Program-made: the position numbers and the translations under genes
The notes under the pieces: model-generated
Seen by the model: the letters and a program-made list of their open reading frames with translations, nothing else
What the model was told of the DNA's origin: nothing
Database searches by the model: none
Assembly (NCBI RefSeq): GCF_000150275.1
Contig: NW_002060948.1
Span: 953,983-1,017,982 of the forward strand
Length of the DNA stretch: 64,000 nt
Direction of reading: 5' to 3'
Source: Trichoplax adhaerens
Lineage: Eukaryota > Animalia > Placozoa
Shown: positions 1 through 64,000 of the stretch, piece after piece
How the letters are laid out: the number at the start of each line of letters is the position of its first letter
How positions within the stretch are numbered: the first letter of the stretch is position 1

Positions 1-582
1 GTTATTCATTCAAATATTGCAATGGCCTAGATCTTTAACTGGTATTGAATACGATCTAATCCACGTACAAGATCCAATCTTATACATTATACGTAAGCAG
101 CATAGACATTCACCAACAGAAGGTAAGAATGCATATTTTAACCTACATAACAGAATAGTTTGATCTTTTAAAGACTTAAAGTTGAAACACTGCAGTAATT
201 GCATTAAACCATAATAACTTTGTTGCAATTGTCATACGTAGTATGGCAATGTTATAGCAATATCCTTCTACTGTATTCTATGTACAGTACTTTTGCGCAA
301 TCAGAACCTAATACCTATGTTTATTTTATACCATTTAAATTCAAAACTAAGTAAACTCGTAAATGAAATGATGTATTATAGAGTTTTGCTTATATTGTTA
401 CGGATCAACAGATTAGCTTATAGCGTTGCCATATGACGTTCAAAATACTTTTCGCTTGAACTACAGTAAAATGTATATATAACTACACTAAAATGTGGTA
501 ATTACAAAATATTGATACTAGTATCCTAGCTAAAAATAAATCTGCAATGACTACAGTGGCCATATTTATAAATTTTTTACAG

Positions 583-1911
583 TTACTCCACTGGCTGAAT
601 ATTATGTTTTAGCTGGTGTGGTTTACCAAGCTCCTGACCTTGCCTCTGTATTAAATTCCAGATTGGTAAGTTAACGTATTGCAGTGGATTTAGTAACAAA
701 TGATACGTCACATTGCATACTCTGAAGGACAGTATGTTTATAATGTAATCATATTAAAGATTCAATTCTTTGTCAATCTTATAGCTATCGGCGTTATACC
801 ATATTCAATCGGCCTATAATGAAGGTATTTTATTACATAAATGAAAAATCTTTGTAAAAAAATTATTATTGTCTTATAACTTTTAAACAGAGTTTAATAT
901 AATGGTATTACGCCATCCCTGCATTTTAAGAAGAGCGTTGTAATGCTCTTTCACTTGCATATTCAATTATACATACCCTAATATCAGCATCTGGATAAGC
1001 CTACTATAATTAAAATTGCCATTCAAATATGTAATTGGACTCTTGATACTTTTATTAGTCGTGCTATTCTAAATTTTACATACTGTCTCAATGTAATCAG
1101 CTGGCAAAGTTTAATTGCAAGATAACAACCCTGCTAATTGCTACACCGCCTGATAATCCTATTATATCCTATATTCTGATATAATATACTTTAAAATATA
1201 TATAATTATAGCAATGTCCTATTCACGTTTTGAAGCTGGTAAAGATTATTACTGGGAATTTGAAAAGAAAGGTATAACGTCTCCTAGAAGACCATGTCTT
1301 TAAAATACCTATCTTTAATATGTATCTGTAATATTACTCATGTTGAGGTATCTCCTTCAATAATGTAGCAAAATCGAAAGCAGCTTCTTCAAACCGTCAT
1401 GAACTTTCCAGTACCTTGTTTCAGAGGAAAAAAGTCGATGCAGTATTGACAGACTTTTCAAAAAAATTCCCCCCAAAACACATCAAGGTTGCAAACTTGT
1501 CAATATCTCAATTTCATATCATCGAAATTATATCCATTAAATAACCTAAATATATTATATACATTTATATTTTAGCCTTCTTTTTGGGGAAGTCAGCAAT
1601 CCAATGGTAAGGCGATTAATAATAGTGCATGCGGATGTAAATTGTTAATTATAACACCATGGGAAGAGCAATTTATCTATTTAACACTAACCCTATCTAT
1701 GAAATTTCCTTCCTCTTATCGCTATGACTATCAAGGTGTAGATAATCCTGATGGTGTCACTCAGGCTGACAACCAAAACGTCAAAAACCAAGGCAGAAAT
1801 GATCTTTTGGAGAATGGGCAAAAACATTTACGTGATAACTTCAATACTGGCAATGAATTAACCGAAAACATCGATGCACAAATGATACCTAACAAAAAGA
1901 GGAAACTGTAA
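583..1911 (+). CDS. MED6: Mediator subunit 6, 3' exons (5' end lies before the window)
   Basis: GT-AG exons at about 583-665, 785-824, 1213-1271, 1369-1486, 1576-1606 and 1736-1911. They translate to [27 protein letters not shown] / [13 protein letters not shown] / MSYSRF / [23 protein letters not shown] / ...KKRKL*, matching recalled MED6 motifs (YYIxAGxxYQAPDL, FQRxxVDxLL, FPPK). Confidence 0.9.
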
Positions 1912-2964
1912 ATTTATTGCAAATTTCGCCAATCGATTACTTAAGTGATTATACGTATCTTGGCTTACTATATAGTAATGTAAAAACATTAAAAACTTTT
2001 GTAGTAATACAGTAATTCGCCGTTTATTGATTTCCTTCGACGGTACACATACTTGTACTAGATCGAATGCAAATTTAAAACTATTGCTACAACCGATATA
2101 GCATTCTAACTCTGTCCAAAGTAATTTATACATAGTAACAACAATGAGGCAGAATACTATAGTTTATAAATTGTTCATAGGATTATACCATATAATAATT
2201 TATCCGCAAGATAGAGTGTTTATAATTAAAGTTTGGAACGGTCATTCAACCATGTTGAATAGAAATTTCGATTCATAATAATTTTTAATAATCGTAAACT
2301 GTCTACCTTCCTAGTAATTACTAGTTACTTACCGCATCTTGAATAATGTATATCCATTGTGTTATATATTTTATTAAATGATATATACTGCCCAATGGTA
2401 TTTTTGCAATTAATTGTGGACTCCCCTGATCAATCAAAATTATTTACGAAATAATCATTACCAAAAACTTGCGGACAACGACATTTAGTCGTTAGGGTTT
2501 ACGAGAAGGTCGGTGCTAAATTAACAAAGTATGCCTACAATGTACTCATCGTACTTTTACAGTACAGTTACATTACAATTAGTATCAGGCCGTAAGCAAT
2601 ACCCCTATTAACATATGTAAGTATTTTATTATTACAAAATTATTACAACATGTAAGACACATTGAAATATCTCTTCCATTCCAGTTTTCGTAACATCAAT
2701 GACAAAACTTATTCTCGTGTAAAATTGTCAGACATACATATATCGTTACGTTTATATCTATATATATATATATATGTATATATACATTATGACAAAATAC
2801 TACTACATAATACGAATATATTGTTAGATTGCGATGAAATATTGGTCGAAAATTTTATATTAGGCATAATGCGACACATCCGTCCATTAGTTATAAAATT
2901 AAATACTCATACTATAGATAAATCATTCTCACAGTAAATCTATAACATAAATTGATATAGCTAA

Positions 2965-5578
<2,614 letters not shown>

Positions 5579-7242
5579 TGAGAGCTTTACTTGACAGTAA
5601 CAGTACAAACGGAGCTTGCTAGCTGTCAAATATGCCGTCCAGTGTCGATTACAGTGTATAGTACTGTATGTTACAGTACACGATACTGTGGCAATGTCGT
5701 GATTTGTTGACTTTGACTGCACCATGGGACTTCTACAGTACTGTACTATAGTGTACCGTAGATACCTCGAAGTCTATGACTGTGCCCACTGCCCACCTGT
5801 CACCACCTAACCGGTGACCACAGTGTTGGTGCACCCTACTGACCCTAGTGTACAGTAACACTGAGAAGAAAAGAGAGGTAACACTAGCAGGGACTACACC
5901 ATCTGAATTCACTCCGTGCATAAAAATTGTCACCCCTTCCCTAGAACGACAACACATCTTTTCATTCTCTTACGAGGGAAGAGGTGATAACTTTTATGCA
6001 ATGGGGTACAATTTGGATGGAGTAGTCCCGGACACTGGACGGAAGGCTCATCCAAGGACTTGTGAGCTCATCGCACCGCGTAAAAAAATGTCTAGGCCGG
6101 TGGTAACCAGACCAGGCTGACCAGAATTGCGATAACATGTCGCTTTACTGGCATACTTTCTCTAGTTTTCGTATAATTAAATGGTACTTACGACTACGTA
6201 GAATAAACTGTATAAAAATTTACAGCTTTGGTGGACACCTGCTGACTATGAAATTCCACCTCTTTGAATAAAGTGATCTGATTAATCACCTTTCAGCATT
6301 GACCATGGACTGAATAGGGCAATCAACATATCTGCGCATAGATTGATATTGTCATATGATATACGTATATAAGCAGAGTCATTTGTGTATCAAGTAGCAT
6401 ACTGCTACAATTGGGTTTTTACTTCATAAATACATAAATTCAAGAGTCTACAACGTCATACACAGACTTTAAATACTCGTATATCGAGATCCTAACTACA
6501 AGTCCTAAAGTAAATCGAGTAGTTCATCTGCTGATAATCAATTATATAGCTTATATTATCATATTGTACAATACACTGCCTCGATTGCATGATACGATCA
6601 AACCTTGTTATTCTCAGGGTCATTAAGAACAACAGTTACAAGAAAATAATCGCTGAATCCATTCAGAGCTTGTTAATCCAGTCGGGAGTGTCTACAGCCA
6701 ATCCCTTACGTTTTCTTTAAAGAAATATGAGTACCTTGGCAAATTCATTTTTTTTTTTTTTAGTTACTCTATGCAGACCCCCGATCAATTATTCTTCTTA
6801 CAGCTTTGCAACCCAATCACCAGTGACCTATTAACCTTGGCATTCATTCTTTCTTTATTCTGTGTCGCAAACATAACTTTTAGTTACTATCAATTGAAGG
6901 GCTAGTGATTTGCGCTGGAGAGTAAAAAATAATCAATTTATTTAAATTAGACTATTTCAGCCCAACGCTATCATGAATTCAATAATATACCTCACATTCA
7001 ATATTTATCGGCCGTATTTTTACTTGCTTGCCTTCAATTGCTGTATATTACCTCTTGCCTACATACGTAGTATCCTTACGATAAAAGTGCAATTCAATTG
7101 AATTTAACCTTCTATGCATTTATACGTTGTACATGCCTATTAGATTACAATTCATGTTATTTTAGCTACTGCATAGCAAATAATAACATCCATTGATCGC
7201 CACCCCTCCCTAAAATAGTTATTGTCCTTCTGATGGTAATGC

Positions 7243-10200
7243 ATGATGGCTAAGATAACTCGTGTCGTTGCTGCAGTAAATTTGATATTAGCGATAGCCT
7301 ACGTCGTCATAGCAATAGCATGGGGCCAATTATTATATCCGATAAATCCTTCTTCTCAATCAGCGGAACCACTTGCTGAAATTGCCATCTTAATAGCAAC
7401 GGTAAGACTCTAGGTCATGTTATACGATCATCGCATAATATCATAATCATATATAAAAATAAGTCAAAATTCTAAATTTGAACCTTTGTAAATCTCTACT
7501 ATCCAAATAAGTGATTATTTTAAACAGTAATCCTCGATCATTACTACAATTAGAATAATCATCGTGAATTAGATAATATTCTTTACAGCCGATAGGATAA
7601 TCAAGCTCGATTGAAAATCTATAAAATAGTCGCTTAATAACCATGATCACCGAGTACTAATAATTGTGATCAAGGACTGTGGACTGTCAAATTAGGGACG
7701 ATACAAATGAAAAACATCATTAAAATTAAAATAGGAAAAGAATAATGATAATACCACAGTGCTTGAAATATTCTGTATGAACTCTAAACATGCTGCATAT
7801 TGCATCAGTCACCAGCATAGAAACATGTAAAGTTGGCGGCAGACCATACTTGTTCAAGTTTAGAAACGTTTCGAATCAACAAGTTGATTATCTCTTCTAA
7901 TTGAAGTCCTGCATTCGCGTCTAACCGATTAAATATCAGTTAATGACTGATTTAATACAGGAATAACAACATGAAAAAAATCGTAACCTTATAGTAGAGT
8001 AATTGATTATCATAATGCTAGAGCTTTCAAAACGTGTCATTCCTAATCACTACGCTCATACTACCGACCACAAAAACTGAAATATGCGTATCAATAATAA
8101 TATACTCGTACATATAATAGAATTGAAGGTAGATTCTACTTATTAATTACAATTACCATCAGAATAAATAAGATAAATATTAGCCCTGTTAAAATTTTGA
8201 AAGCAGGCAATTTTAATAGCCATGAGTACTAAACTTAAAACAAATGACTAATCAGCGACAAAAAAAGACAATATGCATATGAAAATTCAGTAATAGCAGT
8301 TATTGCATAGTAGAACAAAATAATAATGCAATAGCATTCAAAAGATATCGTATTATCTCTAAATACCATACACTAAATATATATTTACGCATATACGGTA
8401 TATACTAAGGCCATTCCTAGGAGCGCTTTCAGCCTTAACTGAAAATTTTGTCAATAACGGAAATAAATTTTATCACCTACCAATAATTAATTAATAGTTA
8501 TTATAATCAATTACAAATATTACAGCTAGAAGGAAACAGTATAATAAGAAATTGATTTTGATTTTTTCCCATACACGATAAGTTGGGAGCATTAGCAATG
8601 ACAGGACTTTGGCAAGGAGATCACCAAAACTCTTCCGGTCAGGTTAGTTCGAAAAAAGTGTACAGTAGTCTCAGATCGAATCAAGGTAGAAGTACATGAA
8701 GAATCATTATCATGATTATAACATTATTCTAGGTTATAAAAAATTTGTTGCTAGAAATAAAAATAATTTGAATTTTTATATATTACGTAGATTGCAGCAA
8801 TTATAGTCATGTCTATCATATCGATCTTCCTGGCCATTGTCAATCTCGCTAAAAGTACCCCATACATGCTGATTATTCAAGGCCAGTTTGGTTCTGCAGG
8901 ATTAATAACTTATGCATTCTTCGTTCTGCTCTCAGCTATTACGATGTATTGTGAAGGTTGGATGATCGATCTCTTATATCATGAAATCGCTAATACAACT
9001 TACACCAATTCTCCCACAGCTTATGATGACAACAACTGGAAATATGACATACATAGGACTAAAATCAATAGTAAATGGATAAAGATTAATTTTATTATAT
9101 CATTATCTATCTTTGGAATTGGAGTTTTATGCCTCTTTATTAATACAATGGAGCTATCCAGATCAACCATATTTTCTGGTGCTATGGTATGTGCTCTCAC
9201 CTGTCACGCATTATACTGTGACTTTTGACATGAATTACAGTTACACGAGTATATACTACATAATTTTTTGCAATCAGTTTAACCAATATCTATTTGATCA
9301 TTTTGTGCTCAATAAAACGGTACTGTCATGTAGATTTCCAATAAAAGTTACAAGAATATAATTTTAGTAATATAATTAAGGTATATATCGATTGTTGTTT
9401 AATCAAGATTGTACTGATTATTTTAGAGCATTGCAACCTGTACTGTTAATCTCATTGCTAATCGGAAGAAATCAATCAATTTGGTAAATGTATAAATTTA
9501 AATTTGCTTCTTGCTAGAAGGTATAACCTTAATTGTTACCTACTGGCAGTTCTAGATATTCAAAAGAGAAGAATAAATGAAACCTTTCTATTAAACCATT
9601 TGATAGTTGTATAATTGATAAGTGATCTCCCTTTAAACTATTTAAGTTTTAAAAGCTACCATGCAGTAACACTACAGTAATAATTTGTATATATAATGTA
9701 CAGTATTATATCTCCTAATATATTTATAGATAAAAATCTATTTGTTACTTATTTCTGCTATGGTTGATTTTTATAGGAAATCTGGACAATTTATATGTAT
9801 AGATGGTCGCTTTTGCTAACAGCCTATACAATAATTATTAACACCTTCAACTTTATGCAATCAATAGCAGCAACAGGAGAAAAACCAAGGACTACAATAT
9901 TAATTTTATATATATTAACGACAGTAATGGCGTTAACACTTGCAATTACAATTTCAATTCCACTTCGCATACTACGATCGGCTATCCACATTTTCAAAGA
10001 CTTCTGTCAAACATGGAATGAAGATTTATTGTTGCATATCCTTATATGCATCTACTATATAATCGGACTACTGTGCATTACAAATTCAATTCTATCGATG
10101 GTATTAATATCTGGTTATCTTTGTAGTCAGTCCAGTTTTATTATGGGTACCATAGTAAGTAGTTCCATACTTATTTAATGTTAGTGTTGATTCTTGTAAT

Positions 10201-11846
10201 CTAAGTAACTCACTACGCAGTATACATGTTTTTCTTTCTCTTCGAAGTAAAAAGTTTCGTATTATTTCTTAGGTGTTAATACTTATAATTATATAATTAG
10301 TACAATCTCTGTACATAAAATATATGACATACCTTTGTCATTTCTAAATTAAGAATAGCTGAATTTTGTCACATTTCTGCATGTCTACTGCATTAATAAT
10401 AATTTACTTGCTTACAGTATTTATTAGGAGCCACCTCCATCTTAGAGAATCGACTAGGAACGACTATGCCAACTGTAAGTAATCATTTAGAATGATTATG
10501 CTTTCGTAATCTTCATTCATAAGTGTGCTATATTAAATCTATACAGCTAGATCGGAATTAAATGAAATATTAACGATTTAATGCCATACGACATTTGATG
10601 GTCACTTTTCATTCATTATTTTTACTTTGGATTTAATTATTTTTAGAAATAAAATCTAAATGTCAAATGATGAGTAGAACTTACCCATTTTCATCTGTTT
10701 ACAAATTATTTACTAATAGGATCAACTTCTTATGTAAATAAGTTAATATTTCAATGATAATTATAGGAAATAGAAAATAAAAACCTGCTAAGGTACATTT
10801 TGGCTATGGCTGTGGCCACTATTTGCACCAACGTTTTCGACTATTTCAAGCTTACATCAAATCTAAATCTAATCATTGGGAAAGATCTATTACTGATGGC
10901 ATGGATAATGAATATAGTCACTTTAGCAATAGGACTCTTCGGCTATCTTTATGAATTATATTATAGCTCCTCCAGTCATCATAAAACACAACATCTTAAT
11001 AATTCTCTTTATGCGTCCGCTTTTGGCGCAGTAAGTAACAATTTCACGTTTACGACAAAATGAAGTAGATACTTCTTACTTTCACAATAACGGTAAATTT
11101 TATTTACTTTACTGATAGCCTTTAAAATACGAATTCTTAGCAATAAAATCTAATATAACTGCAACTTTAATACTAATTTAACCTTTATCTAAAGTTTCTT
11201 ACAAAAAATATACAACTGCTTCTGTATATTAGTATCTCTTTTATACATACTGCCTACAGGAAATTGAAATTTTATAATATATTATTTGTTGGATGGTATT
11301 TCAGAATTAGAATCACTTTGGCATCTGTGCAAAATCTCTATATGCATAACATATAGCTGCTATTAATACCCGTTAGTAATTGTAACTTATAATAATATTA
11401 CTGTAGTTATAGGTATTTTGTTAATGGCAAAAAATCTATTTTGGTTTAATAATAATACATAGTTCTAGAATTAGTAAGTGATATTACAATGGCCTATAAT
11501 CGCTATCTATATTTCTAACTTTATAAACTAGTGTGCTTATAGTATATATGAACAAATTTTAACTTACTATTACCTGAAAGATATACCTTTTTTTGATAAT
11601 ATAAAATAAGTAACTCGTAGACTTAAAATTGTCTACTATCATCCTCTAAAATAACATACTGTACATATAAAATTTCTACACTTTTTCGACTATCCTTTTC
11701 GAAATATTTCATAAAATGACTTTGCAAGACTCAAATTAAAATTTTTGATATCGTAGGAACCTTCCACACAGGAATTTGTGAACATGGGCTTCAGTCTTGA
11801 TGATGGAGACGATAACGGATCGCAAATAACAAAAACCGAAGTTTAA
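7243..11846 (+). CDS. Uncharacterised multi-pass membrane protein, 8 predicted exons, C-terminal ...KTEV*
   Basis: In-frame chain of GT-AG exons at about 7243-7401, 8583-8642, 8791-9186, 9428-9483, 9777-10153, 10418-10473, 10767-11030 and 11757-11846. Many hydrophobic helices (ORFs at 8809, 9795 and 10800). Exon joining was done by eye. Confidence 0.65.
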
Positions 11847-12901
11847 CGGGCAAAACATTTTCCAGTTTATTTAATCCTAGAGTGTAATTTTTGGAAATCT
11901 TGATCTAAATTACGATATACCAGTAAATTTAAAGCATAAGATTAGAATATCAGCTTCAGAAATTAGTCTAGTAATCGATATTATAGCGTATATTTATTTT
12001 GCAACGTAGTAGTACTGACACATAATGTAAGCATGTAAAACTATTTATTTAAAATCAATTAATAAATGATTTATAAATATTAATCCTGAATTTTAGTAAT
12101 AGCCTGATAATACAAAAATTAGACAACCTTAGAGAAATGATTAGCAATATTTTAAGAATTGCAATGGTTATAATATAGACTAGAACATAAATCGAAGCTC
12201 TCACTGTAATATCATTTACTATTGTCTTTTACTATGTTGCAATCACAACACATTTCCACGTATAAGTAGATTACAGAGTATACTTATCAGTTACACTGTT
12301 ATACTGTAATAAACGCCCTACCTTTTATAATCCAGTGCGATAAACGACCTAATTAAAGCGATATCCCGTATGCCTATTACGGATTATCTAACTCCTTGGC
12401 CTTTCGATATAAAAATACTTCAATAATAATAATTGAACTCCCGTTAAACTATATTAATTCTACAATGCGATAACATAACAGTATCGACTTTTATAATATG
12501 CCAATAACAGGAGGATTAAGAAAGACTACAGTGGTAGAGTATGGAACTCGTTGATATTGATTAACGGTAAATAATGATTAGATAGCAATTTATATACATG
12601 TTATGAAATGGATATAACAAGTGTAAAGAAAACTTTATATTACGTATCTATTATTATAATTTTTAAGTTTGCAATATTTTAGGTGAAGGCTGTACCATGT
12701 TTTTCCCTCATCGTTCATCTTTATTTAGCGTTATGACCTTAACATTGATATTTTCAAAACGCGCGTTTCTTTGCATCGCTATGTACAGATTATGGACAGA
12801 TGCACTGTAAACCTGTAGATTGTCGGTAAACACAAGCTGAATTTATAATTACTTAATATTTAACAGAATTGCTCTGTTAATCTGTGTATTCCATCCGTCG
12901 A

Positions 12902-14450
12902 AAACTACCCTGAAAGTCTGTAACTGTCATACTCGTATGTACCTGTTCAACGACAGCAACAAATTTATTTAATTAATTCGAATTAGGTAAACCCACACAC
13001 AATGCTGTGAGAACAAGAGCCCTGATATAATATATTACAGCGAATTTTTTTATTGCTAATTCTCTTTAGCTCTGATTCTACAGTGTAGCTGCTATATGAA
13101 TAAATCCTCTTCTCTTTTATAGTATAATAAAGGATAATAAAGGGCGTTAGAAACGAAAGCTTTGTCGTACCATACCAACTTTCACAAATTTATCGTGAAT
13201 GAGTGCTCTAGATTTCTATTCTTAAACGGTTGCTGTATTCACGGTTGTGGCTCATAACAATTAACGGTATATTAAATTGTAAATACATAACCAAGTCATT
13301 GCAATAATTTACAGCTTAAGTCGCCATGCGGAAAGTTTTCTTGACTCTCTTATAGGTAATTACGATATTATTTACATGTTTGGCCAAGTGCCCCTTCACT
13401 TTTCTCTTTGAAAGTACTATAAGTATTTTACTTTTCGGACCTTCTTAAGTAGAACTGTGTACGCGTATCAAGAAATAGTAATGACGATTATCAGTAATAT
13501 TCAAAAGAAGTTACAAGATGGTTTTGAGAGTATATACGACAGGCAAAAAATTGAGATTTGGTGTTGACAATTGGTCATGCCGACATGGGTAAAAATCCTT
13601 TTCTCAATTACATATTAGGCCATGAAATGCTAAAGAGCGATTTCGGGATTATAGATATTATGGACCCTGCTATTATTCAGATCGGTCATGGAATAGAAAC
13701 TTTATTTGCTAAACCGATTGTAAGTAAGTACTATCCTTGGGTTTTTGCAGATTTATCAAGTTTTCCAGTATACACATCATATGAGAATTCTGTTGTGGCT
13801 GCTATTAGCACTAAATTGGCGGTTCGAAATACCCGTCAGGTTAAGGGTATTGTAATTTTAAAGGAAATCACTAGTTTATGCAGTGGGAAACTATACGAAT
13901 TACATATAGTTCCATAGATCACCCAATAGATGCAAGGGAAAACCGTTTTCCCCCGTTTAGGTTACTTAATTAGCGAAGTTAATCTGTTTACAATTGTTGC
14001 CGTAAACTAGTTAAAATGAGTAGATCTTGTGAGGTTGTATATTGTCATATACAATACAGTACGAGTATACATCGTGTATATATACACGTTGTCATAAATA
14101 ACACGCGTAATTAAATAAGATTTATTCATTATGTTTATATTCTAACGTGGCATGATCGAATTGTAATCATACCAGGAACTACCGTACACAAAAATGAGAA
14201 GTGCAATCCAATTGGTTAGTTTCCTGCTGTTGTTAATTGTATATTTGCATTCTATATTGTTATTCGATATGACAAACACGGAAGTTTGCTGAGCCGCACC
14301 TAAGTTTCAGAAATTTACTTTCTATTGCTATTTTGAATTACAATTTTAATCTAATACTGCATCATGATATAACATATTATTATTCCATACAGTTCCATCC
14401 CTATTTTGAATTACAATTTTAATCTAATACTGCATCATGACGTAACATAG
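12902..14450 (+). repeat. Inverted segmental duplication, arm 1 (partner 17698-19389)
   Basis: Reverse complement matches 17698-19389 almost base for base, e.g. aaactaccctgaaagtctgtaactgtcat vs atgacagttacagactttcagggtagttt. ORFs 13558+ and 18010- differ at only about 4 residues. Confidence 0.92.
13481..13917 (+). pseudogene. Decayed B-like GTPase paralog (N-terminal domain only)
   Basis: ATG at 13481 gives MTIISNIQKKLQDGFE, homologous to the B N-terminus, then a frameshift. The P-loop has decayed to GHADMGKNP and G3 to DLSS. YPWVF and LAVRN.RQVK are retained. Confidence 0.85.
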
Positions 14451-14480
14451 TTCATTATTCCATATAGTTCGATCGCTATT
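14329..14480 (+). repeat. Short tandem duplication (about 72-bp unit) just upstream of gene A1
   Basis: ctattttgaattacaattttaatctaatactgcatcatga occurs at about 14329 and 14401. Confidence 0.85.
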
Positions 14481-14544
14481 TTTTTAAAATCTTAGGTGAG
14501 ACTTAGTGAAAGGAATATTTCACCAAACGAAAGGAAAGATCGCA

Positions 14545-17076
14545 ATGATCCAGATTAGTATCAGTGAAATTCAAGCTAAATTAATAGAAGGCTATGGACT
14601 AATAAAAGATGCAAAGGGTAAAGATTTAGTACTGGTGATCGGTAATACCGGTGTGGGTAAAAGCACCTTTCTGAATTATATGCTAGGGTACAAAATGTAC
14701 CAAAATGAAGAATCTGATACGGTGGAGACGGTAGAGAGAGAGTGTCCCGCACATATTGGGCATAATATGCATTCACAAACTTTGTATACACATCCGATTA
14801 CAGATAAAAATTATCCTTGGGTTTTTACCGACTGTCCGGGATTTCTGGATAATAGAATGACCAATGATACGATTGTGACTTCCATTAGCATGGAATTAAC
14901 TATTCGCATTGCAAAACAAGTCAAGGGGATTGTTATACTGATGGATGCGACTGAGTTTTTAAGTAGTAGATTGACTGCTTTGGGTCCGTTGATGAAGATA
15001 TTGATTAAATTATTTCGAGATCCAGTTGAAATGTTAAAGTATTCTGTAATTGGTGTGACAAAACTAGATCAAATAAAGGGAGGAAAAACGAGGGCTAAGA
15101 AAATAACGTTACAAGGTTTGAATAAAATTAAAGAAGAATGTCGTAGAAGAATAAAAACTCTTGAGACAGAGAAGAGAGAAAGAGATGGAACAGATTTGAT
15201 TATCAGTGAATATAAAGTGATGGAAGAGTTTACTAGTGCAGTACTTGGTCGTAAAGATGATATCATGTTTATTGATATTCTTGATGATGGTGATTCAAAA
15301 CAGCTCGTAACCGATCGTATTTGTGCCATTAGATCGAGAACTGAAGCTCAAACTGATCAGTTACCACATGATACTTCTCCACCTCCAATATCAACATCTA
15401 CTAGTAATGCTCAACAAGATGCACTGCCGTTACCGCTAATTACGATCGCAGACTTCAATTTTGAAGATTATGATATCAATAGAACAAGCTTTAATAAAGC
15501 AATTTACGATTTGGCTGGTGAAGGTAATCAGCTAATCGGTGCAATTACAGGAGTTACAGATCAGCTTAAACGTGCGATTGATTTGTGGAATGATAACAAA
15601 AAGAGAATGACGTCGATGAAAAGATTGAGATCGGAGTTGGACAGTTATGTTTCTGCTTCTGAAGTCCCAACAAAATTAATAAACACTTGGTCAGAAATGC
15701 TTGAAGAAAATGAACAATCTATCCAGTCTGAAAAAAGAAAGATGCAGTCTGTTAATGACCAGTTAAAAAAATTTAAACAAGAATTGAATGAAATTAATAC
15801 TGATAAGCCCGTGATATTTGCTGAAAAGAAGTATATCAAAAAGGAGCAATATTGGACCTATCATGAAGTCCTTTTTGATTTTGATACTGAAGATGAACGG
15901 ACACCAATTGTTGATATCGATCAACGAATAGGTAGTGGTCGCTGGTGCAGTACAACAGATGAAAGGCGGAGAGGCCGATATAAAACGTGGTATCAATCTG
16001 GCTGGTGGAAAAGTGGGGATGCTACTATGACGGTTTATATTGCTTCTAAGCATGATACAGGTAATCGTAGACGTATTAAAGATCTTCGAGTAGAAATTAG
16101 TCGATGCAAAGAGTCTTTCGACGAGTTAAATGATAACGTGCTTGAGCTTAAGAAATCTAAGGAACGCATTTCATCCAATATAACATCCGTGAAAAATGTA
16201 GTCCAGGAAGAAGTAGAGAAAGATCGCACAAATAAACTACGGCAGTGTGATGGAGATATCGAGCAATTGTCTGCGCGGATGGCAGAAAATCGGAGACGTA
16301 TGGAAAAGAGTAAAGCAAAAGGTTTAGAATTACTGGAAAATTTTTACGGTGATTCTGATACTTTGAAAATGCCTGAAAAATTTGAGATTGTGCAAAGTAT
16401 CAACGAGTTGCTACGGTTTCCGAGCACTTTGGTATACAAATTTATTAAGCGCTATAAAACCTTTAAAGCGAACTTTGATGCAACTAGAAGATATTTTCAG
16501 TTAGACTTAAATGAAACGGATTTGAGTCAACTTTCTCAGGATAATACAGCAGATGAGTTAGACGATGGTGCTATTAACAAAAAAGATCCCATAACTGGTA
16601 AATGGATTAGGACACTGGTGGTAACGAAGGCAGGAACAGGATTTGAATTATCTTCATTAATGGAGCAATTTCCTATGAATAGCGTAGGCAGTGTGTTTGA
16701 GTTTACTCATCCAACGACTGGTAAAAAAGAGCGTATTCTTTACGGTGATTGGGCCCAACTGAATGAATCAGCTTCGCCTACATCCACTGAGGAAGAACAG
16801 ATTTCTCAAGTGGATCAAGTGCTTAGTATGTCATCGAATGATCCACAAGAACTCAACAGATTAAAACAAAGCGTAGAGGAAGAGATAGAAATGTTAACGA
16901 AAATTATTCAAGAGCGAGAAGAAGAACTTTTTACGAAGCAACGTCAGCTAGATAAAATCATTGAGCGCCTTAAAAGGTTTACAACAGATGAAACAACAGA
17001 AGATATTAGTTCTATGGAGGATAGTTTTGTCCAACTTGATATTACAGAGGTTTCTTCTGTTCCTACTGGTGTCTAA
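14545..17076 (+). CDS. Intronless GTPase / coiled-coil / U-box-like protein, subfamily A, copy A1
   Basis: Uninterrupted ORF; the first ATG (MIQISI) is at 14545 and aligns with the paralog starts. G1 GNTGVGKST, G2 SQT, G3 DCPG, G4 TKLD; heptad-rich segments; KDPITGKWIRTLVVTKAGTGFE; acidic tail SSMEDSFVQL. Confidence 0.9.
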   Translation: MIQISISEIQAKLIEGYGLIKDAKGKDLVLVIGNTGVGKSTFLNYMLGYKMYQNEESDTVETVERECPAHIGHNMHSQTLYTHPITDKNYPWVFTDCPGFLDNRMTNDTIVTSISMELTIRIAKQVKGIVILMDATEFLSSRLTALGPLMKILIKLFRDPVEMLKYSVIGVTKLDQIKGGKTRAKKITLQGLNKIKEECRRRIKTLETEKRERDGTDLIISEYKVMEEFTSAVLGRKDDIMFIDILDDGDSKQLVTDRICAIRSRTEAQTDQLPHDTSPPPISTSTSNAQQDALPLPLITIADFNFEDYDINRTSFNKAIYDLAGEGNQLIGAITGVTDQLKRAIDLWNDNKKRMTSMKRLRSELDSYVSASEVPTKLINTWSEMLEENEQSIQSEKRKMQSVNDQLKKFKQELNEINTDKPVIFAEKKYIKKEQYWTYHEVLFDFDTEDERTPIVDIDQRIGSGRWCSTTDERRRGRYKTWYQSGWWKSGDATMTVYIASKHDTGNRRRIKDLRVEISRCKESFDELNDNVLELKKSKERISSNITSVKNVVQEEVEKDRTNKLRQCDGDIEQLSARMAENRRRMEKSKAKGLELLENFYGDSDTLKMPEKFEIVQSINELLRFPSTLVYKFIKRYKTFKANFDATRRYFQLDLNETDLSQLSQDNTADELDDGAINKKDPITGKWIRTLVVTKAGTGFELSSLMEQFPMNSVGSVFEFTHPTTGKKERILYGDWAQLNESASPTSTEEEQISQVDQVLSMSSNDPQELNRLKQSVEEEIEMLTKIIQEREEELFTKQRQLDKIIERLKRFTTDETTEDISSMEDSFVQLDITEVSSVPTGV

Positions 17077-18009
17077 ACTCTCTGAATAGTAAATAATCTT
17101 AAGGATGAGAGTAAGTGCCGAACTTGTGTATTTCTAGATAAATTGGGAGTGAGTATCCCTAAATCATTGCTCTTGTTCAGAAAAGCTACACGTTGCAGTG
17201 GTCTATTATGTACTGTAAGTAAGAATACAGTAACCTGTTGTACTGCACCTAATGTGTCGTGATAAGATAAGGTAATGAATTACTAAGATAAAGGCATAAG
17301 ACGGTATTATAGCTATGCCATTTAAACGCAGTAAATCCTAAATAAAAAGTGATTTCTAGTAAGCCTACTAGGTGAAGTGTGTCAAAGTCCCTCGTGCAAA
17401 CGTTAACAGCTAAACGTGGAAACATAACGTGGTCTACAGGTTACGTATTTTTAGTAAGTCTATACTAATAGTATTGTATAATACAGTTTTATATGTAGCA
17501 TATTATCTTATGGTGCATTATGAATAGACTGCAAAAGAAATTGTTGGCGAATGCTACGAAGAATAGTGACTATACAGACAGCAGGAGCTATTAGTGCTTT
17601 GGAGTAATAAAGTTCCCTATTTCTATAATAAAAAGGGTGTTTGTATTTCCTGTGAGAACTCTTTTAGAGATCCTAGTATTATCATATGAAATAGTGAGCT
17701 ATGTTACGTCATGATACAGTATTAGATTAAAATTGTAATTCGAAATAGCGATAGAAAGTAAATTTCTGAAACTTAAGTGCGGCTCAGCAAACTTCCGTGT
17801 TTGTCATATCGAATAACAAGATAGAATGTAAATATACAATTAACAACAGCAGGAAACTAATGTATACTCGTACTGTACTGTATATACAACCTCACAAGAT
17901 CTACTCATTTTAACTAGTTTACGGCAACAATTGTAAACAGATTAACTTCGCTAATTAAGTGACCTAAACGGGGGAAAAAAACGGTTTTCCCTTGCATCTA
18001 TTGGGTGAT

Positions 18010-18446
18010 CTATGGAACTATATGTAATTCGTATAGTTTCCCACTGCATAAACTAGTGATTTCCATTAAAATTACAATACCCTTAACCTGACGGGTATTT
18101 CGAACCGCCAATTTAGTGCTAATAGCAGCCACAACAGAATTCTCATATGATGTGTATACTGGAAAACTTGATAAATCTGCAAAAACCCAAGGATAGTACT
18201 TACTTACAATCGGTTTAGCAAATAAAGTTTCTATTCCATGACCGATCTGAATAGTAGCAGGGCCCATAATATCTATAATCCCGAAATCGCTCTTTAGCAT
18301 TTCATGGCCTAACATGTAATTGAGAAAAGGATTTTTACCCATGTCGGCATGACCAATTGTCAACACCAAATCTTAATCTTTTGCCTGTCGTATATACTCT
18401 CAAAACCATCTTGTAACTTCTTTTGAATATTACTGATAATCGTCAT
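18010..18446 (-). pseudogene. Inverted copy of the decayed B-like GTPase relic
   Basis: Near-identical to 13481-13917, with the same frameshift and degenerate P-loop. Confidence 0.85.
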
Positions 18447-18763
18447 TACTATTTCTTGATACGCGTACACAGTTCTACTTAAGAAGGTCCGAAAAGTAAA
18501 ATACTTACAGTACTTTCAAAGAGAAAAGTGAAGGGGCACTTGGCCAAACATGTAAATAATATCGTAATTACCTATAAGAGAGTCAAGAAAACTTTCCGTA
18601 TGGCGACTTAAGCTGTAAATTATTGCAATGACTTGGTTATGTATTTACAATTTAATATACCGTTAATTGTTATGAGCCACAACCGTGAATACAGCAACCG
18701 TTTAAGAATAGAAATCTAGAGCACTCATTCACGATAAATTTGTGAAAGTTGGTATGGTACGAC

Positions 18764-19122
18764 TGTCACGTTCTGTAATAGTTACATAATTAGTATGTTA
18801 CCTTCTTTCTATATATGGTTAAATATCACGATGTTATCACGTCAGGCGTATATAGATGTAGTTATGGTACTATATTAAGGTTATCTATATATGTATTCTC
18901 ATGTTGCCATACTTGGCATGATAGTCTATTTGTAATGACTAAACTAGGGAAACCTTTCTGTTAGTGATGATCTTGTGATCTACGTCAGTAGACCAAAGGT
19001 CACAATAAAGAAAGTATATAAACTCTTCATTTTAACAATAAAGTTAGTTCTTCAACTTAATTACTGGGTCTCCTTGCTGAGTGCAGATCTAGTACTTGTT
19101 ACAAAATTTGGAAGTTGTAACA
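18764..19122 (+). mobile_element. Solo LTR, 359 bp, TSD ACGAC
   Basis: Begins TGTCAC and ends TGTAACA, flanked by ACGAC at 18759-18763 and 19123-19127. The duplicated arm has a single GTCGT (the empty site) at about 13164-13168. Internal AATAAA motifs at about 19004 and 19037. Confidence 0.85.
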
Positions 19123-20770
19123 ACGACAAAGCTGACGTTTCTAACGCCCTTTATTATCCTTTATTATACTATAAAAGAGAAGAAGATTTATTCATATGGC
19201 AGCTATACTGTAGAATCAGGGCTGAAGAGAATTAGCAATAAAAAAATTCGCTGTAATATATTATATCAGGGCTCTTGTTCTCACAGCATTGTGTGTGGGT
19301 TTACCTAATTCGAATTAATTAAATAAATTTGTTGCTGTCGTTGAACAGGTACATACGAGCATGACAGTTACAGACTTTCAGGGTAGTTTAGGCATATAAG
19401 GCACAGAGTATTATTATGAATAGTTGAAAATAGGAAATTAGCCAAATCAGGTGAAAGTACGTAAAAATTGGAAAGATTTTACACTATGTTAAGCTTAAGT
19501 CAAGTCAATGTTGACTTAAAGAGGTAAATAACATATTTAAAAGTTTACAAATGAAATTATACCATCAAATTTTTTCTCACAAGATTTTTATTAGAAATTC
19601 AACTGTGAACAACTACGATAATTTAACAATAATCAAATAATGCTGTAGTCGCACATAGATTAATATTATAAGGCTGATAAATGATACCAATTATAAATAG
19701 GAAATAATGCGAGAATAACTACTACGTTAAATAAGTAATACACTGGTAGAATATCTTCCAGAAATTGATAAGGTTAATAAATAGGTTGCTTACCGAAAAT
19801 ACGCGTATCTAATAAGCATCTCCTTTTTATACGCACAATACTAGATCAATAATGATACCGACCGCCTAATGCTATCAGAGCTGATATCGAATTCATTGTA
19901 GCGGTATAACTATGATATGATATGGTTTACAGTAGCCATTGTGGGTTAATTGTTAGAGGTGCAGTAACTCCTTTTAGAAAGTAAAAGTGAAGTCGATGTT
20001 GTAGCTTATTTTGTAGTAATCACTTACCTTTTAGTTAAAATTATGTACTTATCATTTAATAGGATTCTAGCATTATTTGCCATTAAAACCTTATAATGAG
20101 TTCGACTGAAATTTACTCTATTGTGGACCAGTGGGGGCTAATATACCTATCTATTCGTATAAATTACTTGCACTAAGGAAAAGAATATGAATAGTGGGTA
20201 CTTATATAAAAAATTCTACTATCCCTATTATAACCTCTTTTTTCAGATATCATTAGTAATAAAAATCGACTAAATTTTAACAGAATTTGAGTACCGTAAT
20301 GAACTAGTGTTATTATGACAATAATTGTTCATTATAATTGGGAACCAACGGCAACAAAGTTTTGTATCGATATGTTATAGTACTGGCAGCCAAATTGACA
20401 ATATTTAAATGTTAACATCAATGACCCGTATCTTAAGAATTTATTACCATCGTTATTATCTTTGCCCTAATCTTCATCTTTACATCAAATATCCGTAACA
20501 ATTTACTAATTTAAGAACCGTAATGAATTACTAAAATTATTAATATCTACTAGTAAACCTGCCGTTTAAATGTAGTATACAGTACTATTGCAAATTACCC
20601 TGCGAATGATATGCTGTATATGGCTATTATCATATGGATTACTAGATGTTAATTGAGTCATTTTTTACTTATTTCTCGAAAAATTAAACAACAAATTCGA
20701 CATTTCCTGAATGCCAAGCAAGTCTATCAAATAGTAGAAAAATACCTCTAAGAATTAATATATGCTTATT

Positions 20771-21149
20771 NNNNNNNNNNNNNNNNNNNNNNNNNNNNNN
20801 NNNNNNNNNNNNNNNNNNNNNNNNNNNNNNNNNNNNNNNNNNNNNNNNNNNNNNNNNNNNNNNNNNNNNNNNNNNNNNNNNNNNNNNNNNNNNNNNNNNN
20901 NNNNNNNNNNNNNNNNNNNNNNNNNNNNNNNNNNNNNNNNNNNNNNNNNNNNNNNNNNNNNNNNNNNNNNNNNNNNNNNNNNNNNNNNNNNNNNNNNNNN
21001 NNNNNNNNNNNNNNNNNNNNNNNNNNNNNNNNNNNNNNNNNNNNNNNNNNNNNNNNNNNNNNNNNNNNNNNNNNNNNNNNNNNNNNNNNNNNNNNNNNNN
21101 NNNNNNNNNNNNNNNNNNNNNNNNNNNNNNNNNNNNNNNNNNNNNNNNN
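20771..21149. other. Assembly gap
   Basis: Run of N. Confidence 1.
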
Positions 21150-23099
21150 ACGGATCGTAGCATTTTATAAAAACCTGTACTAAAGGAGAGGGAAAGTCTA
21201 ATAACTCAGCGACTTCTTTAATAACTTGAAATTTCACAGGTACTCTAGCGTTATCAGGACTACCTTCGAAGAACGATTTTAACAATTGTGTACCTTTACT
21301 TTTACTTTCTTTTATTAAATTTTGATTTTCTTTAATTCTATTAGAAAGTCGATTAATTTCTTGATCACACTCTGTAATCTTCATTTCCTGATCTTTCGCC
21401 GCCTTAAGTTTCCCATCTCGTATAGATTTAACACTCTGAATCAAGATTTGGTTCGCTTCTTTAAGCTCATTTAAGCTTGCCCGTAATTCTGTTTCTTGAT
21501 TCTGCAGAGATTCTATCTCCTTGTTAATCTCTTTAATCCGTAGTTGATTACCTGTATCTTGCTTGGTTTTAATATAAGCATCTACTTTAGCATAAGCTTC
21601 AGTGAACCATTGAGAAGCATATATTGTTTTATAATAGCCCTTTTTACGTTGATCGACGGTATCGTACCAATCCCCATTTGCTTGATCTTTTTCAATAACC
21701 ATTGGAATCGATTCACTATCAGTTTTAGCCTCAAAGTTTAGTTTATTAAACCAACCTCTCCAAAAAGACCAGTCTTTAGATAGCTGCTCTGAACGAAATA
21801 GTTTAAGTTCATCCGTGTCGATTTTGGCTAACTCTCTATCTAAGGTAACTATACGTGTCTTAATAGTCCGCTTCTCTTCTGATTGCGAATTAATTGTAGT
21901 CCTATTTCGAGCGATGAGTGTCTCTGAGTTTTCTATAGAGCCAGTTGAATCTCCAGAATCATAAAATAAGCGTTGAAGATTTGATTTAAGTTCATTTAGT
22001 GTCATAATTCTAGTCTCACTTTCTTGGCAAGTGTTAATAGCACTCTTAAGTTGATTTGATTGTGTCTTGATAGCTTCTATTAGTTCGTTACCATCATGTG
22101 CGCGATCATAAATAGCCTTATTAAAAAGTATTCTTTGCTCACTGTATGTTTGAAAGTTAAAATCCTTCACAGTAAGACGTTTAACTTTCTCTTGCTTATC
22201 TTTATCATGATCAGAGCTCAAGGGTCCGAAAGACGAGGGAAAAGAACGCACAGCAGAGACTATTTGATTATACAATTTTTTCGATTTATGTGGCCTAATT
22301 CCTTTAATCAGTTCGATAACTCTTTCTCTGGACTGGCCTTCATCTAAGGGTTTAACAAATACTATATCATCTTGCTTTTGAAGTATAGCAGCAACAAAAG
22401 CCTTAATAAATGCAAAATCTTCCGGTGTCGGGGCAGATGCTGAATGTAAATCATCAGCTAAAGGAGATTTACTTCTTTCATACCTATTTTTAAGTATTTC
22501 TAGATTTCCATCACAATTCTTTTCGATTTTTTTAAAGCTTGCAAAATTCTTTGCTTTGTAGTCTCTTCTGTCAGTCCTAGAGAATCTACTTTTGTTATAG
22601 CCACGATGGAATAATTCGCCATATCCATTGGGCTCTTAAAGAGCGAAATTAGTGTCTTCACTAATTGACTTAACTCATTTAGTCTTGCAGAGAGTAAAGT
22701 ATGGACTTCTATTAAAATCACAACAGCCTTAACCTGACGAGCATTTCGAACCGCCAATTCAGTACTAATAGAACTTACGACAGCATCACTTGATATTCTA
22801 TTATCTTGAAATCCGGGACAATCTGTATAAACCCAAGGATAGATCTCGCTGACAAATGGCGTAGCGTATAAAGTTTCTGACTCCATTTCATGGCCGATCT
22901 TAAAGGTGGCAGGCTGCACCGTATCTATATTTCCAGTATTTTGGTCCTGACACATTTTATGCTCTAGCATGTAGTTCAGAAAAGTACTTTTGCCAACGCC
23001 AGTATTACCAATAGCTAACACTAAATCTTTACCTTCGCCCTTCCGAGTATGTTCAAAACCATTTTCTAACTTCTTTAGAATCTCGTTGATGCTCGTCAT
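21150..23099 (-). pseudogene. Copy B2 of the subfamily-B GTPase, with a 1-nt frameshift and its 3' end in the gap
   Basis: ORFs 22500-23099 and 20755-22275 are near-identical to 29646-32168. Near 22535, caagctttaaaaaaatcg replaces caaggttttaaaaaaatcg (-1 nt). This sits beside a homopolymer, so it could be a sequencing error. Confidence 0.75.
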
Positions 23100-24080
23100 C
23101 TTTTATGCGAAACCTTTTACAGTTTACTTCACTTTCTACTGACATTTATTTCTTGCTAGCAATTTTTTAAAAGAAAAAGAAAAATTGCTACCGAGATTAT
23201 TTTCTTTAAATCTACCAAGTTTATTTTTCTTTAATTTAATCTAGTACTGTGTAGATAAGGTGTAGATAAGCCGTAAATATTATTGTACGATGTCTAGGAT
23301 TGCCCACGTTCTATGGCGCGTACACTACAAAGTAACAAGCAGTACTGTACACTGTACTGTACTGTATATCAATATACTGTACAGTACAGACAGTGTACAG
23401 TACTGTATATTTGTAGCCTAACAACTCAGGAATGCCAATTTGGTTTTTATTTCTCTAGATATTCTATACTTTTCCCGTACATTCACATGATGAACTTTTT
23501 TTTTACGGATAGAGACTCGAGACAAGACAAATGATTACGTCATCTGTATTCCTGTACCTGGTTAATAGATAATCCATAATAGGCATACGGGATATCGCTT
23601 TAATTAGGTCGTTTGTCTCACTGGATTATAAAAGTAGGGTGTTTATTACAGTATAACAGTGTAACTGATAAGTATACTCGTAATTATTTTCAATTAAAAC
23701 AAATTACCTCTTACTGAGAACGCATTAATTTCTATTGAAAATTAGAGCTTCTTGTTGAATGAAAAATACATTCAAAGTCTTTTATTACCTAAAGTCGATC
23801 TTGTTTTGATCGAAACAATGTTTGTAGTTATACTCTGTGAAGTGTTCTAAAAAGCGTTATTGTTAATAAGGATTACTTAAGGAAGTGCCGTAAAAATAAA
23901 CAATTGCGATATAAATGCAAAAATAAATTTAGCCTTTATCTTGTCTATTAAGAGTGTCAAAAGTTAATTATCGATATTTTCATGAATTTGATTAGAGATA
24001 TCACATTAGATATTTTATAACCGATTACTTATACGAAAATAGGTAGACCAGTTACACGACACGGTACCTTAATACAGTAT

Positions 24081-24350
24081 TACGTTGTACATACCTATTA
24101 GATTACAATTCATGTTATTTTAGCTATTGCATAGCAAATAATAACAACCATTGATCGCTATCCCTCCCTAAAATAGTTATTGTCCTTCTGATGGTAATGC
24201 ATAATGGCTAAGATAACTCGTGCCGTTGCTGCAGTAAATTTGATATTAGCGATAGCCTACGTCGTCATAGCAATAGCATGGGGCCAATTATTATCCGATA
24301 AATCCTTCTTCTCAATCAGCGGAACTATTGGCTGAAATCCCCATCTTAAT
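24081..24350 (+). pseudogene. Orphan copy of the upstream region and exon 1 of the 7243 membrane gene
   Basis: Direct match to about 7124-7395, with a 2-nt deletion (ttattatccg vs ttattatatccg) and no splice donor. Confidence 0.85.
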
Positions 24351-24670
24351 ACGCTTACGATTACCTGTATCATGCTTAGAAGCAATGTAAACCGTCATAA
24401 TTAGCATAGTAGCGTAATACTATCCTAGTCACTATTCTTCGTGGCATTCGCCAACAATTTCTTTTGCAGTCTATTCATAATGCACCATAAGATAATATGC
24501 TACATATGCAACTGTATTATACAATACTATTAGTATAGATAGTATTGCGCTACATCAGGTAACGTCAGAACATAGCGGTACGATTAGAAGTACGTATCAT
24601 GTATTATCAATAGAATCTTAGGTGAGACTTAGTGAAAGGAATATTTCACCAAACGAAAGGAAAGATCGCA

Positions 24671-26408
24671 ATGATCCAGATTAGTATCAGTGAAATTCAA
24701 GCTAAATTAATAGAAGGCTATGGACTAATAAAAGATGCAAAGGGTAAAGATTTAGTACTGGTGATCGGTAATACCGGTGTGGGTAAAAGCACCTTTCTGA
24801 ATTATATGCTAGGGTACAAAATGTACCAAAATGAAGAATCTGATACGGTGGAGACGGTAGAGAGAGAGTGTCCCGCACATATTGGGCATAATATGCATTC
24901 ACAAACTTTGTATACACATCCGATTGCGGATAAAAATTATCCTTGGGTTTTTACCGACTGTCCGGGATTTCTGGATAATAGAATGACCAATGATACGATT
25001 GTGACTTCCATTAGCATGGAATTAACTATTCGCATTGCAAAACAAGTCAAGGGGATTGTTATACTGATGGATGCGACTGAGTTTTTAAGCAGTAGATTGA
25101 CTGCTTTGGGTCCGTTGATGAAGATATTGATTAAATTATTTCGAGATCCAATTAAAATGTTAAAGTATTCTGTAATTGGTGTGACAAAACTAGATCAAAT
25201 AAAGGGAGGAAAAACGAGGGCTAAGAAAATAACGTTACAAGGTTTGAATAAAATTAAAGAAGAATGTCGTAGAAGAATAAAAACTCTTGAGACAGAGAAG
25301 AGAGAAAGAGATGGAACAGATTTGATTATCAGTGAATATAAAGTGATGGAAGAGTTTACTAGTGCAGTACTTGGTCGTAAAGATGATATCATGTTTATTG
25401 ATATTCTTGATGATGGTGATTCAAAACAGCTCGTAACCGATCGTATTTGTGCCATTAGATCGAGAACTGAAGCTCAAACTGATCAGTTACCATATGATAC
25501 TTCTCCACCTCCAATATCAACATCTACTAGTAATGCTCAACAAGATGCACTGCCGTTACCGCTAATTACGATCGCAGACTTCAATTTTGAAGATTATGAT
25601 ATCAATAGAACAAGCTTTAATAAGGCAATTTACGATTTGGCTGGTGAAGGTAATCAGCTAATCGGTGCAATTACAGGAGCTGTAGATCAGCTTAAACGTG
25701 CGATTGATTTGTGGAATGATAACAAAAAGAGAATGACGTCGATGAAAAGATTGAGATCGGAGTTGGACAGTTATATTTCTGCTTCTGAAGTCCCAACAAA
25801 ATTAATAAACACTTGGTCAGAAATGCTTGAAGAAAATGAACAATCTATCCAGTCTGAAAAAAGAAAGATGCAGTCTGTTAATGATCATTTAAAAAAATTT
25901 AAACAAGAATTGAATGAAATTAATACTGATAAGCCCGTGATATTTGCTGAAAAGAAGTATATCAAAAAGGAGCAATATTGGACCTATCATGAAGTCCTTT
26001 TTGATTTTGATACTGAAGATGAACGGACACCAATTGTTGATATCGATCAACGAATAGGTAATGGTTGCTGGTGCAATACAACAGATGAAAGGCGGAGAGG
26101 CCGATATAAAACGTGGTATCAATCTGACTGGTGGAAAAGGGGATGCTACTATGACGGTTTACATTGCTTCTAAGCATGATACAGGTAATCGTAGGCGTAT
26201 TCAAGATCTTCGAGAAGAAATTAGTCGATGCAAAGAGTCTTTCGACGAGTTAAATGATAACGTGCTTGAGCTTAAGAAATCTAAGGAACGCATTTCATCC
26301 AATATAACATCCGTGAAAAATGTAGTCCAGGAAGAAGTAGAGAAAGATCGCACAAATAAACTACGGCAGTGTGATGGAGATATTGACCAATTGTCTGCGC
26401 GGATGGCA
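24671..26408 (+). pseudogene. Copy A2 of the subfamily-A GTPase, with a 2-nt frameshift and its 3' end in the gap
   Basis: Near-identical to A1. At about 26139, tggaaaaggggatgct replaces tggaaaagtggggatgct; homology continues in another frame (ORF 26061) up to the gap. Confidence 0.78.
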
Positions 26409-27345
26409 NNNNNNNNNNNNNNNNNNNNNNNNNNNNNNNNNNNNNNNNNNNNNNNNNNNNNNNNNNNNNNNNNNNNNNNNNNNNNNNNNNNNNNNNNNNN
26501 NNNNNNNNNNNNNNNNNNNNNNNNNNNNNNNNNNNNNNNNNNNNNNNNNNNNNNNNNNNNNNNNNNNNNNNNNNNNNNNNNNNNNNNNNNNNNNNNNNNN
26601 NNNNNNNNNNNNNNNNNNNNNNNNNNNNNNNNNNNNNNNNNNNNNNNNNNNNNNNNNNNNNNNNNNNNNNNNNNNNNNNNNNNNNNNNNNNNNNNNNNNN
26701 NNNNNNNNNNNNNNNNNNNNNNNNNNNNNNNNNNNNNNNNNNNNNNNNNNNNNNNNNNNNNNNNNNNNNNNNNNNNNNNNNNNNNNNNNNNNNNNNNNNN
26801 NNNNNNNNNNNNNNNNNNNNNNNNNNNNNNNNNNNNNNNNNNNNNNNNNNNNNNNNNNNNNNNNNNNNNNNNNNNNNNNNNNNNNNNNNNNNNNNNNNNN
26901 NNNNNNNNNNNNNNNNNNNNNNNNNNNNNNNNNNNNNNNNNNNNNNNNNNNNNNNNNNNNNNNNNNNNNNNNNNNNNNNNNNNNNNNNNNNNNNNNNNNN
27001 NNNNNNNNNNNNNNNNNNNNNNNNNNNNNNNNNNNNNNNNNNNNNNNNNNNNNNNNNNNNNNNNNNNNNNNNNNNNNNNNNNNNNNNNNNNNNNNNNNNN
27101 NNNNNNNNNNNNNNNNNNNNNNNNNNNNNNNNNNNNNNNNNNNNNNNNNNNNNNNNNNNNNNNNNNNNNNNNNNNNNNNNNNNNNNNNNNNNNNNNNNNN
27201 NNNNNNNNNNNNNNNNNNNNNNNNNNNNNNNNNNNNNNNNNNNNNNNNNNNNNNNNNNNNNNNNNNNNNNNNNNNNNNNNNNNNNNNNNNNNNNNNNNNN
27301 NNNNNNNNNNNNNNNNNNNNNNNNNNNNNNNNNNNNNNNNNNNNN
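26409..27345. other. Assembly gap
   Basis: Run of N. Confidence 1.
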
Positions 27346-27538
27346 ACGAAGTATAAACGAGAACGAGTAGATTTATCAAGGCAAGACAACGTTACTTGCG
27401 CGATTATTCTATATTCAACCGTTAAGTAATCATTAAATTGAAGTATTGCCATTAAGGGGACTTATCGCATCGGAGCCAGTAAATCACTTTTTCTTAGCCT
27501 TTTCTAAGAAAGTATTCTATTTTATCAAGAAACAAGTT

Positions 27539-28236
27539 ATGTTGAATGTCACTTATATCCAGGAGAAGGTAGAGAAAGGCTTTGAGCAAACACGCCAAAC
27601 GAAAAAATAAATAAAAGAGACTTTCAGTAAGCTTACTAGGAGGAGTGTATCAAAGTTCCTCGTGCTAACGTTAACGACTAAGAGTGGAAACACAACGATC
27701 GGCACGACCGGCGTTGGGAAAAGTACACTCTTAAATTATATGTTACACAATGAAATGAAATGAAAAATGAAGATAACGGGGCTGTAGATGCCATAGATTC
27801 TGCAACCTTTAAGGTCGGTCATGAAATGGATTCAGAAACTTCATATGCGAAGCCAGTTATAAGCAATCACTATCCTTGGGTTTTCACAGATTGTCCAGGT
27901 TTTTTGGATAATAGAGATCCAGACGATGCTGTTGTGACTGCAATTAGTAGTCCCCTGGCGGTTCGAAATGCCCGTCAGGTTAAAGCTGTCGTAATATTAA
28001 TAGAAATTAGTGGTATACTCCGTGCGGGACTAGAGGAATTAAGCACATTGCTGAAAGTACTGATTACACTTTTTCACAACCCAGTCGATATGGTAAACTA
28101 TTCCGTCTTTGGTATAACAAAAACAGATCTTTTGGGATTGACAGAAGACAGAGCGAAACAAAAAGTTTGGGATGCTTTTAAGAAAATCGTAAAGCATTGT
28201 GATCAAAAACTGGATACGATCAAGAAGGAGCCATAA
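27539..28236 (+). pseudogene. Disrupted B-like GTPase paralog
   Basis: MLNVTYIQEKVEKGFEQTR, then an insertion, then IGTTGVGKSTLLNYML, a frameshift, and ORF 27760 with DCPGFLDNR and TKTD. Truncated after the G domain. Confidence 0.85.
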
Positions 28237-28624
28237 AAAAGTGTTGAATCTCCCCGATATTTTTATATTATGATTGTAACGAGATCAAGAATCTGGGATT
28301 TTGAGCTTTCCTTTCCTTTAGTCTACTTTTATTTGGAAGCCCAAGCCAAGCGCGATATCATACACACGTTAACGAGACATAAGAACTGTGACAACAAATC
28401 AGCTCTAGTACGAACATAACTTGAATACCATATCCAAATACACGTGAACATTTGTAGCATGTGATCTTAATCTAGTACAGTACTGTACTGTATATAGTAG
28501 AAGCATGGAAAACCAAAATAAATTTAGGAATGCTATAATTGCATGGCGAATAAATAATGACCAAATTCTAAGTAAAAGATTGTCTTCTGTTCTACTGCTG
28601 TATTGCATGAAGATATGACCAAAT

Positions 28625-28940
28625 GCGTATTGCCCGGCCAAAGTCCAGCAAATCCTAGATTTCGGACTTTGGCCGGGCCAATACGCGTAATGGCCGAGTC
28701 ACACACGGCCAAAGCCCGATTGGCTATTGTTCACAATAATCGTAGTTTACACAGTACGTAATGTCGCCGGTAGCAACAAAGTAAGTAACATTACTGACCA
28801 TATTAGCTTGCGTATTACGCGTATTGGCCGGCCTAGTTTGGTCTATACGCGTATTGGCCCGGCCAAAGTCCGAAATCTAGGATTTGCTGGACTTTGGCCG
28901 GGCAATACGCGTATTGGCCAACTTCGGGTTTTGGCCGTAA
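28625..28940. repeat. GC-rich nested inverted repeat (foldback/MITE-like)
   Basis: 28625-28689 is the reverse complement of 28846-28910. Each arm is itself a hairpin (cccggccaaagtcc...ggactttggccggg). Confidence 0.85.
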
Positions 28941-29174
28941 TATCGCGCTATAAACGATATTTTGAACAGATGTAGACATTGCTACGATTGCGGAAGGACC
29001 TCTACGTACTCTTCATAGAGCAACATAGAGCTGACCATGATTAAAAAGCGGTGTTGGCAAGCATAAGCCAATCTTTTCCAGAGACTGGCATTGAGATTTA
29101 TTTATTCGCGGTAATTGCAAAAGCCAATTTCACCGTATTATTTACAGTACAGTACTGTATATTAGCATACTGTA

Positions 29175-29363
29175 CATTAGGCCTGATCATTTTGCATAGA
29201 TTTTTTTATACACTTCGTTTAAGCTGTCCTACTGATACATTAGACATGTATTGACATATCTAGAAAAAAATAAAGAAATCGTCCAATCTCACGCGGCGCA
29301 AATCAAATTTGTGTCCTGCATCATCCCCGTGCGAGAAATTATTTTAAATGATCAGGCCTACTG
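29175..29363. mobile_element. Tc1/mariner-type MITE, 189 bp
   Basis: TA|CAtTAGGCCTGATCATTT ... AAATGATCAGGCCTACTG|TA: an 18-bp TIR with 1 mismatch, a CAGT-type end and TA flanks. Confidence 0.72.
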
Positions 29364-29645
29364 TACATGTTTTAGCGCATTTTGCATAATTTATTGATTT
29401 TGTTGTTTGAATCGATCAGATGCGCCATAGGGCATCACCGATAAACGCCCCAAGCCAATAATCAATTCTATTTGAACCAATCAGATGGTTAAATATGTAT
29501 TTCATCCGTATATTTTAGTAATTTTTTAAAGAAAAATAAACTCAGTAGATTTAAAGAAAATAATCTCGGTAGCAAAGAAAAATTGCTACCGAGAAATAAA
29601 TGTCAGTAGAAAGTGAAGTAAACTGTAAAAGGTTTCGCATAAAAG

Positions 29646-32168
29646 ATGACGAGCATCAACGAGATTCTAAAGAAGTTAGAAAATGGTTTTGAACATACTC
29701 GGAAGGGCGAAGGTAAAGATTTAGTGTTAGCTATTGGTAATACTGGCGTTGGCAAAAGTACTTTTCTGAACTACATGCTAAAGCATAAAATGTGTCAGGA
29801 CCAAAATACTGGAAATATAGATACGGTGCAGCCTGCCACCTTTAAGATCGGCCATGAAATGGAGTCAGAAACTTTATACGCTACGCCATTTGTCAGCGAG
29901 ATCTATCCTTGGGTTTATACAGATTGTCCCGGATTTCAAGATAATAGAATATCAAGTGATGCTGTCGTAAGTTCTATTAGTACTGAATTGGCGGTTCGAA
30001 ATGCTCGTCAGGTTAAGGCTGTTGTGATTTTAATAGAAGTCCATACTTTACTCTCTGCAAGACTAAATGAGTTAAGTCAATTAATGAAGACACTAATTTC
30101 GCTCTTTAAGAGCCCAATCGATATGGCCAATTATTCCATCGTGGCTATAACAAAAGTAGATTCTCTAGGACTGACAGAAGAGACTACAAAGCAAAGAATG
30201 TTGCAAGGTTTTAAAAAAATCGAAAGGAATTGTGATGGAAATCTAGAAATGCTTAAAAATAAGTATGAAAGAAGTAAATCTCCTTTAGCTGATGATTTAC
30301 ATTCAGCATCTGCCCCGACACCGGAAGATTTTGCATTTATTAAGGCTTTTGTTGCTGCTATACTTCAAAAGCAAGATGATATAGTATTTGTTAAACCCTT
30401 AGATGAAGGCCAGTCCAGAGAAAGAGTTATCGAACTGATTAAAGGAATTAGGCCACATAAATCGAAAAAATTGTATAATCAAATAGTCTCTGCTGTGCGT
30501 TCTTTTCCCTCGTCTTTCGGACCCTTGAGCTCTGATCATGATAAAGATAAGCAAGAGAAAGTTAAACGTCTTACTGTGAAGGATTTTAACTTTCAAACAT
30601 ACAGTGAGCAAAGAATACTTTTTAATAAGGCTATTTATGATCGCGCACATGATGGTAACGAACTAATAGAAGCTATCAAGACACAATCAAATCAACTTAA
30701 GAGTGCTATTAACACTTGCCAAGAAAGTGAGACTAGAATTATGACACTAAATGAACTTAAATCAAATCTTCAACGCTTATTTTATGATTCTGGAGATTCA
30801 ACTGGCTCTATAGAAAACTCAGAGACACTCATCGCTCGAAATAGGACTACAATTAATTCGCAATCAGAAGAGAAGCGGACTATTAAGACACGTATAGTTA
30901 CCTTAGATAGAGAGTTAGCCAAAATCGACACGGATGAACTTAAACTATTTCGTTCTGAGCATCTATCTAAAGACTGGTCTTTTTGGAGAGGTTGGTTTTA
31001 TATATTAGACTTTGAGGCTAAAACTGATAGTGAATCGATTCCAATGGTTATTGAAAAAGATCAAGCAAATGGGGGTTGGTACGATACCGTCGATCAACGT
31101 AAAAAAGGCTATTATAAAACAAAATATGTTTCTCAATGGTTCACTGAAGCTTATGCTAAAGTAGATGCTTATATTAAAACCAAGCAAGATACAGGTAATC
31201 AACTACGGATTAAAGAGATTAGCAAGGAGATAGAATCTCTGCAAAATCGAAAAACAGAATTACGGGCAAGCTTAAATGAGCTTAAAGAAGCGAACAAAAT
31301 CTTGATTCAGAATATTGAATCTATACGAGATGGGAAACTTAAGGCGGCGAAAGATCAGGAAATGAAGATTACAGAGTGTGATCAAGAAATTAATCGACTT
31401 TCTAATAGAATTAAAGAAAATCAAAATTTAATAAAAGAAAGTAAAAGTAAAGGTACACAATTGTTAAAATCGTTCTTCGAAGGTAGTCCTGATAACGCTA
31501 GAGTACCTGTGAAATTTCAAGTTATTAAAGAAGTCGCTGAGTTATTAGACTTTCCCTCTCCTTTAGTACAGGTTTTTATAAAATGCTACGATCCGTTTAT
31601 AAAACAGCAGCTATCTGATATTCGTAAACTTTTTGAGATTAATCCTGCTACGATTAATTTTAGCACATTACCTACTCAAGCGGTCCCTGAATGTGATGAG
31701 GACATTGGTCCTAAAGATCCTATAACGAGTCAACGAATTATAACTCCGGTAGTAACTGATGCTGGCACCCTATTTGATTTACAATCATTGCGTAAATGCT
31801 TTCCTGAACATCCTACTAAAGAAGATGTATATGAATTCTCCCACTATGACGGACGAGTAGAGCATATTCACTATTTATGCTGGAAACAAATCGGTAATCT
31901 TAGTGAATATTTGTATCAGAGAAGAAGACAGACATCTCCAGAAAAACGTCACTCATTTATTAACATACCGAGTGATTTAAATGAGTTACTCAGAATACAA
32001 TACGATCTTCAGCAAGAAATAGCTTGTATAGAAAAGGAATTTAAGGCGGCGATGGATAAAAAGCAAATAGAATTAGAGAAGATTAATACACAGATTCAAT
32101 CGCTTCATATATCAGAATCATCGGATAAAGATACTTTCAGTGATGAAGAATATGAGATTGTATCTTAA
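29646..32168 (+). CDS. Intronless GTPase / coiled-coil / U-box-like protein, subfamily B, copy B1 (840 aa)
   Basis: G1 GNTGVGKST, SET, DCPG, TKVD; Trp-rich insert DWSFWRGWF...GGWYD...YVSQWF; PKDPITSQRIITPVVTDAGTLFDLQSL; tail SDEEYEIVS*. Confidence 0.92.
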   Translation: MTSINEILKKLENGFEHTRKGEGKDLVLAIGNTGVGKSTFLNYMLKHKMCQDQNTGNIDTVQPATFKIGHEMESETLYATPFVSEIYPWVYTDCPGFQDNRISSDAVVSSISTELAVRNARQVKAVVILIEVHTLLSARLNELSQLMKTLISLFKSPIDMANYSIVAITKVDSLGLTEETTKQRMLQGFKKIERNCDGNLEMLKNKYERSKSPLADDLHSASAPTPEDFAFIKAFVAAILQKQDDIVFVKPLDEGQSRERVIELIKGIRPHKSKKLYNQIVSAVRSFPSSFGPLSSDHDKDKQEKVKRLTVKDFNFQTYSEQRILFNKAIYDRAHDGNELIEAIKTQSNQLKSAINTCQESETRIMTLNELKSNLQRLFYDSGDSTGSIENSETLIARNRTTINSQSEEKRTIKTRIVTLDRELAKIDTDELKLFRSEHLSKDWSFWRGWFYILDFEAKTDSESIPMVIEKDQANGGWYDTVDQRKKGYYKTKYVSQWFTEAYAKVDAYIKTKQDTGNQLRIKEISKEIESLQNRKTELRASLNELKEANKILIQNIESIRDGKLKAAKDQEMKITECDQEINRLSNRIKENQNLIKESKSKGTQLLKSFFEGSPDNARVPVKFQVIKEVAELLDFPSPLVQVFIKCYDPFIKQQLSDIRKLFEINPATINFSTLPTQAVPECDEDIGPKDPITSQRIITPVVTDAGTLFDLQSLRKCFPEHPTKEDVYEFSHYDGRVEHIHYLCWKQIGNLSEYLYQRRRQTSPEKRHSFINIPSDLNELLRIQYDLQQEIACIEKEFKAAMDKKQIELEKINTQIQSLHISESSDKDTFSDEEYEIVS

Positions 32169-34651
32169 AAGTACTTTGTATCTCTTACTCCATGTTCCAC
32201 ATAGTTAGCGATGATTTATTACTATAGTATTAAGCTAGTTGTACCAATGTATGTGTACATGATTTGAGTAATGTTATCATTCCTATTAGAATTCATTGTT
32301 AATTGATAGATATTTGTTAATTCAAATAACTTTACGACATTATTATCTTGTGATGTCTCTTGAATTAATTGCTAAAATTTATAATAAGCATATATTAATT
32401 CTTAGAGGTATTTTTCTACTATTTGATAGACTTGCTTGGCATTCAGGAAATGTCGAATTTGTTGTTTAATTTTTCGAGAAATAAGTAAAAAATGACTCAA
32501 TTAACATCTAGTAATCCATATGATAATAGCCATATACAGCATATCATTCGCAGGGTAATTTGCAATAGTACTGTATACTACATTTAAACGGCAGGTTTAC
32601 TAGTAGATATTAATAATTTTAGTAATTCATTACGGTTCTTAAATTAGTAAATTGTTACAGATATTTGATGTAAAGATGAAGATTAGGGCAAAGATAATAA
32701 CGATGGTAATAAATTCTTAAGATACGGGTCATTGATGTTAACATTTAAATATTGTCAATTTGGCTGCCAGTACTATAACATATCGATACAAAACTTTGTT
32801 GCCGTTGGTTCCCAATTATAATGAACAATTATTGTCATAATAACACTAGTTCATTACGGTACTCAAATTCTGTTAAAATTTAGTCGATTTTTATTACTAA
32901 TGACATCTGAAAAAAGAGGTTATAATAGGGATAGTAGAATTTTTTATATAAGTACCTACTATTCATATTCTTTTCCTTAGTGCAAGTAATTTATACGAAT
33001 AGATAGGTATATTAGCCCCCACTGGTCCACAATAGAGTAAATTTCAGTCGAACTCATTATAAGGTTTTAATGGCAAATAATGCTAGAATCCTATTAAATG
33101 ATAAGTACATAATTTTAACTAAAAGGTAAGGTAATTAGGTAAGTGATTACTACAAAATAAGCTACAACATCGACTTCACTTTTACTTTCTAAAAGGAGTT
33201 ACTGCGCCTCTAACAATTAACCCACAATGGCTACTATAAACCATATCATATCATAGTTATACCGCTACAATGAATTCGATATCAGCTCTGATAGCATTAG
33301 GCGATCGGTATCATTATTGATCTAGTATTGTGCGTATAAAAAGGAGATGCTTATTAGATACGCGTATTTTCGGTAAGCAACCTATTTATTAACCTTATCA
33401 ATTTCTGGAAGATATTCTACCAGTGTATTACTTATTTAACGTAGTAGTTATTCTCGCATTATTTCCTATTTATAATTGGTATCATTTATCAGCCTTATAA
33501 TATTAATCTATGTGCGACTACAGCATTATTTGATTATTGTTAAATTATCGTAGTTGTTCACAGTTGAATTTCTAATAAAAATCTTGTGAGAAAAAATTTG
33601 ATGGTATAATTTCATTTGTAAACTTTTAAATACTTAACATAGTGTAAAATCTTTCCAATTTTTACATACTTTCACCTGATTTGGCTAATTTCCTATTTTC
33701 AACTGTTCATAATAATACTCTGCGCCCTGTTACACGGAAGTATGTAGTGTTAATCCTACAATAAACTGTTTTCGATCTGGTTTCTATCCTACAGTACCTC
33801 ATAAATAATTATGTATCTTTGAGCGGTAAGTTTTCAATTAAATAACATGTTAGGAATTAGCAACATGAATTATCATTTCATAATAAGATGTAATGATTTG
33901 CATGGACAACATATGGTTATACAGTACCGACGTAAATATAAAATCCTAAGGCGATGATTTACAATAAGATGCCGCCCAATATAAGTGCTAGATATCTTTT
34001 GCTATTATACGAATTCCATACGAGTCCAAGAGTACCATATAAACAAAAGTACATTTGTGTAAACTATCTCGAGGGAATATTGCACTAGTTTACATAAAGA
34101 TGCGATTGATATGCCTACTCCAAGTTCATGGTCTGGGTTAAGCTCAAGTAGTTCGTGAGCTAAAATCAATAAGTCTGGAATTTAAGAGATACTCACTGAA
34201 TCTCTTGTGTAAGCTGTCGTACTCGATCTAGGCGCACAATGCTCGTATACTGCATTGAGGATCTCTAATAATGAATTACATATTCGAGCAACTACACTTG
34301 GAAAGATGACCTTCCAGACTATTTCCTTTACACATTTCAGATTGCGACTTTACAACACTAATCAATGCCGTCATCGTGATGTAAAGCCATAAGTAAGTGA
34401 TTAAAATTCTTCTATTGCTTATTTACAATATTGAACCTTATGCTTTGAATCGACCAGTAGTAAACAGCTACATAACGATGTCTCTTGTTTACATTATGAC
34501 CGGATAAGTCATTCTAAAGTTTTCTTTCTAGTTAGTGTCAGGTATTAGCTCTTTATTTAGTTTTTTGCGTTTTCAAAAAAAATTGCTATCGGTCGAGCCA
34601 TAGTTGAAATCCAGTGGAAAGGAATTCTAATAAGTAAAAGGAGGGATCACC

Positions 34652-37231
34652 ATGCCTGCGATAGAAATCAGTGAGATACAAGCCAAATTGGCAGCTGGTT
34701 TTAAACTAACACAACAAGCCAATGGCAAAGACTTAGTTCTGGTGATCGGTAATACTGGTGTGGGTAAAAGCACCTTTCTTAACTATATGTTGGGGCATAC
34801 AATGCGTGAAAATGAAGAATTAGATGTGATAGAGGCCGTAGAGACGTCTGCCTTACACATTGGCCATGAGATGCGTTCAGAGACTTTATACGCACGGCCG
34901 GTTGTGAGTCAAGACTATCCTTGGGTTTTTACCGACTGTCCGGGATTTTTGGATAACAGAATAACCAATGATACAATTGTGACTTCTATTAGTATGGAAT
35001 TAGCGATTCGTAGTGCAAATCAGGTCAAAGGAATTATTATCTTGATGGATGCAACTGAGTTTTTGAATAGTAGATTGAGTACTTTAAGTCCATTGATGAA
35101 GATATTGATTAAATTGTTTAGAGATCCAGTTGAAATGTTAAAGTATTCTGTAATTGGTGTGACCAAAACGGATAAGATGAAAGGTGGAAAAACAAAATCT
35201 AAAAGAATGATGGTGCAAGCTTTTGGTAAAATCAAAGAAGAATGTCAGAGAAAAATACAGACTCTTCAGTCAGAATTTGAAAGACAAGGTCATAAAGCTT
35301 TCTTTTCTATAGGGAGTGAGAATAAAGAGGAAAGCGATCTGAGAGAATTAACTGTTAGCGACTATAAAGTGATGACAGAATATATCAGTGCAGTACTTAG
35401 ACGACAAGATGAGATCGTTTTTATTGATGTTCTTGATGACGGCGATTCAAAGCAACACATTATTGATCGTATTCATGCAATTAGGCCGAGAACTGAAGCT
35501 CAAACGGGCCACTCACTACAGGATACTCTTCCAACTGCGTTATCAGCATCCGCTGAATACTTGCAGCTAGATACTTTATCGCTACGGCCTATTACAGTAG
35601 CAGATTTTAATTTTGAGCATTATGATGTAAATAGAAGACACTTTAATCTTGCTATTTATGATTTTGCTAGTGAAGGTAGCCGATTAATTGGTGCGATCAT
35701 AGGGGTAGCAAATCAACTGAAACGCATGATCGATATGTGGCAAGACAACAAAATTAGAATGGCGGCATTGAATAAACTAAAATCAGAGTTACAAAATTAT
35801 ATCTCTGTTTCTGAAGGCCCAAGGAAATTATTGAATACCTGGTCAGAAATGCTTTCAGAAAATGCTCAATCCATTCAATCAGCGCAAGAAGATATTCATT
35901 CGATTAAAAATCAGATAAAAAAGCATGAACAAGAATTGAATGAAGTTAATACTGATAAACCCATAAAATTTGCGGAAAAAATATATCTCAAAAAAGAGTG
36001 GTATTGGACCCACCATAAGGAACTCTTCAAGTTTGATACTGAAAATGAATCAGTACCAATAGTCGATGTAGACAAACACATAGGTAATGGTTGCTGGTGT
36101 TATACGAAAGATGAAAGAAAAAAAGGCCGATATAAATCGTTATATCTATCAGACTGGCTGGCGTACGGGGATGCTAGAATAACTGTTTACATTGCTTCTA
36201 AGGATGAAGAAGGCAACCGTAAGCTCGTTAGAGATCTTCAGACAGAAATTCATCGATCTGGAGAACTCTTGGCTGAGATACAAGCTAATCTATCGTTGCT
36301 TGAAGAATCTAAAGATCGTTTATTATCCAGTATAAAATCGATGGAAAATGTAGTTCAGGAAGAAGTAGAAAAGGATCGAGCTGATAAAATGTTGCAATGT
36401 GATGGAGAAATTGAGCAGTTATCTGCTCGTATGACAGAAAATCGAAAGCAGATAAAAATGACTAAAGCAAAGGCTTTAAAATTATTGAAAAAATTTTGTG
36501 ATGATTCTGAATCTTTAAATATCCATAAAAAATTTAAAATTGTCAAAAGTATTAATGAGTTACTACAACTACCAGGCACTTTAGTGGATAAATTCATTGA
36601 ACGTTATGAGGGGTTTAAAGCTGAGTTTAAAACCATACAAAAATGTTTTCGGATAGACTTAGATAAGGAAGATTTGAGCCAATTTTCGCAAGATAATTCA
36701 ACGGATCAATTAGATAGAGCTATAAATAGAAAAGATCCAATAAGTGGTAAATGGATTAGGACGCTGGTAGTAACAAAAGCAGGAACAGGATTTGAATTAT
36801 CTTCCTTAGTGGAGCAATTTCCTGAGAATTGTATAGGGAGCGTTTTTGAATTTATTCATCCTACTGGTAAAAAAGAGCGCATTTTTTATGGTGATTGGAC
36901 TATCATGTCTGAATGGCCCGCACTTACAGGGCAAGAAGAGAGATTTTCTCAAGCCGATCAAGTACTTGGTATGTCATCGAATGATCCACTGGAATTGATC
37001 AAAGTGAAAAAGAGTGTAGAGGAAGAGATAGAGTTGTTAGTGCAAGGTATTCAAGAGCAAGAAGAGGAACTCTTTGCAAAGCGAGATCAGTTAAAAAAAA
37101 TCACCGAACGTCTTAAAGGGCTTGGCTTTTTACTTTCAGTAGATGAAACCGAAGAGACTAGTTCCATTGATAGTAGTTTTATCCAAATAGATGCTATAGA
37201 TACTTCCTTTATTCCTGATGTTAGCGCATAA
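34652..37231 (+). CDS. Intronless GTPase / coiled-coil / U-box-like protein, subfamily A, divergent copy A3 (859 aa)
   Basis: Collinear with A1: GNTGVGKST, DCPG, TKTD; KDPISGKWIRTLVVTKAGTGFE; tail IDSSFIQID. Confidence 0.92.
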   Translation: MPAIEISEIQAKLAAGFKLTQQANGKDLVLVIGNTGVGKSTFLNYMLGHTMRENEELDVIEAVETSALHIGHEMRSETLYARPVVSQDYPWVFTDCPGFLDNRITNDTIVTSISMELAIRSANQVKGIIILMDATEFLNSRLSTLSPLMKILIKLFRDPVEMLKYSVIGVTKTDKMKGGKTKSKRMMVQAFGKIKEECQRKIQTLQSEFERQGHKAFFSIGSENKEESDLRELTVSDYKVMTEYISAVLRRQDEIVFIDVLDDGDSKQHIIDRIHAIRPRTEAQTGHSLQDTLPTALSASAEYLQLDTLSLRPITVADFNFEHYDVNRRHFNLAIYDFASEGSRLIGAIIGVANQLKRMIDMWQDNKIRMAALNKLKSELQNYISVSEGPRKLLNTWSEMLSENAQSIQSAQEDIHSIKNQIKKHEQELNEVNTDKPIKFAEKIYLKKEWYWTHHKELFKFDTENESVPIVDVDKHIGNGCWCYTKDERKKGRYKSLYLSDWLAYGDARITVYIASKDEEGNRKLVRDLQTEIHRSGELLAEIQANLSLLEESKDRLLSSIKSMENVVQEEVEKDRADKMLQCDGEIEQLSARMTENRKQIKMTKAKALKLLKKFCDDSESLNIHKKFKIVKSINELLQLPGTLVDKFIERYEGFKAEFKTIQKCFRIDLDKEDLSQFSQDNSTDQLDRAINRKDPISGKWIRTLVVTKAGTGFELSSLVEQFPENCIGSVFEFIHPTGKKERIFYGDWTIMSEWPALTGQEERFSQADQVLGMSSNDPLELIKVKKSVEEEIELLVQGIQEQEEELFAKRDQLKKITERLKGLGFLLSVDETEETSSIDSSFIQIDAIDTSFIPDVSA

Positions 37232-38031
37232 GCGTATTTTCTTAGAATAATTAGTGCAAAATCTTCGCTAGACTAACACATAGAATATTCAAGAATCTTA
37301 CTCGAATCTTTATTGATAATAAAGTTCTTTGGAGAATATTAGCAATTCCCACTATTGAACACTCGTTTATACTATCTATCGAGACTCGCTTACCCCCTGC
37401 ACGCCGACTAATGTTAGTTGTTATTTACTTGCGCGTGTATTCAAGTTCCAATTTATGTCAGCATATAACCATCGGATCGATGTAATTATAGTTCAGTAGT
37501 TGTTGTTGTCGAGTATTGTGGATATAGCTAGCTAGGCATTTGATAAATAAAGAAAGTTACTTTACACGATTACCGACTGGAGTATATTACAGATTTACAC
37601 TATCGACTACTAGTAATTTTAGTAGTCCATACTTTATACTGTCTTGTGTGGCATGATTGATCTCGCTAATTTATATATAGCAATTTGATTCAAGCGTACT
37701 ACCAAACTAATAAAAAATCACTTTGGCGATGTTAGTTTGATTGACCAATATTGATTGATTTTGAATTATTATTAATATTTATCCTGATATGCTGGTACTC
37801 TACGGTAGAGATTATCCAAACTTTTACTTGAGGGAATTAGGTTAATTGTTTTACCATTATAGTGATAATAAATAAATATAATTAAGGATGTCTCGGAAGA
37901 GCGCAGCACATAAATGAATATATTAGCGTATGTAACTAAAATATCGATAGTGTAGTAAAAGACCAGGGAGATATTTCTTTTCACTTCGAGGATTTGTATA
38001 TATAATCATTAGTAATCAATACAATATCGCA

Positions 38032-40020
38032 TTGGTTATAGGTAATACGGGCGTTGGTAAAGGCACTTTCGTCAATTATATGCTTAGGCATGAAATGTTC
38101 AGAGATGCAGAATCTGCAGCTGTAGATACCTATGGTCCTGCTACCTTTACGATCGGTTATGAAATGCGGCCAGAAATCTTATATGCGAAGCCATTTCTAA
38201 GCGAGAAATATCCCTTGGTTTTCAAAGATTTCCCCAGATTTCAAGATAATAGATTATCAAGCGATGCAGTTGTGACTTCTATTAGCACTGAATTGGCGGT
38301 TCGAAATGCTCATCAGGTTAAAAGTAATTTTAATGGAAATCAATAGTTTGCTCGGTACGAGACTACCTGACTTAAATCAAATGGCGAAGACACTGATTAC
38401 GCTTCAAGAGGCCAGTCGATATGAGAATGAGTAACTACTGTAATCTTTATATGGGTATTAGTTGCTTTCTAGTCGATTTCTTCAATAATTCATGCTTTAT
38501 CATAAGAATCTATGTAGCCTACATCTTGCATTCTCGATCAGATCAACAGAAGAGAAGACTAATTTCTTACCCTATTGCAATACTTTAAATACAGTACGGT
38601 GCTCGTACTACGAGCATATTGCAAATTCTTAATTTCTCATGTGTCTGCAACGTCAATGAAAATACACATACTATATGACGAATTATAATTATTAAATCAT
38701 AGTATGAATGTTTGGCCATTTCAGTCAGTCCACATAGAGACTAAGCAATTTGTTTTAACTGGCAGCAATCAATGCCTGTTGTCGCACGATACCAACCACA
38801 AAGATTTACTTCTTGTACTTGACTATTGAATGTGATCAAGCAGTGAATTAATTTCCTACTTGCTGATCACATTACTATCCTATTGTGGAAAAACGCGAAT
38901 CCGGAAGCTCATTGACCTAAATTTTAATCTTTAAACTGAAAAAAAACGCGAAGTCCGGAAATGATTAAAGATTTTAACTTTCAAGCTTATTGCGAGCAGA
39001 GAATATCATTTAATATAGCTATTTATAACTATGCGCATAATGGCAATGTACTAATAGGAGATTAAAGAGCAGTCTAAGCAACTAAAAAATGCTATTAAAA
39101 CATATCAGGAGAGTAAGAATCGGTCCGAGGCACCAAAAACTTTGAAATCAGACCTTGAGAATCACCTTTCTGGTTCAGAAGATTCAACTAATTCAATAAA
39201 AACATCGGAAGAAATCCCAACTCAAAATAATCAATTAAAGAACATGAGGTAAAGCTATTGAGAAGGAAAAAACTAAATTACGTAGAGAAGTAACTGGTAT
39301 TGATACAGATGACCTCATGCTATTTCGTTCAGCTTCTCTTTCTAAAAATTGGACTTTATGGCATAGTTGTTTTTTACGATAGAGTTTAAGGCTGATACCA
39401 ACGCTAAGTGGATATCAGTCAGTGTACATACTGAGGAGAAAATGGACAGTGGCACAATACAGTAGATTGATCGAAAGGTTATTATAAAACAAAATTCCGT
39501 TCTAAATGGTATGTTAAAGCTTATGCGAAAATGGAAGCTTATATCAAAACCAGACACGATGCAGGTAATCAACTTCGGATCCAAAAGATTATCATGAAGA
39601 TAAAATCACTTAAGAGTAAAAAAAAATAAATTAGAAACAAGTTTAGAAAAGCTTAAAAAGGAAAACAAAGTCCTAAATCAAAATACGTATTCAATCTTTA
39701 CATGATGGAAATCTTAATGCAGAAAATAATCGAGAAGATTGCGAAATGTGATCAAGAAATTAAACAGCTTTCTGGTAGAATTGAATCAAGCCGAAGTTTG
39801 ATTGAAAAGAATAAGTAGGTACACGACTATTGGATTCACTTTTTTTAAAGTGTTCCCGATAAGGCCACAGTACCGTAGAAATTCCGGCTTATGAGAGAAA
39901 TTGCGGAGTTGTTAGACTTTCCATCCCATTTTAATACAAGTCTTCGTGAAGCCAGATAATCATTTTATAAAAGATCAGCTTCCTTTTCTTCGCTAGCTTT
40001 TTGAGATAAATCCTGATAAG
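38032..40020 (+). pseudogene. Heavily decayed near-full-length B-like paralog
   Basis: G-domain fragment at 38032-38420 (IGNTGVGKGT, FQDNR.SSDAVV). Frameshifted remnants at 38960-40020: KDFNFQAYCEQRISFN, IDTD, KCDQEIKQLSGRIE, AELLDFPS, FEINP. Confidence 0.85.
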
Positions 40021-41833
40021 GCTGTGTCACAAATTTCTTCTTCGTGAACGGTTAACTCCTCTAGCAACTAATATCCTAATACATTCGAGGTACGTATAGG
40101 CAATGAATTACTCGAAAAAGTATTCCGTTAAAATGTTTACTATATCGCTCGACGAGCCTTTCTAACTACTGATTTTCGGAACAACTAGTCGTTGTGAGCT
40201 CGCTCCTTTTATGCTCTCTGGGAGCGGCCGCTGGTGCATTCTAACAAACTGAGCTCTAATCATTTTCTTCGTTTAGTGCAAGATTACATCTTACAATCAA
40301 TAATAGGACTCAGTATAGTCAAAATTGGTAAACAACATTAATTAGAATAAACCAATTAAGAACCAATTAGAGCTTTGAAGCTCTAAGCAATTTCCACAGG
40401 TGCAAGTAATTACCAGTTAGATTACTTAATAAATGTTTCAAGAAATAGCTTATTTTTGCTGAAATTAAATAGATGCAGTAAAACAGTTTTGATATTTCTA
40501 TCTTGTAATCTATCTTTGTAATTGATAATTTAACTTTCCGGATATACTGAAATTTACTGGAACTATACATAATTATAGTAAACTTAATCCCTTTTGTTTC
40601 TTTCTAATATCTATTTTAGGAATAGCATAATCAACTGTTCCAAGTATAAATTTAAGCGTACATCCTGCATAATCTAGAAACATCATCAAAAAGTATGTTA
40701 CTCAAATGTTAATCATACGTTTGGTTTAAAGTTTAATTCCCGTTCATTTAAACAGGCAGTCTACGAATATCTCATGATAAAAGCTGATTGGGTAAAAACG
40801 GGAAATTTTTTCTTTCAAAAATTAATCAAATTGATACGATCTTCCTATTCTTACCTCATCATATAGTACAGAAAATTCCATCACCCTAAAATTTAACATG
40901 TCGAGTAGCTCTTTTTATCCTTTTAAATCTCTGTTTTGTTTGCATTGCGGAGCTGGTAGCCGACATAACATTCCTAGTCCACTAGGTCTGTATGAAAAAG
41001 GGCTAGTAGAGGCGGTAGATAGAGTCGGTTTTCGGTTTGCTGAAGTAGCACTTGCCTCGGGAGTGGTCTGGCTTTCTGATGTTATTGCAGTTGTAGACAC
41101 TTACATAGCATATAACTCTTAGATGAAAGCTTATAGCTAGATAGTTTAACTCGTTAACGAAGTTTTACATATACTAACCTATTTAATTTCGTAAAACTAA
41201 TTCTATGTTAACAGTCCTCTTACTCATACTAGAAATGGCAGGGTATCATTAAATTTTAAAGCCACCTTTCGATGCAATTTGCTAAATAACAATCAAATTA
41301 CGGCAAACTAAAGCATTAGACACGCTACATTGGCAAGTGGATTTATTTACGTATAAGACGTGAGAATATAATAATTACAATGCTATACAAAAATCACAGA
41401 GGAGTATTCTCTTTAATGTTAAAATATAGAAATAGTTAGTTACGCTACATCAATTTTGATGATAAATTGTATATTTTTAATTAAATTTTAATTTCTACAT
41501 AGATTAGAAAGTATTGATAGTCTATTTTGTCTACTTTATGATAGATTTTTTATTGTAACAGTTCGATATCATAATTACACGACATTATCAGCTGTTAATA
41601 AAATAAAATAAATCATTTGTGAAATATAAGTAACAAGTCGGTATTATAAGGATTAAAGCCAACAAATCCTGGAAAAAAGGCATAAATATTCAGCAAATTA
41701 TGCTAGATACAGCAGGAGTTTATTTAATGTCATTATTTTGATATTGCCGAAGTTGTTGTAGGTTAAAAATTGATTTTGTTCTTTTGTTATTATCCGTGAA
41801 TCTATCAATTGCAAGACGGTAATACTTCTTATA

Positions 41834-44800
41834 TTAGTTGAAGAATTCGGCTAGACGAGGATCTGAGCGTAACTTTTGTTCTAGCGCCAGATACTTGTGC
41901 GGAGCTAGTTCTTTATGTCTGCAAAATAGAAAAGTAGATTTGAACATAAAATCAATTTTTACGACAAGTAAAAATAGCTGTAACAGTAAGTTATCAAAGC
42001 AAAACTCAAAATTTAATGGTAAAATAAAGATATTCTAGACATGTACGCATAAAATGCGATAAGCAAATCGCTATTTTATACCTGCTTATTACCCTCTCCC
42101 CTAAAAAAATTATTAAACTATTATTATCATTTACATGCTACTGTTGCAGTTGACTGTAGTCCAACATAAAGAGTATTGTAGATCAAATGTGAACAGATGA
42201 CTTCTTTACTTGTTTGTAACGTCGATTAATTTAAGAATGTAATTTTAGCATCTTATAGCGCCTTAAGGCTTTATTAACTGTGTTCTGCTTAAACAAGAAA
42301 CACAACATTAGGTTCTTTTTAATATCAACATGACTTAGACTTTACCGATTAAGTCGTAATTCCAAAATATGTATCCTAAACATAGCTTCGCTACAGTAAT
42401 TTAGGTATTCCTCCTCATCTTCCTTTTGCATAGATGCTTGATTCTGTTGATACCAGGCCTGTTTGCGTTGTAATTCTTGTGTTTCCTAAGTAAAGTTAAA
42501 TTTTAATCATGAGATAAATGATATTAGTCTATGGTAATTGCTCATACAGATGCAATATAATCATCGTGATGGCTTTAAGAATATTATTCATAGCGATATA
42601 TTCGTGAAAGACTTGATATGGTGTCATATCATTAGATAAATTTTTATCTATGCGATACTGACTTTTTCAAATCGGCTTTGAATTAAGTTAGCTTGATCGA
42701 TCAATCGCTGTTTAAGATCTTGTAAACACTTCTCTTTCAATTCGTAAGCATTACTTCGAGTGATATTTTCAGCATTTTCGATTTGTGCCAAAAATGGTGC
42801 TAAATAATCTAATTCGCGTTCATCGCGATGTAGCTCTTCCTCGCGTTGTTGACGTAGCTGGACGAAGTTAATAGGGGAAAAAATAGTCCAGGCATTAATA
42901 TATTATTATTAAAGCCATAAATTTATAGTTATTGACTAACTCTAATAGTACATTTGCAATTTATCTTAACCAATGGCAATCAGAAAGCTTACCAGTTCTT
43001 CGCGATGCAATTTCGCTTTCACATTACGGTCGGTATCATACACCGAAATAGAAAGTTCTGATGCAGTTTCTTCTTTTGATCGATCAATTAATATTTCTCG
43101 AACCTAAATATGCAAATTTTAAGAGTAGGAGACTTAAATATATGAAACTTATTCCAAATTTTTATCAATGATATTCAATTATGTTTTTCTTTAAATTTAA
43201 CAATGACAACTTACTTCTGCTTCAGATGCTCTAACCGCATCGATACTTTTCAATTCTTCACTAATGAGTGAAGTTAACATCTCATAAAGATGGCGTAGTT
43301 TAGGCTGTTTCTGATGTATATCAACCTATCAAGATATTTCTGTCATATTATCATCACCAGGTAATTTAATTATTTTATTACTTCACCTAGACTAAACACT
43401 AGGGCTGTCATTATTTACATCCATTGCTATACTGCTTTAAATTGTCGATTTAGATTATCTAATTATTAATATTATACATAAATTACCTGAAATGTTGATG
43501 TCATATCTGGTGTCATTGATAAAGTAACACCTTTATCATGAGCATTTGCTGGTTTTAGGAATTCTCTTTTCGATGCTGTAATACGATTATCTCCAAGGTG
43601 ATAAATTAATTGTATTCTGTTATCCGAGATTTGAAATATTCTTTCAGCTACATCATCATCAGCTAATTTCTCAGCGTTTCGATTAAATCTCTCCACAATT
43701 TTCTAGCAGTGATAACGATATTATTATTATATTACATTAAACATATATTAAATATCACATTGTATATATTGAATAAATTGATAAGTTTGTCTTCTGTGTT
43801 ATAAAACTGTACATGTGTATGTTATATAGTCAAATAATTTCAAACTAATTATTTGAATATGCACCAAAATTGGCCTTTCAGATTCTGTCATCGGATTATA
43901 TTTCTTTGCAGGGCCAAATTTTTTTGCACGACTACCAAAATATGTTGCTCGATAATATAGGAAATCAGGTCGGTCTTTAAAAGTTTCTACCATCGATGTT
44001 GGCGTTTCCTCTCGGCTAACAAGTCCATCGACTCGAGCACTATAAATTAACAGTATCAAAGTATAATTTATATGTTATGGGCAGAATCTCTAATTGTAAA
44101 ATAATTTAGCAGAAAAAATCTGAACGATGATTAGCATTAGAATTTGGACCGATATATGCTATAAATATGAATATTGTAATTCCACTATATATAACTTCAA
44201 TTTCTCACAAGTTATATGAGATGGATCTGCATAGATAGATCCGCATAATGATAATCGTAGTACATCAGATCATATTTGCTATAAATACGGGTATACATAT
44301 ATTTCATTAGTGATGCACAGTAGTTTTAATATCTTACGGGCTATAAAATATCATCACTCTTTCATTCTCAGGCCCTGGAGCGGAATATTGAAAGGTGTGC
44401 TCTGAATCCAATTTGAAAAAGAAATCAAATTAAATTATTAATTTTTAGACTTTCTTATTTATAGTACTAGTCGTAGGATATTTAATAAAAACCTTTAAGT
44501 GCTTGCATTTTGCCGATATTAGACCCAATACGACCTGGAGAAAATTCTTCAGTAATTTTACCGGTGGTGTGATCATAACAACGCAAATTTAATTTATCTT
44601 TGCGATGTTTAAACCACTCTTTTGTTTTAAGCACATTTTTCACTGTAATTTGCAATCAAATTATATATTACTAACTTGACAGCTCAAAAACTACATTGCT
44701 TAAAGCGCTTCATTAGGAAGTATGTTATATCGCTATCAAATAATTACTTTCAATATCGTCGAATATGGATAGTTTTGTGATCAAGCCATCTCGGACTAAA

Positions 44801-46963
44801 TATTCAGCAAATTTTTCCAGTTTTGCTCTTTTGTACAAAATAGTTTTTTTGCCTTGAGGACTTCGTGTCTGATACTCTAGTAAAATTAATTGTAATCGGA
44901 GTATAGCTAATTGGAACTTGAAAGTTTACCACACCGTACTGTATTTACATACGAGTGTTACATAGATTTGCTTCGCCTGAAATCCAATAATATCGGCAAT
45001 AGTAAAATTTACCTGTGCGTGATATCTCAATCGCTTCAATCCATGCTGGCGGTAAATCAATCTGTTCATCTTTTATCTCCTCCTGAATGATTAATAAATT
45101 GGTTGAATAATTAAATTGTAGCTGCAAAATTTTAATTCACACAAAATTCTGCACTATACACAAACCTCATCATCATCAAGATCCAATATACTATCATCTT
45201 CTTTTTGATGAAGTGCTAGTAGTGGCTTATCAACATTAGGGAATAAAAATTCCCATTTTGCAGGGTCTCCTAAATCGTAAATCATGTTCTGAATAGTATA
45301 ATTAGAATAATTTTGTCAGTTTTGATTACTGTTAAAAGCCGGCGTTAGGTCGTATACTTTGAATTTGTAAAACAATAAAGAAATGATCTAAATTTTTAAC
45401 ACCTGTACACCTTCCGAACAGTCTTGCATGTTAACCCAAAAATTTAGATTGTTCCATACGCATTCAATGCCGAGGTAGTTGTCATCTTGAGCTGATCTAG
45501 CTTGACCAGTTAATGGCTCAATAAAGAATGTTTCAGCGACTTCACGCTTTCCGGATAAAATCATAACCCAACAATGAACTCGTAAGCCATGCAATGGATC
45601 TGGTTTGGGCTTTTCTAGTGCCTACAAATGGTGAATTTTTGTTAATCATTTACAACTACCGTAAATTTACAAATTTATCAATCAAGAATTAGGCTAATAG
45701 CTTACAGCAATCCTTTTCAATTCTATTTCCTTCTGTTTATTTTCTTCATTCTTAATTTCTTCTACCCTTTTCTTGTCTTGATCACGTAAATACTTACTGC
45801 GCAAATCTTTTGGTGGTTTAACAGTATACTTATTTTGTTCTTTAGTAGCCTCTACTTCTACTAACTGTTTAATATCATAAATATAAATGATAATTTACAT
45901 TAGATTTACTGTCATTGACGACATGGACAATACAAGTGTGCACATGAAATGTAATTTACCTCTTCCTGTTGAGTTATGAGTGGACAAAATTCTCGACTTT
46001 GATCCATGTATGTTGTCTCGCGAGAGGCGTAGCCAAGAACGCAATATGCATCATATCCTACTCCAAGGAGCAATGAGCACAATAACATACTGAAATCGAA
46101 GCTATTGCCTTTTTGCCTTCTCAGAATTGTCGTCGAAGAGCATAAAATATTGGGCTAATCAAATCAGAAAGTTATTTAAATCAAAAGAAGTTGTAGGAAA
46201 GGTATTTAGAAAACTATCTCAGCTTTATTTGATGCATTAATGTCATCTTATTTTCAACTTACTGGCTCTGTTGTTGGTGTTAACGGTTCAAATGTTAAAA
46301 AATCGGAGACAAAAGTTGCTGCTCCATCGTAAGTATACAGTTCTTTATATGGTAATTCGGTTGGATGTAATGAAGTGCAAATCAATTTCTAGTGATGTTA
46401 AAAATGATGAATGCATCAAGATCACTTTCTACATCATATTAATTTATTTATCCTCAGTACAATAATCAGAAAGTTTTAGAACAGAATATTTACCTCTATT
46501 CCGCATTCGTTAAGTGGTGTCATAAACAGTGGCTTTCGATCGCGATATAGATGTGCAAATTGTTTCTTAAAGTTATCGCAATATGACAAGATTAGTTCTT
46601 CCTTTTGTGAATTCTGGGTGTATGATAACGGTAGTTGATCTACATCAATATCATTTGGTCTAATAAAAATCAAAATAACGAATTTGTTAAAGCAAGAAAA
46701 ATATATTGTTAATCTATAGATTTGACTGAGAAGTGACACGTTGCTAGTTCTAATAAAGCCTAGAAAGTATTGTTCGATAGTCTTTGCCTGAGTTGATTTA
46801 AAATCGTAATAACCAACTACTATCACTCTTCATTGGTAATTATTTATTAGTTAGTAACGATAAAAGAATTCGACTTCTATTTTAGCATGAGTAGATCTAC
46901 TTACAGATCGATTTTTGGAGCTTCAATTGTGATTGAAGCTAATCTCTTCTTGAGTTCTTCCAT
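41834..46963 (-). CDS. DRC7: Dynein regulatory complex subunit 7 (CCDC135), multi-exon; 5' end uncertain
   Basis: Exons encode LFMTPLNECG, QKGNSFDFS..LCSLLLGVGYDAYCVLGYA, HGLRVHCWVMILSGKREV..FFIEPLTG, YLGIECVWNN.NFWVNMQ, DDDVAERIF, YCSEAMFRIHILELRL and ALEQKLRSDPRL, all recalled DRC7 motifs. Stop at 41834. An AG just before the Met at 46963 suggests a further upstream exon. Confidence 0.88.
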
Positions 46964-48532
46964 ATCTATTGAACATATGGTAGAATACCAGTTACCATTA
47001 AGGTTTACAATAATCTATTGACTATCGTAATGGAGATTTTTGGAATATTTAAAGAACGGATCGCGTTGAAAGATAATACGCTGAAATTAAAGCAACAACC
47101 TTGTAATAGTTTAATGGATCTTTTTAGAGGATATTCGAAGATATAGCGATGAGCTATAGTAAATCATTAGTTGTATCATCATCGCTGAAATTGAATTTGT
47201 TGCATAGCAACGGTAAATGATTGAAAAACGCATGCGCAACTTTCTTCCTACTGGTAGGCAAGGTACACAAATAGTAATCTGGCCCTATACTGTGTAACAA
47301 TACCGTTTACCAGTAAAGGTAGTGTCGATGAAATCAACACTGCTATTGCACCTTATCGGTTACTGTATTTGCAAAGCTAGAATAGAATCTGCTAGAGCCT
47401 TATGCAATAAAGAGCATACAAAATAATCTTAGAGCTATATAAATATAAAGTTGAGCCTGATGAATTATTAGAATTTGAATATTTCTTCACCTTATCTGTC
47501 AAGAAGAACTCACCAATACTAGAGTAAAGAATAGTGCAAATCTAATGTTGAAACGGCCGGTCTCAGCTAGGAATATTTGCAAGTGATTTCTACAATATTG
47601 CATCACGAACAGACGAGTACTTTTTGATTGTGGATTAACCTGAGAATCCTTGAAGGTAGTTGTTTGCCTGTTATAACTACATATATGTACACTATAATCA
47701 CTGATGTATCATTGTCAACTATATGATTGATCTATACTTGTTACAGATGTATTTTAAAGTTTTAAATTTTACTATTTGAAATTATTTAATTATAAATAAT
47801 GAGTCCCTGGTGTCGTAAAGCTCCCTAGCCGGCATTCACAACAATGTTTGTATTGCATCGAATGCAATATGGAAATTGCAACCTAGCATGTGGCTATTTA
47901 TTTGCAACTACGCCCTCATATCTCTGTGACTACTTAGTTGTTATACTATAATAAATATGAGCTGCGAAGATCAAAGCTCAAAACAGATTTTTTTGCAGTA
48001 AAGTTGTAGGGAACACAGTCCGTACGTCAGTTAGCTATATCGATAAAGTGCGATAGATTTGTTTACGGAGTTATAGGGACTCCAGTCTGCTACTATAAAC
48101 TGCTGAAGTAAACGTAAGATAGGATCCTTAGTAGATGATCGCATATACCGTCTTTCGGCAGAAGCATGAGTTTTTCTCAGATAAGAGTGTGATCGATTGT
48201 TAGATTCTTGCCAATTATGATTGTTATTAATTGCTATTTTCCTTTACAGAAATTTTGCTAAATACGTATGATGCTTTTTTCTCGCGGATTGAATTTGGCA
48301 AGTAGCTGCAAAAACTCTCACAAACTTACTTCCAGGTGGAATACCTTGAGAACCTTGTATGTGGTACATGTAGATAGTATTAAAATTTAAAATTGAAGTG
48401 TTTCCTATTGATAAATTGGTTGTATTGGTGAAGGATTACATGCACGTAGCTATGTGATCGTAGTATATGAGCAGTTATATTTAACGGGTGATCATTTCTT
48501 TTGTACTACAAATACTGAATGTATTGAATTAG

Positions 48533-50167
48533 ATCATCAACAAATAAATCTCAAGCTGAACTAACTGACAAAGCTGCTATAAAAAGTCGGCAATGGTATG
48601 ACGATAGCAAGAAGCGATGTACTTTCATTAACGGCCGCTTTGTTGATCCCTGGCAAGAGTTTCGACTCCCTTCCTTAAGCGATGCATGGCAAATTCTATT
48701 TAATGAAAAAGATGAGAGTAATATTCCTTCTAAACAGGTCGTGTGATAGCATAAAGTTATCCATATACTTCTGTTCTATAAATTTATTTATTGGATCTTT
48801 ATCGTTATTTAGGTCTTAGATTCAATCTTACCGATCGTTACACCAGATCATAATCTATTAGCAAGTCCCCCAGTTGATAAGATTACTACCACTTGGATAG
48901 GTCATTCAACATTGCTAACCCAATTTGAAGATTTATCTATCCTAACTGATCCAATCTTCAGCGATAGATGTTCGCCTTCACAATTATTTGGACCTAAGCG
49001 ATATCGAAGTGCACCATGCAAAATAAATGAATTACCACCAATTGATGCTGTATGCATCAGTCATAACCACTACGACCACTTAGATTATAATTCAGTTGTT
49101 GAACTTAACCGACGTTTTCATGATCAGTTGGCTTGGTTTATCCCAAAAGGTTTAAAGAAATGGTTTCAAGAGTGTCATTGTAATAATATCATAGGTAAGC
49201 ACATTTTTACATTTACATTCGTCACCAGACTTTTGCATTATTTAACTAAGATAAACCTAAATCTGCAACGGTTTTTGCCACATCAGAACTTGACTGGTGG
49301 GAAGAATGCAATCATCCATTTCATAAGAAATTTAAATTTATTTTCGTTCCAAGTCGACATTGGTCTAAAAGATCGCTATTTGATACTTGTGGATCTTTAT
49401 GGGGAGGATGGATAGTTACTGGATCTAATCATAATGTAACTAATTATGCTTTGGCATATCTTCACTTATCATGATATGCATAAAACGAATAATTCACTAG
49501 TATTAGTGATACAATAATGTATGATTAAATCTAAAAATACCACGTATGACTTCTTGTATTTTACATGCCATTCTAAGATAAAATTATACTATTGTGTCAG
49601 TACCTTATGAAAGCTAGTGATTATCTTTAATCAATTAAATCGCTTAAAACTCTCATTCATCCATTGAACTCTCTAGTTTTACTTTGTGGGTGATACTGGA
49701 TATTCTGATATCTTTCAATTAATTGGCCATTCCTACGGTCCTTTCGACCTTGCTGCAATTCCTATCGGCTGCTATTTACCAAGGTACTAAATAAAATATA
49801 TTACGCAAGCATTGGATGTAGTTTTATGTAATCATCTAGAACCCATCTGTTTCACCATACAGGATCTTAATGAAGAATCAGCACGTAAATACTGAAGAAG
49901 CTGTACAGATCCATCATGATATTAAATCAAAGAATTCTTTGGGAATTCATTGGGGTACATTTCAACTTAGTTACGAAGTGAGTATTTTAGATTTATATTT
50001 TGAAAAATCTCTTTAAATTATATCCGAAATGTCAAATTAATTTTTTTGGACGGTTCCAGCATTATCTAGATCCTCTACATGAGCTAAAACGTCTAACAGC
50101 GCAAGAGTCAATGTCTGGCTCTGATTTTTTTGTATTGCACCATGGAGAAAGCAAGATTATTTCTTGA
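48533..50167 (+). CDS. NAPEPLD: N-acyl-phosphatidylethanolamine phospholipase D (metallo-beta-lactamase fold); first exon not located
   Basis: [60 protein letters not shown]...[29 protein letters not shown] and HGES. TGA at 50165-50167. Confidence 0.9.
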
Positions 50168-50286
50168 AAATATATGCAGGGAAATTAATAATTTATTAAA
50201 ACACTTTTGAATCAATGTATTAAATCAATGATCATAGCTTTTCAGTAAGAGGTATCACTTGTACCTTTTCACACATAAAGAGTCGG

Positions 50287-50775
50287 TGTGATGGAGGGTT
50301 CGATATCTCAGAGGATTGAGATTTAGTCGCCATTTACAATTATTACAACAAAGGTGTTATAAAAGTTATGCTTTATTGTAGGTTAGTAATGTGAAGTACA
50401 GTGAGGTAGTTACGGTAGATCAGCGTGCAAGCTGTTGTGAGTAACGAGTAGAAGTATTAGACAGTGAGAAACTAACTAGAAGACTAACTGAGAGGCTAAT
50501 GAACTCTGAGGTAGAAATCGCCGGTGTTTATAGTAGTTTTAAAGATAGAGCACATGCAGAGAATAGGATTGTGGAATTAGATACAACATATACCATAACA
50601 GGTTAAAAAATAGCAGATGATTGTAGAAAACAGCAAGTACCGTAATAACTAAATATAGTAGTCTATATATGAATGTAGAGTAAGCGGACTGTAGATCTGT
50701 CTAAATATAAGAGCAATACAACATGTCTATATTTAAGAGTAGAATATAGTTATAGTATATTCTAAATACACTACA
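50287..50775 (-). mobile_element. Solo LTR, 489 bp, TSD GTCGG
   Basis: GTCGG|TGTGATG ... CACTACA|GTCGG. On the minus strand TATAAA (about 50527-50532) precedes AATAAA (about 50372-50377). Confidence 0.8.
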
Positions 50776-52484
50776 GTCGGCATTAATAAGGTGGGATACT
50801 TAAGTCAGTTACACTATTTAGCAAAAGAGCAAATAATTTTATGAATTTTTAAGTAAAATTATTCGTTAATAATAATATTAATTAAAACAACGTATCATAC
50901 TAATATCTAGTAGTTGAAATCATTGCTGTTTCTGATGATTTCGTCTGCATGTAATAGTGATATGATTTACTTTATCTTAATTTATAAACTTCTTGTTTTA
51001 TACCTTTTGCTATACACTTAAATATGGAATTATGGAATACTAATTTATCGTTCGCATTCGACAATTCAGTTACTGTGCATATTTTTCTATCACTGCAAAG
51101 TAGTGATATTTTTAAATTTCGTGATAGCTCTCTACTCAATAAAGGCTCTACATAGAAACCTCCGCTATGACAAATGGCAAATACGGTAGCAGTGGTACTG
51201 CTTACTGTGGTCGAATTTATAAGTACACATACTTATCAGTAAAATGTTTGATATCCTCCACTTCCGAAAAGCAAACCGAGTAGATATTTAATAGGAGTGC
51301 CTTAGGTGGTGCTTAGTATTGAGATTCTAAAATATTGAGGTTGACCGCATGTCTTCTCTGCAGATAATCAAGGACTACTAAACACATACTTTTAAATTCT
51401 AATTATACTACAGTATGTCTTACATTGAGGCTTTGCGTTTAGTAGTCCCTGAAATAAATGATGTTTAAAACTTTGTAATCATAAAATAAAACGGCAAATG
51501 CCTAGACGCGTATAAGTATACTTGTATTAACGGTCCTGTATAACTGTTACGAATAAAATGATGTCATATCCGGAAAGCACTTGTAGAAATATAGCAGAAT
51601 TCTTCTACCGCTGTGAATCGATATTGGTAATAGATTAAATCTACTTTAACTTTGATTTCCTTCCATTCTAGTGCGCTAAATTTACGAGGTGTCCTGATAT
51701 TGATGCAAGTGCGGGTAACACTTCGTAGACAGTTTACAGTAGTGTAGACTATTTTACGGAAAAGTACAGTATAATATATATCAATTATGTAACTGCACTC
51801 ATAAGAAATTATAGACATGCACTCTTCAGTACATAACAACTACAGTACAGTAACATAAGCTAGAGATAATGTATGAATGTAAAATTGTAAGCTAATCAAA
51901 TTTAGCGATAGTTGCAGTCTAAGAGCACAGAAATTCATGTGGTTACCATAGAATTAACTTTGTAACAAGAATAGTAGTTTTTTTGCTGTAAATATGTATT
52001 ATGAGGAAATATATACTTCTTGTCAACTCCTATTATTTAATAATACCACAAATTATGCTAGGCTTCTTATTATCTATTGTAGGAAATTTCACTAGAGGAA
52101 TACTTTGCATAGTAATAGTGATTAGTAAGAGCCATCCATAGCCCTCTGTTGTCTTTTACTGTTGTAGATAACAGGAGAAAAGAGATAGCAAGCTCATTGT
52201 ATAACAAATGACCACTTTACTGTCAACCATTAAACATGTCTTATGAGATCATGTCGCGTATTTTCGCAACATTTTAAGATAATCAGAACTGGTAACCAAT
52301 AATATCAAGTTAACATGAACTAATACTAAATTGTTTTCTACTGATTGAATTTTTACTTTAACGCATTTAACGACGGCTGCTAAACAAGTTAAAAATGAAG
52401 CAATAGCTTAGCCTACACTATTTTCGTATTTAGAATGTTATCTCGTATTTTGTATTATGATGATCACTTAATGGCACCAAATAA

Positions 52485-55400
52485 TTAAGCAATCATTTCC
52501 TTAACAGCTCTGACAATTGCAGTTGAGTCAATTCCGAACTTTTGCATCAGCACCGAACCAGGGCCGCTACGTGGGATTGCATTGACAGCTAAACGACGAA
52601 TAGTAATATCTCTTTCACCACTAGCTACACCAGCTACAGCTTCACCAAGACCACCTACGATTGAGACAATTGTTAGAAATACTTTTCAAAGGCAATAATA
52701 TTCATGAACTGCAGGTAAAAGCATCAGTTTACCGCACGTACCTTCATAATAATGATCCTCAACAGTTATAATTTTTCCGTTTGTTGCTTTGGCACTTGAC
52801 AAGATGGTATCGCCATCAATGGGCTTCAAAGTGAAGATATCGACTACTCGGATATTAATGCCTTCTCCCTTTAAAGTATTAGCAGCAGAAATTGCTTCAT
52901 GAAGTGTAACACCTGCGCCAACTACCGTCACTGCGTCGTTATCGCTCTTTACTACAACCTGTCATTAAACATTAGAGTTTCTTCTATTTAGTACAGTCCG
53001 TGCTAAACCGAAAAAGCTAATTCAACGTACCTTTGCCTTTCCTATTTCGAAGATTTCGTCATTTCCATAAAGTACGGCAGTCGCTGGGCGGCTTGAACGT
53101 GTGAACGTAATACCGTTGTAATTTGCAGCCAACTCAATTGCTCTTTCACAAGACACAGCATCACTAGGATAAAAAACAACCCCTCCAGGAATCGTACGAA
53201 ACATCGCTAAATCTTCTAAAGCCATTTGAGAAGGTCCATCCTCTCCTATAAGCAGTAATTATTACACAAATATTGTAAGTGATCCCATAATTTAAATGTA
53301 TTATGCAGTAAAATCAAAATATATGATGGATAGTTGACGTAGTTTACCGATAGAAATGCCAGCATGTGAGCCACAGAAATTAACTTTAGTTTGAGAAATG
53401 GCGCCCATGCGAATCTGGTCGAAAGCTCTGGAAAAAAATGCACCAAACGTACTAACAAATGCAACATGGCGATCACGAGTGGCACATCCCACCGCAACAC
53501 CAACCAAATTTTGTTCAGCAATATAACATTCAATATATCTTTCAGGATGGGCTTTCTTAAAAGTTATAGCAAACGTTGAATTCTTTGTATCACCATCCAA
53601 GGCAATTACTCTATCATTTGACTTGCCGAGTTTGGCCAATGCAGTACCATAAGCTACACGGGTTGCAACCTATCATGCATAATTATATAAATATGTAAAC
53701 ATTTTTTAAGAATTACCAGCTATTTACCTTACATAGTAATTGTAACGAAACATCTGATAGATTAACCTTATCTCCCAGTTTGTAATTGGGAGGTTCAGAT
53801 AATGTTATTTCATTAATGTTAACTCCTGGAGCGTCATCGATGACAGGCTGTGGTTGGGGTAATTGACTATCACTTATTAATGAGCTAATGGCGGCAATAG
53901 CTTCATCTGCTTTAGCACCAAGTGCTTTACCATGCCAATTTTCCTCGTCTTCAATATCTAATTCACAAAGACAAATTTTTAACGTCAACGATCATTTTAT
54001 GTTTAAGAGTAGTTTTAAAACAATACCAACAGGGCGTTGTGAGGTAGCATTACTAACTAGGTATCCCTTTTCCTTTCAAAGTTTTTGCTATTAAGCAAGT
54101 TGGTCGTCCCTTAACGGTATTAGCTTCATGCATGGCACGACAAAGTTCTTCAATATCATTTCCATCAACAATTACTGCATTCCATCTATCGCCCAAAATG
54201 AATACATGTTAATGTATGGAATGCAGTTCTATACTTTCTTATTGATTAGTAGTAGAATACATCGCTAATCGTAATCTAATCTAGTCGAATGTTTTTTTTT
54301 AACGAAAGAGATATTTAATGATAACGAATCCTGTGCAATAAAAATTAAAATGATTTTATTATGAAATAACGGTCTATTGTAGAGCTAGTATATCCCTAAA
54401 TGTGCGAATATGTAAAGGTCGCACCATAAACAGTAATTGCTCATGAGTACAATACTTTCAAACTTCAGAAGCGCTATAAAACTATTAAAGAAGCGATATT
54501 ATGTGGTACATCGTATTATGTAACCTTAATACTATATTTCGTTACCCGAATCCATCGAAACGTTTACGATATGCTTCCAAATTATGCTGTAGCGAAGTCG
54601 GTTCACTCTGTCCAAGTCGGTTTACATCCACAATACCAACTAAATTGTCGAGTTTGTAATGACTAGCAAAAGCAACAGCTTCCCAAATGCTACCTTCAGC
54701 CGTTTCACCATCTCCCATAAGACAGTATACACGGTAACTGAATATATTAATTATATAATTATCAAAATAAGGACGACAGTTTTTGTAATCTATTTACAAA
54801 TCGTTGCTGCTACTTCATAGGATACAAATAATCATTAAATATGAATAAATTTTCAATGTTCAAAATATTATTATTAAAACGTTCTCTGCTATTTCCTTAT
54901 ACCTGGCATTATCGAAATATTTCCCACTGTAAGCCATTCCACAGGCAACACCCAAACCTTGTCCTAGTGATCCAGTGGCCACATCGATAAAATTCAATCT
55001 CTATAAAAAAGGGAGGTAAGTGCTGAGTTTTAGTACAATTCTCTGAACTACGAGATAACCTAAATTTTATCTAAATCTGAATTTGTGGTATTTCGTAAAT
55101 CAGTAGAACGCTTACAAAGTGACTACGAGATATAGTGATACTAATTAAATCAGTCAAGGTATTCGAACTTATGCGTATATCTATTAAAATTCATCTATAA
55201 ATTTTGCATAATTGTAGCAAAAAACTATTCACGGTTGCTTCTATTTGAATCTGCATCGCAATAACTAAATATTACTATAATTGCCAAGTATACATCAAGA
55301 TAACGTATGAGTATCTTAAAATTTAAAATAATCAAATAATCGCTGTACTGGTGTCGGATGTCCTTCCAAGTCAGAGTCAATCTTTCTTAGATTCATTAAC

Positions 55401-57939
55401 TCAGATTCTGAGAAAAGGCCTGCAAGTTGCCATGCAGCGTACAAGATAGGAGCACAATGACCCTTTATAAAAATTTATTGATAATATAATTAGTAACTGG
55501 CGAAGTGATGATGAGAACGGTGATTCATGGAATCGAATCTGCAGCAACTTCTTAATACTACATTGCATACAATTACAAAATCAATAAGCATTGGAATCTT
55601 ATATTGTACGACTTTTTCAAATCTGTTATCAGTTTATCCAGCATATCTAAGTAGTTTAATATAATTACAAGATGTTATTGACTGCAAGCAATCATGTCGC
55701 AACGTAACAATCGTATAAATTAGGTGTCGGCGGGTAGCAGTAATGCATAGTACTGTATGTTAAGGTATATGCGTACATTTACAAACTAGAAACTCTGCTT
55801 TTGTTAATAAAACGAGATTAATCATGAATAACGGAAAAAGTGTTTAACATAATCCAAGTGAGTTAAATAATTTTGTATAATCAGCACTACTTCTGCTTTT
55901 GTTAGATGATAAAAAGAGATTAATCACGAATAACGGAAAAGTATTCAACACCATCTGGATAAGGTAAATAATGATTCCTACTGAGATAAGGTATACCTGT
56001 ACTGTAAACGTGTCTGTCTTTCCTCATTCAAAACACACTGTACTGTATACCACTGAAAAAGTTCTGAACAATTATGTAGAATATATTTTTAGGTTACAAT
56101 ATAATATATGGTTGGTTTGTCGTAACTACGTAACCCGCAATGCAAATGATGGTCTGGTTATATACATGTATATCAGTAATTAATCAATTGTCAACATTAA
56201 TGTATAGCTTTCCAGTAAAGGTCAATCGCACATTGCTCATTGCGGAGAGGGCACTATTAGTAGCTAGGACTTGACAAAAGAATTATTCAAACATACGTAA
56301 TTACATATATTAATTATGCATAAAAATATGCAAACACAATCAATTAAAATAAACTATGTTATAGGGCCAGTTTCTTTTGGGTCTTTAGAGTACAGCGTAT
56401 AGTTTTACGTATATGTACCGCATACCCAATAGGTAAATACATAGTGTAGATATCAGATGGTACGAATATTCTTTTAAGTAACGGATCACGCCATCAAAGC
56501 GATTGCTTACGAGCTCAGACATTGCAGAGATTTACAATACTTATATACAGACCTAGCTACATCATTGTAGAGATAGTTACACAACTTGTAGATGTAATAT
56601 TCAAGCTATAGCTATCTAAATACGAGCTTTATCCAATAAATGCTAAACTGCGCTTTTTAAACCGAATTATGCAAGTATTGTTGCTAACATATAGTAAGAT
56701 CTGTAATAATTATGCATATCGCTTTGCTAACCTTGGACATGATGAACCGGTCACTGGATGGATCTCTAGGAAAAGAGACTGTAAAAGAAACATTAGAAAA
56801 TTAATCCCAAATCCTGAGATCGATATACGAGTTTAATCATTCCTTTATTGTTTTCGTATAATGTAAAAACAGTATCTCATAAAATATTTGCCAAGGAACA
56901 AGACAAGTAATGTATGTTATAAATTTTGGTAGCAGCGCTCATACGTAGACCGAACTATTCACTCCATTGATCAGTAATTAGCTTGCAGACGAAATGATCG
57001 TCCACATAGATTACTATAGCTATAGTTTTCGATCTGCAATATCTACAATTTACTAATGAGCGCTGCATAAACTTGTACTCATCTATATATCGTGATCGGT
57101 AAATTTTTGAAATTGCTAATGACCATGGTGTGTGCAGTACAGCACGTATACTGCGTGTGATGTATTTCGATATCCTTCATCAACAGAAGGAATTAAAAGT
57201 GTGTGTATAATATATATATATAGCCGTAGCTGCACAATGAAGGGAGGTTAATGTAGACCTAAAACGATTGATCATATCCATGCAAAGTGTAAGGATTTTA
57301 TCATTTGATATACTACCTAGAGAAGTATTATTAAAGTTGTATCTTCTATGATTAATTACATATAATATAGCCAAGCAGTGATTAGTATAAATTCAGTCGA
57401 TGAAAAAAAGGCTAAAAGAATGTTTTGGTATTTTTCAAATAGTGTATATGTCGTTTACCGTATAGATAATTATAATCGGTCATTTTGCAAAAATGACCTG
57501 TGTACTGTCAGTATGTTTTTGTAACTAGTACTGCAGCGTATGCATGCTTATGCAGAAAAACCTACTTACCTTTGTATCTCATGGTATTAAAAAAGAGGAC
57601 AGACATGATTTCAGCAGCAGAGCAGCATGAAGTTGGATGACTGTTAACAATACATACAAAAAAAAAGTTCAATTTTCTCTCTATTATTAATGAGGTGAAA
57701 GAAAGGAGCTGCAACTGTTGGCCTAACAACAAGGAAAACGAAAGGCCTAAAAAGATGGCTGGCAATGCTTTGCACAAAACCATATCGATGCGTCTATCCC
57801 ATAGCTACACTCTACGTATAAAGACTCACCCTGAATTGCTAGCATTAGTGCATTTTATGCTCAAAATACGCAGCTTATTGGCTGCATCTTTAAGCGCTTG
57901 GATACGCTTTTGATCCGGTCGGTGATAGGAATTGGCCAT
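52485..57939 (-). CDS. TKT: Transketolase (animal type), multi-exon
   Basis: MANSYHRPD...SG|[24 protein letters not shown]|[80 protein letters not shown] and PRSG; ends EMIA* at 52485. Confidence 0.96.
55790..55975. repeat. Imperfect two-copy tandem repeat (about 97 bp) in a TKT intron
   Basis: tctgctttt..gagattaatca(t/c)gaataacggaaaa..taaataat occurs twice. Confidence 0.75.
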
Positions 57940-59389
57940 TTTGGTCGACGATGATGACGAGGTAACTTTTCGAAACAGTCAAAAGTTGGAAAGGGGGCGA
58001 AAATACGAATGCAGTGATACTTATAGTCTACAATACGCTCAGCGTACTGTACAGTACGGTATACTGTACGGGTACACTGGGTACAGCTACCACATTGCAG
58101 GGGGAAATGTACCGTAGTCTAACCGTACCGTACCAGGCTACAGCGGTGCCACTTGAATGCATAACACATACACTAATTGACCGTCGAATTTTTTCTATAC
58201 CAGCCTGTCATATTATCACTCATGTTTGCGTATCGATATCATTGAATTACCCATGACACTTTTCGATATTGAGCACTGTAGAGTACAGTACATTGTACCC
58301 AGTGTTGTGTACTGTACACTGTCAAGGTCGGCCCAGTGAAATAACATTGAAAATTTTTTTTTTTTGACTAAAGAGTACAGCAACAAGTAGCTTTGATCGA
58401 CCTTAACAAGAATAGAAATAGGTAAAAGCTATCCAGAAAATGTGTTACAAAACTAGCATGCAGTAAACTAATGCAAGATCCACTTCTAACATGTGTAGAC
58501 TCATGAGCTGTGAATTGTATTGACGAAAATCTACTTCTCAACGTGATAATAATACTGTACTGTGTATGCACTAAAAGTCTGGAACAATAAAAAGGTGCTT
58601 GCTTTGTCGATATGAAAGGGTGAAAAATGAGTAACAGCTTTAATGAAAATGTGTTGCAAAACTACCGTACACTGTACACGACAGTCAAATGGACTCAAAC
58701 AAGCAAAGATCTGCTTCTAATAGAAGTATATACACACATGAGCCATGAATTTAACTTTACAAAAGTCCATTTTTCTCCACCTTGTTCACTAACTTCATCA
58801 TTTTCCCTACAGCTGGTATACTCTAGTATGCTGATACTTGAATAATCTAGATACTCAAACATGGCCTACGTTACTGAGCAACGTACACTGTAAACACAGT
58901 ACTTAGACGTGGATTGCCGTAATTGAAAGAGAAGACAATAATGTCACATCAGCTGTCATTGGGCTGACCCGCAGCAGCGACGACTGCCTATAGGCTTCTT
59001 TTGTTTTTGTTTTTTCGATAGTTGACCAATCGTATTCCTTGAACACAGCAATGTATAACGTCTGTAACGTGATAACCTCACCTCACATGACAGTATGACA
59101 GCTCAGTACCTGAGCTTCGACGTCAAACGACGTCAATGACTAAAATGATGGAGCATGCAAAGCAATATTATGACCTTTGCATTTTAATCATCCATAGATC
59201 CAATTTTTAACTACTAGTCTAACAAAATAATAACTCCCTTCAGTAACTTCTTTTCTGCTATATCTATTCATTGACTAGACACATTTATCACCCTGAAATA
59301 AATACAGCAAATAATAATAATTACGATAACAAATTAGCTTTGATTCAAATTTTTCTCAGCCCCGTAGTAGCATATATTGTATAATCAGA

Positions 59390-61250
59390 AAAATCCAATG
59401 CTATTGAATATCATTGCGTAATGGCATTGAAGGATCGAAAATAAAATGAATCATTCATAAACCTATCCTATGCAATCTTGGACTACTAGTCTAGCGAAAG
59501 AACCACTGCCTTGACAGATCTTTCTATTGCAATATCCATCGGTTGGCTGAACTTGTTTGTCATTATGAGAATCATAAATTATCGTGCAAAATTGCATTAT
59601 ACAAAACAGTAGAGAAATCCAATCCCATTCAATATCATAGGGTAATGGCATTGAAGGATCGAAAATAAAATGAATCATTCATAAACCTATCCTATGCAAT
59701 CTTGGACTACTAGTCTAGCGAAAGAACCACTGCCTTGACAGATTTTTCTATTACAATATCCATCAGTTGGCTGAACTTATTTGTCATCATGAGAATAATA
59801 AATTATCGTGCAAAATTGCATTATACAAAACAGTAGAGAAATCCAATCCCATTCAATATCATAGGGTAATGGCATTGAAGGATCGAAAATAAAATGAATC
59901 ATTCATAAACCTATCCTATGCAATCTTGGACTACTAGTCTAGTGAAAGAGCCACTGCCTTGACAGATTTTTCTATTACAATATCCATCAGTTGGCTGAAT
60001 TTGTTTGTCATCATGAGAATCATAAATCATCGTGCAAAATTGCATTGCATAAAATAGTAGAGAAATCTAATCCCATGCAATATTATTGGATCATGATATC
60101 GAAGGATTCGATATAAAATGAACATTCATAAACCGGGACAATCTTTTATTACTCATCTAGCAAAAAATAATCACTCCCTTCAAGGACTTCTCTACTCCAA
60201 TATCCATGAGTTGACTGCACTCGGTTATCATTATGAAATAAATCATAAAGCAAAATTGCACAGTATAAAACAGTGGAGAAATCCAATACTAGGTGGATAT
60301 CTTTTTGATTATGACATGGAAGAATTTAAAATAAAATGGTCTTTCATAAGCCGGATCAAGTGCATTCGTTAAATACACTTGATTCTCATAAACCTATACA
60401 GTCTTTTACTAATAATGCAGCAAAATAGCTTCACTCGCGTCAGGGACTTTTCGACTACAATATCCATCAGTTGACTAGATACATTTGTCATCCTGAAATG
60501 AATACAGTAATAATACATCAAAAATAGCACAAATCATATAAGACATAATTGAGGAATTCAAAACTATTGAATACTAGTATCATTTGATTATAGCATTGAA
60601 AGATTAAAATAAAATAGACATTCATAAATCGTACAATCTTTCACCACTGTACTAGTTTAGCAAAGTGACCATTTGCTACAGGGACTTCTTTACTCCAAAT
60701 ATCCATCAGCGGACTAGACAGTAAGTAGACATGTTTGTTATCCTCCAATAGATAAAGTAATTAATACTACTGTAATAGCACAAATTAGACAGTAGAAGAC
60801 AGCAAAGAGATTCAATACCATTGAGTACGTCATAATATTGATCACGCCATTGAAGGATTTCGATATAAAAATGGGACTCCACTACTTCATTACCATGAGT
60901 CAACTAGACTCGTTTCATCATCGTGAAATAAATTAGAATATAAAATTATAAATGCAAAGCAGTAGAGGGATCAAATGTCATCAAAGAAGATCACTTGAAT
61001 ATGGCATTGAAAGATTTAAAAAATAAAATGGCCATAATATATCCATAAACCTATACAATTATTTATTACCAGACGGTAAAATAACGGCTCCCTAAGGCAA
61101 TCATCTAAGGCAATATTCAGCAGTTGATTACATTTGTTTATCATCGTGAAATATATTATAGCGCCATTATGCAAGACGGTAGAGGAGTCAAAATATCATT
61201 GATTAATTTCATTGCATCACGGCATTGTACAATTTGTAATAAAATGTACA
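59390..61250. repeat. 224-bp tandem array: 3 near-identical units followed by about 5 degenerate units
   Basis: gtaatggcattgaaggatcgaaaataaaatg at 59418, 59642 and 59866. Diverged versions of the gaag..taaaatg..cataaacc and aatatccatcagttg motifs continue to about 61250. Confidence 0.92.
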
Positions 61251-62106
61251 ATGTCTGTGCCCCACAAAGAGCCGTCATAAAGTTTAATAGAATTGTTGGT
61301 TACGCAAACGCCTGAACTTATGGATCATTAATCTTACGCATATTTACTTGTACATTCTAGAACATCAAACACAAAATCATCATCAGCTTGATAGAATTTT
61401 ATTTCAGATAGAACTATCTAGAACGGTTTGTATTACCAGTATCTCATAAGTTCAGTTCATAATATTTACTTAAGTTATAATGATATCTCGAATGATTTGA
61501 GCAAGAGTGATACTAGGAATATTAACGAGGATAAAAGTATCGCAGCTATTTCAAGATCATCATTAGCAAATTTCATTAGTATAATGCGTAGCTTCGTATG
61601 TAATTTTAGCCTCTATTTCTTTCTATCAATATACATCTATCTAAGATTGATGATAATTATGATGATTAATTTGACATTACGTAATTTATGAAGGATGTCA
61701 ATAATGAAAGTGATAACTTGGAATAATTTGCGATAATATGGTAATAACGGCATTTAAAATGGCATCCAAATAATCGACATAAAATAAAGCCCAAATGTAG
61801 AGGTATTATCTACAAAGTGCTGCCGATATCAACACGTAACAAAGTTCTATAGTACATCTCTCTATCTCATAGTAATATTACATTTATTCACCACAACCTA
61901 TGAATATTAAAATTATTATGTAGATATCGAGATAGAATCTTGAAATTAAATTTTTTTGATTTTCCAATATCTGCAATATATCAATTTTCATTATTATCAT
62001 TATCATCAATCAATATGCTTGCTACTTTCATTTCTATTGCTATCTAGCACTTTTAATTGAGTTATGATAGGCATAGGTATACTATCACATTGATGAAAAC
62101 GAAAAA

Positions 62107-63945
62107 CTAAACCCATGGTATGCTAGCGCCAACGCCTAATTGGGGAATAATCGTATCTACATGGCCTCCGCTGCCTTCTTCGGATGGTTTATCATGATAG
62201 GGTCCACTATTTTTAACATTTAGTACGGTTTGAGCACTAACAGGTTTCTCGTAGATCACAAGATCATCTAATATGTAAAACACAAGTAAGGCCATCAATA
62301 TGAGCAATTAAGTTTATAGAAATCGAGATGGAATAATCATCATTAACTTCTAGATTAAATCATAAAATAATAAAAATTTTAACGCTACAATCGAACAACG
62401 AACTAATTGCTTATATTAAACTAGTAAAATTCTAATATGCAAAGGACTTCAAATTAGAAGATGTAGTTGGTTACAGTAGCAAATCCTTGAAATAAGTTAC
62501 TTTATCCTATATAGAGAAGGATGAGAATAAATTATTATAGCGTGAACCGTTACCTATTTGGAAATGGGCTGGATCCTGTGTCGAACCTTCTTCTTTGCCA
62601 ACTAATATAGTGTCATGTGCAGCTGTCGAAGTGGATTCAGCATAATCTAAAACAGCATCAGGAACAACCTCCACACCATTAAGGTAGACTTGGATCACTA
62701 CAAAAATTAAATTCATTTGTTTCATTGTGATTTAGAGTAATTCATGTAACAGCTCATGAAATGAAAAGCTTCATTAGAGTAAATTCTGAATCTTACTTAA
62801 ACTATCTCTAATTCAGCAGAATAATATGCAACTTTGTTATTCTTACCTCCTTGCCTATTCCATACCATTCCTATATGTTGCCAATTCAAGAAATCGGCAG
62901 CAAAATTGACAAAAGCTAGATAAACCTTTCCTGAATCGACAATATTAAAGTCGAAGTATTCATCAGAAATATCAGGATCGTATCGATATGCAATGGTTAA
63001 TCCGTGTGTATTTAATAAGCTGGACGTTGATGATAAAAGGAACACTGTTTGATCTAGACTGTTCAGCTTAAACCAAAACATAACAGAAAGCCCATTAGTA
63101 CATTGACTTGGATCTTGGATACAACGATTTGGGAAATTACCTATAAAAACAGATTCATAATTCAATCAGAGACTCGATCAAGCTTTGGTATATCTTAAGA
63201 CTTTATAAAATTTAGAGTTTCTTAATTATGGCTATCATTCTAACGTAGATATAATGTTAGAGTTGCTATGAGACCTTCATGTAGCTCGATTTACTATGCG
63301 CGTAGATAGGATTCTATAGACAGTTATTTAGAGTATTTTTATAACTGGTTGATTTATTTCTATTACCAAGATTGAGGTAATATGAGCCACTAATATGCAG
63401 CGCATTCTTTCTTTGCCCTTGAACTAGTTCAATTTTATCGCCTGATCCACCGCTACCATGTTTTTCTACTACAGTAGTACCGGCCACCTTTCCACTCGGG
63501 TGAAAGCTATCAAAGTTCCAGTAATGGGGTGTATGTTCTGAATTGAATAATGACCATAATTAACCTTATGACAGGCTATATATTCTTACATATGCTACTT
63601 TTAACACTCAAAATAACTTAAGTATTTTGCGTTAGATCGTTGTTTGCGTAGGCTAAAAATGATTGCCTTAATTTATTTATTATTTGCTGATAATTTAAAT
63701 GTATGGAACTGTCAATAACAAGCATTCTCATTGAAAGTAAACTACGGTACCCAATAGCAGAACAACCTATGATCGTTTTATTTTTTACTAAAATTTCTTA
63801 CCATGACAATTATAGAGCAGATTAATAGAGACGATGTCAAGATAACTTAACCCTGTTGCCACACCAATAGAAGCACTATTATGAGCTTGTACCGTTTTTT
63901 GAGAATTACCAGTGAAATCGAATTCTCCGTAATGCATGACCGATT
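62107..63945 (-). CDS. Laminin-G/ConA-like domain protein, 3' exons (gene continues past the window)
   Basis: Exons encode HYWNFD...VQGQRKNALH, GNFPNRCIQDPSQCTNGLSVMFWFK...WQHIGMVWN, VYLNG and DDLVIYEK, which fit a LamG_3/pentraxin-like beta-sandwich pattern. Confidence 0.72.
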
Positions 63946-64000
63946 TATAATCGTATTCCAAATTCTTATGATCGATCGCGGTATGATCGTAAGAATCAAA

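Follow-up and report, generated by a model that had tools for sequence, protein, structure and literature searches.

The 64,000-nucleotide window of Trichoplax adhaerens DNA analyzed here contains three intact, intronless open reading frames (ORFs), designated A, B, and C, and six broken copies. These genes probably constitute a placozoan-specific family that traces back to one horizontally transferred gene of bacterial effector type (GTPase/E3-like), which was then kept, domesticated, and expanded. The intact genes have one common architecture, in which a GIMAP/septin-like GTPase domain precedes a stalk of four helices that carries a beta head of six strands; a diverged U-box, a coiled coil, and an acidic LIR-like tail follow. 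The ORFs are located where the initial annotation had placed them, and the domain order that it had described is correct in all three. Its count of six broken copies also agrees with tblastn of the window, which gives exactly six copies beyond A, B, and C. The pairwise identity among A, B, and C is 36-63%. The loci are as follows.

14545-17076, + strand: gene A, intact ORF of 843 aa (856 aa if the upstream GTG is the start)
29646-32168, + strand: gene B, intact ORF of 840 aa
34652-37231, + strand: gene C, intact ORF of 859 aa, transcribed and unspliced
13481-13902, + strand: GTPase-only fragment within the left arm of an inverted repeat (tblastn)
18025-18446, - strand: GTPase-only fragment within the right arm of the inverted repeat (tblastn)
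21151-23099, - strand: B-like copy, aa 1-650, 95% aa identity, with a 1-bp deletion at nt 562; enters the gap 20771-21149
24671-26408, + strand: A-like copy, aa 1-580, 97% aa identity, with a 2-bp deletion at nt 1469-1470; enters the gap 26409-27345
27539-28230, + strand: GTPase-only fragment, aa 1-209, with stops
37984-40014, + strand: degraded copy, pieces of aa 14-667, with multiple stops

With three intact genes and six broken copies, the locus is a tandem birth-and-death cluster, as had been proposed. The two assembly gaps (20771-21149 and 26409-27345) each remove the 3' part of one near-full-length broken copy. Contig C1311, a separate 15-kb piece of this assembly, matches the sequence on either side of the gap 26409-27345 at 99.7% and holds the remainder of the A-like ORF free of stops, which supports continuity across this gap. 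Over the gap 20771-21149, C1311 is nearer to gene B (99.7%) than to the B-like flank (98.1%); continuity here is no more than likely. A 99% inverted repeat surrounds gene A, and its arms contain the two GTPase-only fragments listed above for them. Current gene models of the family are truncated or mis-spliced: the public model of gene A (P0002) begins at an internal Met and is devoid of the P-loop, and TRIADDRAFT_57164 is built on the B-like broken copy. In Trichoplax sp. H2, TrispH2_003250 is 99% identical to gene B. The names TRIADDRAFT_57164 and TrispH2_003250 appear in no paper found by the literature search.

The Trichoplax proteins show full-length collinear homology to P0006 and P0008 (28-36% identity over 95% of the length), and family profile matches span positions 1-831. 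The family comprises 263 cluster representatives at E <= 1e-30. All eight near relatives inspected, one of which (P0023) was placed in neither tree, are on bacterial contigs with plasmid, transposon, or housekeeping genes alongside. Their neighbors include MobA/TraI relaxase, ParA, PhdYeFM/PIN, Fic, PemK, IS66, and a group II intron RT, as well as LapB, rpsA, and cmk on a 195-kb chromosomal contig, and glycolysis genes. In each of the eight, an ankyrin-patatin gene lies directly 3' of the GTPase/U-box gene. With the queries used, this partner was absent from the window and did not turn up in the Trichoplax assembly. One outgroup member is likewise bacterial by context, and the bacterial carriers are probably host-associated.

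Matches were found in 13 of 401 gammaproteobacterial species genomes (three of the 13 near full length), and a plasmid database gave GTPase-domain matches only, carried by plasmids of Megaira and Neochlamydia. When 185,579 species genomes were pattern-scanned with the family alignment, no relative was confirmed, and the five MAGs nearest the P0024 contig by ribosomal protein S1 contained no family match. Searches of 5.8 billion and 1.84 billion proteins yielded no other animal homologue and no other eukaryote with the full-length architecture. That the architecture belongs to no named family, as the initial annotation had suspected, is consistent with Pfam, NCBIfam, and PADLOC, none of which covers the whole protein; NCBIfam and PADLOC have no family for it, PADLOC gave weak P-loop/coiled-coil matches only (E >= 1.6e-4), and the ESM Atlas gave generic AIG1/MMR_HSR1 clusters only. 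In amoeba/protist endosymbionts (Amoebophilus, Rickettsiales, and Chlamydiae), effectors have been described that bring together domains of the GIMAP-type GTPase, U-box, OTU, ankyrin, and lipase kinds (PMC3482391). The searched literature contains no description of the exact architecture (GTPase-stalk-beta head-U-box) and no report of the fixed pairing with an Ank-patatin gene or of any copy in an animal, and the placozoan symbiont genome papers make no mention of U-box, patatin, or GTPase effectors.

The Trichoplax genes are monophyletic (support 100/100), and their clade falls within a larger one (also 100/100) whose other members are bacterial in every case where context was inspected. Their nesting within a bacterial subclade is moderately supported (86/68), and a sister position is not quite rejected by the AU test (p 0.064). 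Acquisition by the animal from a bacterium is most likely, because the closest relatives are effector-like genes on bacterial mobile DNA, and we infer the direction of transfer accordingly. In the reverse case, the architecture would have been born in a eukaryote (an ancestor of placozoans, or a protist that served as host) and captured by intracellular bacteria, leaving the Trichoplax genes as a vertical remnant. Bacterial U-box and GIMAP-type domains are generally held to be eukaryote-derived (PMC7542358, PMC3482391), so that a eukaryote-to-bacterium history of the wider family is possible. The sister position left open by the AU test and the distant member P0009, whose contig has 25% GC and is of uncertain origin, can also be counted for reverse transfer. 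However, the bacterial side is far more diverse (the 263 clusters) and, as sampled, includes nested subclades and outgroups, the protein searches found the full-length architecture in no other eukaryote, and the Trichoplax genes have no introns, in a genome rich in them. A Shine-Dalgarno-like AGGAGG at 34639-34644 (+), 7 nt upstream of the gene C ATG, is weak evidence on the same side; the homologous site of gene A is degenerate. Reverse transfer is quite improbable.

The A, B, and C ORFs are intronless outliers among the short exons of the window. The initial annotation had called for an expression check, and assembled RNA-seq contigs from two studies, examined for gene C alone, indicate that this gene is transcribed without splicing: they are confined to it (about 34511-37531) and have no joints. 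RNA contigs at 37828-38631 partly cover the degraded copy 37984-40014. Between A and C, dN/dS is about 0.26 (0.17 in the U-box region) across ~0.9 synonymous changes per site; judging from the coding sequences, the Trichoplax family has evolved under purifying selection. These observations should be considered together with the possibility that the locus is non-functional bacterial DNA, whether an insertion in decay or contaminating sequence wrongly assembled into the scaffold. Six of the nine copies are broken, and the region has assembly gaps, the 99% inverted repeat, and a redundant contig, as would suit such DNA. Nevertheless, three ORFs of 840-859 aa are still open with the low dN/dS described above, transcript-like RNA coverage is bounded to gene C, contigs from independent runs join this gene to its AT-rich flanks, the window has no other bacterial genes, and the gene is present in the independent H2 assembly on a 628-kb contig. 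A non-functional insertion or contaminant is already largely refuted and highly improbable.

The domains of C, and the LIR-like cores of all three proteins, are as follows.

34652-35491, + strand: GIMAP/septin-like TRAFAC GTPase domain of C, aa 1-280 (MMR_HSR1, 29.9 bits)
35597-36451, + strand: four-helix stalk of C bearing the beta head, aa 316-600 (AlphaFold model, pLDDT 86.3, pTM 0.73)
35960-36196, + strand: six-stranded Trp/Tyr/Lys-rich beta head of C, aa 437-515 (AlphaFold model)
36701-36916, + strand: derived U-box-like domain of C, aa 684-755 (alignment to Pfam-positive U-boxes of relatives; model core pLDDT > 90)
37178-37189, + strand: LIR-like core F-I-Q-I in the acidic tail of C (candidate motif)
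17026-17037, + strand: LIR-like core of A (aligned equivalent of the C core)
32151-32162, + strand: LIR-like core of B (aligned equivalent of the C core)

In the GTPase domains of A, B, and C, the G1 motif GNTGVGKST, the switch-I Thr, the G3 motif DCPGF, and the G4 motif TK-x-D are all intact, as had been read initially, and the intact G1, G3, and G4 motifs place the domain among TRAFAC GTPases. In close relatives, too, G1, G3, and the Thr residues of switch I and of G4 are invariant, whereas the full TK-x-D is kept in the Trichoplax copies only. Pfam MMR_HSR1 matches A, B, and C at 29-30 bits (cut-off 21.9); Pfam AIG1 (PF04548) gives 16.5 bits for A, below the cut-off of 27, and no match for B and C. 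The best long match of the GTPase profile in the PDB is GIMAP7 (3zjc; E 1.3e-4, ~200 positions). The GIMAP/AIG1 proteins, like the Trichoplax genes, have a P-loop and a DxPGF-type G3 of the septin/GIMAP/Toc class, whereas their C-terminal architecture is wholly different. GIMAP genes also form clustered, expanding families. The AIG1 domain has been reported as undetected in Trichoplax (PMC3723955).

The segment described in the initial annotation as an ~80-aa Trp/Tyr-rich insert exists, but "insert" is a misnomer; the wider family has this conserved six-stranded beta domain throughout, and F459, G492, Y498, and A508 are conserved family-wide. Foldseek gave no match to the stalk and beta head at E <= 0.001. 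A wide scan returned helical-bundle look-alikes only, including MFN2 (Z 8.8) among the stalk-fold matches, all below the level from which helical-bundle matches are meaningful (Z ~13). The ClyA-family alpha-pore-forming toxins (SmhA, MakA/B/E, Hbl-B, and NheA) have the same overall plan of a long helical bundle and a beta-rich head, though their Z of 10-11 over 190-200 residues is under the ~13 level. They have no sequence similarity to the Trichoplax proteins, and their heads are formed by a beta tongue, whereas the Trichoplax head has six strands. Positive selection in the beta head was also considered and rejected. Between recent duplicates, substitutions cluster at aa 437-558, and the clustering is no sign of positive selection, because synonymous and non-synonymous changes both cluster there. 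The pN/pS values of the recent duplicate pairs are 0.74 and 1.1, and one partner in each pair is frameshifted.

No match to Pfam U-box (PF04564) is found in A, B, and C at E <= 1. However, Pfam detects the U-box at the same position in 24 of 54 relatives, and A, B, and C align column for column with Pfam-positive relatives, for example P0009 (U-box 48 bits). The best PDB match of the family profile is Legionella LubX (E 6e-14). The top Foldseek matches are RING/U-box domains (best E 7.9e-3), with U-box 2 of LubX as the best of them (probability 1.0, TM 0.52), and in an independent scan of 48,161 chains the first 16 matches are all RING/U-box/SP-RING, with middling scores (Z 5.3-6.4). The model core and the fold searches, which returned RING/U-box only, point to a RING/U-box fold without zinc ligands. 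Thus, the U-box assignment made initially is supported both by homology, through the Pfam-positive relatives and the LubX profile match, and by fold. The first-loop Pro-Ile is retained in the Trichoplax domain, whereas the canonical second half of the U-box is lost, with the second loop and helix replaced by beta strands in the alignment and the model. LubX, like the Trichoplax family, has a eukaryote-type U-box in a bacterial protein (PDB 4wz2, 4wz3, and 8qhc), but it is a chain of 215-264 aa in these entries, with two U-boxes and without GTPase, stalk, or beta head. LubX U-box 2 is reported not to bind E2 (PMC7542358). Since this non-E2-binding domain is the best structural match, ligase activity of the derived U-box is not assured, and the Trichoplax domain is a putative ligase.

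At aligned positions, the acidic tails carry EDSFVQL (A), DEEYEIV (B), and DSSFIQI (C), so that the LIR-like tail noted initially is present in all three proteins. In each, a core [W/F/Y]xx[L/I/V] follows acidic or Ser residues in a disordered region. For this family, the expected number of strict LIR motifs is 0.017 per 40 residues. Across the family, the LIR-like acidic tail occurs in 4 of 149 members, and the nearest bacterial relatives all lack it. For a predicted complex between Trichoplax GABARAP (P0169) and the tail of C (residues 805-859), the score was 0.10 (mark 0.34), an outcome that weighs on neither side.

The initial annotation had implied an animal origin and an endogenous immune pathway, by analogy with GBP/IRG, RNF213, and optineurin. 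This part is not supported: the closest related genes are effector-like, belong to bacteria, and lie on mobile elements, and the protein searches gave no other animal homologue. The likeness to GBP, IRG, Mx, and RNF213 lies in a GTPase followed by a long helical stalk. IRGb10 gave a weak P-loop-region match only, and no significant sequence or fold relation to the animal immunity GTPases or RNF213 exists beyond the generic P-loop; the GTPase class differs, and the Trichoplax family is probably of bacterial ancestry.

Regardless of ancestry, or with an animal one, the proteins might act as an endogenous immune module, a xenophagy receptor combining sensing, GTP-driven assembly, ubiquitination, and ATG8 recruitment in one chain. 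The tandem birth-and-death cluster, the GIMAP-like GTPase with GIMAP7 as its best PDB match, the U-box homology, and the LIR-like tail with its restricted distribution are consistent with such a role, as are the intracellular bacteria that reside in Trichoplax (PMC6784892). Nevertheless, we regard this module as rather unlikely: the protein searches found no animal relatives, the U-box is derived and closest to a non-catalytic one, and the substitution clustering in the beta head is not indicative of positive selection. A one-chain xenophagy receptor of bacterial origin is likewise unlikely. Here, a captured secreted effector of an intracellular bacterium would have been turned on bacteria, with the GTPase, stalk, and beta head recognizing a bacterial or vacuolar surface, the U-box-like domain tagging it, and a host-acquired LIR tail leading it to autophagy, which would help control the symbionts Grellia, hosted by fiber cells, and Ruthmannia, hosted by ventral epithelial cells.

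The preferred origin is a single transfer of a bacterial effector-type gene. In bacteria, this gene codes for a GIMAP-like GTPase joined to a helical stalk, its beta head, and a U-box, and its carriers, which are probably host-associated, have it on plasmids, in transposon-rich islands, or on chromosomes. In the members closest to Trichoplax, the ankyrin-patatin phospholipase gene lies immediately downstream of it. The GTPase/U-box gene, found alone in Trichoplax with the queries used, would have remained intronless, and tandem duplication would have given the three intact genes and six broken copies. In the protein, GTP binding may induce dimerization or assembly of the GIMAP-like domain, and the beta head at the stalk tip may bind a membrane or another target. 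The U-box-like domain, flanked by coiled coils, could recruit E2~ubiquitin or hold a substrate like LubX U-box 2, and the acidic LIR-like tail may add a link to ATG8. In the animal, the protein may serve defense, symbiont control, or housekeeping.

Bacterium-to-animal transfers that have been retained, expanded, and expressed are few, and most known cases are enzymes. The Trichoplax case concerns a regulator of effector type that is large and multidomain and includes both a GTPase and an E3-like domain, and the recipient is among the earliest-branching animals and lives with intracellular bacteria. This family is not among the 12 candidates for lateral transfer that have been published for Trichoplax (PMC3641634). 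The bacterial family, with at least 263 sequence clusters, has no description in the searched literature, and its fixed pairing with an ankyrin-patatin phospholipase in the subclade nearest Trichoplax points to an unstudied two-component effector module.

The long open reading frames (ORFs) of the window are clustered, spanning 13.4 to 40 kb, and the intact genes A, B, and C are the only ORFs of more than 200 aa, leaving aside family copies and gap artefacts. The longest ORF elsewhere has 167 aa, as expected of an intron-rich genome; this frame (48912-49415) gives a metallo-beta-lactamase fold match (Lactamase_B_2, E 7.6e-10) and is probably an exon of an adjoining host gene. A tblastn search with the A, B, and C proteins as queries yielded six additional copies. 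The ORF coordinates and tblastn matches thus confirm the three intact paralogs and six broken copies described in the initial annotation.

Members of the GTPase–U-box family in the window (the six broken copies from tblastn)
13481-13902, + strand, GTPase-only fragment
14545-17076, gene A ORF, intact
18446-18025, − strand, GTPase-only fragment
23099-21151, − strand, B-like copy, 1-bp deletion at nt 562
24671-26408, + strand, A-like copy, 2-bp deletion at nt 1469-1470
27539-28230, + strand, fragment
29646-32168, gene B ORF, intact
34652-37231, gene C ORF, intact
37984-40014, + strand, degraded copy

The frameshifts of the A-like and B-like copies may be sequencing errors. The 3′ ends of both these near-full-length copies are cut by assembly gaps, to which C1311, an unplaced contig of about 15 kb in the same assembly (loci L004, L005, L007, L010, and L012; 98-99.7% identical to several cluster parts), is related. 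C1311 matches 24832-26408 and 27346-28452 at 99.7% and fills about 1.1 kb between these matches, including the stop-free rest of the A-like frame, so that the sequence across the gap 26409-27345 is continuous. The A-like copy is complete apart from its 2-bp deletion. Around the gap 20771-21149, C1311 is 99.7% identical to gene B and 98.1% to the B-like flank, and continuity is plausible there. Since this part is nearer to gene B than to the adjoining B-like copy, C1311 could represent a second haplotype or be chimeric.

Gene A is bracketed by an inverted repeat of 786 nt (99%; main arms 13164-13949 and 17978-18763), each arm holding one of the GTPase fragments (13481-13902 +; 18446-18025 −). 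The wider repeat covers 12902-14465 and 17684-19389 with gene A in the loop, and could be a true palindrome or an assembly artefact. The public models in the cluster should be noted: P0002 (793 aa), for gene A, begins at an internal Met and lacks the P-loop, and TRIADDRAFT_57164 (629 aa) splices past the frameshift of the B-like copy (21151-23099).

The sole Pfam match in the A, B, and C proteins is an N-terminal MMR_HSR1 GTPase. This is a GIMAP-class GTPase: all three proteins retain intact G1, G3, and G4 motifs, and near relatives show no variation in G1, G3, the switch-I Thr, or the G4 Thr. The best extended PDB match of the GTPase-domain profile is GIMAP7 (E 1.3e-4), followed by weaker matches to septins, Toc33, and IRGb10. 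Residues 285-600 of C give a confident AlphaFold model (pLDDT 86.3, pTM 0.73), in which a six-stranded beta domain (residues 437-515) is borne on four long helices. This beta head corresponds to the Trp/Tyr-rich segment noted initially; being conserved across the wider family, it constitutes a domain, not an insert. Neither Foldseek nor a wide fold scan gave a convincing match for the stalk and beta head among solved structures.

Residues 684-755 of C align column by column with genuine U-boxes of relatives; Pfam U-box is detected in 24 of 54 family members, including the relative P0009 (E 1.3e-12). The family profile matches the structures of LubX, PUB12, CHIP, and UFD2 (best E 6e-14). When this region is modeled, the core exceeds pLDDT 90, and the best Foldseek match is U-box 2 of the Legionella effector LubX, the others among the matches listed being mostly RING or U-box. 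In an independent all-against-all fold scan, RING, U-box, and SP-RING fill the first 16 rows (Z 5.3-6.4); the fold scores overall are middling. Alignment and modeling identify a U-box-derived domain, helix-flanked as in dimeric E3s, that might bind E2, and the domain order and U-box call of the initial annotation hold. In the Trichoplax-containing subclade, the U-box is remodeled in its second half, which forms beta strands. The closest structure, LubX U-box 2, is the non-catalytic one of that effector (PMC7542358).

After the U-box come a coiled coil and an acidic tail, in which EDSFVQL (A), DEEYEIV (B), and DSSFIQI (C) occupy aligned positions. The strict tail motif occurs within the last 40 residues in only 4 of 149 family members, and the nearest bacterial relatives all lack it.

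Among 5.8 billion proteins, a word-indexed search recovered, besides Trichoplax H1/H2 entries, full-length metagenome relatives of 28-36% identity; a profile search against 1.84 billion representatives returned 3997 matches (263 at E <= 1e-30). No other animal homologue was found in either search. We inspected the contigs of eight members nearest Trichoplax, seven of which were placed in trees; the eighth, P0023, the next-ranked profile match, is too short for trees. All eight contigs are bacterial. The initial interpretation is supported in part; the animal immune origin that it implied is not, and the suggested immune function is putative. The neighbors, contig by contig, are relaxase MobA/TraI, ProQ, ParA, and PhdYeFM/PIN; Fic, resolvase, PemK, and ankyrin proteins; ankyrin-patatin only; O-antigen genes, LapB, rpsA, cmk, and FabV (a 195-kb chromosomal contig); pyruvate kinase, PGK, and GAPDH; an integrase core domain (rve), a SEC-C motif protein, and an HTH regulator (HTH_3); IS66 and a group II intron RT; and phage integrase, TIR-NB-ARC, and recombinase. 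The chromosomal contig belongs to an unclassified gammaproteobacterium, its S1 protein being <=67% identical to MAG S1 proteins.

In all eight contigs, an ankyrin-patatin gene (966-1456 aa) lies directly downstream of the GTPase/U-box gene (L014:12573-16508, L016:12658-15558, L018:3393-7337, L019:12612-16982, L021:3817-8034, L102:4913-8911, L103:4413-8291, and L105:9771-12716), and some of these proteins carry an extra OTU or RickCE deubiquitinase domain. Together the two genes resemble a conserved effector module. At L105:7297-9758, what seems to be a frameshift divides the GTPase/U-box homologue into neighboring ORFs of 496 and 331 aa.

More widely, one member from the outgroup, whose U-box is canonical, is likewise bacterial. 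Of 401 evenly sampled gammaproteobacterial species, 13 have a match, three of them with near-full-length architecture. Megaira and Neochlamydia plasmids carry GTPase-only relatives. The contig of P0009, which has a canonical U-box (L013, 25% GC; neighbors TIR_2, TPR-NPHP3, and HIG_1_N), is bacterial or protist; no Shine-Dalgarno sequence was found on it.

The Trichoplax genes are monophyletic, with support of 99 in a quick tree and 100/100 in a careful one, and group with nine bacterial sequences in a clade of maximal support. Nesting inside that clade has support of 86/68, and a constraint uniting the nine bacterial sequences lowers the log-likelihood by 21.9 units (AU p 0.064); nesting among bacterial sequences is thus suggested by the trees, short of proof. 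Genes A, B, and C have no introns, and an AGGAGG box lies 7 nt 5′ of the gene C ATG, a spacing resembling that of ribosome-binding sites in the bacterial homologues. These features, and the fact that the searches found no other animal homologue, are pointers to a bacterial source. The reverse direction of transfer is possible for the wider family; the simplest account is a single transfer from a bacterium to a placozoan, with duplication afterwards.

Between A and C, dS is 0.88 and dN/dS 0.26 (0.17 in the U-box region, 0.25 in the GTPase); B against A or C gives about 0.26-0.30 with saturated dS. Judging from these ratios, the genes are under purifying selection since duplication. The recent duplicate pairs differ by 23 and 27 substitutions (pN/pS 0.74 and 1.1), concentrated at residues 437-558. 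Because the synonymous changes are concentrated there as well, patchy gene conversion or a relaxation of constraint seems to fit the pattern better than diversifying selection does.

The independent Trichoplax sp. H2 assembly contains a 628-kb contig encoding a protein with 99% identity to gene B. Gene C is present in twenty public runs from seven studies, among them three small runs declared as RNA-seq (only 40-45 million letters) that contain 42-95% of its words. Contigs from two RNA runs, and from a third that is probably RNA, extend over about 34511-37531 (up to 37726), with no coverage of 33668-34403 and no joints. These data, which are assembled contigs for gene C only with approximate transcript ends, indicate an unspliced, monocistronic transcript with short UTRs. 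The family is retained and, at least for gene C, expressed in the animal. RNA-seq contigs of two runs also overlie the GTPase remnant of the degraded copy (37828-38631; 131-aa open frame), which may be transcribed.

Endosymbiont effectors are known to use GIMAP-type GTPase and U-box domains (Zhang et al. 2012, PMC3482391). In the papers searched, we found no description of the GTPase/stalk/beta-head/U-box architecture or of the ankyrin-patatin gene pair, and no paper citing TRIADDRAFT_57164 or TrispH2_003250, the H2 counterpart of gene B. The AIG1 domain has been reported as undetected in Trichoplax (PMC3723955, PMC7053062), and the family is missing from the published set of 12 lateral-transfer candidates for T. 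adhaerens (PMC3641634).

The bacterial ancestry of the family is tied to a phospholipase partner. The window lacks the ankyrin-patatin gene, and a search of the Trichoplax assembly did not find one, so the animal protein must act without it. The GTPase would drive nucleotide-dependent assembly, the aromatic and basic beta head would bind a target or membrane, and the U-box-like domain would recruit E2 or hold a substrate; in the Trichoplax copies only, the tail may provide a link to ATG8. We regard the Trichoplax genes as a probable case of a horizontally acquired, domesticated bacterial gene family and as a new subtype of U-box protein.

Follow-up and report, generated by a model that had tools for sequence, protein, structure and literature searches.

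Candidate LIR/AIM-type motifs in the C-terminal tails of tandem GIMAP-like GTPase/U-box-like proteins of Trichoplax

TRIM-type E3 ligases that serve as autophagy receptors or regulators combine an E3-type domain, a coiled coil and an LIR. In optineurin the verified LIR is the hexamer DSFVEI (residues 176-181), within SSGSSEDSFVEI (PMC5119064, PMC7297954). The binding of GIMAP6 to GABARAPL2 is mediated by the final 10 residues of GIMAP6, which are also needed for recruitment to autophagosomes, and does not require the N-terminal AIM look-alike, EEEYEQI (PMC3804274); GIMAP-type proteins can thus carry acidic Y-x-x-I motifs that have no function. GIMAP and U-box domains have also been described in the effectors of endosymbionts, in Amoebophilus-type repertoires (PMC3482391).

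Three tandem intronless genes of Trichoplax, A1, A3 and B1, which lie in the 64,000-nucleotide stretch of DNA analysed here (the window), encode GIMAP-like GTPase/U-box proteins with short acidic aromatic-x-x-aliphatic motifs in their tails that look like docking sites for ATG8 proteins (LC3/GABARAP). We tentatively regard these motifs as plausible candidates for lineage-specific short linear motifs of LIR/AIM type: a reasonable motif prediction, drawn from sequence, and not a discovery.

Gene copies, domain architecture and relatives

A1 occupies 14545..17076 on the plus strand and encodes 843 aa from its ATG (the ORF also opens at a GTG, 14506); A3 (34652..37231, plus strand; 859 aa) is 63% identical to A1, and B1 (29646..32168, plus strand; 840 aa) has the architecture of the A genes at ~35% identity. 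Two further copies are interrupted in the window. The A2 copy (24632..26408, plus strand), 97% identical to A1, has a frameshift at codon 503/504 followed by an assembly gap of 937 N (26409-27345), and the B2 copy (20755..23099, minus strand) is split by a gap of N from 20771 to 21149; the tail of B2 lies outside the window. Scaffold C1311 and Trichoplax sp. H2 show the 3' end of A2, the tail ending in SSMEDSFEIWC; the B copy of scaffold C1311 terminates in SDEEYEIVS, identically to B1. In H2 the A2-type gene is intact (TrispH2_003248, an 831-aa ORF), and no A1-type copy is annotated. That the window might be bacterial DNA was ruled out by the introns of the flanking genes and by protein matches from Trichoplax adhaerens and Trichoplax sp. 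H2; the genes are located in the nuclear genome, with intron-bearing animal genes as neighbours. The literature was searched for the identifiers of these genes and no mention of them was found.

The A1 protein comprises, in order, a GIMAP/AIG1-like G domain, a helical stalk, a beta domain, a coiled coil, a degenerate U-box, a further coiled coil and an acidic tail (mean pLDDT of the AF2 models: 80.4 for A1, 80.8 for B1). The best Foldseek matches to the Trichoplax G domain, taken from the A1 model, are GIMAP7, GIMAP2 and Toc34, with probability 1.0. In Pfam, A1 scores 29 bits with MMR_HSR1 (cut-off 21.9) and 16.3 bits with AIG1 (cut-off 27); some relatives exceed the AIG1 cut-off, for example P0032 at 28.8. 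Pfam detects no U-box in A1, A3 or B1, but the segment homologous to their U-box-like region is a Pfam U-box in family members P0010, P0037, P0039, P0041 and P0044, and the family profile matches solved U-box structures, with E = 2.5e-14 for LubX. The Trichoplax domain would on this evidence be a degenerate, U-box-like one, and its E3-like role is putative. The resemblance to GIMAP6 lies in a GIMAP/AIG1-type G domain followed by a helical extension; the Trichoplax proteins differ in being three times longer, with stalk, beta domain and U-box-like domain, and the last 10 residues of GIMAP6 are unlike an AIM. TRIM proteins have other domains in another order, with B-box and SPRY where the Trichoplax proteins have a GTPase, and homology to them is limited to the RING/U-box fold.

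The nearest full-length relatives, at 29-33% identity, come from plasmid or mobile-element contigs and from Legionella and Francisellaceae MAGs, and matches confined to the G domain from Amoebophilaceae, Chlamydiae and Marinamargulisbacteria MAGs. The family has its closest relatives in bacteria, of intracellular type for the full-length ones, and probably arrived by horizontal transfer. These relatives and the LubX profile match tie the Trichoplax genes to the bacterial GIMAP/U-box effectors, from which they differ in being nuclear, in forming a clade of their own, in having a U-box below Pfam recognition and in being alone, in a comparison with 20 full-length non-placozoan relatives, in carrying an LIR-like tail.

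Position and pattern fit of the tail motifs

The A1 tail, residues 815-843 (16987..17073, plus strand), is acidic and Ser-rich and follows directly on a helix (767-814); in the AF2 model it has no secondary structure and a pLDDT below 50. Its candidate LIR, SSMEDSFVQLD, lies at 17008..17040 on the plus strand (SSMEDSFVQL, 17008-17037; hexamer DSFVQL, 17020-17037; core FVQL, 17026-17037), 12 residues before the stop. In A3 the candidate is SSFIQI (37172..37189, plus strand; core FIQI, 37178-37189), 13 residues before the stop, and in B1 it is EEYEIV (32145..32162, plus strand; core YEIV, 32151-32162), followed by a single residue. In B1 the pLDDT stays below 50 over residues 824-840, of which the final 10 are modelled as coil after a helix (778-830); disorder of the A3 tail is read from its alignment to A1 alone. 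ORF translation and a six-frame scan reproduced exactly the tails and coordinates of the original prediction; in the same scan no further tails of this kind were found in the window outside A1, A3 and B1. The claim that all three proteins end in the motif fits B1 and is loose for A1 and A3.

The core [W/F/Y]-x-x-[L/I/V] with an acidic/Ser flank was confirmed on translation in all three proteins, and in A1 the tail motif is the sole acid-flanked core motif of the whole protein. Ser stands directly before the aromatic residue in A1 (DSF) and A3 (SSF), and Glu in B1. The canonical LIR pattern is matched by A1 DSFVQL and B1 EEYEIV but missed by A3 SSFIQI because of the Ser at position 1. The xLIR pattern of iLIR, derived from 27 motifs (PMC5119064), is matched by B1; A1 and A3 miss it only at position 5, where each has Gln. 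Gln at the second core position is known from LIRs in later lists, YGQL and YQQL of CRY1 (PMC7297954).

Other candidates were set aside: the xLIR hit ESFDEL, internal to A1, lies in a modelled helix; the xLIR hit SVFEFI, internal to A3, corresponds by alignment to a strand in the U-box-like domain of modelled A1; EDFAFI, internal to B1, misses both the canonical and the xLIR pattern. A PDZ-type C-terminus (A1 ends in TGV) is not common to A3 or B1.

The likeness of A1 to the optineurin LIR is real, two of six positions differing between DSFVQL and DSFVEI and the other four being identical. It extends to the Ser run, the Glu-Asp-Ser, and the F-type core with Ser right before Phe; both motifs also adjoin a coiled coil, and the proteins that carry them are oligomeric and connected with the ubiquitin system. 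The differences are Gln where optineurin has Glu (second core position) and Leu where it has Ile, the position of the motif in a C-terminal tail where that of optineurin is internal, and the absence from A1 of a UBAN domain; ATG8 binding by A1 is predicted only. The accompanying analogy, activation by TBK1 phosphorylation of the Ser before Phe, cannot be literal, since TBK1 orthologs are reported to be absent from Placozoa (PMC6321704). The verified LIRs near the B1 type are DSYEVL of FUNDC1 and the near-terminal FEIL (388-391) of ATG4B (PMC5119064, PMC7297954). B1 EEYEIV shares with FUNDC1 the Y-type core, the Glu at the first core position and the acidic flank, and with ATG4B the proximity to the C-terminus; both proteins are unrelated to B1, and FUNDC1 no longer binds once its Tyr is phosphorylated.

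Conservation and loss of the motifs

Comparison of A1 with A3 gives a dS of 0.86 and a dN/dS of 0.27, and the A and B genes evolve, by this sequence measure, under purifying selection. The A tail is the fastest-evolving part between the two, with a dN/dS of ~2. Within it, similarity peaks at DSFVQLD/SSFIQID, where the changes are all conservative. The H2 orthologs of A3 and B1, nearly identical to the H1 copies, have kept the motif as well. It is not universal among the copies, the A2-type gene having lost the x-x-L part of the motif and yet being intact in H2: a deletion removed everything past the Phe codon and joined the copy to the next G-domain fragment, leaving the ending DSFEIWC.

In the tree the A and B genes form a single placozoan clade. 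Their tails differ otherwise, as had been noted; they cannot be aligned apart from the motif, local scores reaching just 21-25, and the motif must therefore either have been kept through saturating divergence or have been gained twice. Word searches with A1 and with the C-terminal region of B1, and a full profile search, found no orthologs outside Trichoplax H1 and H2. The idea that the motif is a feature of the whole family was rejected, since the last 60 residues of 20 full-length relatives from outside Placozoa contain it in no case.

Alternative readings and a possible mechanism

The motifs may be a by-product of composition in acidic, Ser-rich tails with one or two hydrophobic residues, and have no binding function, a reading that we consider somewhat unlikely. 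When the tails were shuffled, the motif in its looser definition (core plus acidic/Ser flank) arose at a rate of 0.09-0.15 per tail, or 9-15%, which speaks for this reading, as do the elevated dN/dS of the A tail, the survival in H2 of an intact A2-type copy despite loss of the motif, the non-functional AIM look-alike of GIMAP6 (PMC3804274), and the many classes of short motif that were open to matching when the original prediction was made. Further, A1 and A3 are not independent: being 63% identical paralogs they represent one event, not two, so that, judged from the sequences, there are only two independent instances of the motif, in the A lineage and in the B lineage, and A3 itself misses the canonical and xLIR patterns. 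Against a by-product, when the last 25-30 residues were shuffled with composition preserved the stricter canonical pattern appeared at a rate of only 0.017-0.018 in A1 tails and 0.024-0.027 in those of B1 (1.7-2.7% per tail), for a joint rate of ~5e-4, and it is found in the last 25 residues of only 3 of 163 non-placozoan family representatives but in both independent Trichoplax tails (Fisher p = 7e-4), chance tests in which the motif class was picked post hoc. Conservation in the A tail, moreover, peaks at the motif itself, and every substitution there preserves it. The tail motifs are commoner than chance predicts.

Non-randomness and disorder apply equally to a functional docking motif, acidic and hydrophobic, that serves some partner besides ATG8, be it the FIP200 claw, a SUMO-type site or another site of beta-augmentation. 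The FIP200 claw accepts LIR-like phospho-acidic motifs, LIRs and LIR-like motifs are inseparable on sequence alone, and the presence of a domain of the ubiquitin system, the U-box-like one, in the same protein adds to the case. We nevertheless think such a partner improbable: the data nominate none, and an aromatic first position with Gln at the third would fit the common SUMO-interaction patterns poorly. A weaker prospect still is that the conserved element is not the core but an upstream phospho-acceptor cluster, S-S-x-x-[D/S]-[S/T]-F, with a role in regulation or turnover. This block is present in every type of copy—SSMEDSF in A1 and A2, SSIDSSF in A3, SSDKDTF in B1—and CK2-like S/T-x-x-D/E sites cluster in it; in the MAFFT alignment the Phe of B1 falls opposite that of the A proteins and YEIV of B1 lies five residues further downstream, and the A2-type copy has retained the block after losing the remainder. 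Alignment of such low-complexity tails is weak, however, as the A-versus-B local scores indicate, and a non-coding frame of the window holds one chance match to the block pattern. Conservation of the cluster is, besides, compatible with an LIR, and both can hold.

The LIR reading, which we prefer, is supported by the context of the motifs: a core, an acidic/Ser flank, a tail that follows a coiled coil and is predicted to be disordered, and a local peak of conservation. GABARAP-like and LC3-like exons are present in Trichoplax, the loci having been read exon by exon. The motif would be displayed on a flexible tail just past the last coiled coil of the GIMAP-like GTPase/stalk/U-box-like protein, and the tail could dock on a Trichoplax ATG8-family protein of GABARAP or LC3 type by occupying its two hydrophobic pockets. 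The acidic flank would make docking stronger, and so, probably, would phosphorylation within the Ser/Thr cluster upstream, at sites that appear to resemble those of casein kinase 2 and not those of TBK1. It would tie an oligomeric GTPase/E3-like protein to autophagic membranes, where it might act as adaptor, regulator or cargo.

A wider history can be imagined, to which we assign a slim chance: a GIMAP GTPase/U-box gene of effector type passed from intracellular bacteria to the placozoan nucleus, expanded there under purifying selection and then acquired phospho-regulated C-terminal LIRs, so that a former bacterial weapon now serves as an autophagy adaptor, in xenophagy or symbiont control, against the animal's own intracellular bacteria.

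Should the tails bind ATG8, a placozoan-specific and uncharacterised GTPase/E3-like family would gain a link to autophagy. That link would have arisen in an animal which permanently hosts intracellular bacteria, with a rickettsial symbiont in its fibre cells, and would provide, in an early-branching animal, a parallel to GIMAP6-GABARAPL2 and to the adaptor themes of the TRIM proteins and optineurin.

Tail motifs and the LIR definitions

Three copies of the GIMAP-like GTPase/U-box-like gene family, A1 (14506/14545-17076), B1 (29646-32168) and A3 (34652-37231), are long intronless ORFs on the plus strand; their products end in ...SSMEDSFVQLDITEVSSVPTGV, ...SDEEYEIVS and ...SSIDSSFIQIDAIDTSFIPDVSA, respectively. 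The motifs, candidates for ATG8 docking, lie exactly where the original prediction placed them, the aromatic-x-x-aliphatic core being followed by 12-13 residues in A1 and A3 and by one in B1. The [W/F/Y]xx[L/I/V] core of the original prediction is present in all three; A1 (DSFVQL) and B1 (EEYEIV) also match the canonical LIR pattern, which A3 (SSFIQI) misses because of Ser at position 1. The xLIR definition is satisfied by B1; in A1 and A3 a single residue, Gln at position 5, breaks it, and Gln is found there in reported LIRs of CRY1, YGQL and YQQL (PMC7297954). Each protein contains one or two acid-flanked cores, the tail motif included, and the remaining xLIR matches fall inside a modelled helix or strand (AF2). 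Known LIRs offer counterparts: the verified DSFVEI of optineurin (within SSGSSEDSFVEI) to the DSFVQL of A1, DSYEVL of FUNDC1 to the EEYEIV of B1, and FEIL near the C-terminus of ATG4B to the B1 YEIV, one residue from the end (PMC5119064, PMC7297954).

When the last 25-30 residues were shuffled with composition preserved, the canonical pattern arose in 1.7-2.7% of cases, and a looser motif definition was satisfied in 9-15%. Across 163 non-placozoan family representatives (142,888 residues) there are 27 occurrences of the pattern; it lies within the last 25 residues in 3/163, and within the last 60 in none of 20 full-length relatives. Comparison of 2/2 independent Trichoplax tails with 3/163 relatives gives a Fisher p of 7e-4. 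All these figures are uncorrected for the free choice of motif class in the original prediction. The tail observation is correct, and for this motif class commoner than chance. One of the three relatives, P0064 (L064:2275-4380), a distant member on a bacterial-looking contig, ends in ...KEEWVQLNSNSL, a W-type canonical LIR pattern with VQL as in A1.

Tail conservation and the A2-type copy

Constraint on the gene is lowest in its last 32 codons, where A1 and A3 show 25 non-synonymous and 4 synonymous differences. A sliding BLOSUM62 window places the peak of tail similarity at DSFVQLD/SSFIQID, where the changes (M/I, E/D, D/S, V/I, L/I) are all conservative. Outside the motif the A and B tails cannot be aligned, in agreement with the claim that they otherwise differ. 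MAFFT places B1 SSDKDTF under A SSMEDSF, suggesting an S-S-x-x-D-[S/T]-F block common to A and B, with the B1 YEIV five residues downstream.

Conservation among orthologs and paralogs, named beforehand as a check, gave a divided answer: the A3 and B1 orthologs of Trichoplax sp. H2 (<1% different) retain the motif, but the A2-type copy, ending in SSMEDSFEIWC, has no canonical core. When A2-type DNA (L006, the T. adhaerens scaffold C1311; L032:12400-12560, the H2 cluster) is compared with A1 (window 17020-17100), homology ends right after the motif Phe codon, and the A2-type sequence then runs, in another frame, into the G-domain fragment downstream, at its P-loop region, which indicates that the A2-type 3' end is a deletion junction. 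The junction is common to T. adhaerens (C1311) and H2. The A2-type copy is frameshifted in T. adhaerens; in H2 it is intact (TrispH2_003248, 831 aa) despite the lost core, and the family therefore includes an intact member without one. A dN/dS of 0.62 for A1 against H2-A2, from few changes, is compatible with, though far from proof of, relaxed constraint after motif loss.

Locus, architecture and origin of the family

A2 (24632-26408, +) is frameshifted at codon 503/504 and then meets a 937-N assembly gap (26409-27345); B2 (20755-23099, -) is interrupted by an N gap (20771-21149). Short family fragments or ORFs that comprise the G domain alone, 32-48% identical to A1 and some with stops, lie alongside the full-length genes at 13558-13917 (+), 18010-18369 (-), 27760-28236 (+), 38032-38346 (+) and 39438-39932 (+). 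Since there are two N gaps and C1311 (14,955 bp) carries near-identical A, B and fragment copies in another order, the cluster assembly in T. adhaerens is uncertain. The H2 order is simpler (A2-type, fragment, B1, A3), without B2 and with no A1-type copy annotated; there the fragment following A2 has been annotated as a gene of 219 aa (L032 13289-13948).

The scaffold carrying the window is 5.98 Mb long, in an assembly of 105.6 Mb and 1414 contigs. Protein searches recovered the window proteins under T. adhaerens (TRIADDRAFT_57164 and others) and H2 (TrispH2_003248, _003250, _003251) entries, ORFs in the window are very sparse for bacterial code, and the H2 cluster is flanked by Yip1 and DRC7, animal genes with introns; these are therefore nuclear placozoan genes.

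Pfam recognises only the N-terminal G domain (MMR_HSR1 above cut-off, AIG1 weak), and no U-box in the Trichoplax proteins. AF2 models of A1 and B1 from a 33-sequence alignment (mean pLDDT 80.4 and 80.8) show a G domain, long helical stalk, beta-sheet domain, second long coiled coil, small alpha/beta domain, last long helix and tail, the last of these at pLDDT < 50 in both. The best Foldseek matches of the G domain are GIMAP7, GIMAP2, Toc34 and EngB. In more distant members (P0010, P0037, P0039, P0041, P0044) the segment aligned with the small alpha/beta domain is a bona fide Pfam U-box, and the family profile matches, among solved structures, the U-box of Legionella LubX (E = 2.5e-14), then PUB12, UFD2 and CHIP. 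P0036 has an OTU deubiquitinase domain downstream of the GTPase/U-box-like body, which fits a putative ubiquitin-system role of the family.

A whole-library profile search returned 324 representatives at E <= 1e-30. The closest full-length relatives (P0004, P0005, P0008; 29-33% identity) are bacterial and lie on contigs with plasmid or mobile-element genes, namely relaxase (TraI/MobA), ParA, toxin-antitoxin (PIN/Phd), integrase and resolvase. Each is followed by a gene of 981-1314 aa (L020:12573-16508, L029:3393-7337, L030:9771-12716), annotated as ankyrin-repeat plus patatin in L029 and L030 and without a Pfam record in L020; the two genes may together form a conserved effector module. Among named genomes, full-length matches occur in Legionella and Francisellaceae MAGs; Amoebophilaceae, Chlamydiae and Marinamargulisbacteria match in the G domain alone. 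A quick ML tree unites A and B in a single clade (SH-aLRT 100) beside these bacterial sequences, the sister relationship being weakly supported. The family is old within the placozoan lineage and under purifying selection; dN/dS is 0.27 and dS 0.86 for A1 against A3, and A against B is saturated. Both the occurrence of GIMAP-type and U-box domains in endosymbiont effectors and the transfer of endosymbiont toxin domains to Trichoplax have been described (PMC3482391). The family is probably transfer-derived, passage from bacterium to placozoan being the simplest reading, with the direction tentative. One of the two known Trichoplax symbionts is a margulisbacterium, the other a rickettsialean (PMC6784892), and Marinamargulisbacteria and Rickettsiaceae are groups related to them; as family matches in these groups (L051, a Candidatus Marinamargulisbacteria MAG; P0024, a Rickettsiaceae MAG) are weak, partial and at G-domain level, no donor can be named.

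Candidate partners and possible regulation

About four ATG8-family loci are present in the genome; read exon by exon, they include single exons whose translations are clearly GABARAP-like and LC3-like. The proposed analogy with optineurin activation by TBK1 cannot be literal, since TBK1 is reported absent from Placozoa (PMC6321704). Ser/Thr residues upstream of the core have S/T-x-x-D/E spacing, which suggests possible CK2-type sites. The GIMAP6 precedent cuts both ways: its last 10 residues are required for GABARAPL2 binding and for reaching autophagosomes, but EEEYEQI, an acidic look-alike of an AIM in the same protein, is dispensable (PMC3804274). The A2-type copy and the lack of any distant ortholog for comparison weaken the LIR reading; from pattern, context and two independent instances, a candidate LIR is nonetheless the best single explanation, which we hold tentatively, somewhat short of an even chance. 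The tails are new candidate members of a known LIR motif class, on an interesting gene family.

Follow-up and report, generated by a model that had tools for sequence, protein, structure and literature searches.

Clustered amino acid replacements between two inverted GTPase gene copies of Trichoplax adhaerens look like an older sequence island within a gene-conversion or haplotype mosaic

Amino acid differences between B1 and B2, two near-identical and mutually inverted gene copies of the placozoan Trichoplax adhaerens, are concentrated in a short patch. This patch has the look of older sequence that gene conversion or a mixture of haplotypes has left behind, not of a surface evolving adaptively. 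A first-pass annotation of the DNA had noticed this concentration in and just after a Trp-rich insert and interpreted the insert as a specificity surface under diversifying selection, analogous to loop L4 of MxA. On the best reading of the data assembled here, the copies belong to a birth-and-death cluster of intronless GTPase/coiled-coil/U-box-like genes of bacterial derivation and form a mosaic produced by gene conversion or haplotype mixing.

The window (the whole stretch of 64,000 nucleotides that was analysed) contains a cluster of intronless ORFs of ~850 amino acids, termed A1, A2, B1, B2 and C, accompanied by a decayed copy D, which is a pseudogene, and by several N-terminal fragments; three copies are intact and several are decayed (Table 1). 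B1 comprises a GTPase domain, a coiled-coil stalk bearing a beta domain and a U-box-like C-terminal region. Its ORF is 99% identical to TrispH2_003250 of Trichoplax sp. H2, and protein searches match the window to the T. adhaerens model TRIADDRAFT_57164. B2 relates to B1 as an inverted repeat (I1 and I4 in the repeat listing) and carries a 1-nt deletion between positions 22538 and 22539, opposite B1 position 30207, which shifts the frame at codon 188; its ORFs, of 199 and 495+ amino acids, are in different frames. The deletion lies in a TTTT context, a short T run in which a read error is possible. A2 lacks 2 nt at ~26139, opposite A1 16013-16014, a deletion also present in A4, a copy located on scaffold C1311. 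These frameshifts were left unrepaired, an N being kept at the break throughout the analysis.

A protein search for further family members across the whole 105.6-Mb, 1414-contig genome found them solely on the scaffold of the window and on C1311. Additional strains or alleles were sought in the protein clusters of A, B, the TRIADDRAFT_57164 model, C and an N-terminal fragment, and only H1 and H2 sequences were returned. Contamination was considered and rejected, as the genes are located on a 5.98-Mb scaffold, adjoin the DRC7 gene and are syntenic in H2. A literature search found no paper naming TRIADDRAFT_57164 or describing the cluster.

Table 1. Positions in the window of the gene copies and of the tracts compared between B1 and B2
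Feature	Position	Strand	Description
A1	14506..17076	+	Intact paralog, 856 aa
B2	21150..23099	-	Inverted near-identical copy of B1; frameshifted, cut by assembly gap 20771-21149
Patch in B2	21429..21790	-	Holds 15/18 derived states (H2 ortholog as outgroup)
A2	24632..26408	+	Near-identical copy of A1; ends in N gap 26409-27345
B1	29646..32168	+	Intact, intronless, 840 aa; ORF and Pfam MMR_HSR1 match
Second divergent block	29781..30262	+	G domain; 9 substitutions and 1-nt indel, B1 vs B2
Identical tract 5' of patch	30263..30955	+	693 nt (231 codons), B1 = B2
Beta domain ('Trp-rich insert'), coding sequence	30939..31178	+	Residues 432-511, predicted in AF2 models
Divergent patch in B1	30956..31317	+	18 substitutions: 14 nonsynonymous, 4 synonymous
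Helix 516-561, coding sequence	31191..31328	+	Descending arm of predicted hairpin; 7/14 replacements
Identical tract 3' of patch	31318..31596	+	279 nt, B1 = B2, ends at B2 assembly gap
C	34652..37231	+	Intact paralog, 859 aa; partner in deep dN/dS comparison

Alignment of B1 with the reverse complement of B2 over 1951 coding nt reveals 27 substitutions and one 1-nt indel. Eighteen of these substitutions fall within the 362 nt of the patch, a clustering that none of 100,000 permutations matches (P<1e-5), and the longest identical run, located upstream of the patch, is itself significant (P=2.5e-4, permutation). From B1 to B2, the replacements in the patch are H439Q, Y452N, I453K, D455N, G477D, K493I, V495A, S526N, R535Q, K536E, K551Q, N556S, I557V and E558K; the synonymous changes occur at S437, L454, K487 and Q533, and the patch contains no indel. 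The ratio of transitions to transversions is 12:6, as expected for real substitutions and not for read errors. All 14 replacements pointed out in the first-pass annotation are present, the identity that it put at ~160 amino acids upstream is in fact longer, and the ~90 identical amino acids that it described from SIRDGK to the gap correspond to the 3' tract of Table 1. The second divergent block, as well as the frameshifts of B2 and A2, had escaped its attention.

Diversifying selection on the patch is not supported. Nei-Gojobori counts (S=70.7, N=295.3, Sd=4, Nd=14) give a pS of 0.057, a pN of 0.047 and a pN/pS of 0.84-0.85, so that a nonsynonymous rate exceeding the synonymous rate was not found among the 18 changes of the patch. 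Their distribution is consistent with neutrality (p=0.77 against omega=1), indistinguishable from that expected under omega=0.4 (p=0.23) and marginally above the family mean of 0.27 (p ~0.03-0.06); this last difference is compatible with relaxed constraint, and also with some positive selection. Outside the patch, 2 synonymous changes are counted over ~335 sites and 7 replacements over ~1246 sites. Compared with this background, synonymous density is ~10-fold higher inside the patch (Fisher, odds ratio 9.9, p=0.0098) and nonsynonymous density ~9-fold higher (p=2e-6). Silent density is thus raised as much as replacement density, which is the very observation that the first-pass annotation had named as contradicting its own proposal.

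The insert does not stand out as the site of variability either. Half of the patch replacements (7 of the 14) lie in the helix formed by residues 516-561, outside the beta domain. In the deeper comparison of A1 with C (dS 0.87), whole-gene omega is 0.27, and windows over codons 435-560 give 0.24-0.40; recurrent high omega in this region is seen neither in that comparison nor in the conservation of the family. Along the intact lineages, B1 has acquired 3 nonsynonymous and 0 synonymous changes in the region and A1 4 nonsynonymous and 1 synonymous, that is 7 and 1 when pooled, vs roughly 11 and 6 outside, counts that are too small for a test. The column preceding an invariant Trp differs in both pairs, with G477 in B1 vs D in B2 and R479 in A1 vs C in A2.

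Structural prediction clarifies where the patch is located. An AF2 model of B1 residues 310-650, built on a 23-sequence alignment (pLDDT 88, pTM 0.79), contains helices at 321-380 and 386-427, six beta strands at 432-511, and helices at 516-561 and 568-610, while the full-length model is mediocre (pLDDT 67). With VIA-align, ~100 residues of helices 386-427 and 516-561 (model positions 73-255) superpose at 1.3-2 Å on two-helix antiparallel hairpins, including those of moesin, CHMP4B, IpaB, chemoreceptors and the arms of SMC and Rad50; the Z values of 10-12 are common for helical models and show an arrangement only, with no bearing on kinship. That the beta domain occupies the turn of a hairpin of antiparallel helices, as already suggested in the first-pass annotation, is supported by this predicted model. 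The first loop of the domain (~443-452, DWSFWRGWFY) is exposed, aromatic and modelled with less confidence; the tips with which dynamin-like proteins insert into membranes suggest, by analogy, that it may contact a membrane or a partner.

Searches with the stalk model in Foldseek found nothing at E<=0.001. The highest-ranking weak hits comprise flagellins, the ClyA-type toxins NheA and Mak, and SMC arms, whose only common feature is a long hairpin with a distal domain. A sequence search of the PDB gave no relevant match and NCBIfam none above cut-off; within these two resources, no PDB entry or curated family covers these proteins. Among 21 family members, the beta domain ranks second to the G domain in conservation, with F456, T460, G476, W478, D483, G488, Y490, Y494 and S496 invariant across the family, and the insert can be aligned in full-length bacterial homologs. 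Judged from these alignments, the insert is not a variable surface over longer timescales.

The locus of Trichoplax sp. H2, syntenic with window positions 28940 to 42163 at 99.6% identity, provides an outgroup for the changes. With the H2 B gene as reference, 15 of the 18 patch changes are derived in B2 (4 synonymous, 11 nonsynonymous) and the remaining three, at G477, S526 and K551, in B1. The second divergent block follows the same trend, since 8 of its 9 substitutions and its indel are B2-derived, the B2 changes being 6 nonsynonymous and 2 synonymous. At positions 29702, 29862, 29864, 30506 and 30597, B1 and B2 are identical to each other and differ from H2. Affinity in the B triplet therefore switches along the gene: between the islands B1 groups with B2 vs H2, and within the islands B1 groups with H2 vs B2. 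Orthologs of H1 and H2 differ by a dS of 0.008-0.010, with an omega of 0.45 for B and 0.15 for C. The pS of the patch is ~6 times this dS, which implies that the patch predates the H1/H2 split; the sequence around it is, to go by the same comparison, younger than that split. The downstream flanks of B1 and B2 are 99.5-100% identical.

A parallel mosaic is observed in the A copies. The A1/A2 replacements reported in the insert by the first-pass annotation are real (S477N, R479C, S482N and G499D), and the states S477, R479, S482 and G499, at nt 15935-16001, are derived in A1. The H2 A gene resembles A2 at 14800-16038, then A1 at 16071-16263; at 16333-16961 it departs from A1 once more and agrees with A4, the sole A2-type copy covering that stretch. 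These two affinity switches imply two A lineages that predate the H1/H2 split, and the mosaic of the A triplet can be read as independent evidence for exchange among copies at the locus.

The patch is probably an island of older divergence within otherwise homogenised inverted copies, most of B2 having been overwritten through gene conversion with B1. According to this scenario, B1 would be the conserved, presumably functional gene and B2 an older duplicate that is now frameshifted, its functional status being putative. Conversion with B1 would recently have overwritten most of B2 and its flanks, now 0-0.5% diverged, and two tracts would have escaped, namely the G-domain block (~2% diverged) and the patch (~5%). 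In these escaped tracts, silent and replacement sites would have diverged at a similar, roughly neutral rate, mostly on B2. The overlap of the patch with the Trp-rich beta domain would then reflect tract boundaries, because the island also spans the entire next helix. Several observations agree with a conversion mosaic: the non-random clustering together with long identical runs, the affinity switches relative to the outgroup along both the B and the A triplets, and the abundance of decayed copies at the locus (the A2 frameshift, the D pseudogene and the N-terminal fragments). In the H2 assembly, A and B are each present once; if B2 is old, its counterpart there must have been lost or collapsed. 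A donor or reciprocal tract was sought among the locus copies and none was identified. The D pseudogene was examined as a donor of the patch and rejected, being ~70% identical to the B2 patch and matching 4 of the 15 B2-derived states.

A rather unlikely explanation, although one in agreement with several features of the assemblies, is that B2 and the whole segment 12890-23566 represent a second haplotype or a structural variant that was scaffolded as an inverted duplicate in the 2008 Sanger assembly; in that case, the differences in the patch would be those between two deeply diverged alleles, which would agree over the identical tracts. N gaps abut both B2 and A2 (Table 1), and scaffold C1311, 15 kb long and consisting mostly of Ns, carries these genes in a third version, 98-99.8% identical. 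This scaffold joins B1-type upstream and coding sequence to a B2-type downstream flank, and its B piece equals B1 at all 7 of the patch sites covered (31244-31317). Moreover, the segment, which holds A1 and B2, is absent from the independent H2 assembly, where a single A and a single B are present. Against such mis-scaffolding, the B2 flank departs from homology with the B1 flank at 19534/33632 into different unique sequence, and this junction is present in both the main scaffold and C1311. The gene order and orientation of the extra segment are also not colinear with A2-B1, and the two A lineages implied before the H1/H2 split argue in the same direction. Whether paralog conversion or a mis-scaffolded haplotype is assumed, the patch is a tract-level historical feature.

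Selection in its strongest form would make the tip beta domain and the adjoining helix a recognition surface, on which diversifying or balancing selection keeps copies or alleles different despite homogenisation. This is improbable, even if the domain is predicted at a hairpin tip with an exposed aromatic loop, the changes of the intact lineages are mostly replacements, the residue column before the invariant Trp changed in the B and A pairs alike, and the pN/pS of the patch lies above the family mean. The raised silent density is itself ambiguous in this respect, given that balancing selection would likewise increase linked synonymous divergence. Nevertheless, pN/pS does not exceed 1, the bulk of the changes occurred on the frameshifted copy, half of the replacements affect the helix instead of the insert, and the G-domain block behaves like the patch; in addition, omega is low over the same codons between A1 and C, and the domain is conserved down to bacterial homologs. 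It is scarcely credible that the differences are false ones arising from low-quality sequence near a contig end, as the first-pass annotation had allowed. The patch does lie ~280 nt from the B2 assembly gap, but the 279 nt adjoining this gap are identical to B1, the patch is free of indels with transitions prevailing over transversions, and the independent H2 assembly agrees with B1 at 15 sites and with B2 at the other 3. Gene conversion between paralogs remains the preferred reading.

The relationships of the family as a whole have been addressed by profile, structure and context searches. In Pfam, the G domain matches MMR_HSR1 above threshold, with weak AIG1 and Dynamin_N matches below gathering thresholds (Dynamin_N E 0.0095-0.039). 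Its best Foldseek matches are GIMAP2 and GIMAP7, the match to dynamin having a probability of 0.69 and a TM of 0.16. A dynamin-family G domain with homology to the BSE and stalk was not found by Pfam, Foldseek or PDB sequence search. A profile search of 1.84 billion representatives recovered 2596 relatives, 107 of them at E<1e-30, among which the metagenome relatives P0004 and P0009-P0016 are collinear over their full length, beta domain included, at 25-38% identity; for P0004, P0009 and P0011-P0015, identity to the nearest sequence in the comparison is 27-38%. The genomic setting is bacterial in all three contexts checked (P0004, P0016 and P0011), and the neighbourhoods are either a plasmid-like contig or chromosomal sites with Ank-patatin or LRR genes nearby: P0004 is carried by a plasmid-like contig together with MobA/TraI relaxase, ProQ, ParA and PhD/PIN, P0016 is chromosomal and lies beside tig-clpP-clpX-lon, and P0011 adjoins a 1456-aa Ank-patatin protein. 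As to the taxonomy of the relatives, a contig pattern search gave two weak matches among the matches listed, and matches in the ESM Atlas were confined to generic MMR_HSR1/AIG1 clusters scoring <0.85. A FastTree phylogeny places the placozoan A, B and C genes together in a single clade, with support 1.0, among these relatives. Judging by this topology and the gene context, the family probably entered placozoans from a bacterium in a single transfer and duplicated before H1 and H2 separated, after which birth-and-death evolution accompanied by conversion set in.

Comparison with known systems places the copies closest to the gene-conversion mosaics known from tandem or inverted paralogs, for example in palindrome arms and in young birth-and-death clusters. 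There, as here, long identical tracts alternate with short older islands, silent and replacement sites are equally affected, affinity switches are seen in triplets with an outgroup, and pseudogenised copies stand beside intact ones; the present case differs in that no donor or recipient tract emerged from the comparison and the paralog status of B2 depends on a gap-ridden 2008 scaffold. The analogy with MxA L4 drawn in the first-pass annotation holds in part. As in MxA and MxB, a long stalk of antiparallel helices extends from the GTPase domain of B1 and, according to the predicted model, bears a non-helical element at the far end. Mx loop L4, however, is disordered, length-variable and subject to recurrent omega above 1, whereas the element of B1 is predicted to fold into a beta domain of 80 residues, whose conservation extends from bacteria to placozoans; it is the hypervariability that fails to carry over. 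The G domain of B1, for its part, resembles GIMAP/AIG1 and not dynamin. The MMR_HSR1 match and the GIMAP hits liken B1 to the GIMAP/AIG1-type and dynamin-superfamily TRAFAC GTPases, but its stalk with the beta domain and its U-box-like C-terminus are without counterpart in these families. The bacterial GTPase/coiled-coil/U-box proteins share the full-length organisation of the placozoan genes. P0016 has a canonical Pfam U-box (PF04564) at residues 701-775, with 35.8 bits vs a cut-off of 21.4, whereas the C-terminus of B1 has no match to this family at gathering score.

The claim of adaptive evolution at the patch does not hold. Instead, the locus offers a textbook case of how a conversion or haplotype mosaic of young duplicates mimics a selected hotspot when only amino acid differences are read. 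It is highly doubtful that the stalk-tip beta domain of this placozoan-domesticated, bacterial-derived GTPase/U-box family serves as a recognition or membrane-contact surface on which balancing or diversifying selection keeps old variants apart against gene conversion; if true, one of the simplest animals would possess an arms-race surface comparable to Mx L4. The cluster itself consists of intronless genes with full-length bacterial relatives, so far found only in placozoans, and conserved between H1 and H2 under purifying selection. If expressed, it would represent the domestication by an animal of a bacterial effector-type GTPase/E3-like protein.

The A copies of the GTPase/coiled-coil/U-box-like genes differ in their integrity. 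In A2, a 2-nt deletion cuts the product to 513 aa, and it is this copy that is syntenic with the intact gene TrispH2_003248 of Trichoplax sp. H2. The deletion is probably genuine because the identical loss is present in A4, the independent A2-type copy carried by the small T. adhaerens scaffold C1311; A1, the near-identical partner of A2, would therefore be the sole intact A copy in H1, the strain of the window. Scaffold C1311 (loci L023 and L024) spans 14955 nt, for the most part Ns. On it A, B, the fragments and their flanks recur in other versions that are 98-99.8% identical, and their arrangement there is at odds with that on the main scaffold. C1311 likely represents left-over reads of the second haplotype.

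Around A1, inverted repeats that include N-terminal gene fragments lie on both sides of the gene, a palindrome-like layout that could promote inversion and conversion. In the H2 assembly, the equivalents of window positions 12890 and 23566 are joined directly (locus L025, 3110-3224). The intervening segment, which holds A1, two N-terminal fragments and B2 (the inverted near-identical partner of B1), is either specific to H1 or else has been collapsed or lost in H2. A three-copy tandem repeat elsewhere in the window is unrelated to the GTPase cluster.

Features of the window (window coordinates)
Feature	Position	Remark
Inverted repeat pair around A1	13164-13949 / 17978-18763	97-99% identical
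Inverted repeat pair around A1	12902-13168 / 19123-19389	97-99% identical
A2 2-nt deletion	26139-26140	opposite A1 16013-16014
Tandem repeat	59387-60122	89-96% identical; given as 288-nt overlapping copies, unit about 224 nt

Within the beta domain, the column of the NG-x-W motif directly preceding the invariant Trp varies within each of the two near-identical pairs: residue 477 of B1 (nt 31074-31076) is G, against D in B2 and H2, and residue 479 of A1 (nt 15940-15942) is R, against C in A2, H2 and the paralog C.

The bacterial full-length relative P0016 contains a canonical Pfam U-box at residues 701-775 (35.8 bits); the homologous placozoan segment, residues about 685-760 of B1 (nt 31700-31925), has no U-box match in Pfam, so that the placozoan U-box-like domain appears degenerate at the sequence level. 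The placozoan copies form a single clade among full-length homologs (loci L026, L028 and L029) that are found on a plasmid-like contig with MobA/TraI, ProQ, ParA and PhD/PIN and on bacterial chromosomes adjoining Ank-patatin or LRR genes. The entire GTPase/coiled-coil/U-box-like cluster (13500-40000) appears to be of bacterial origin.
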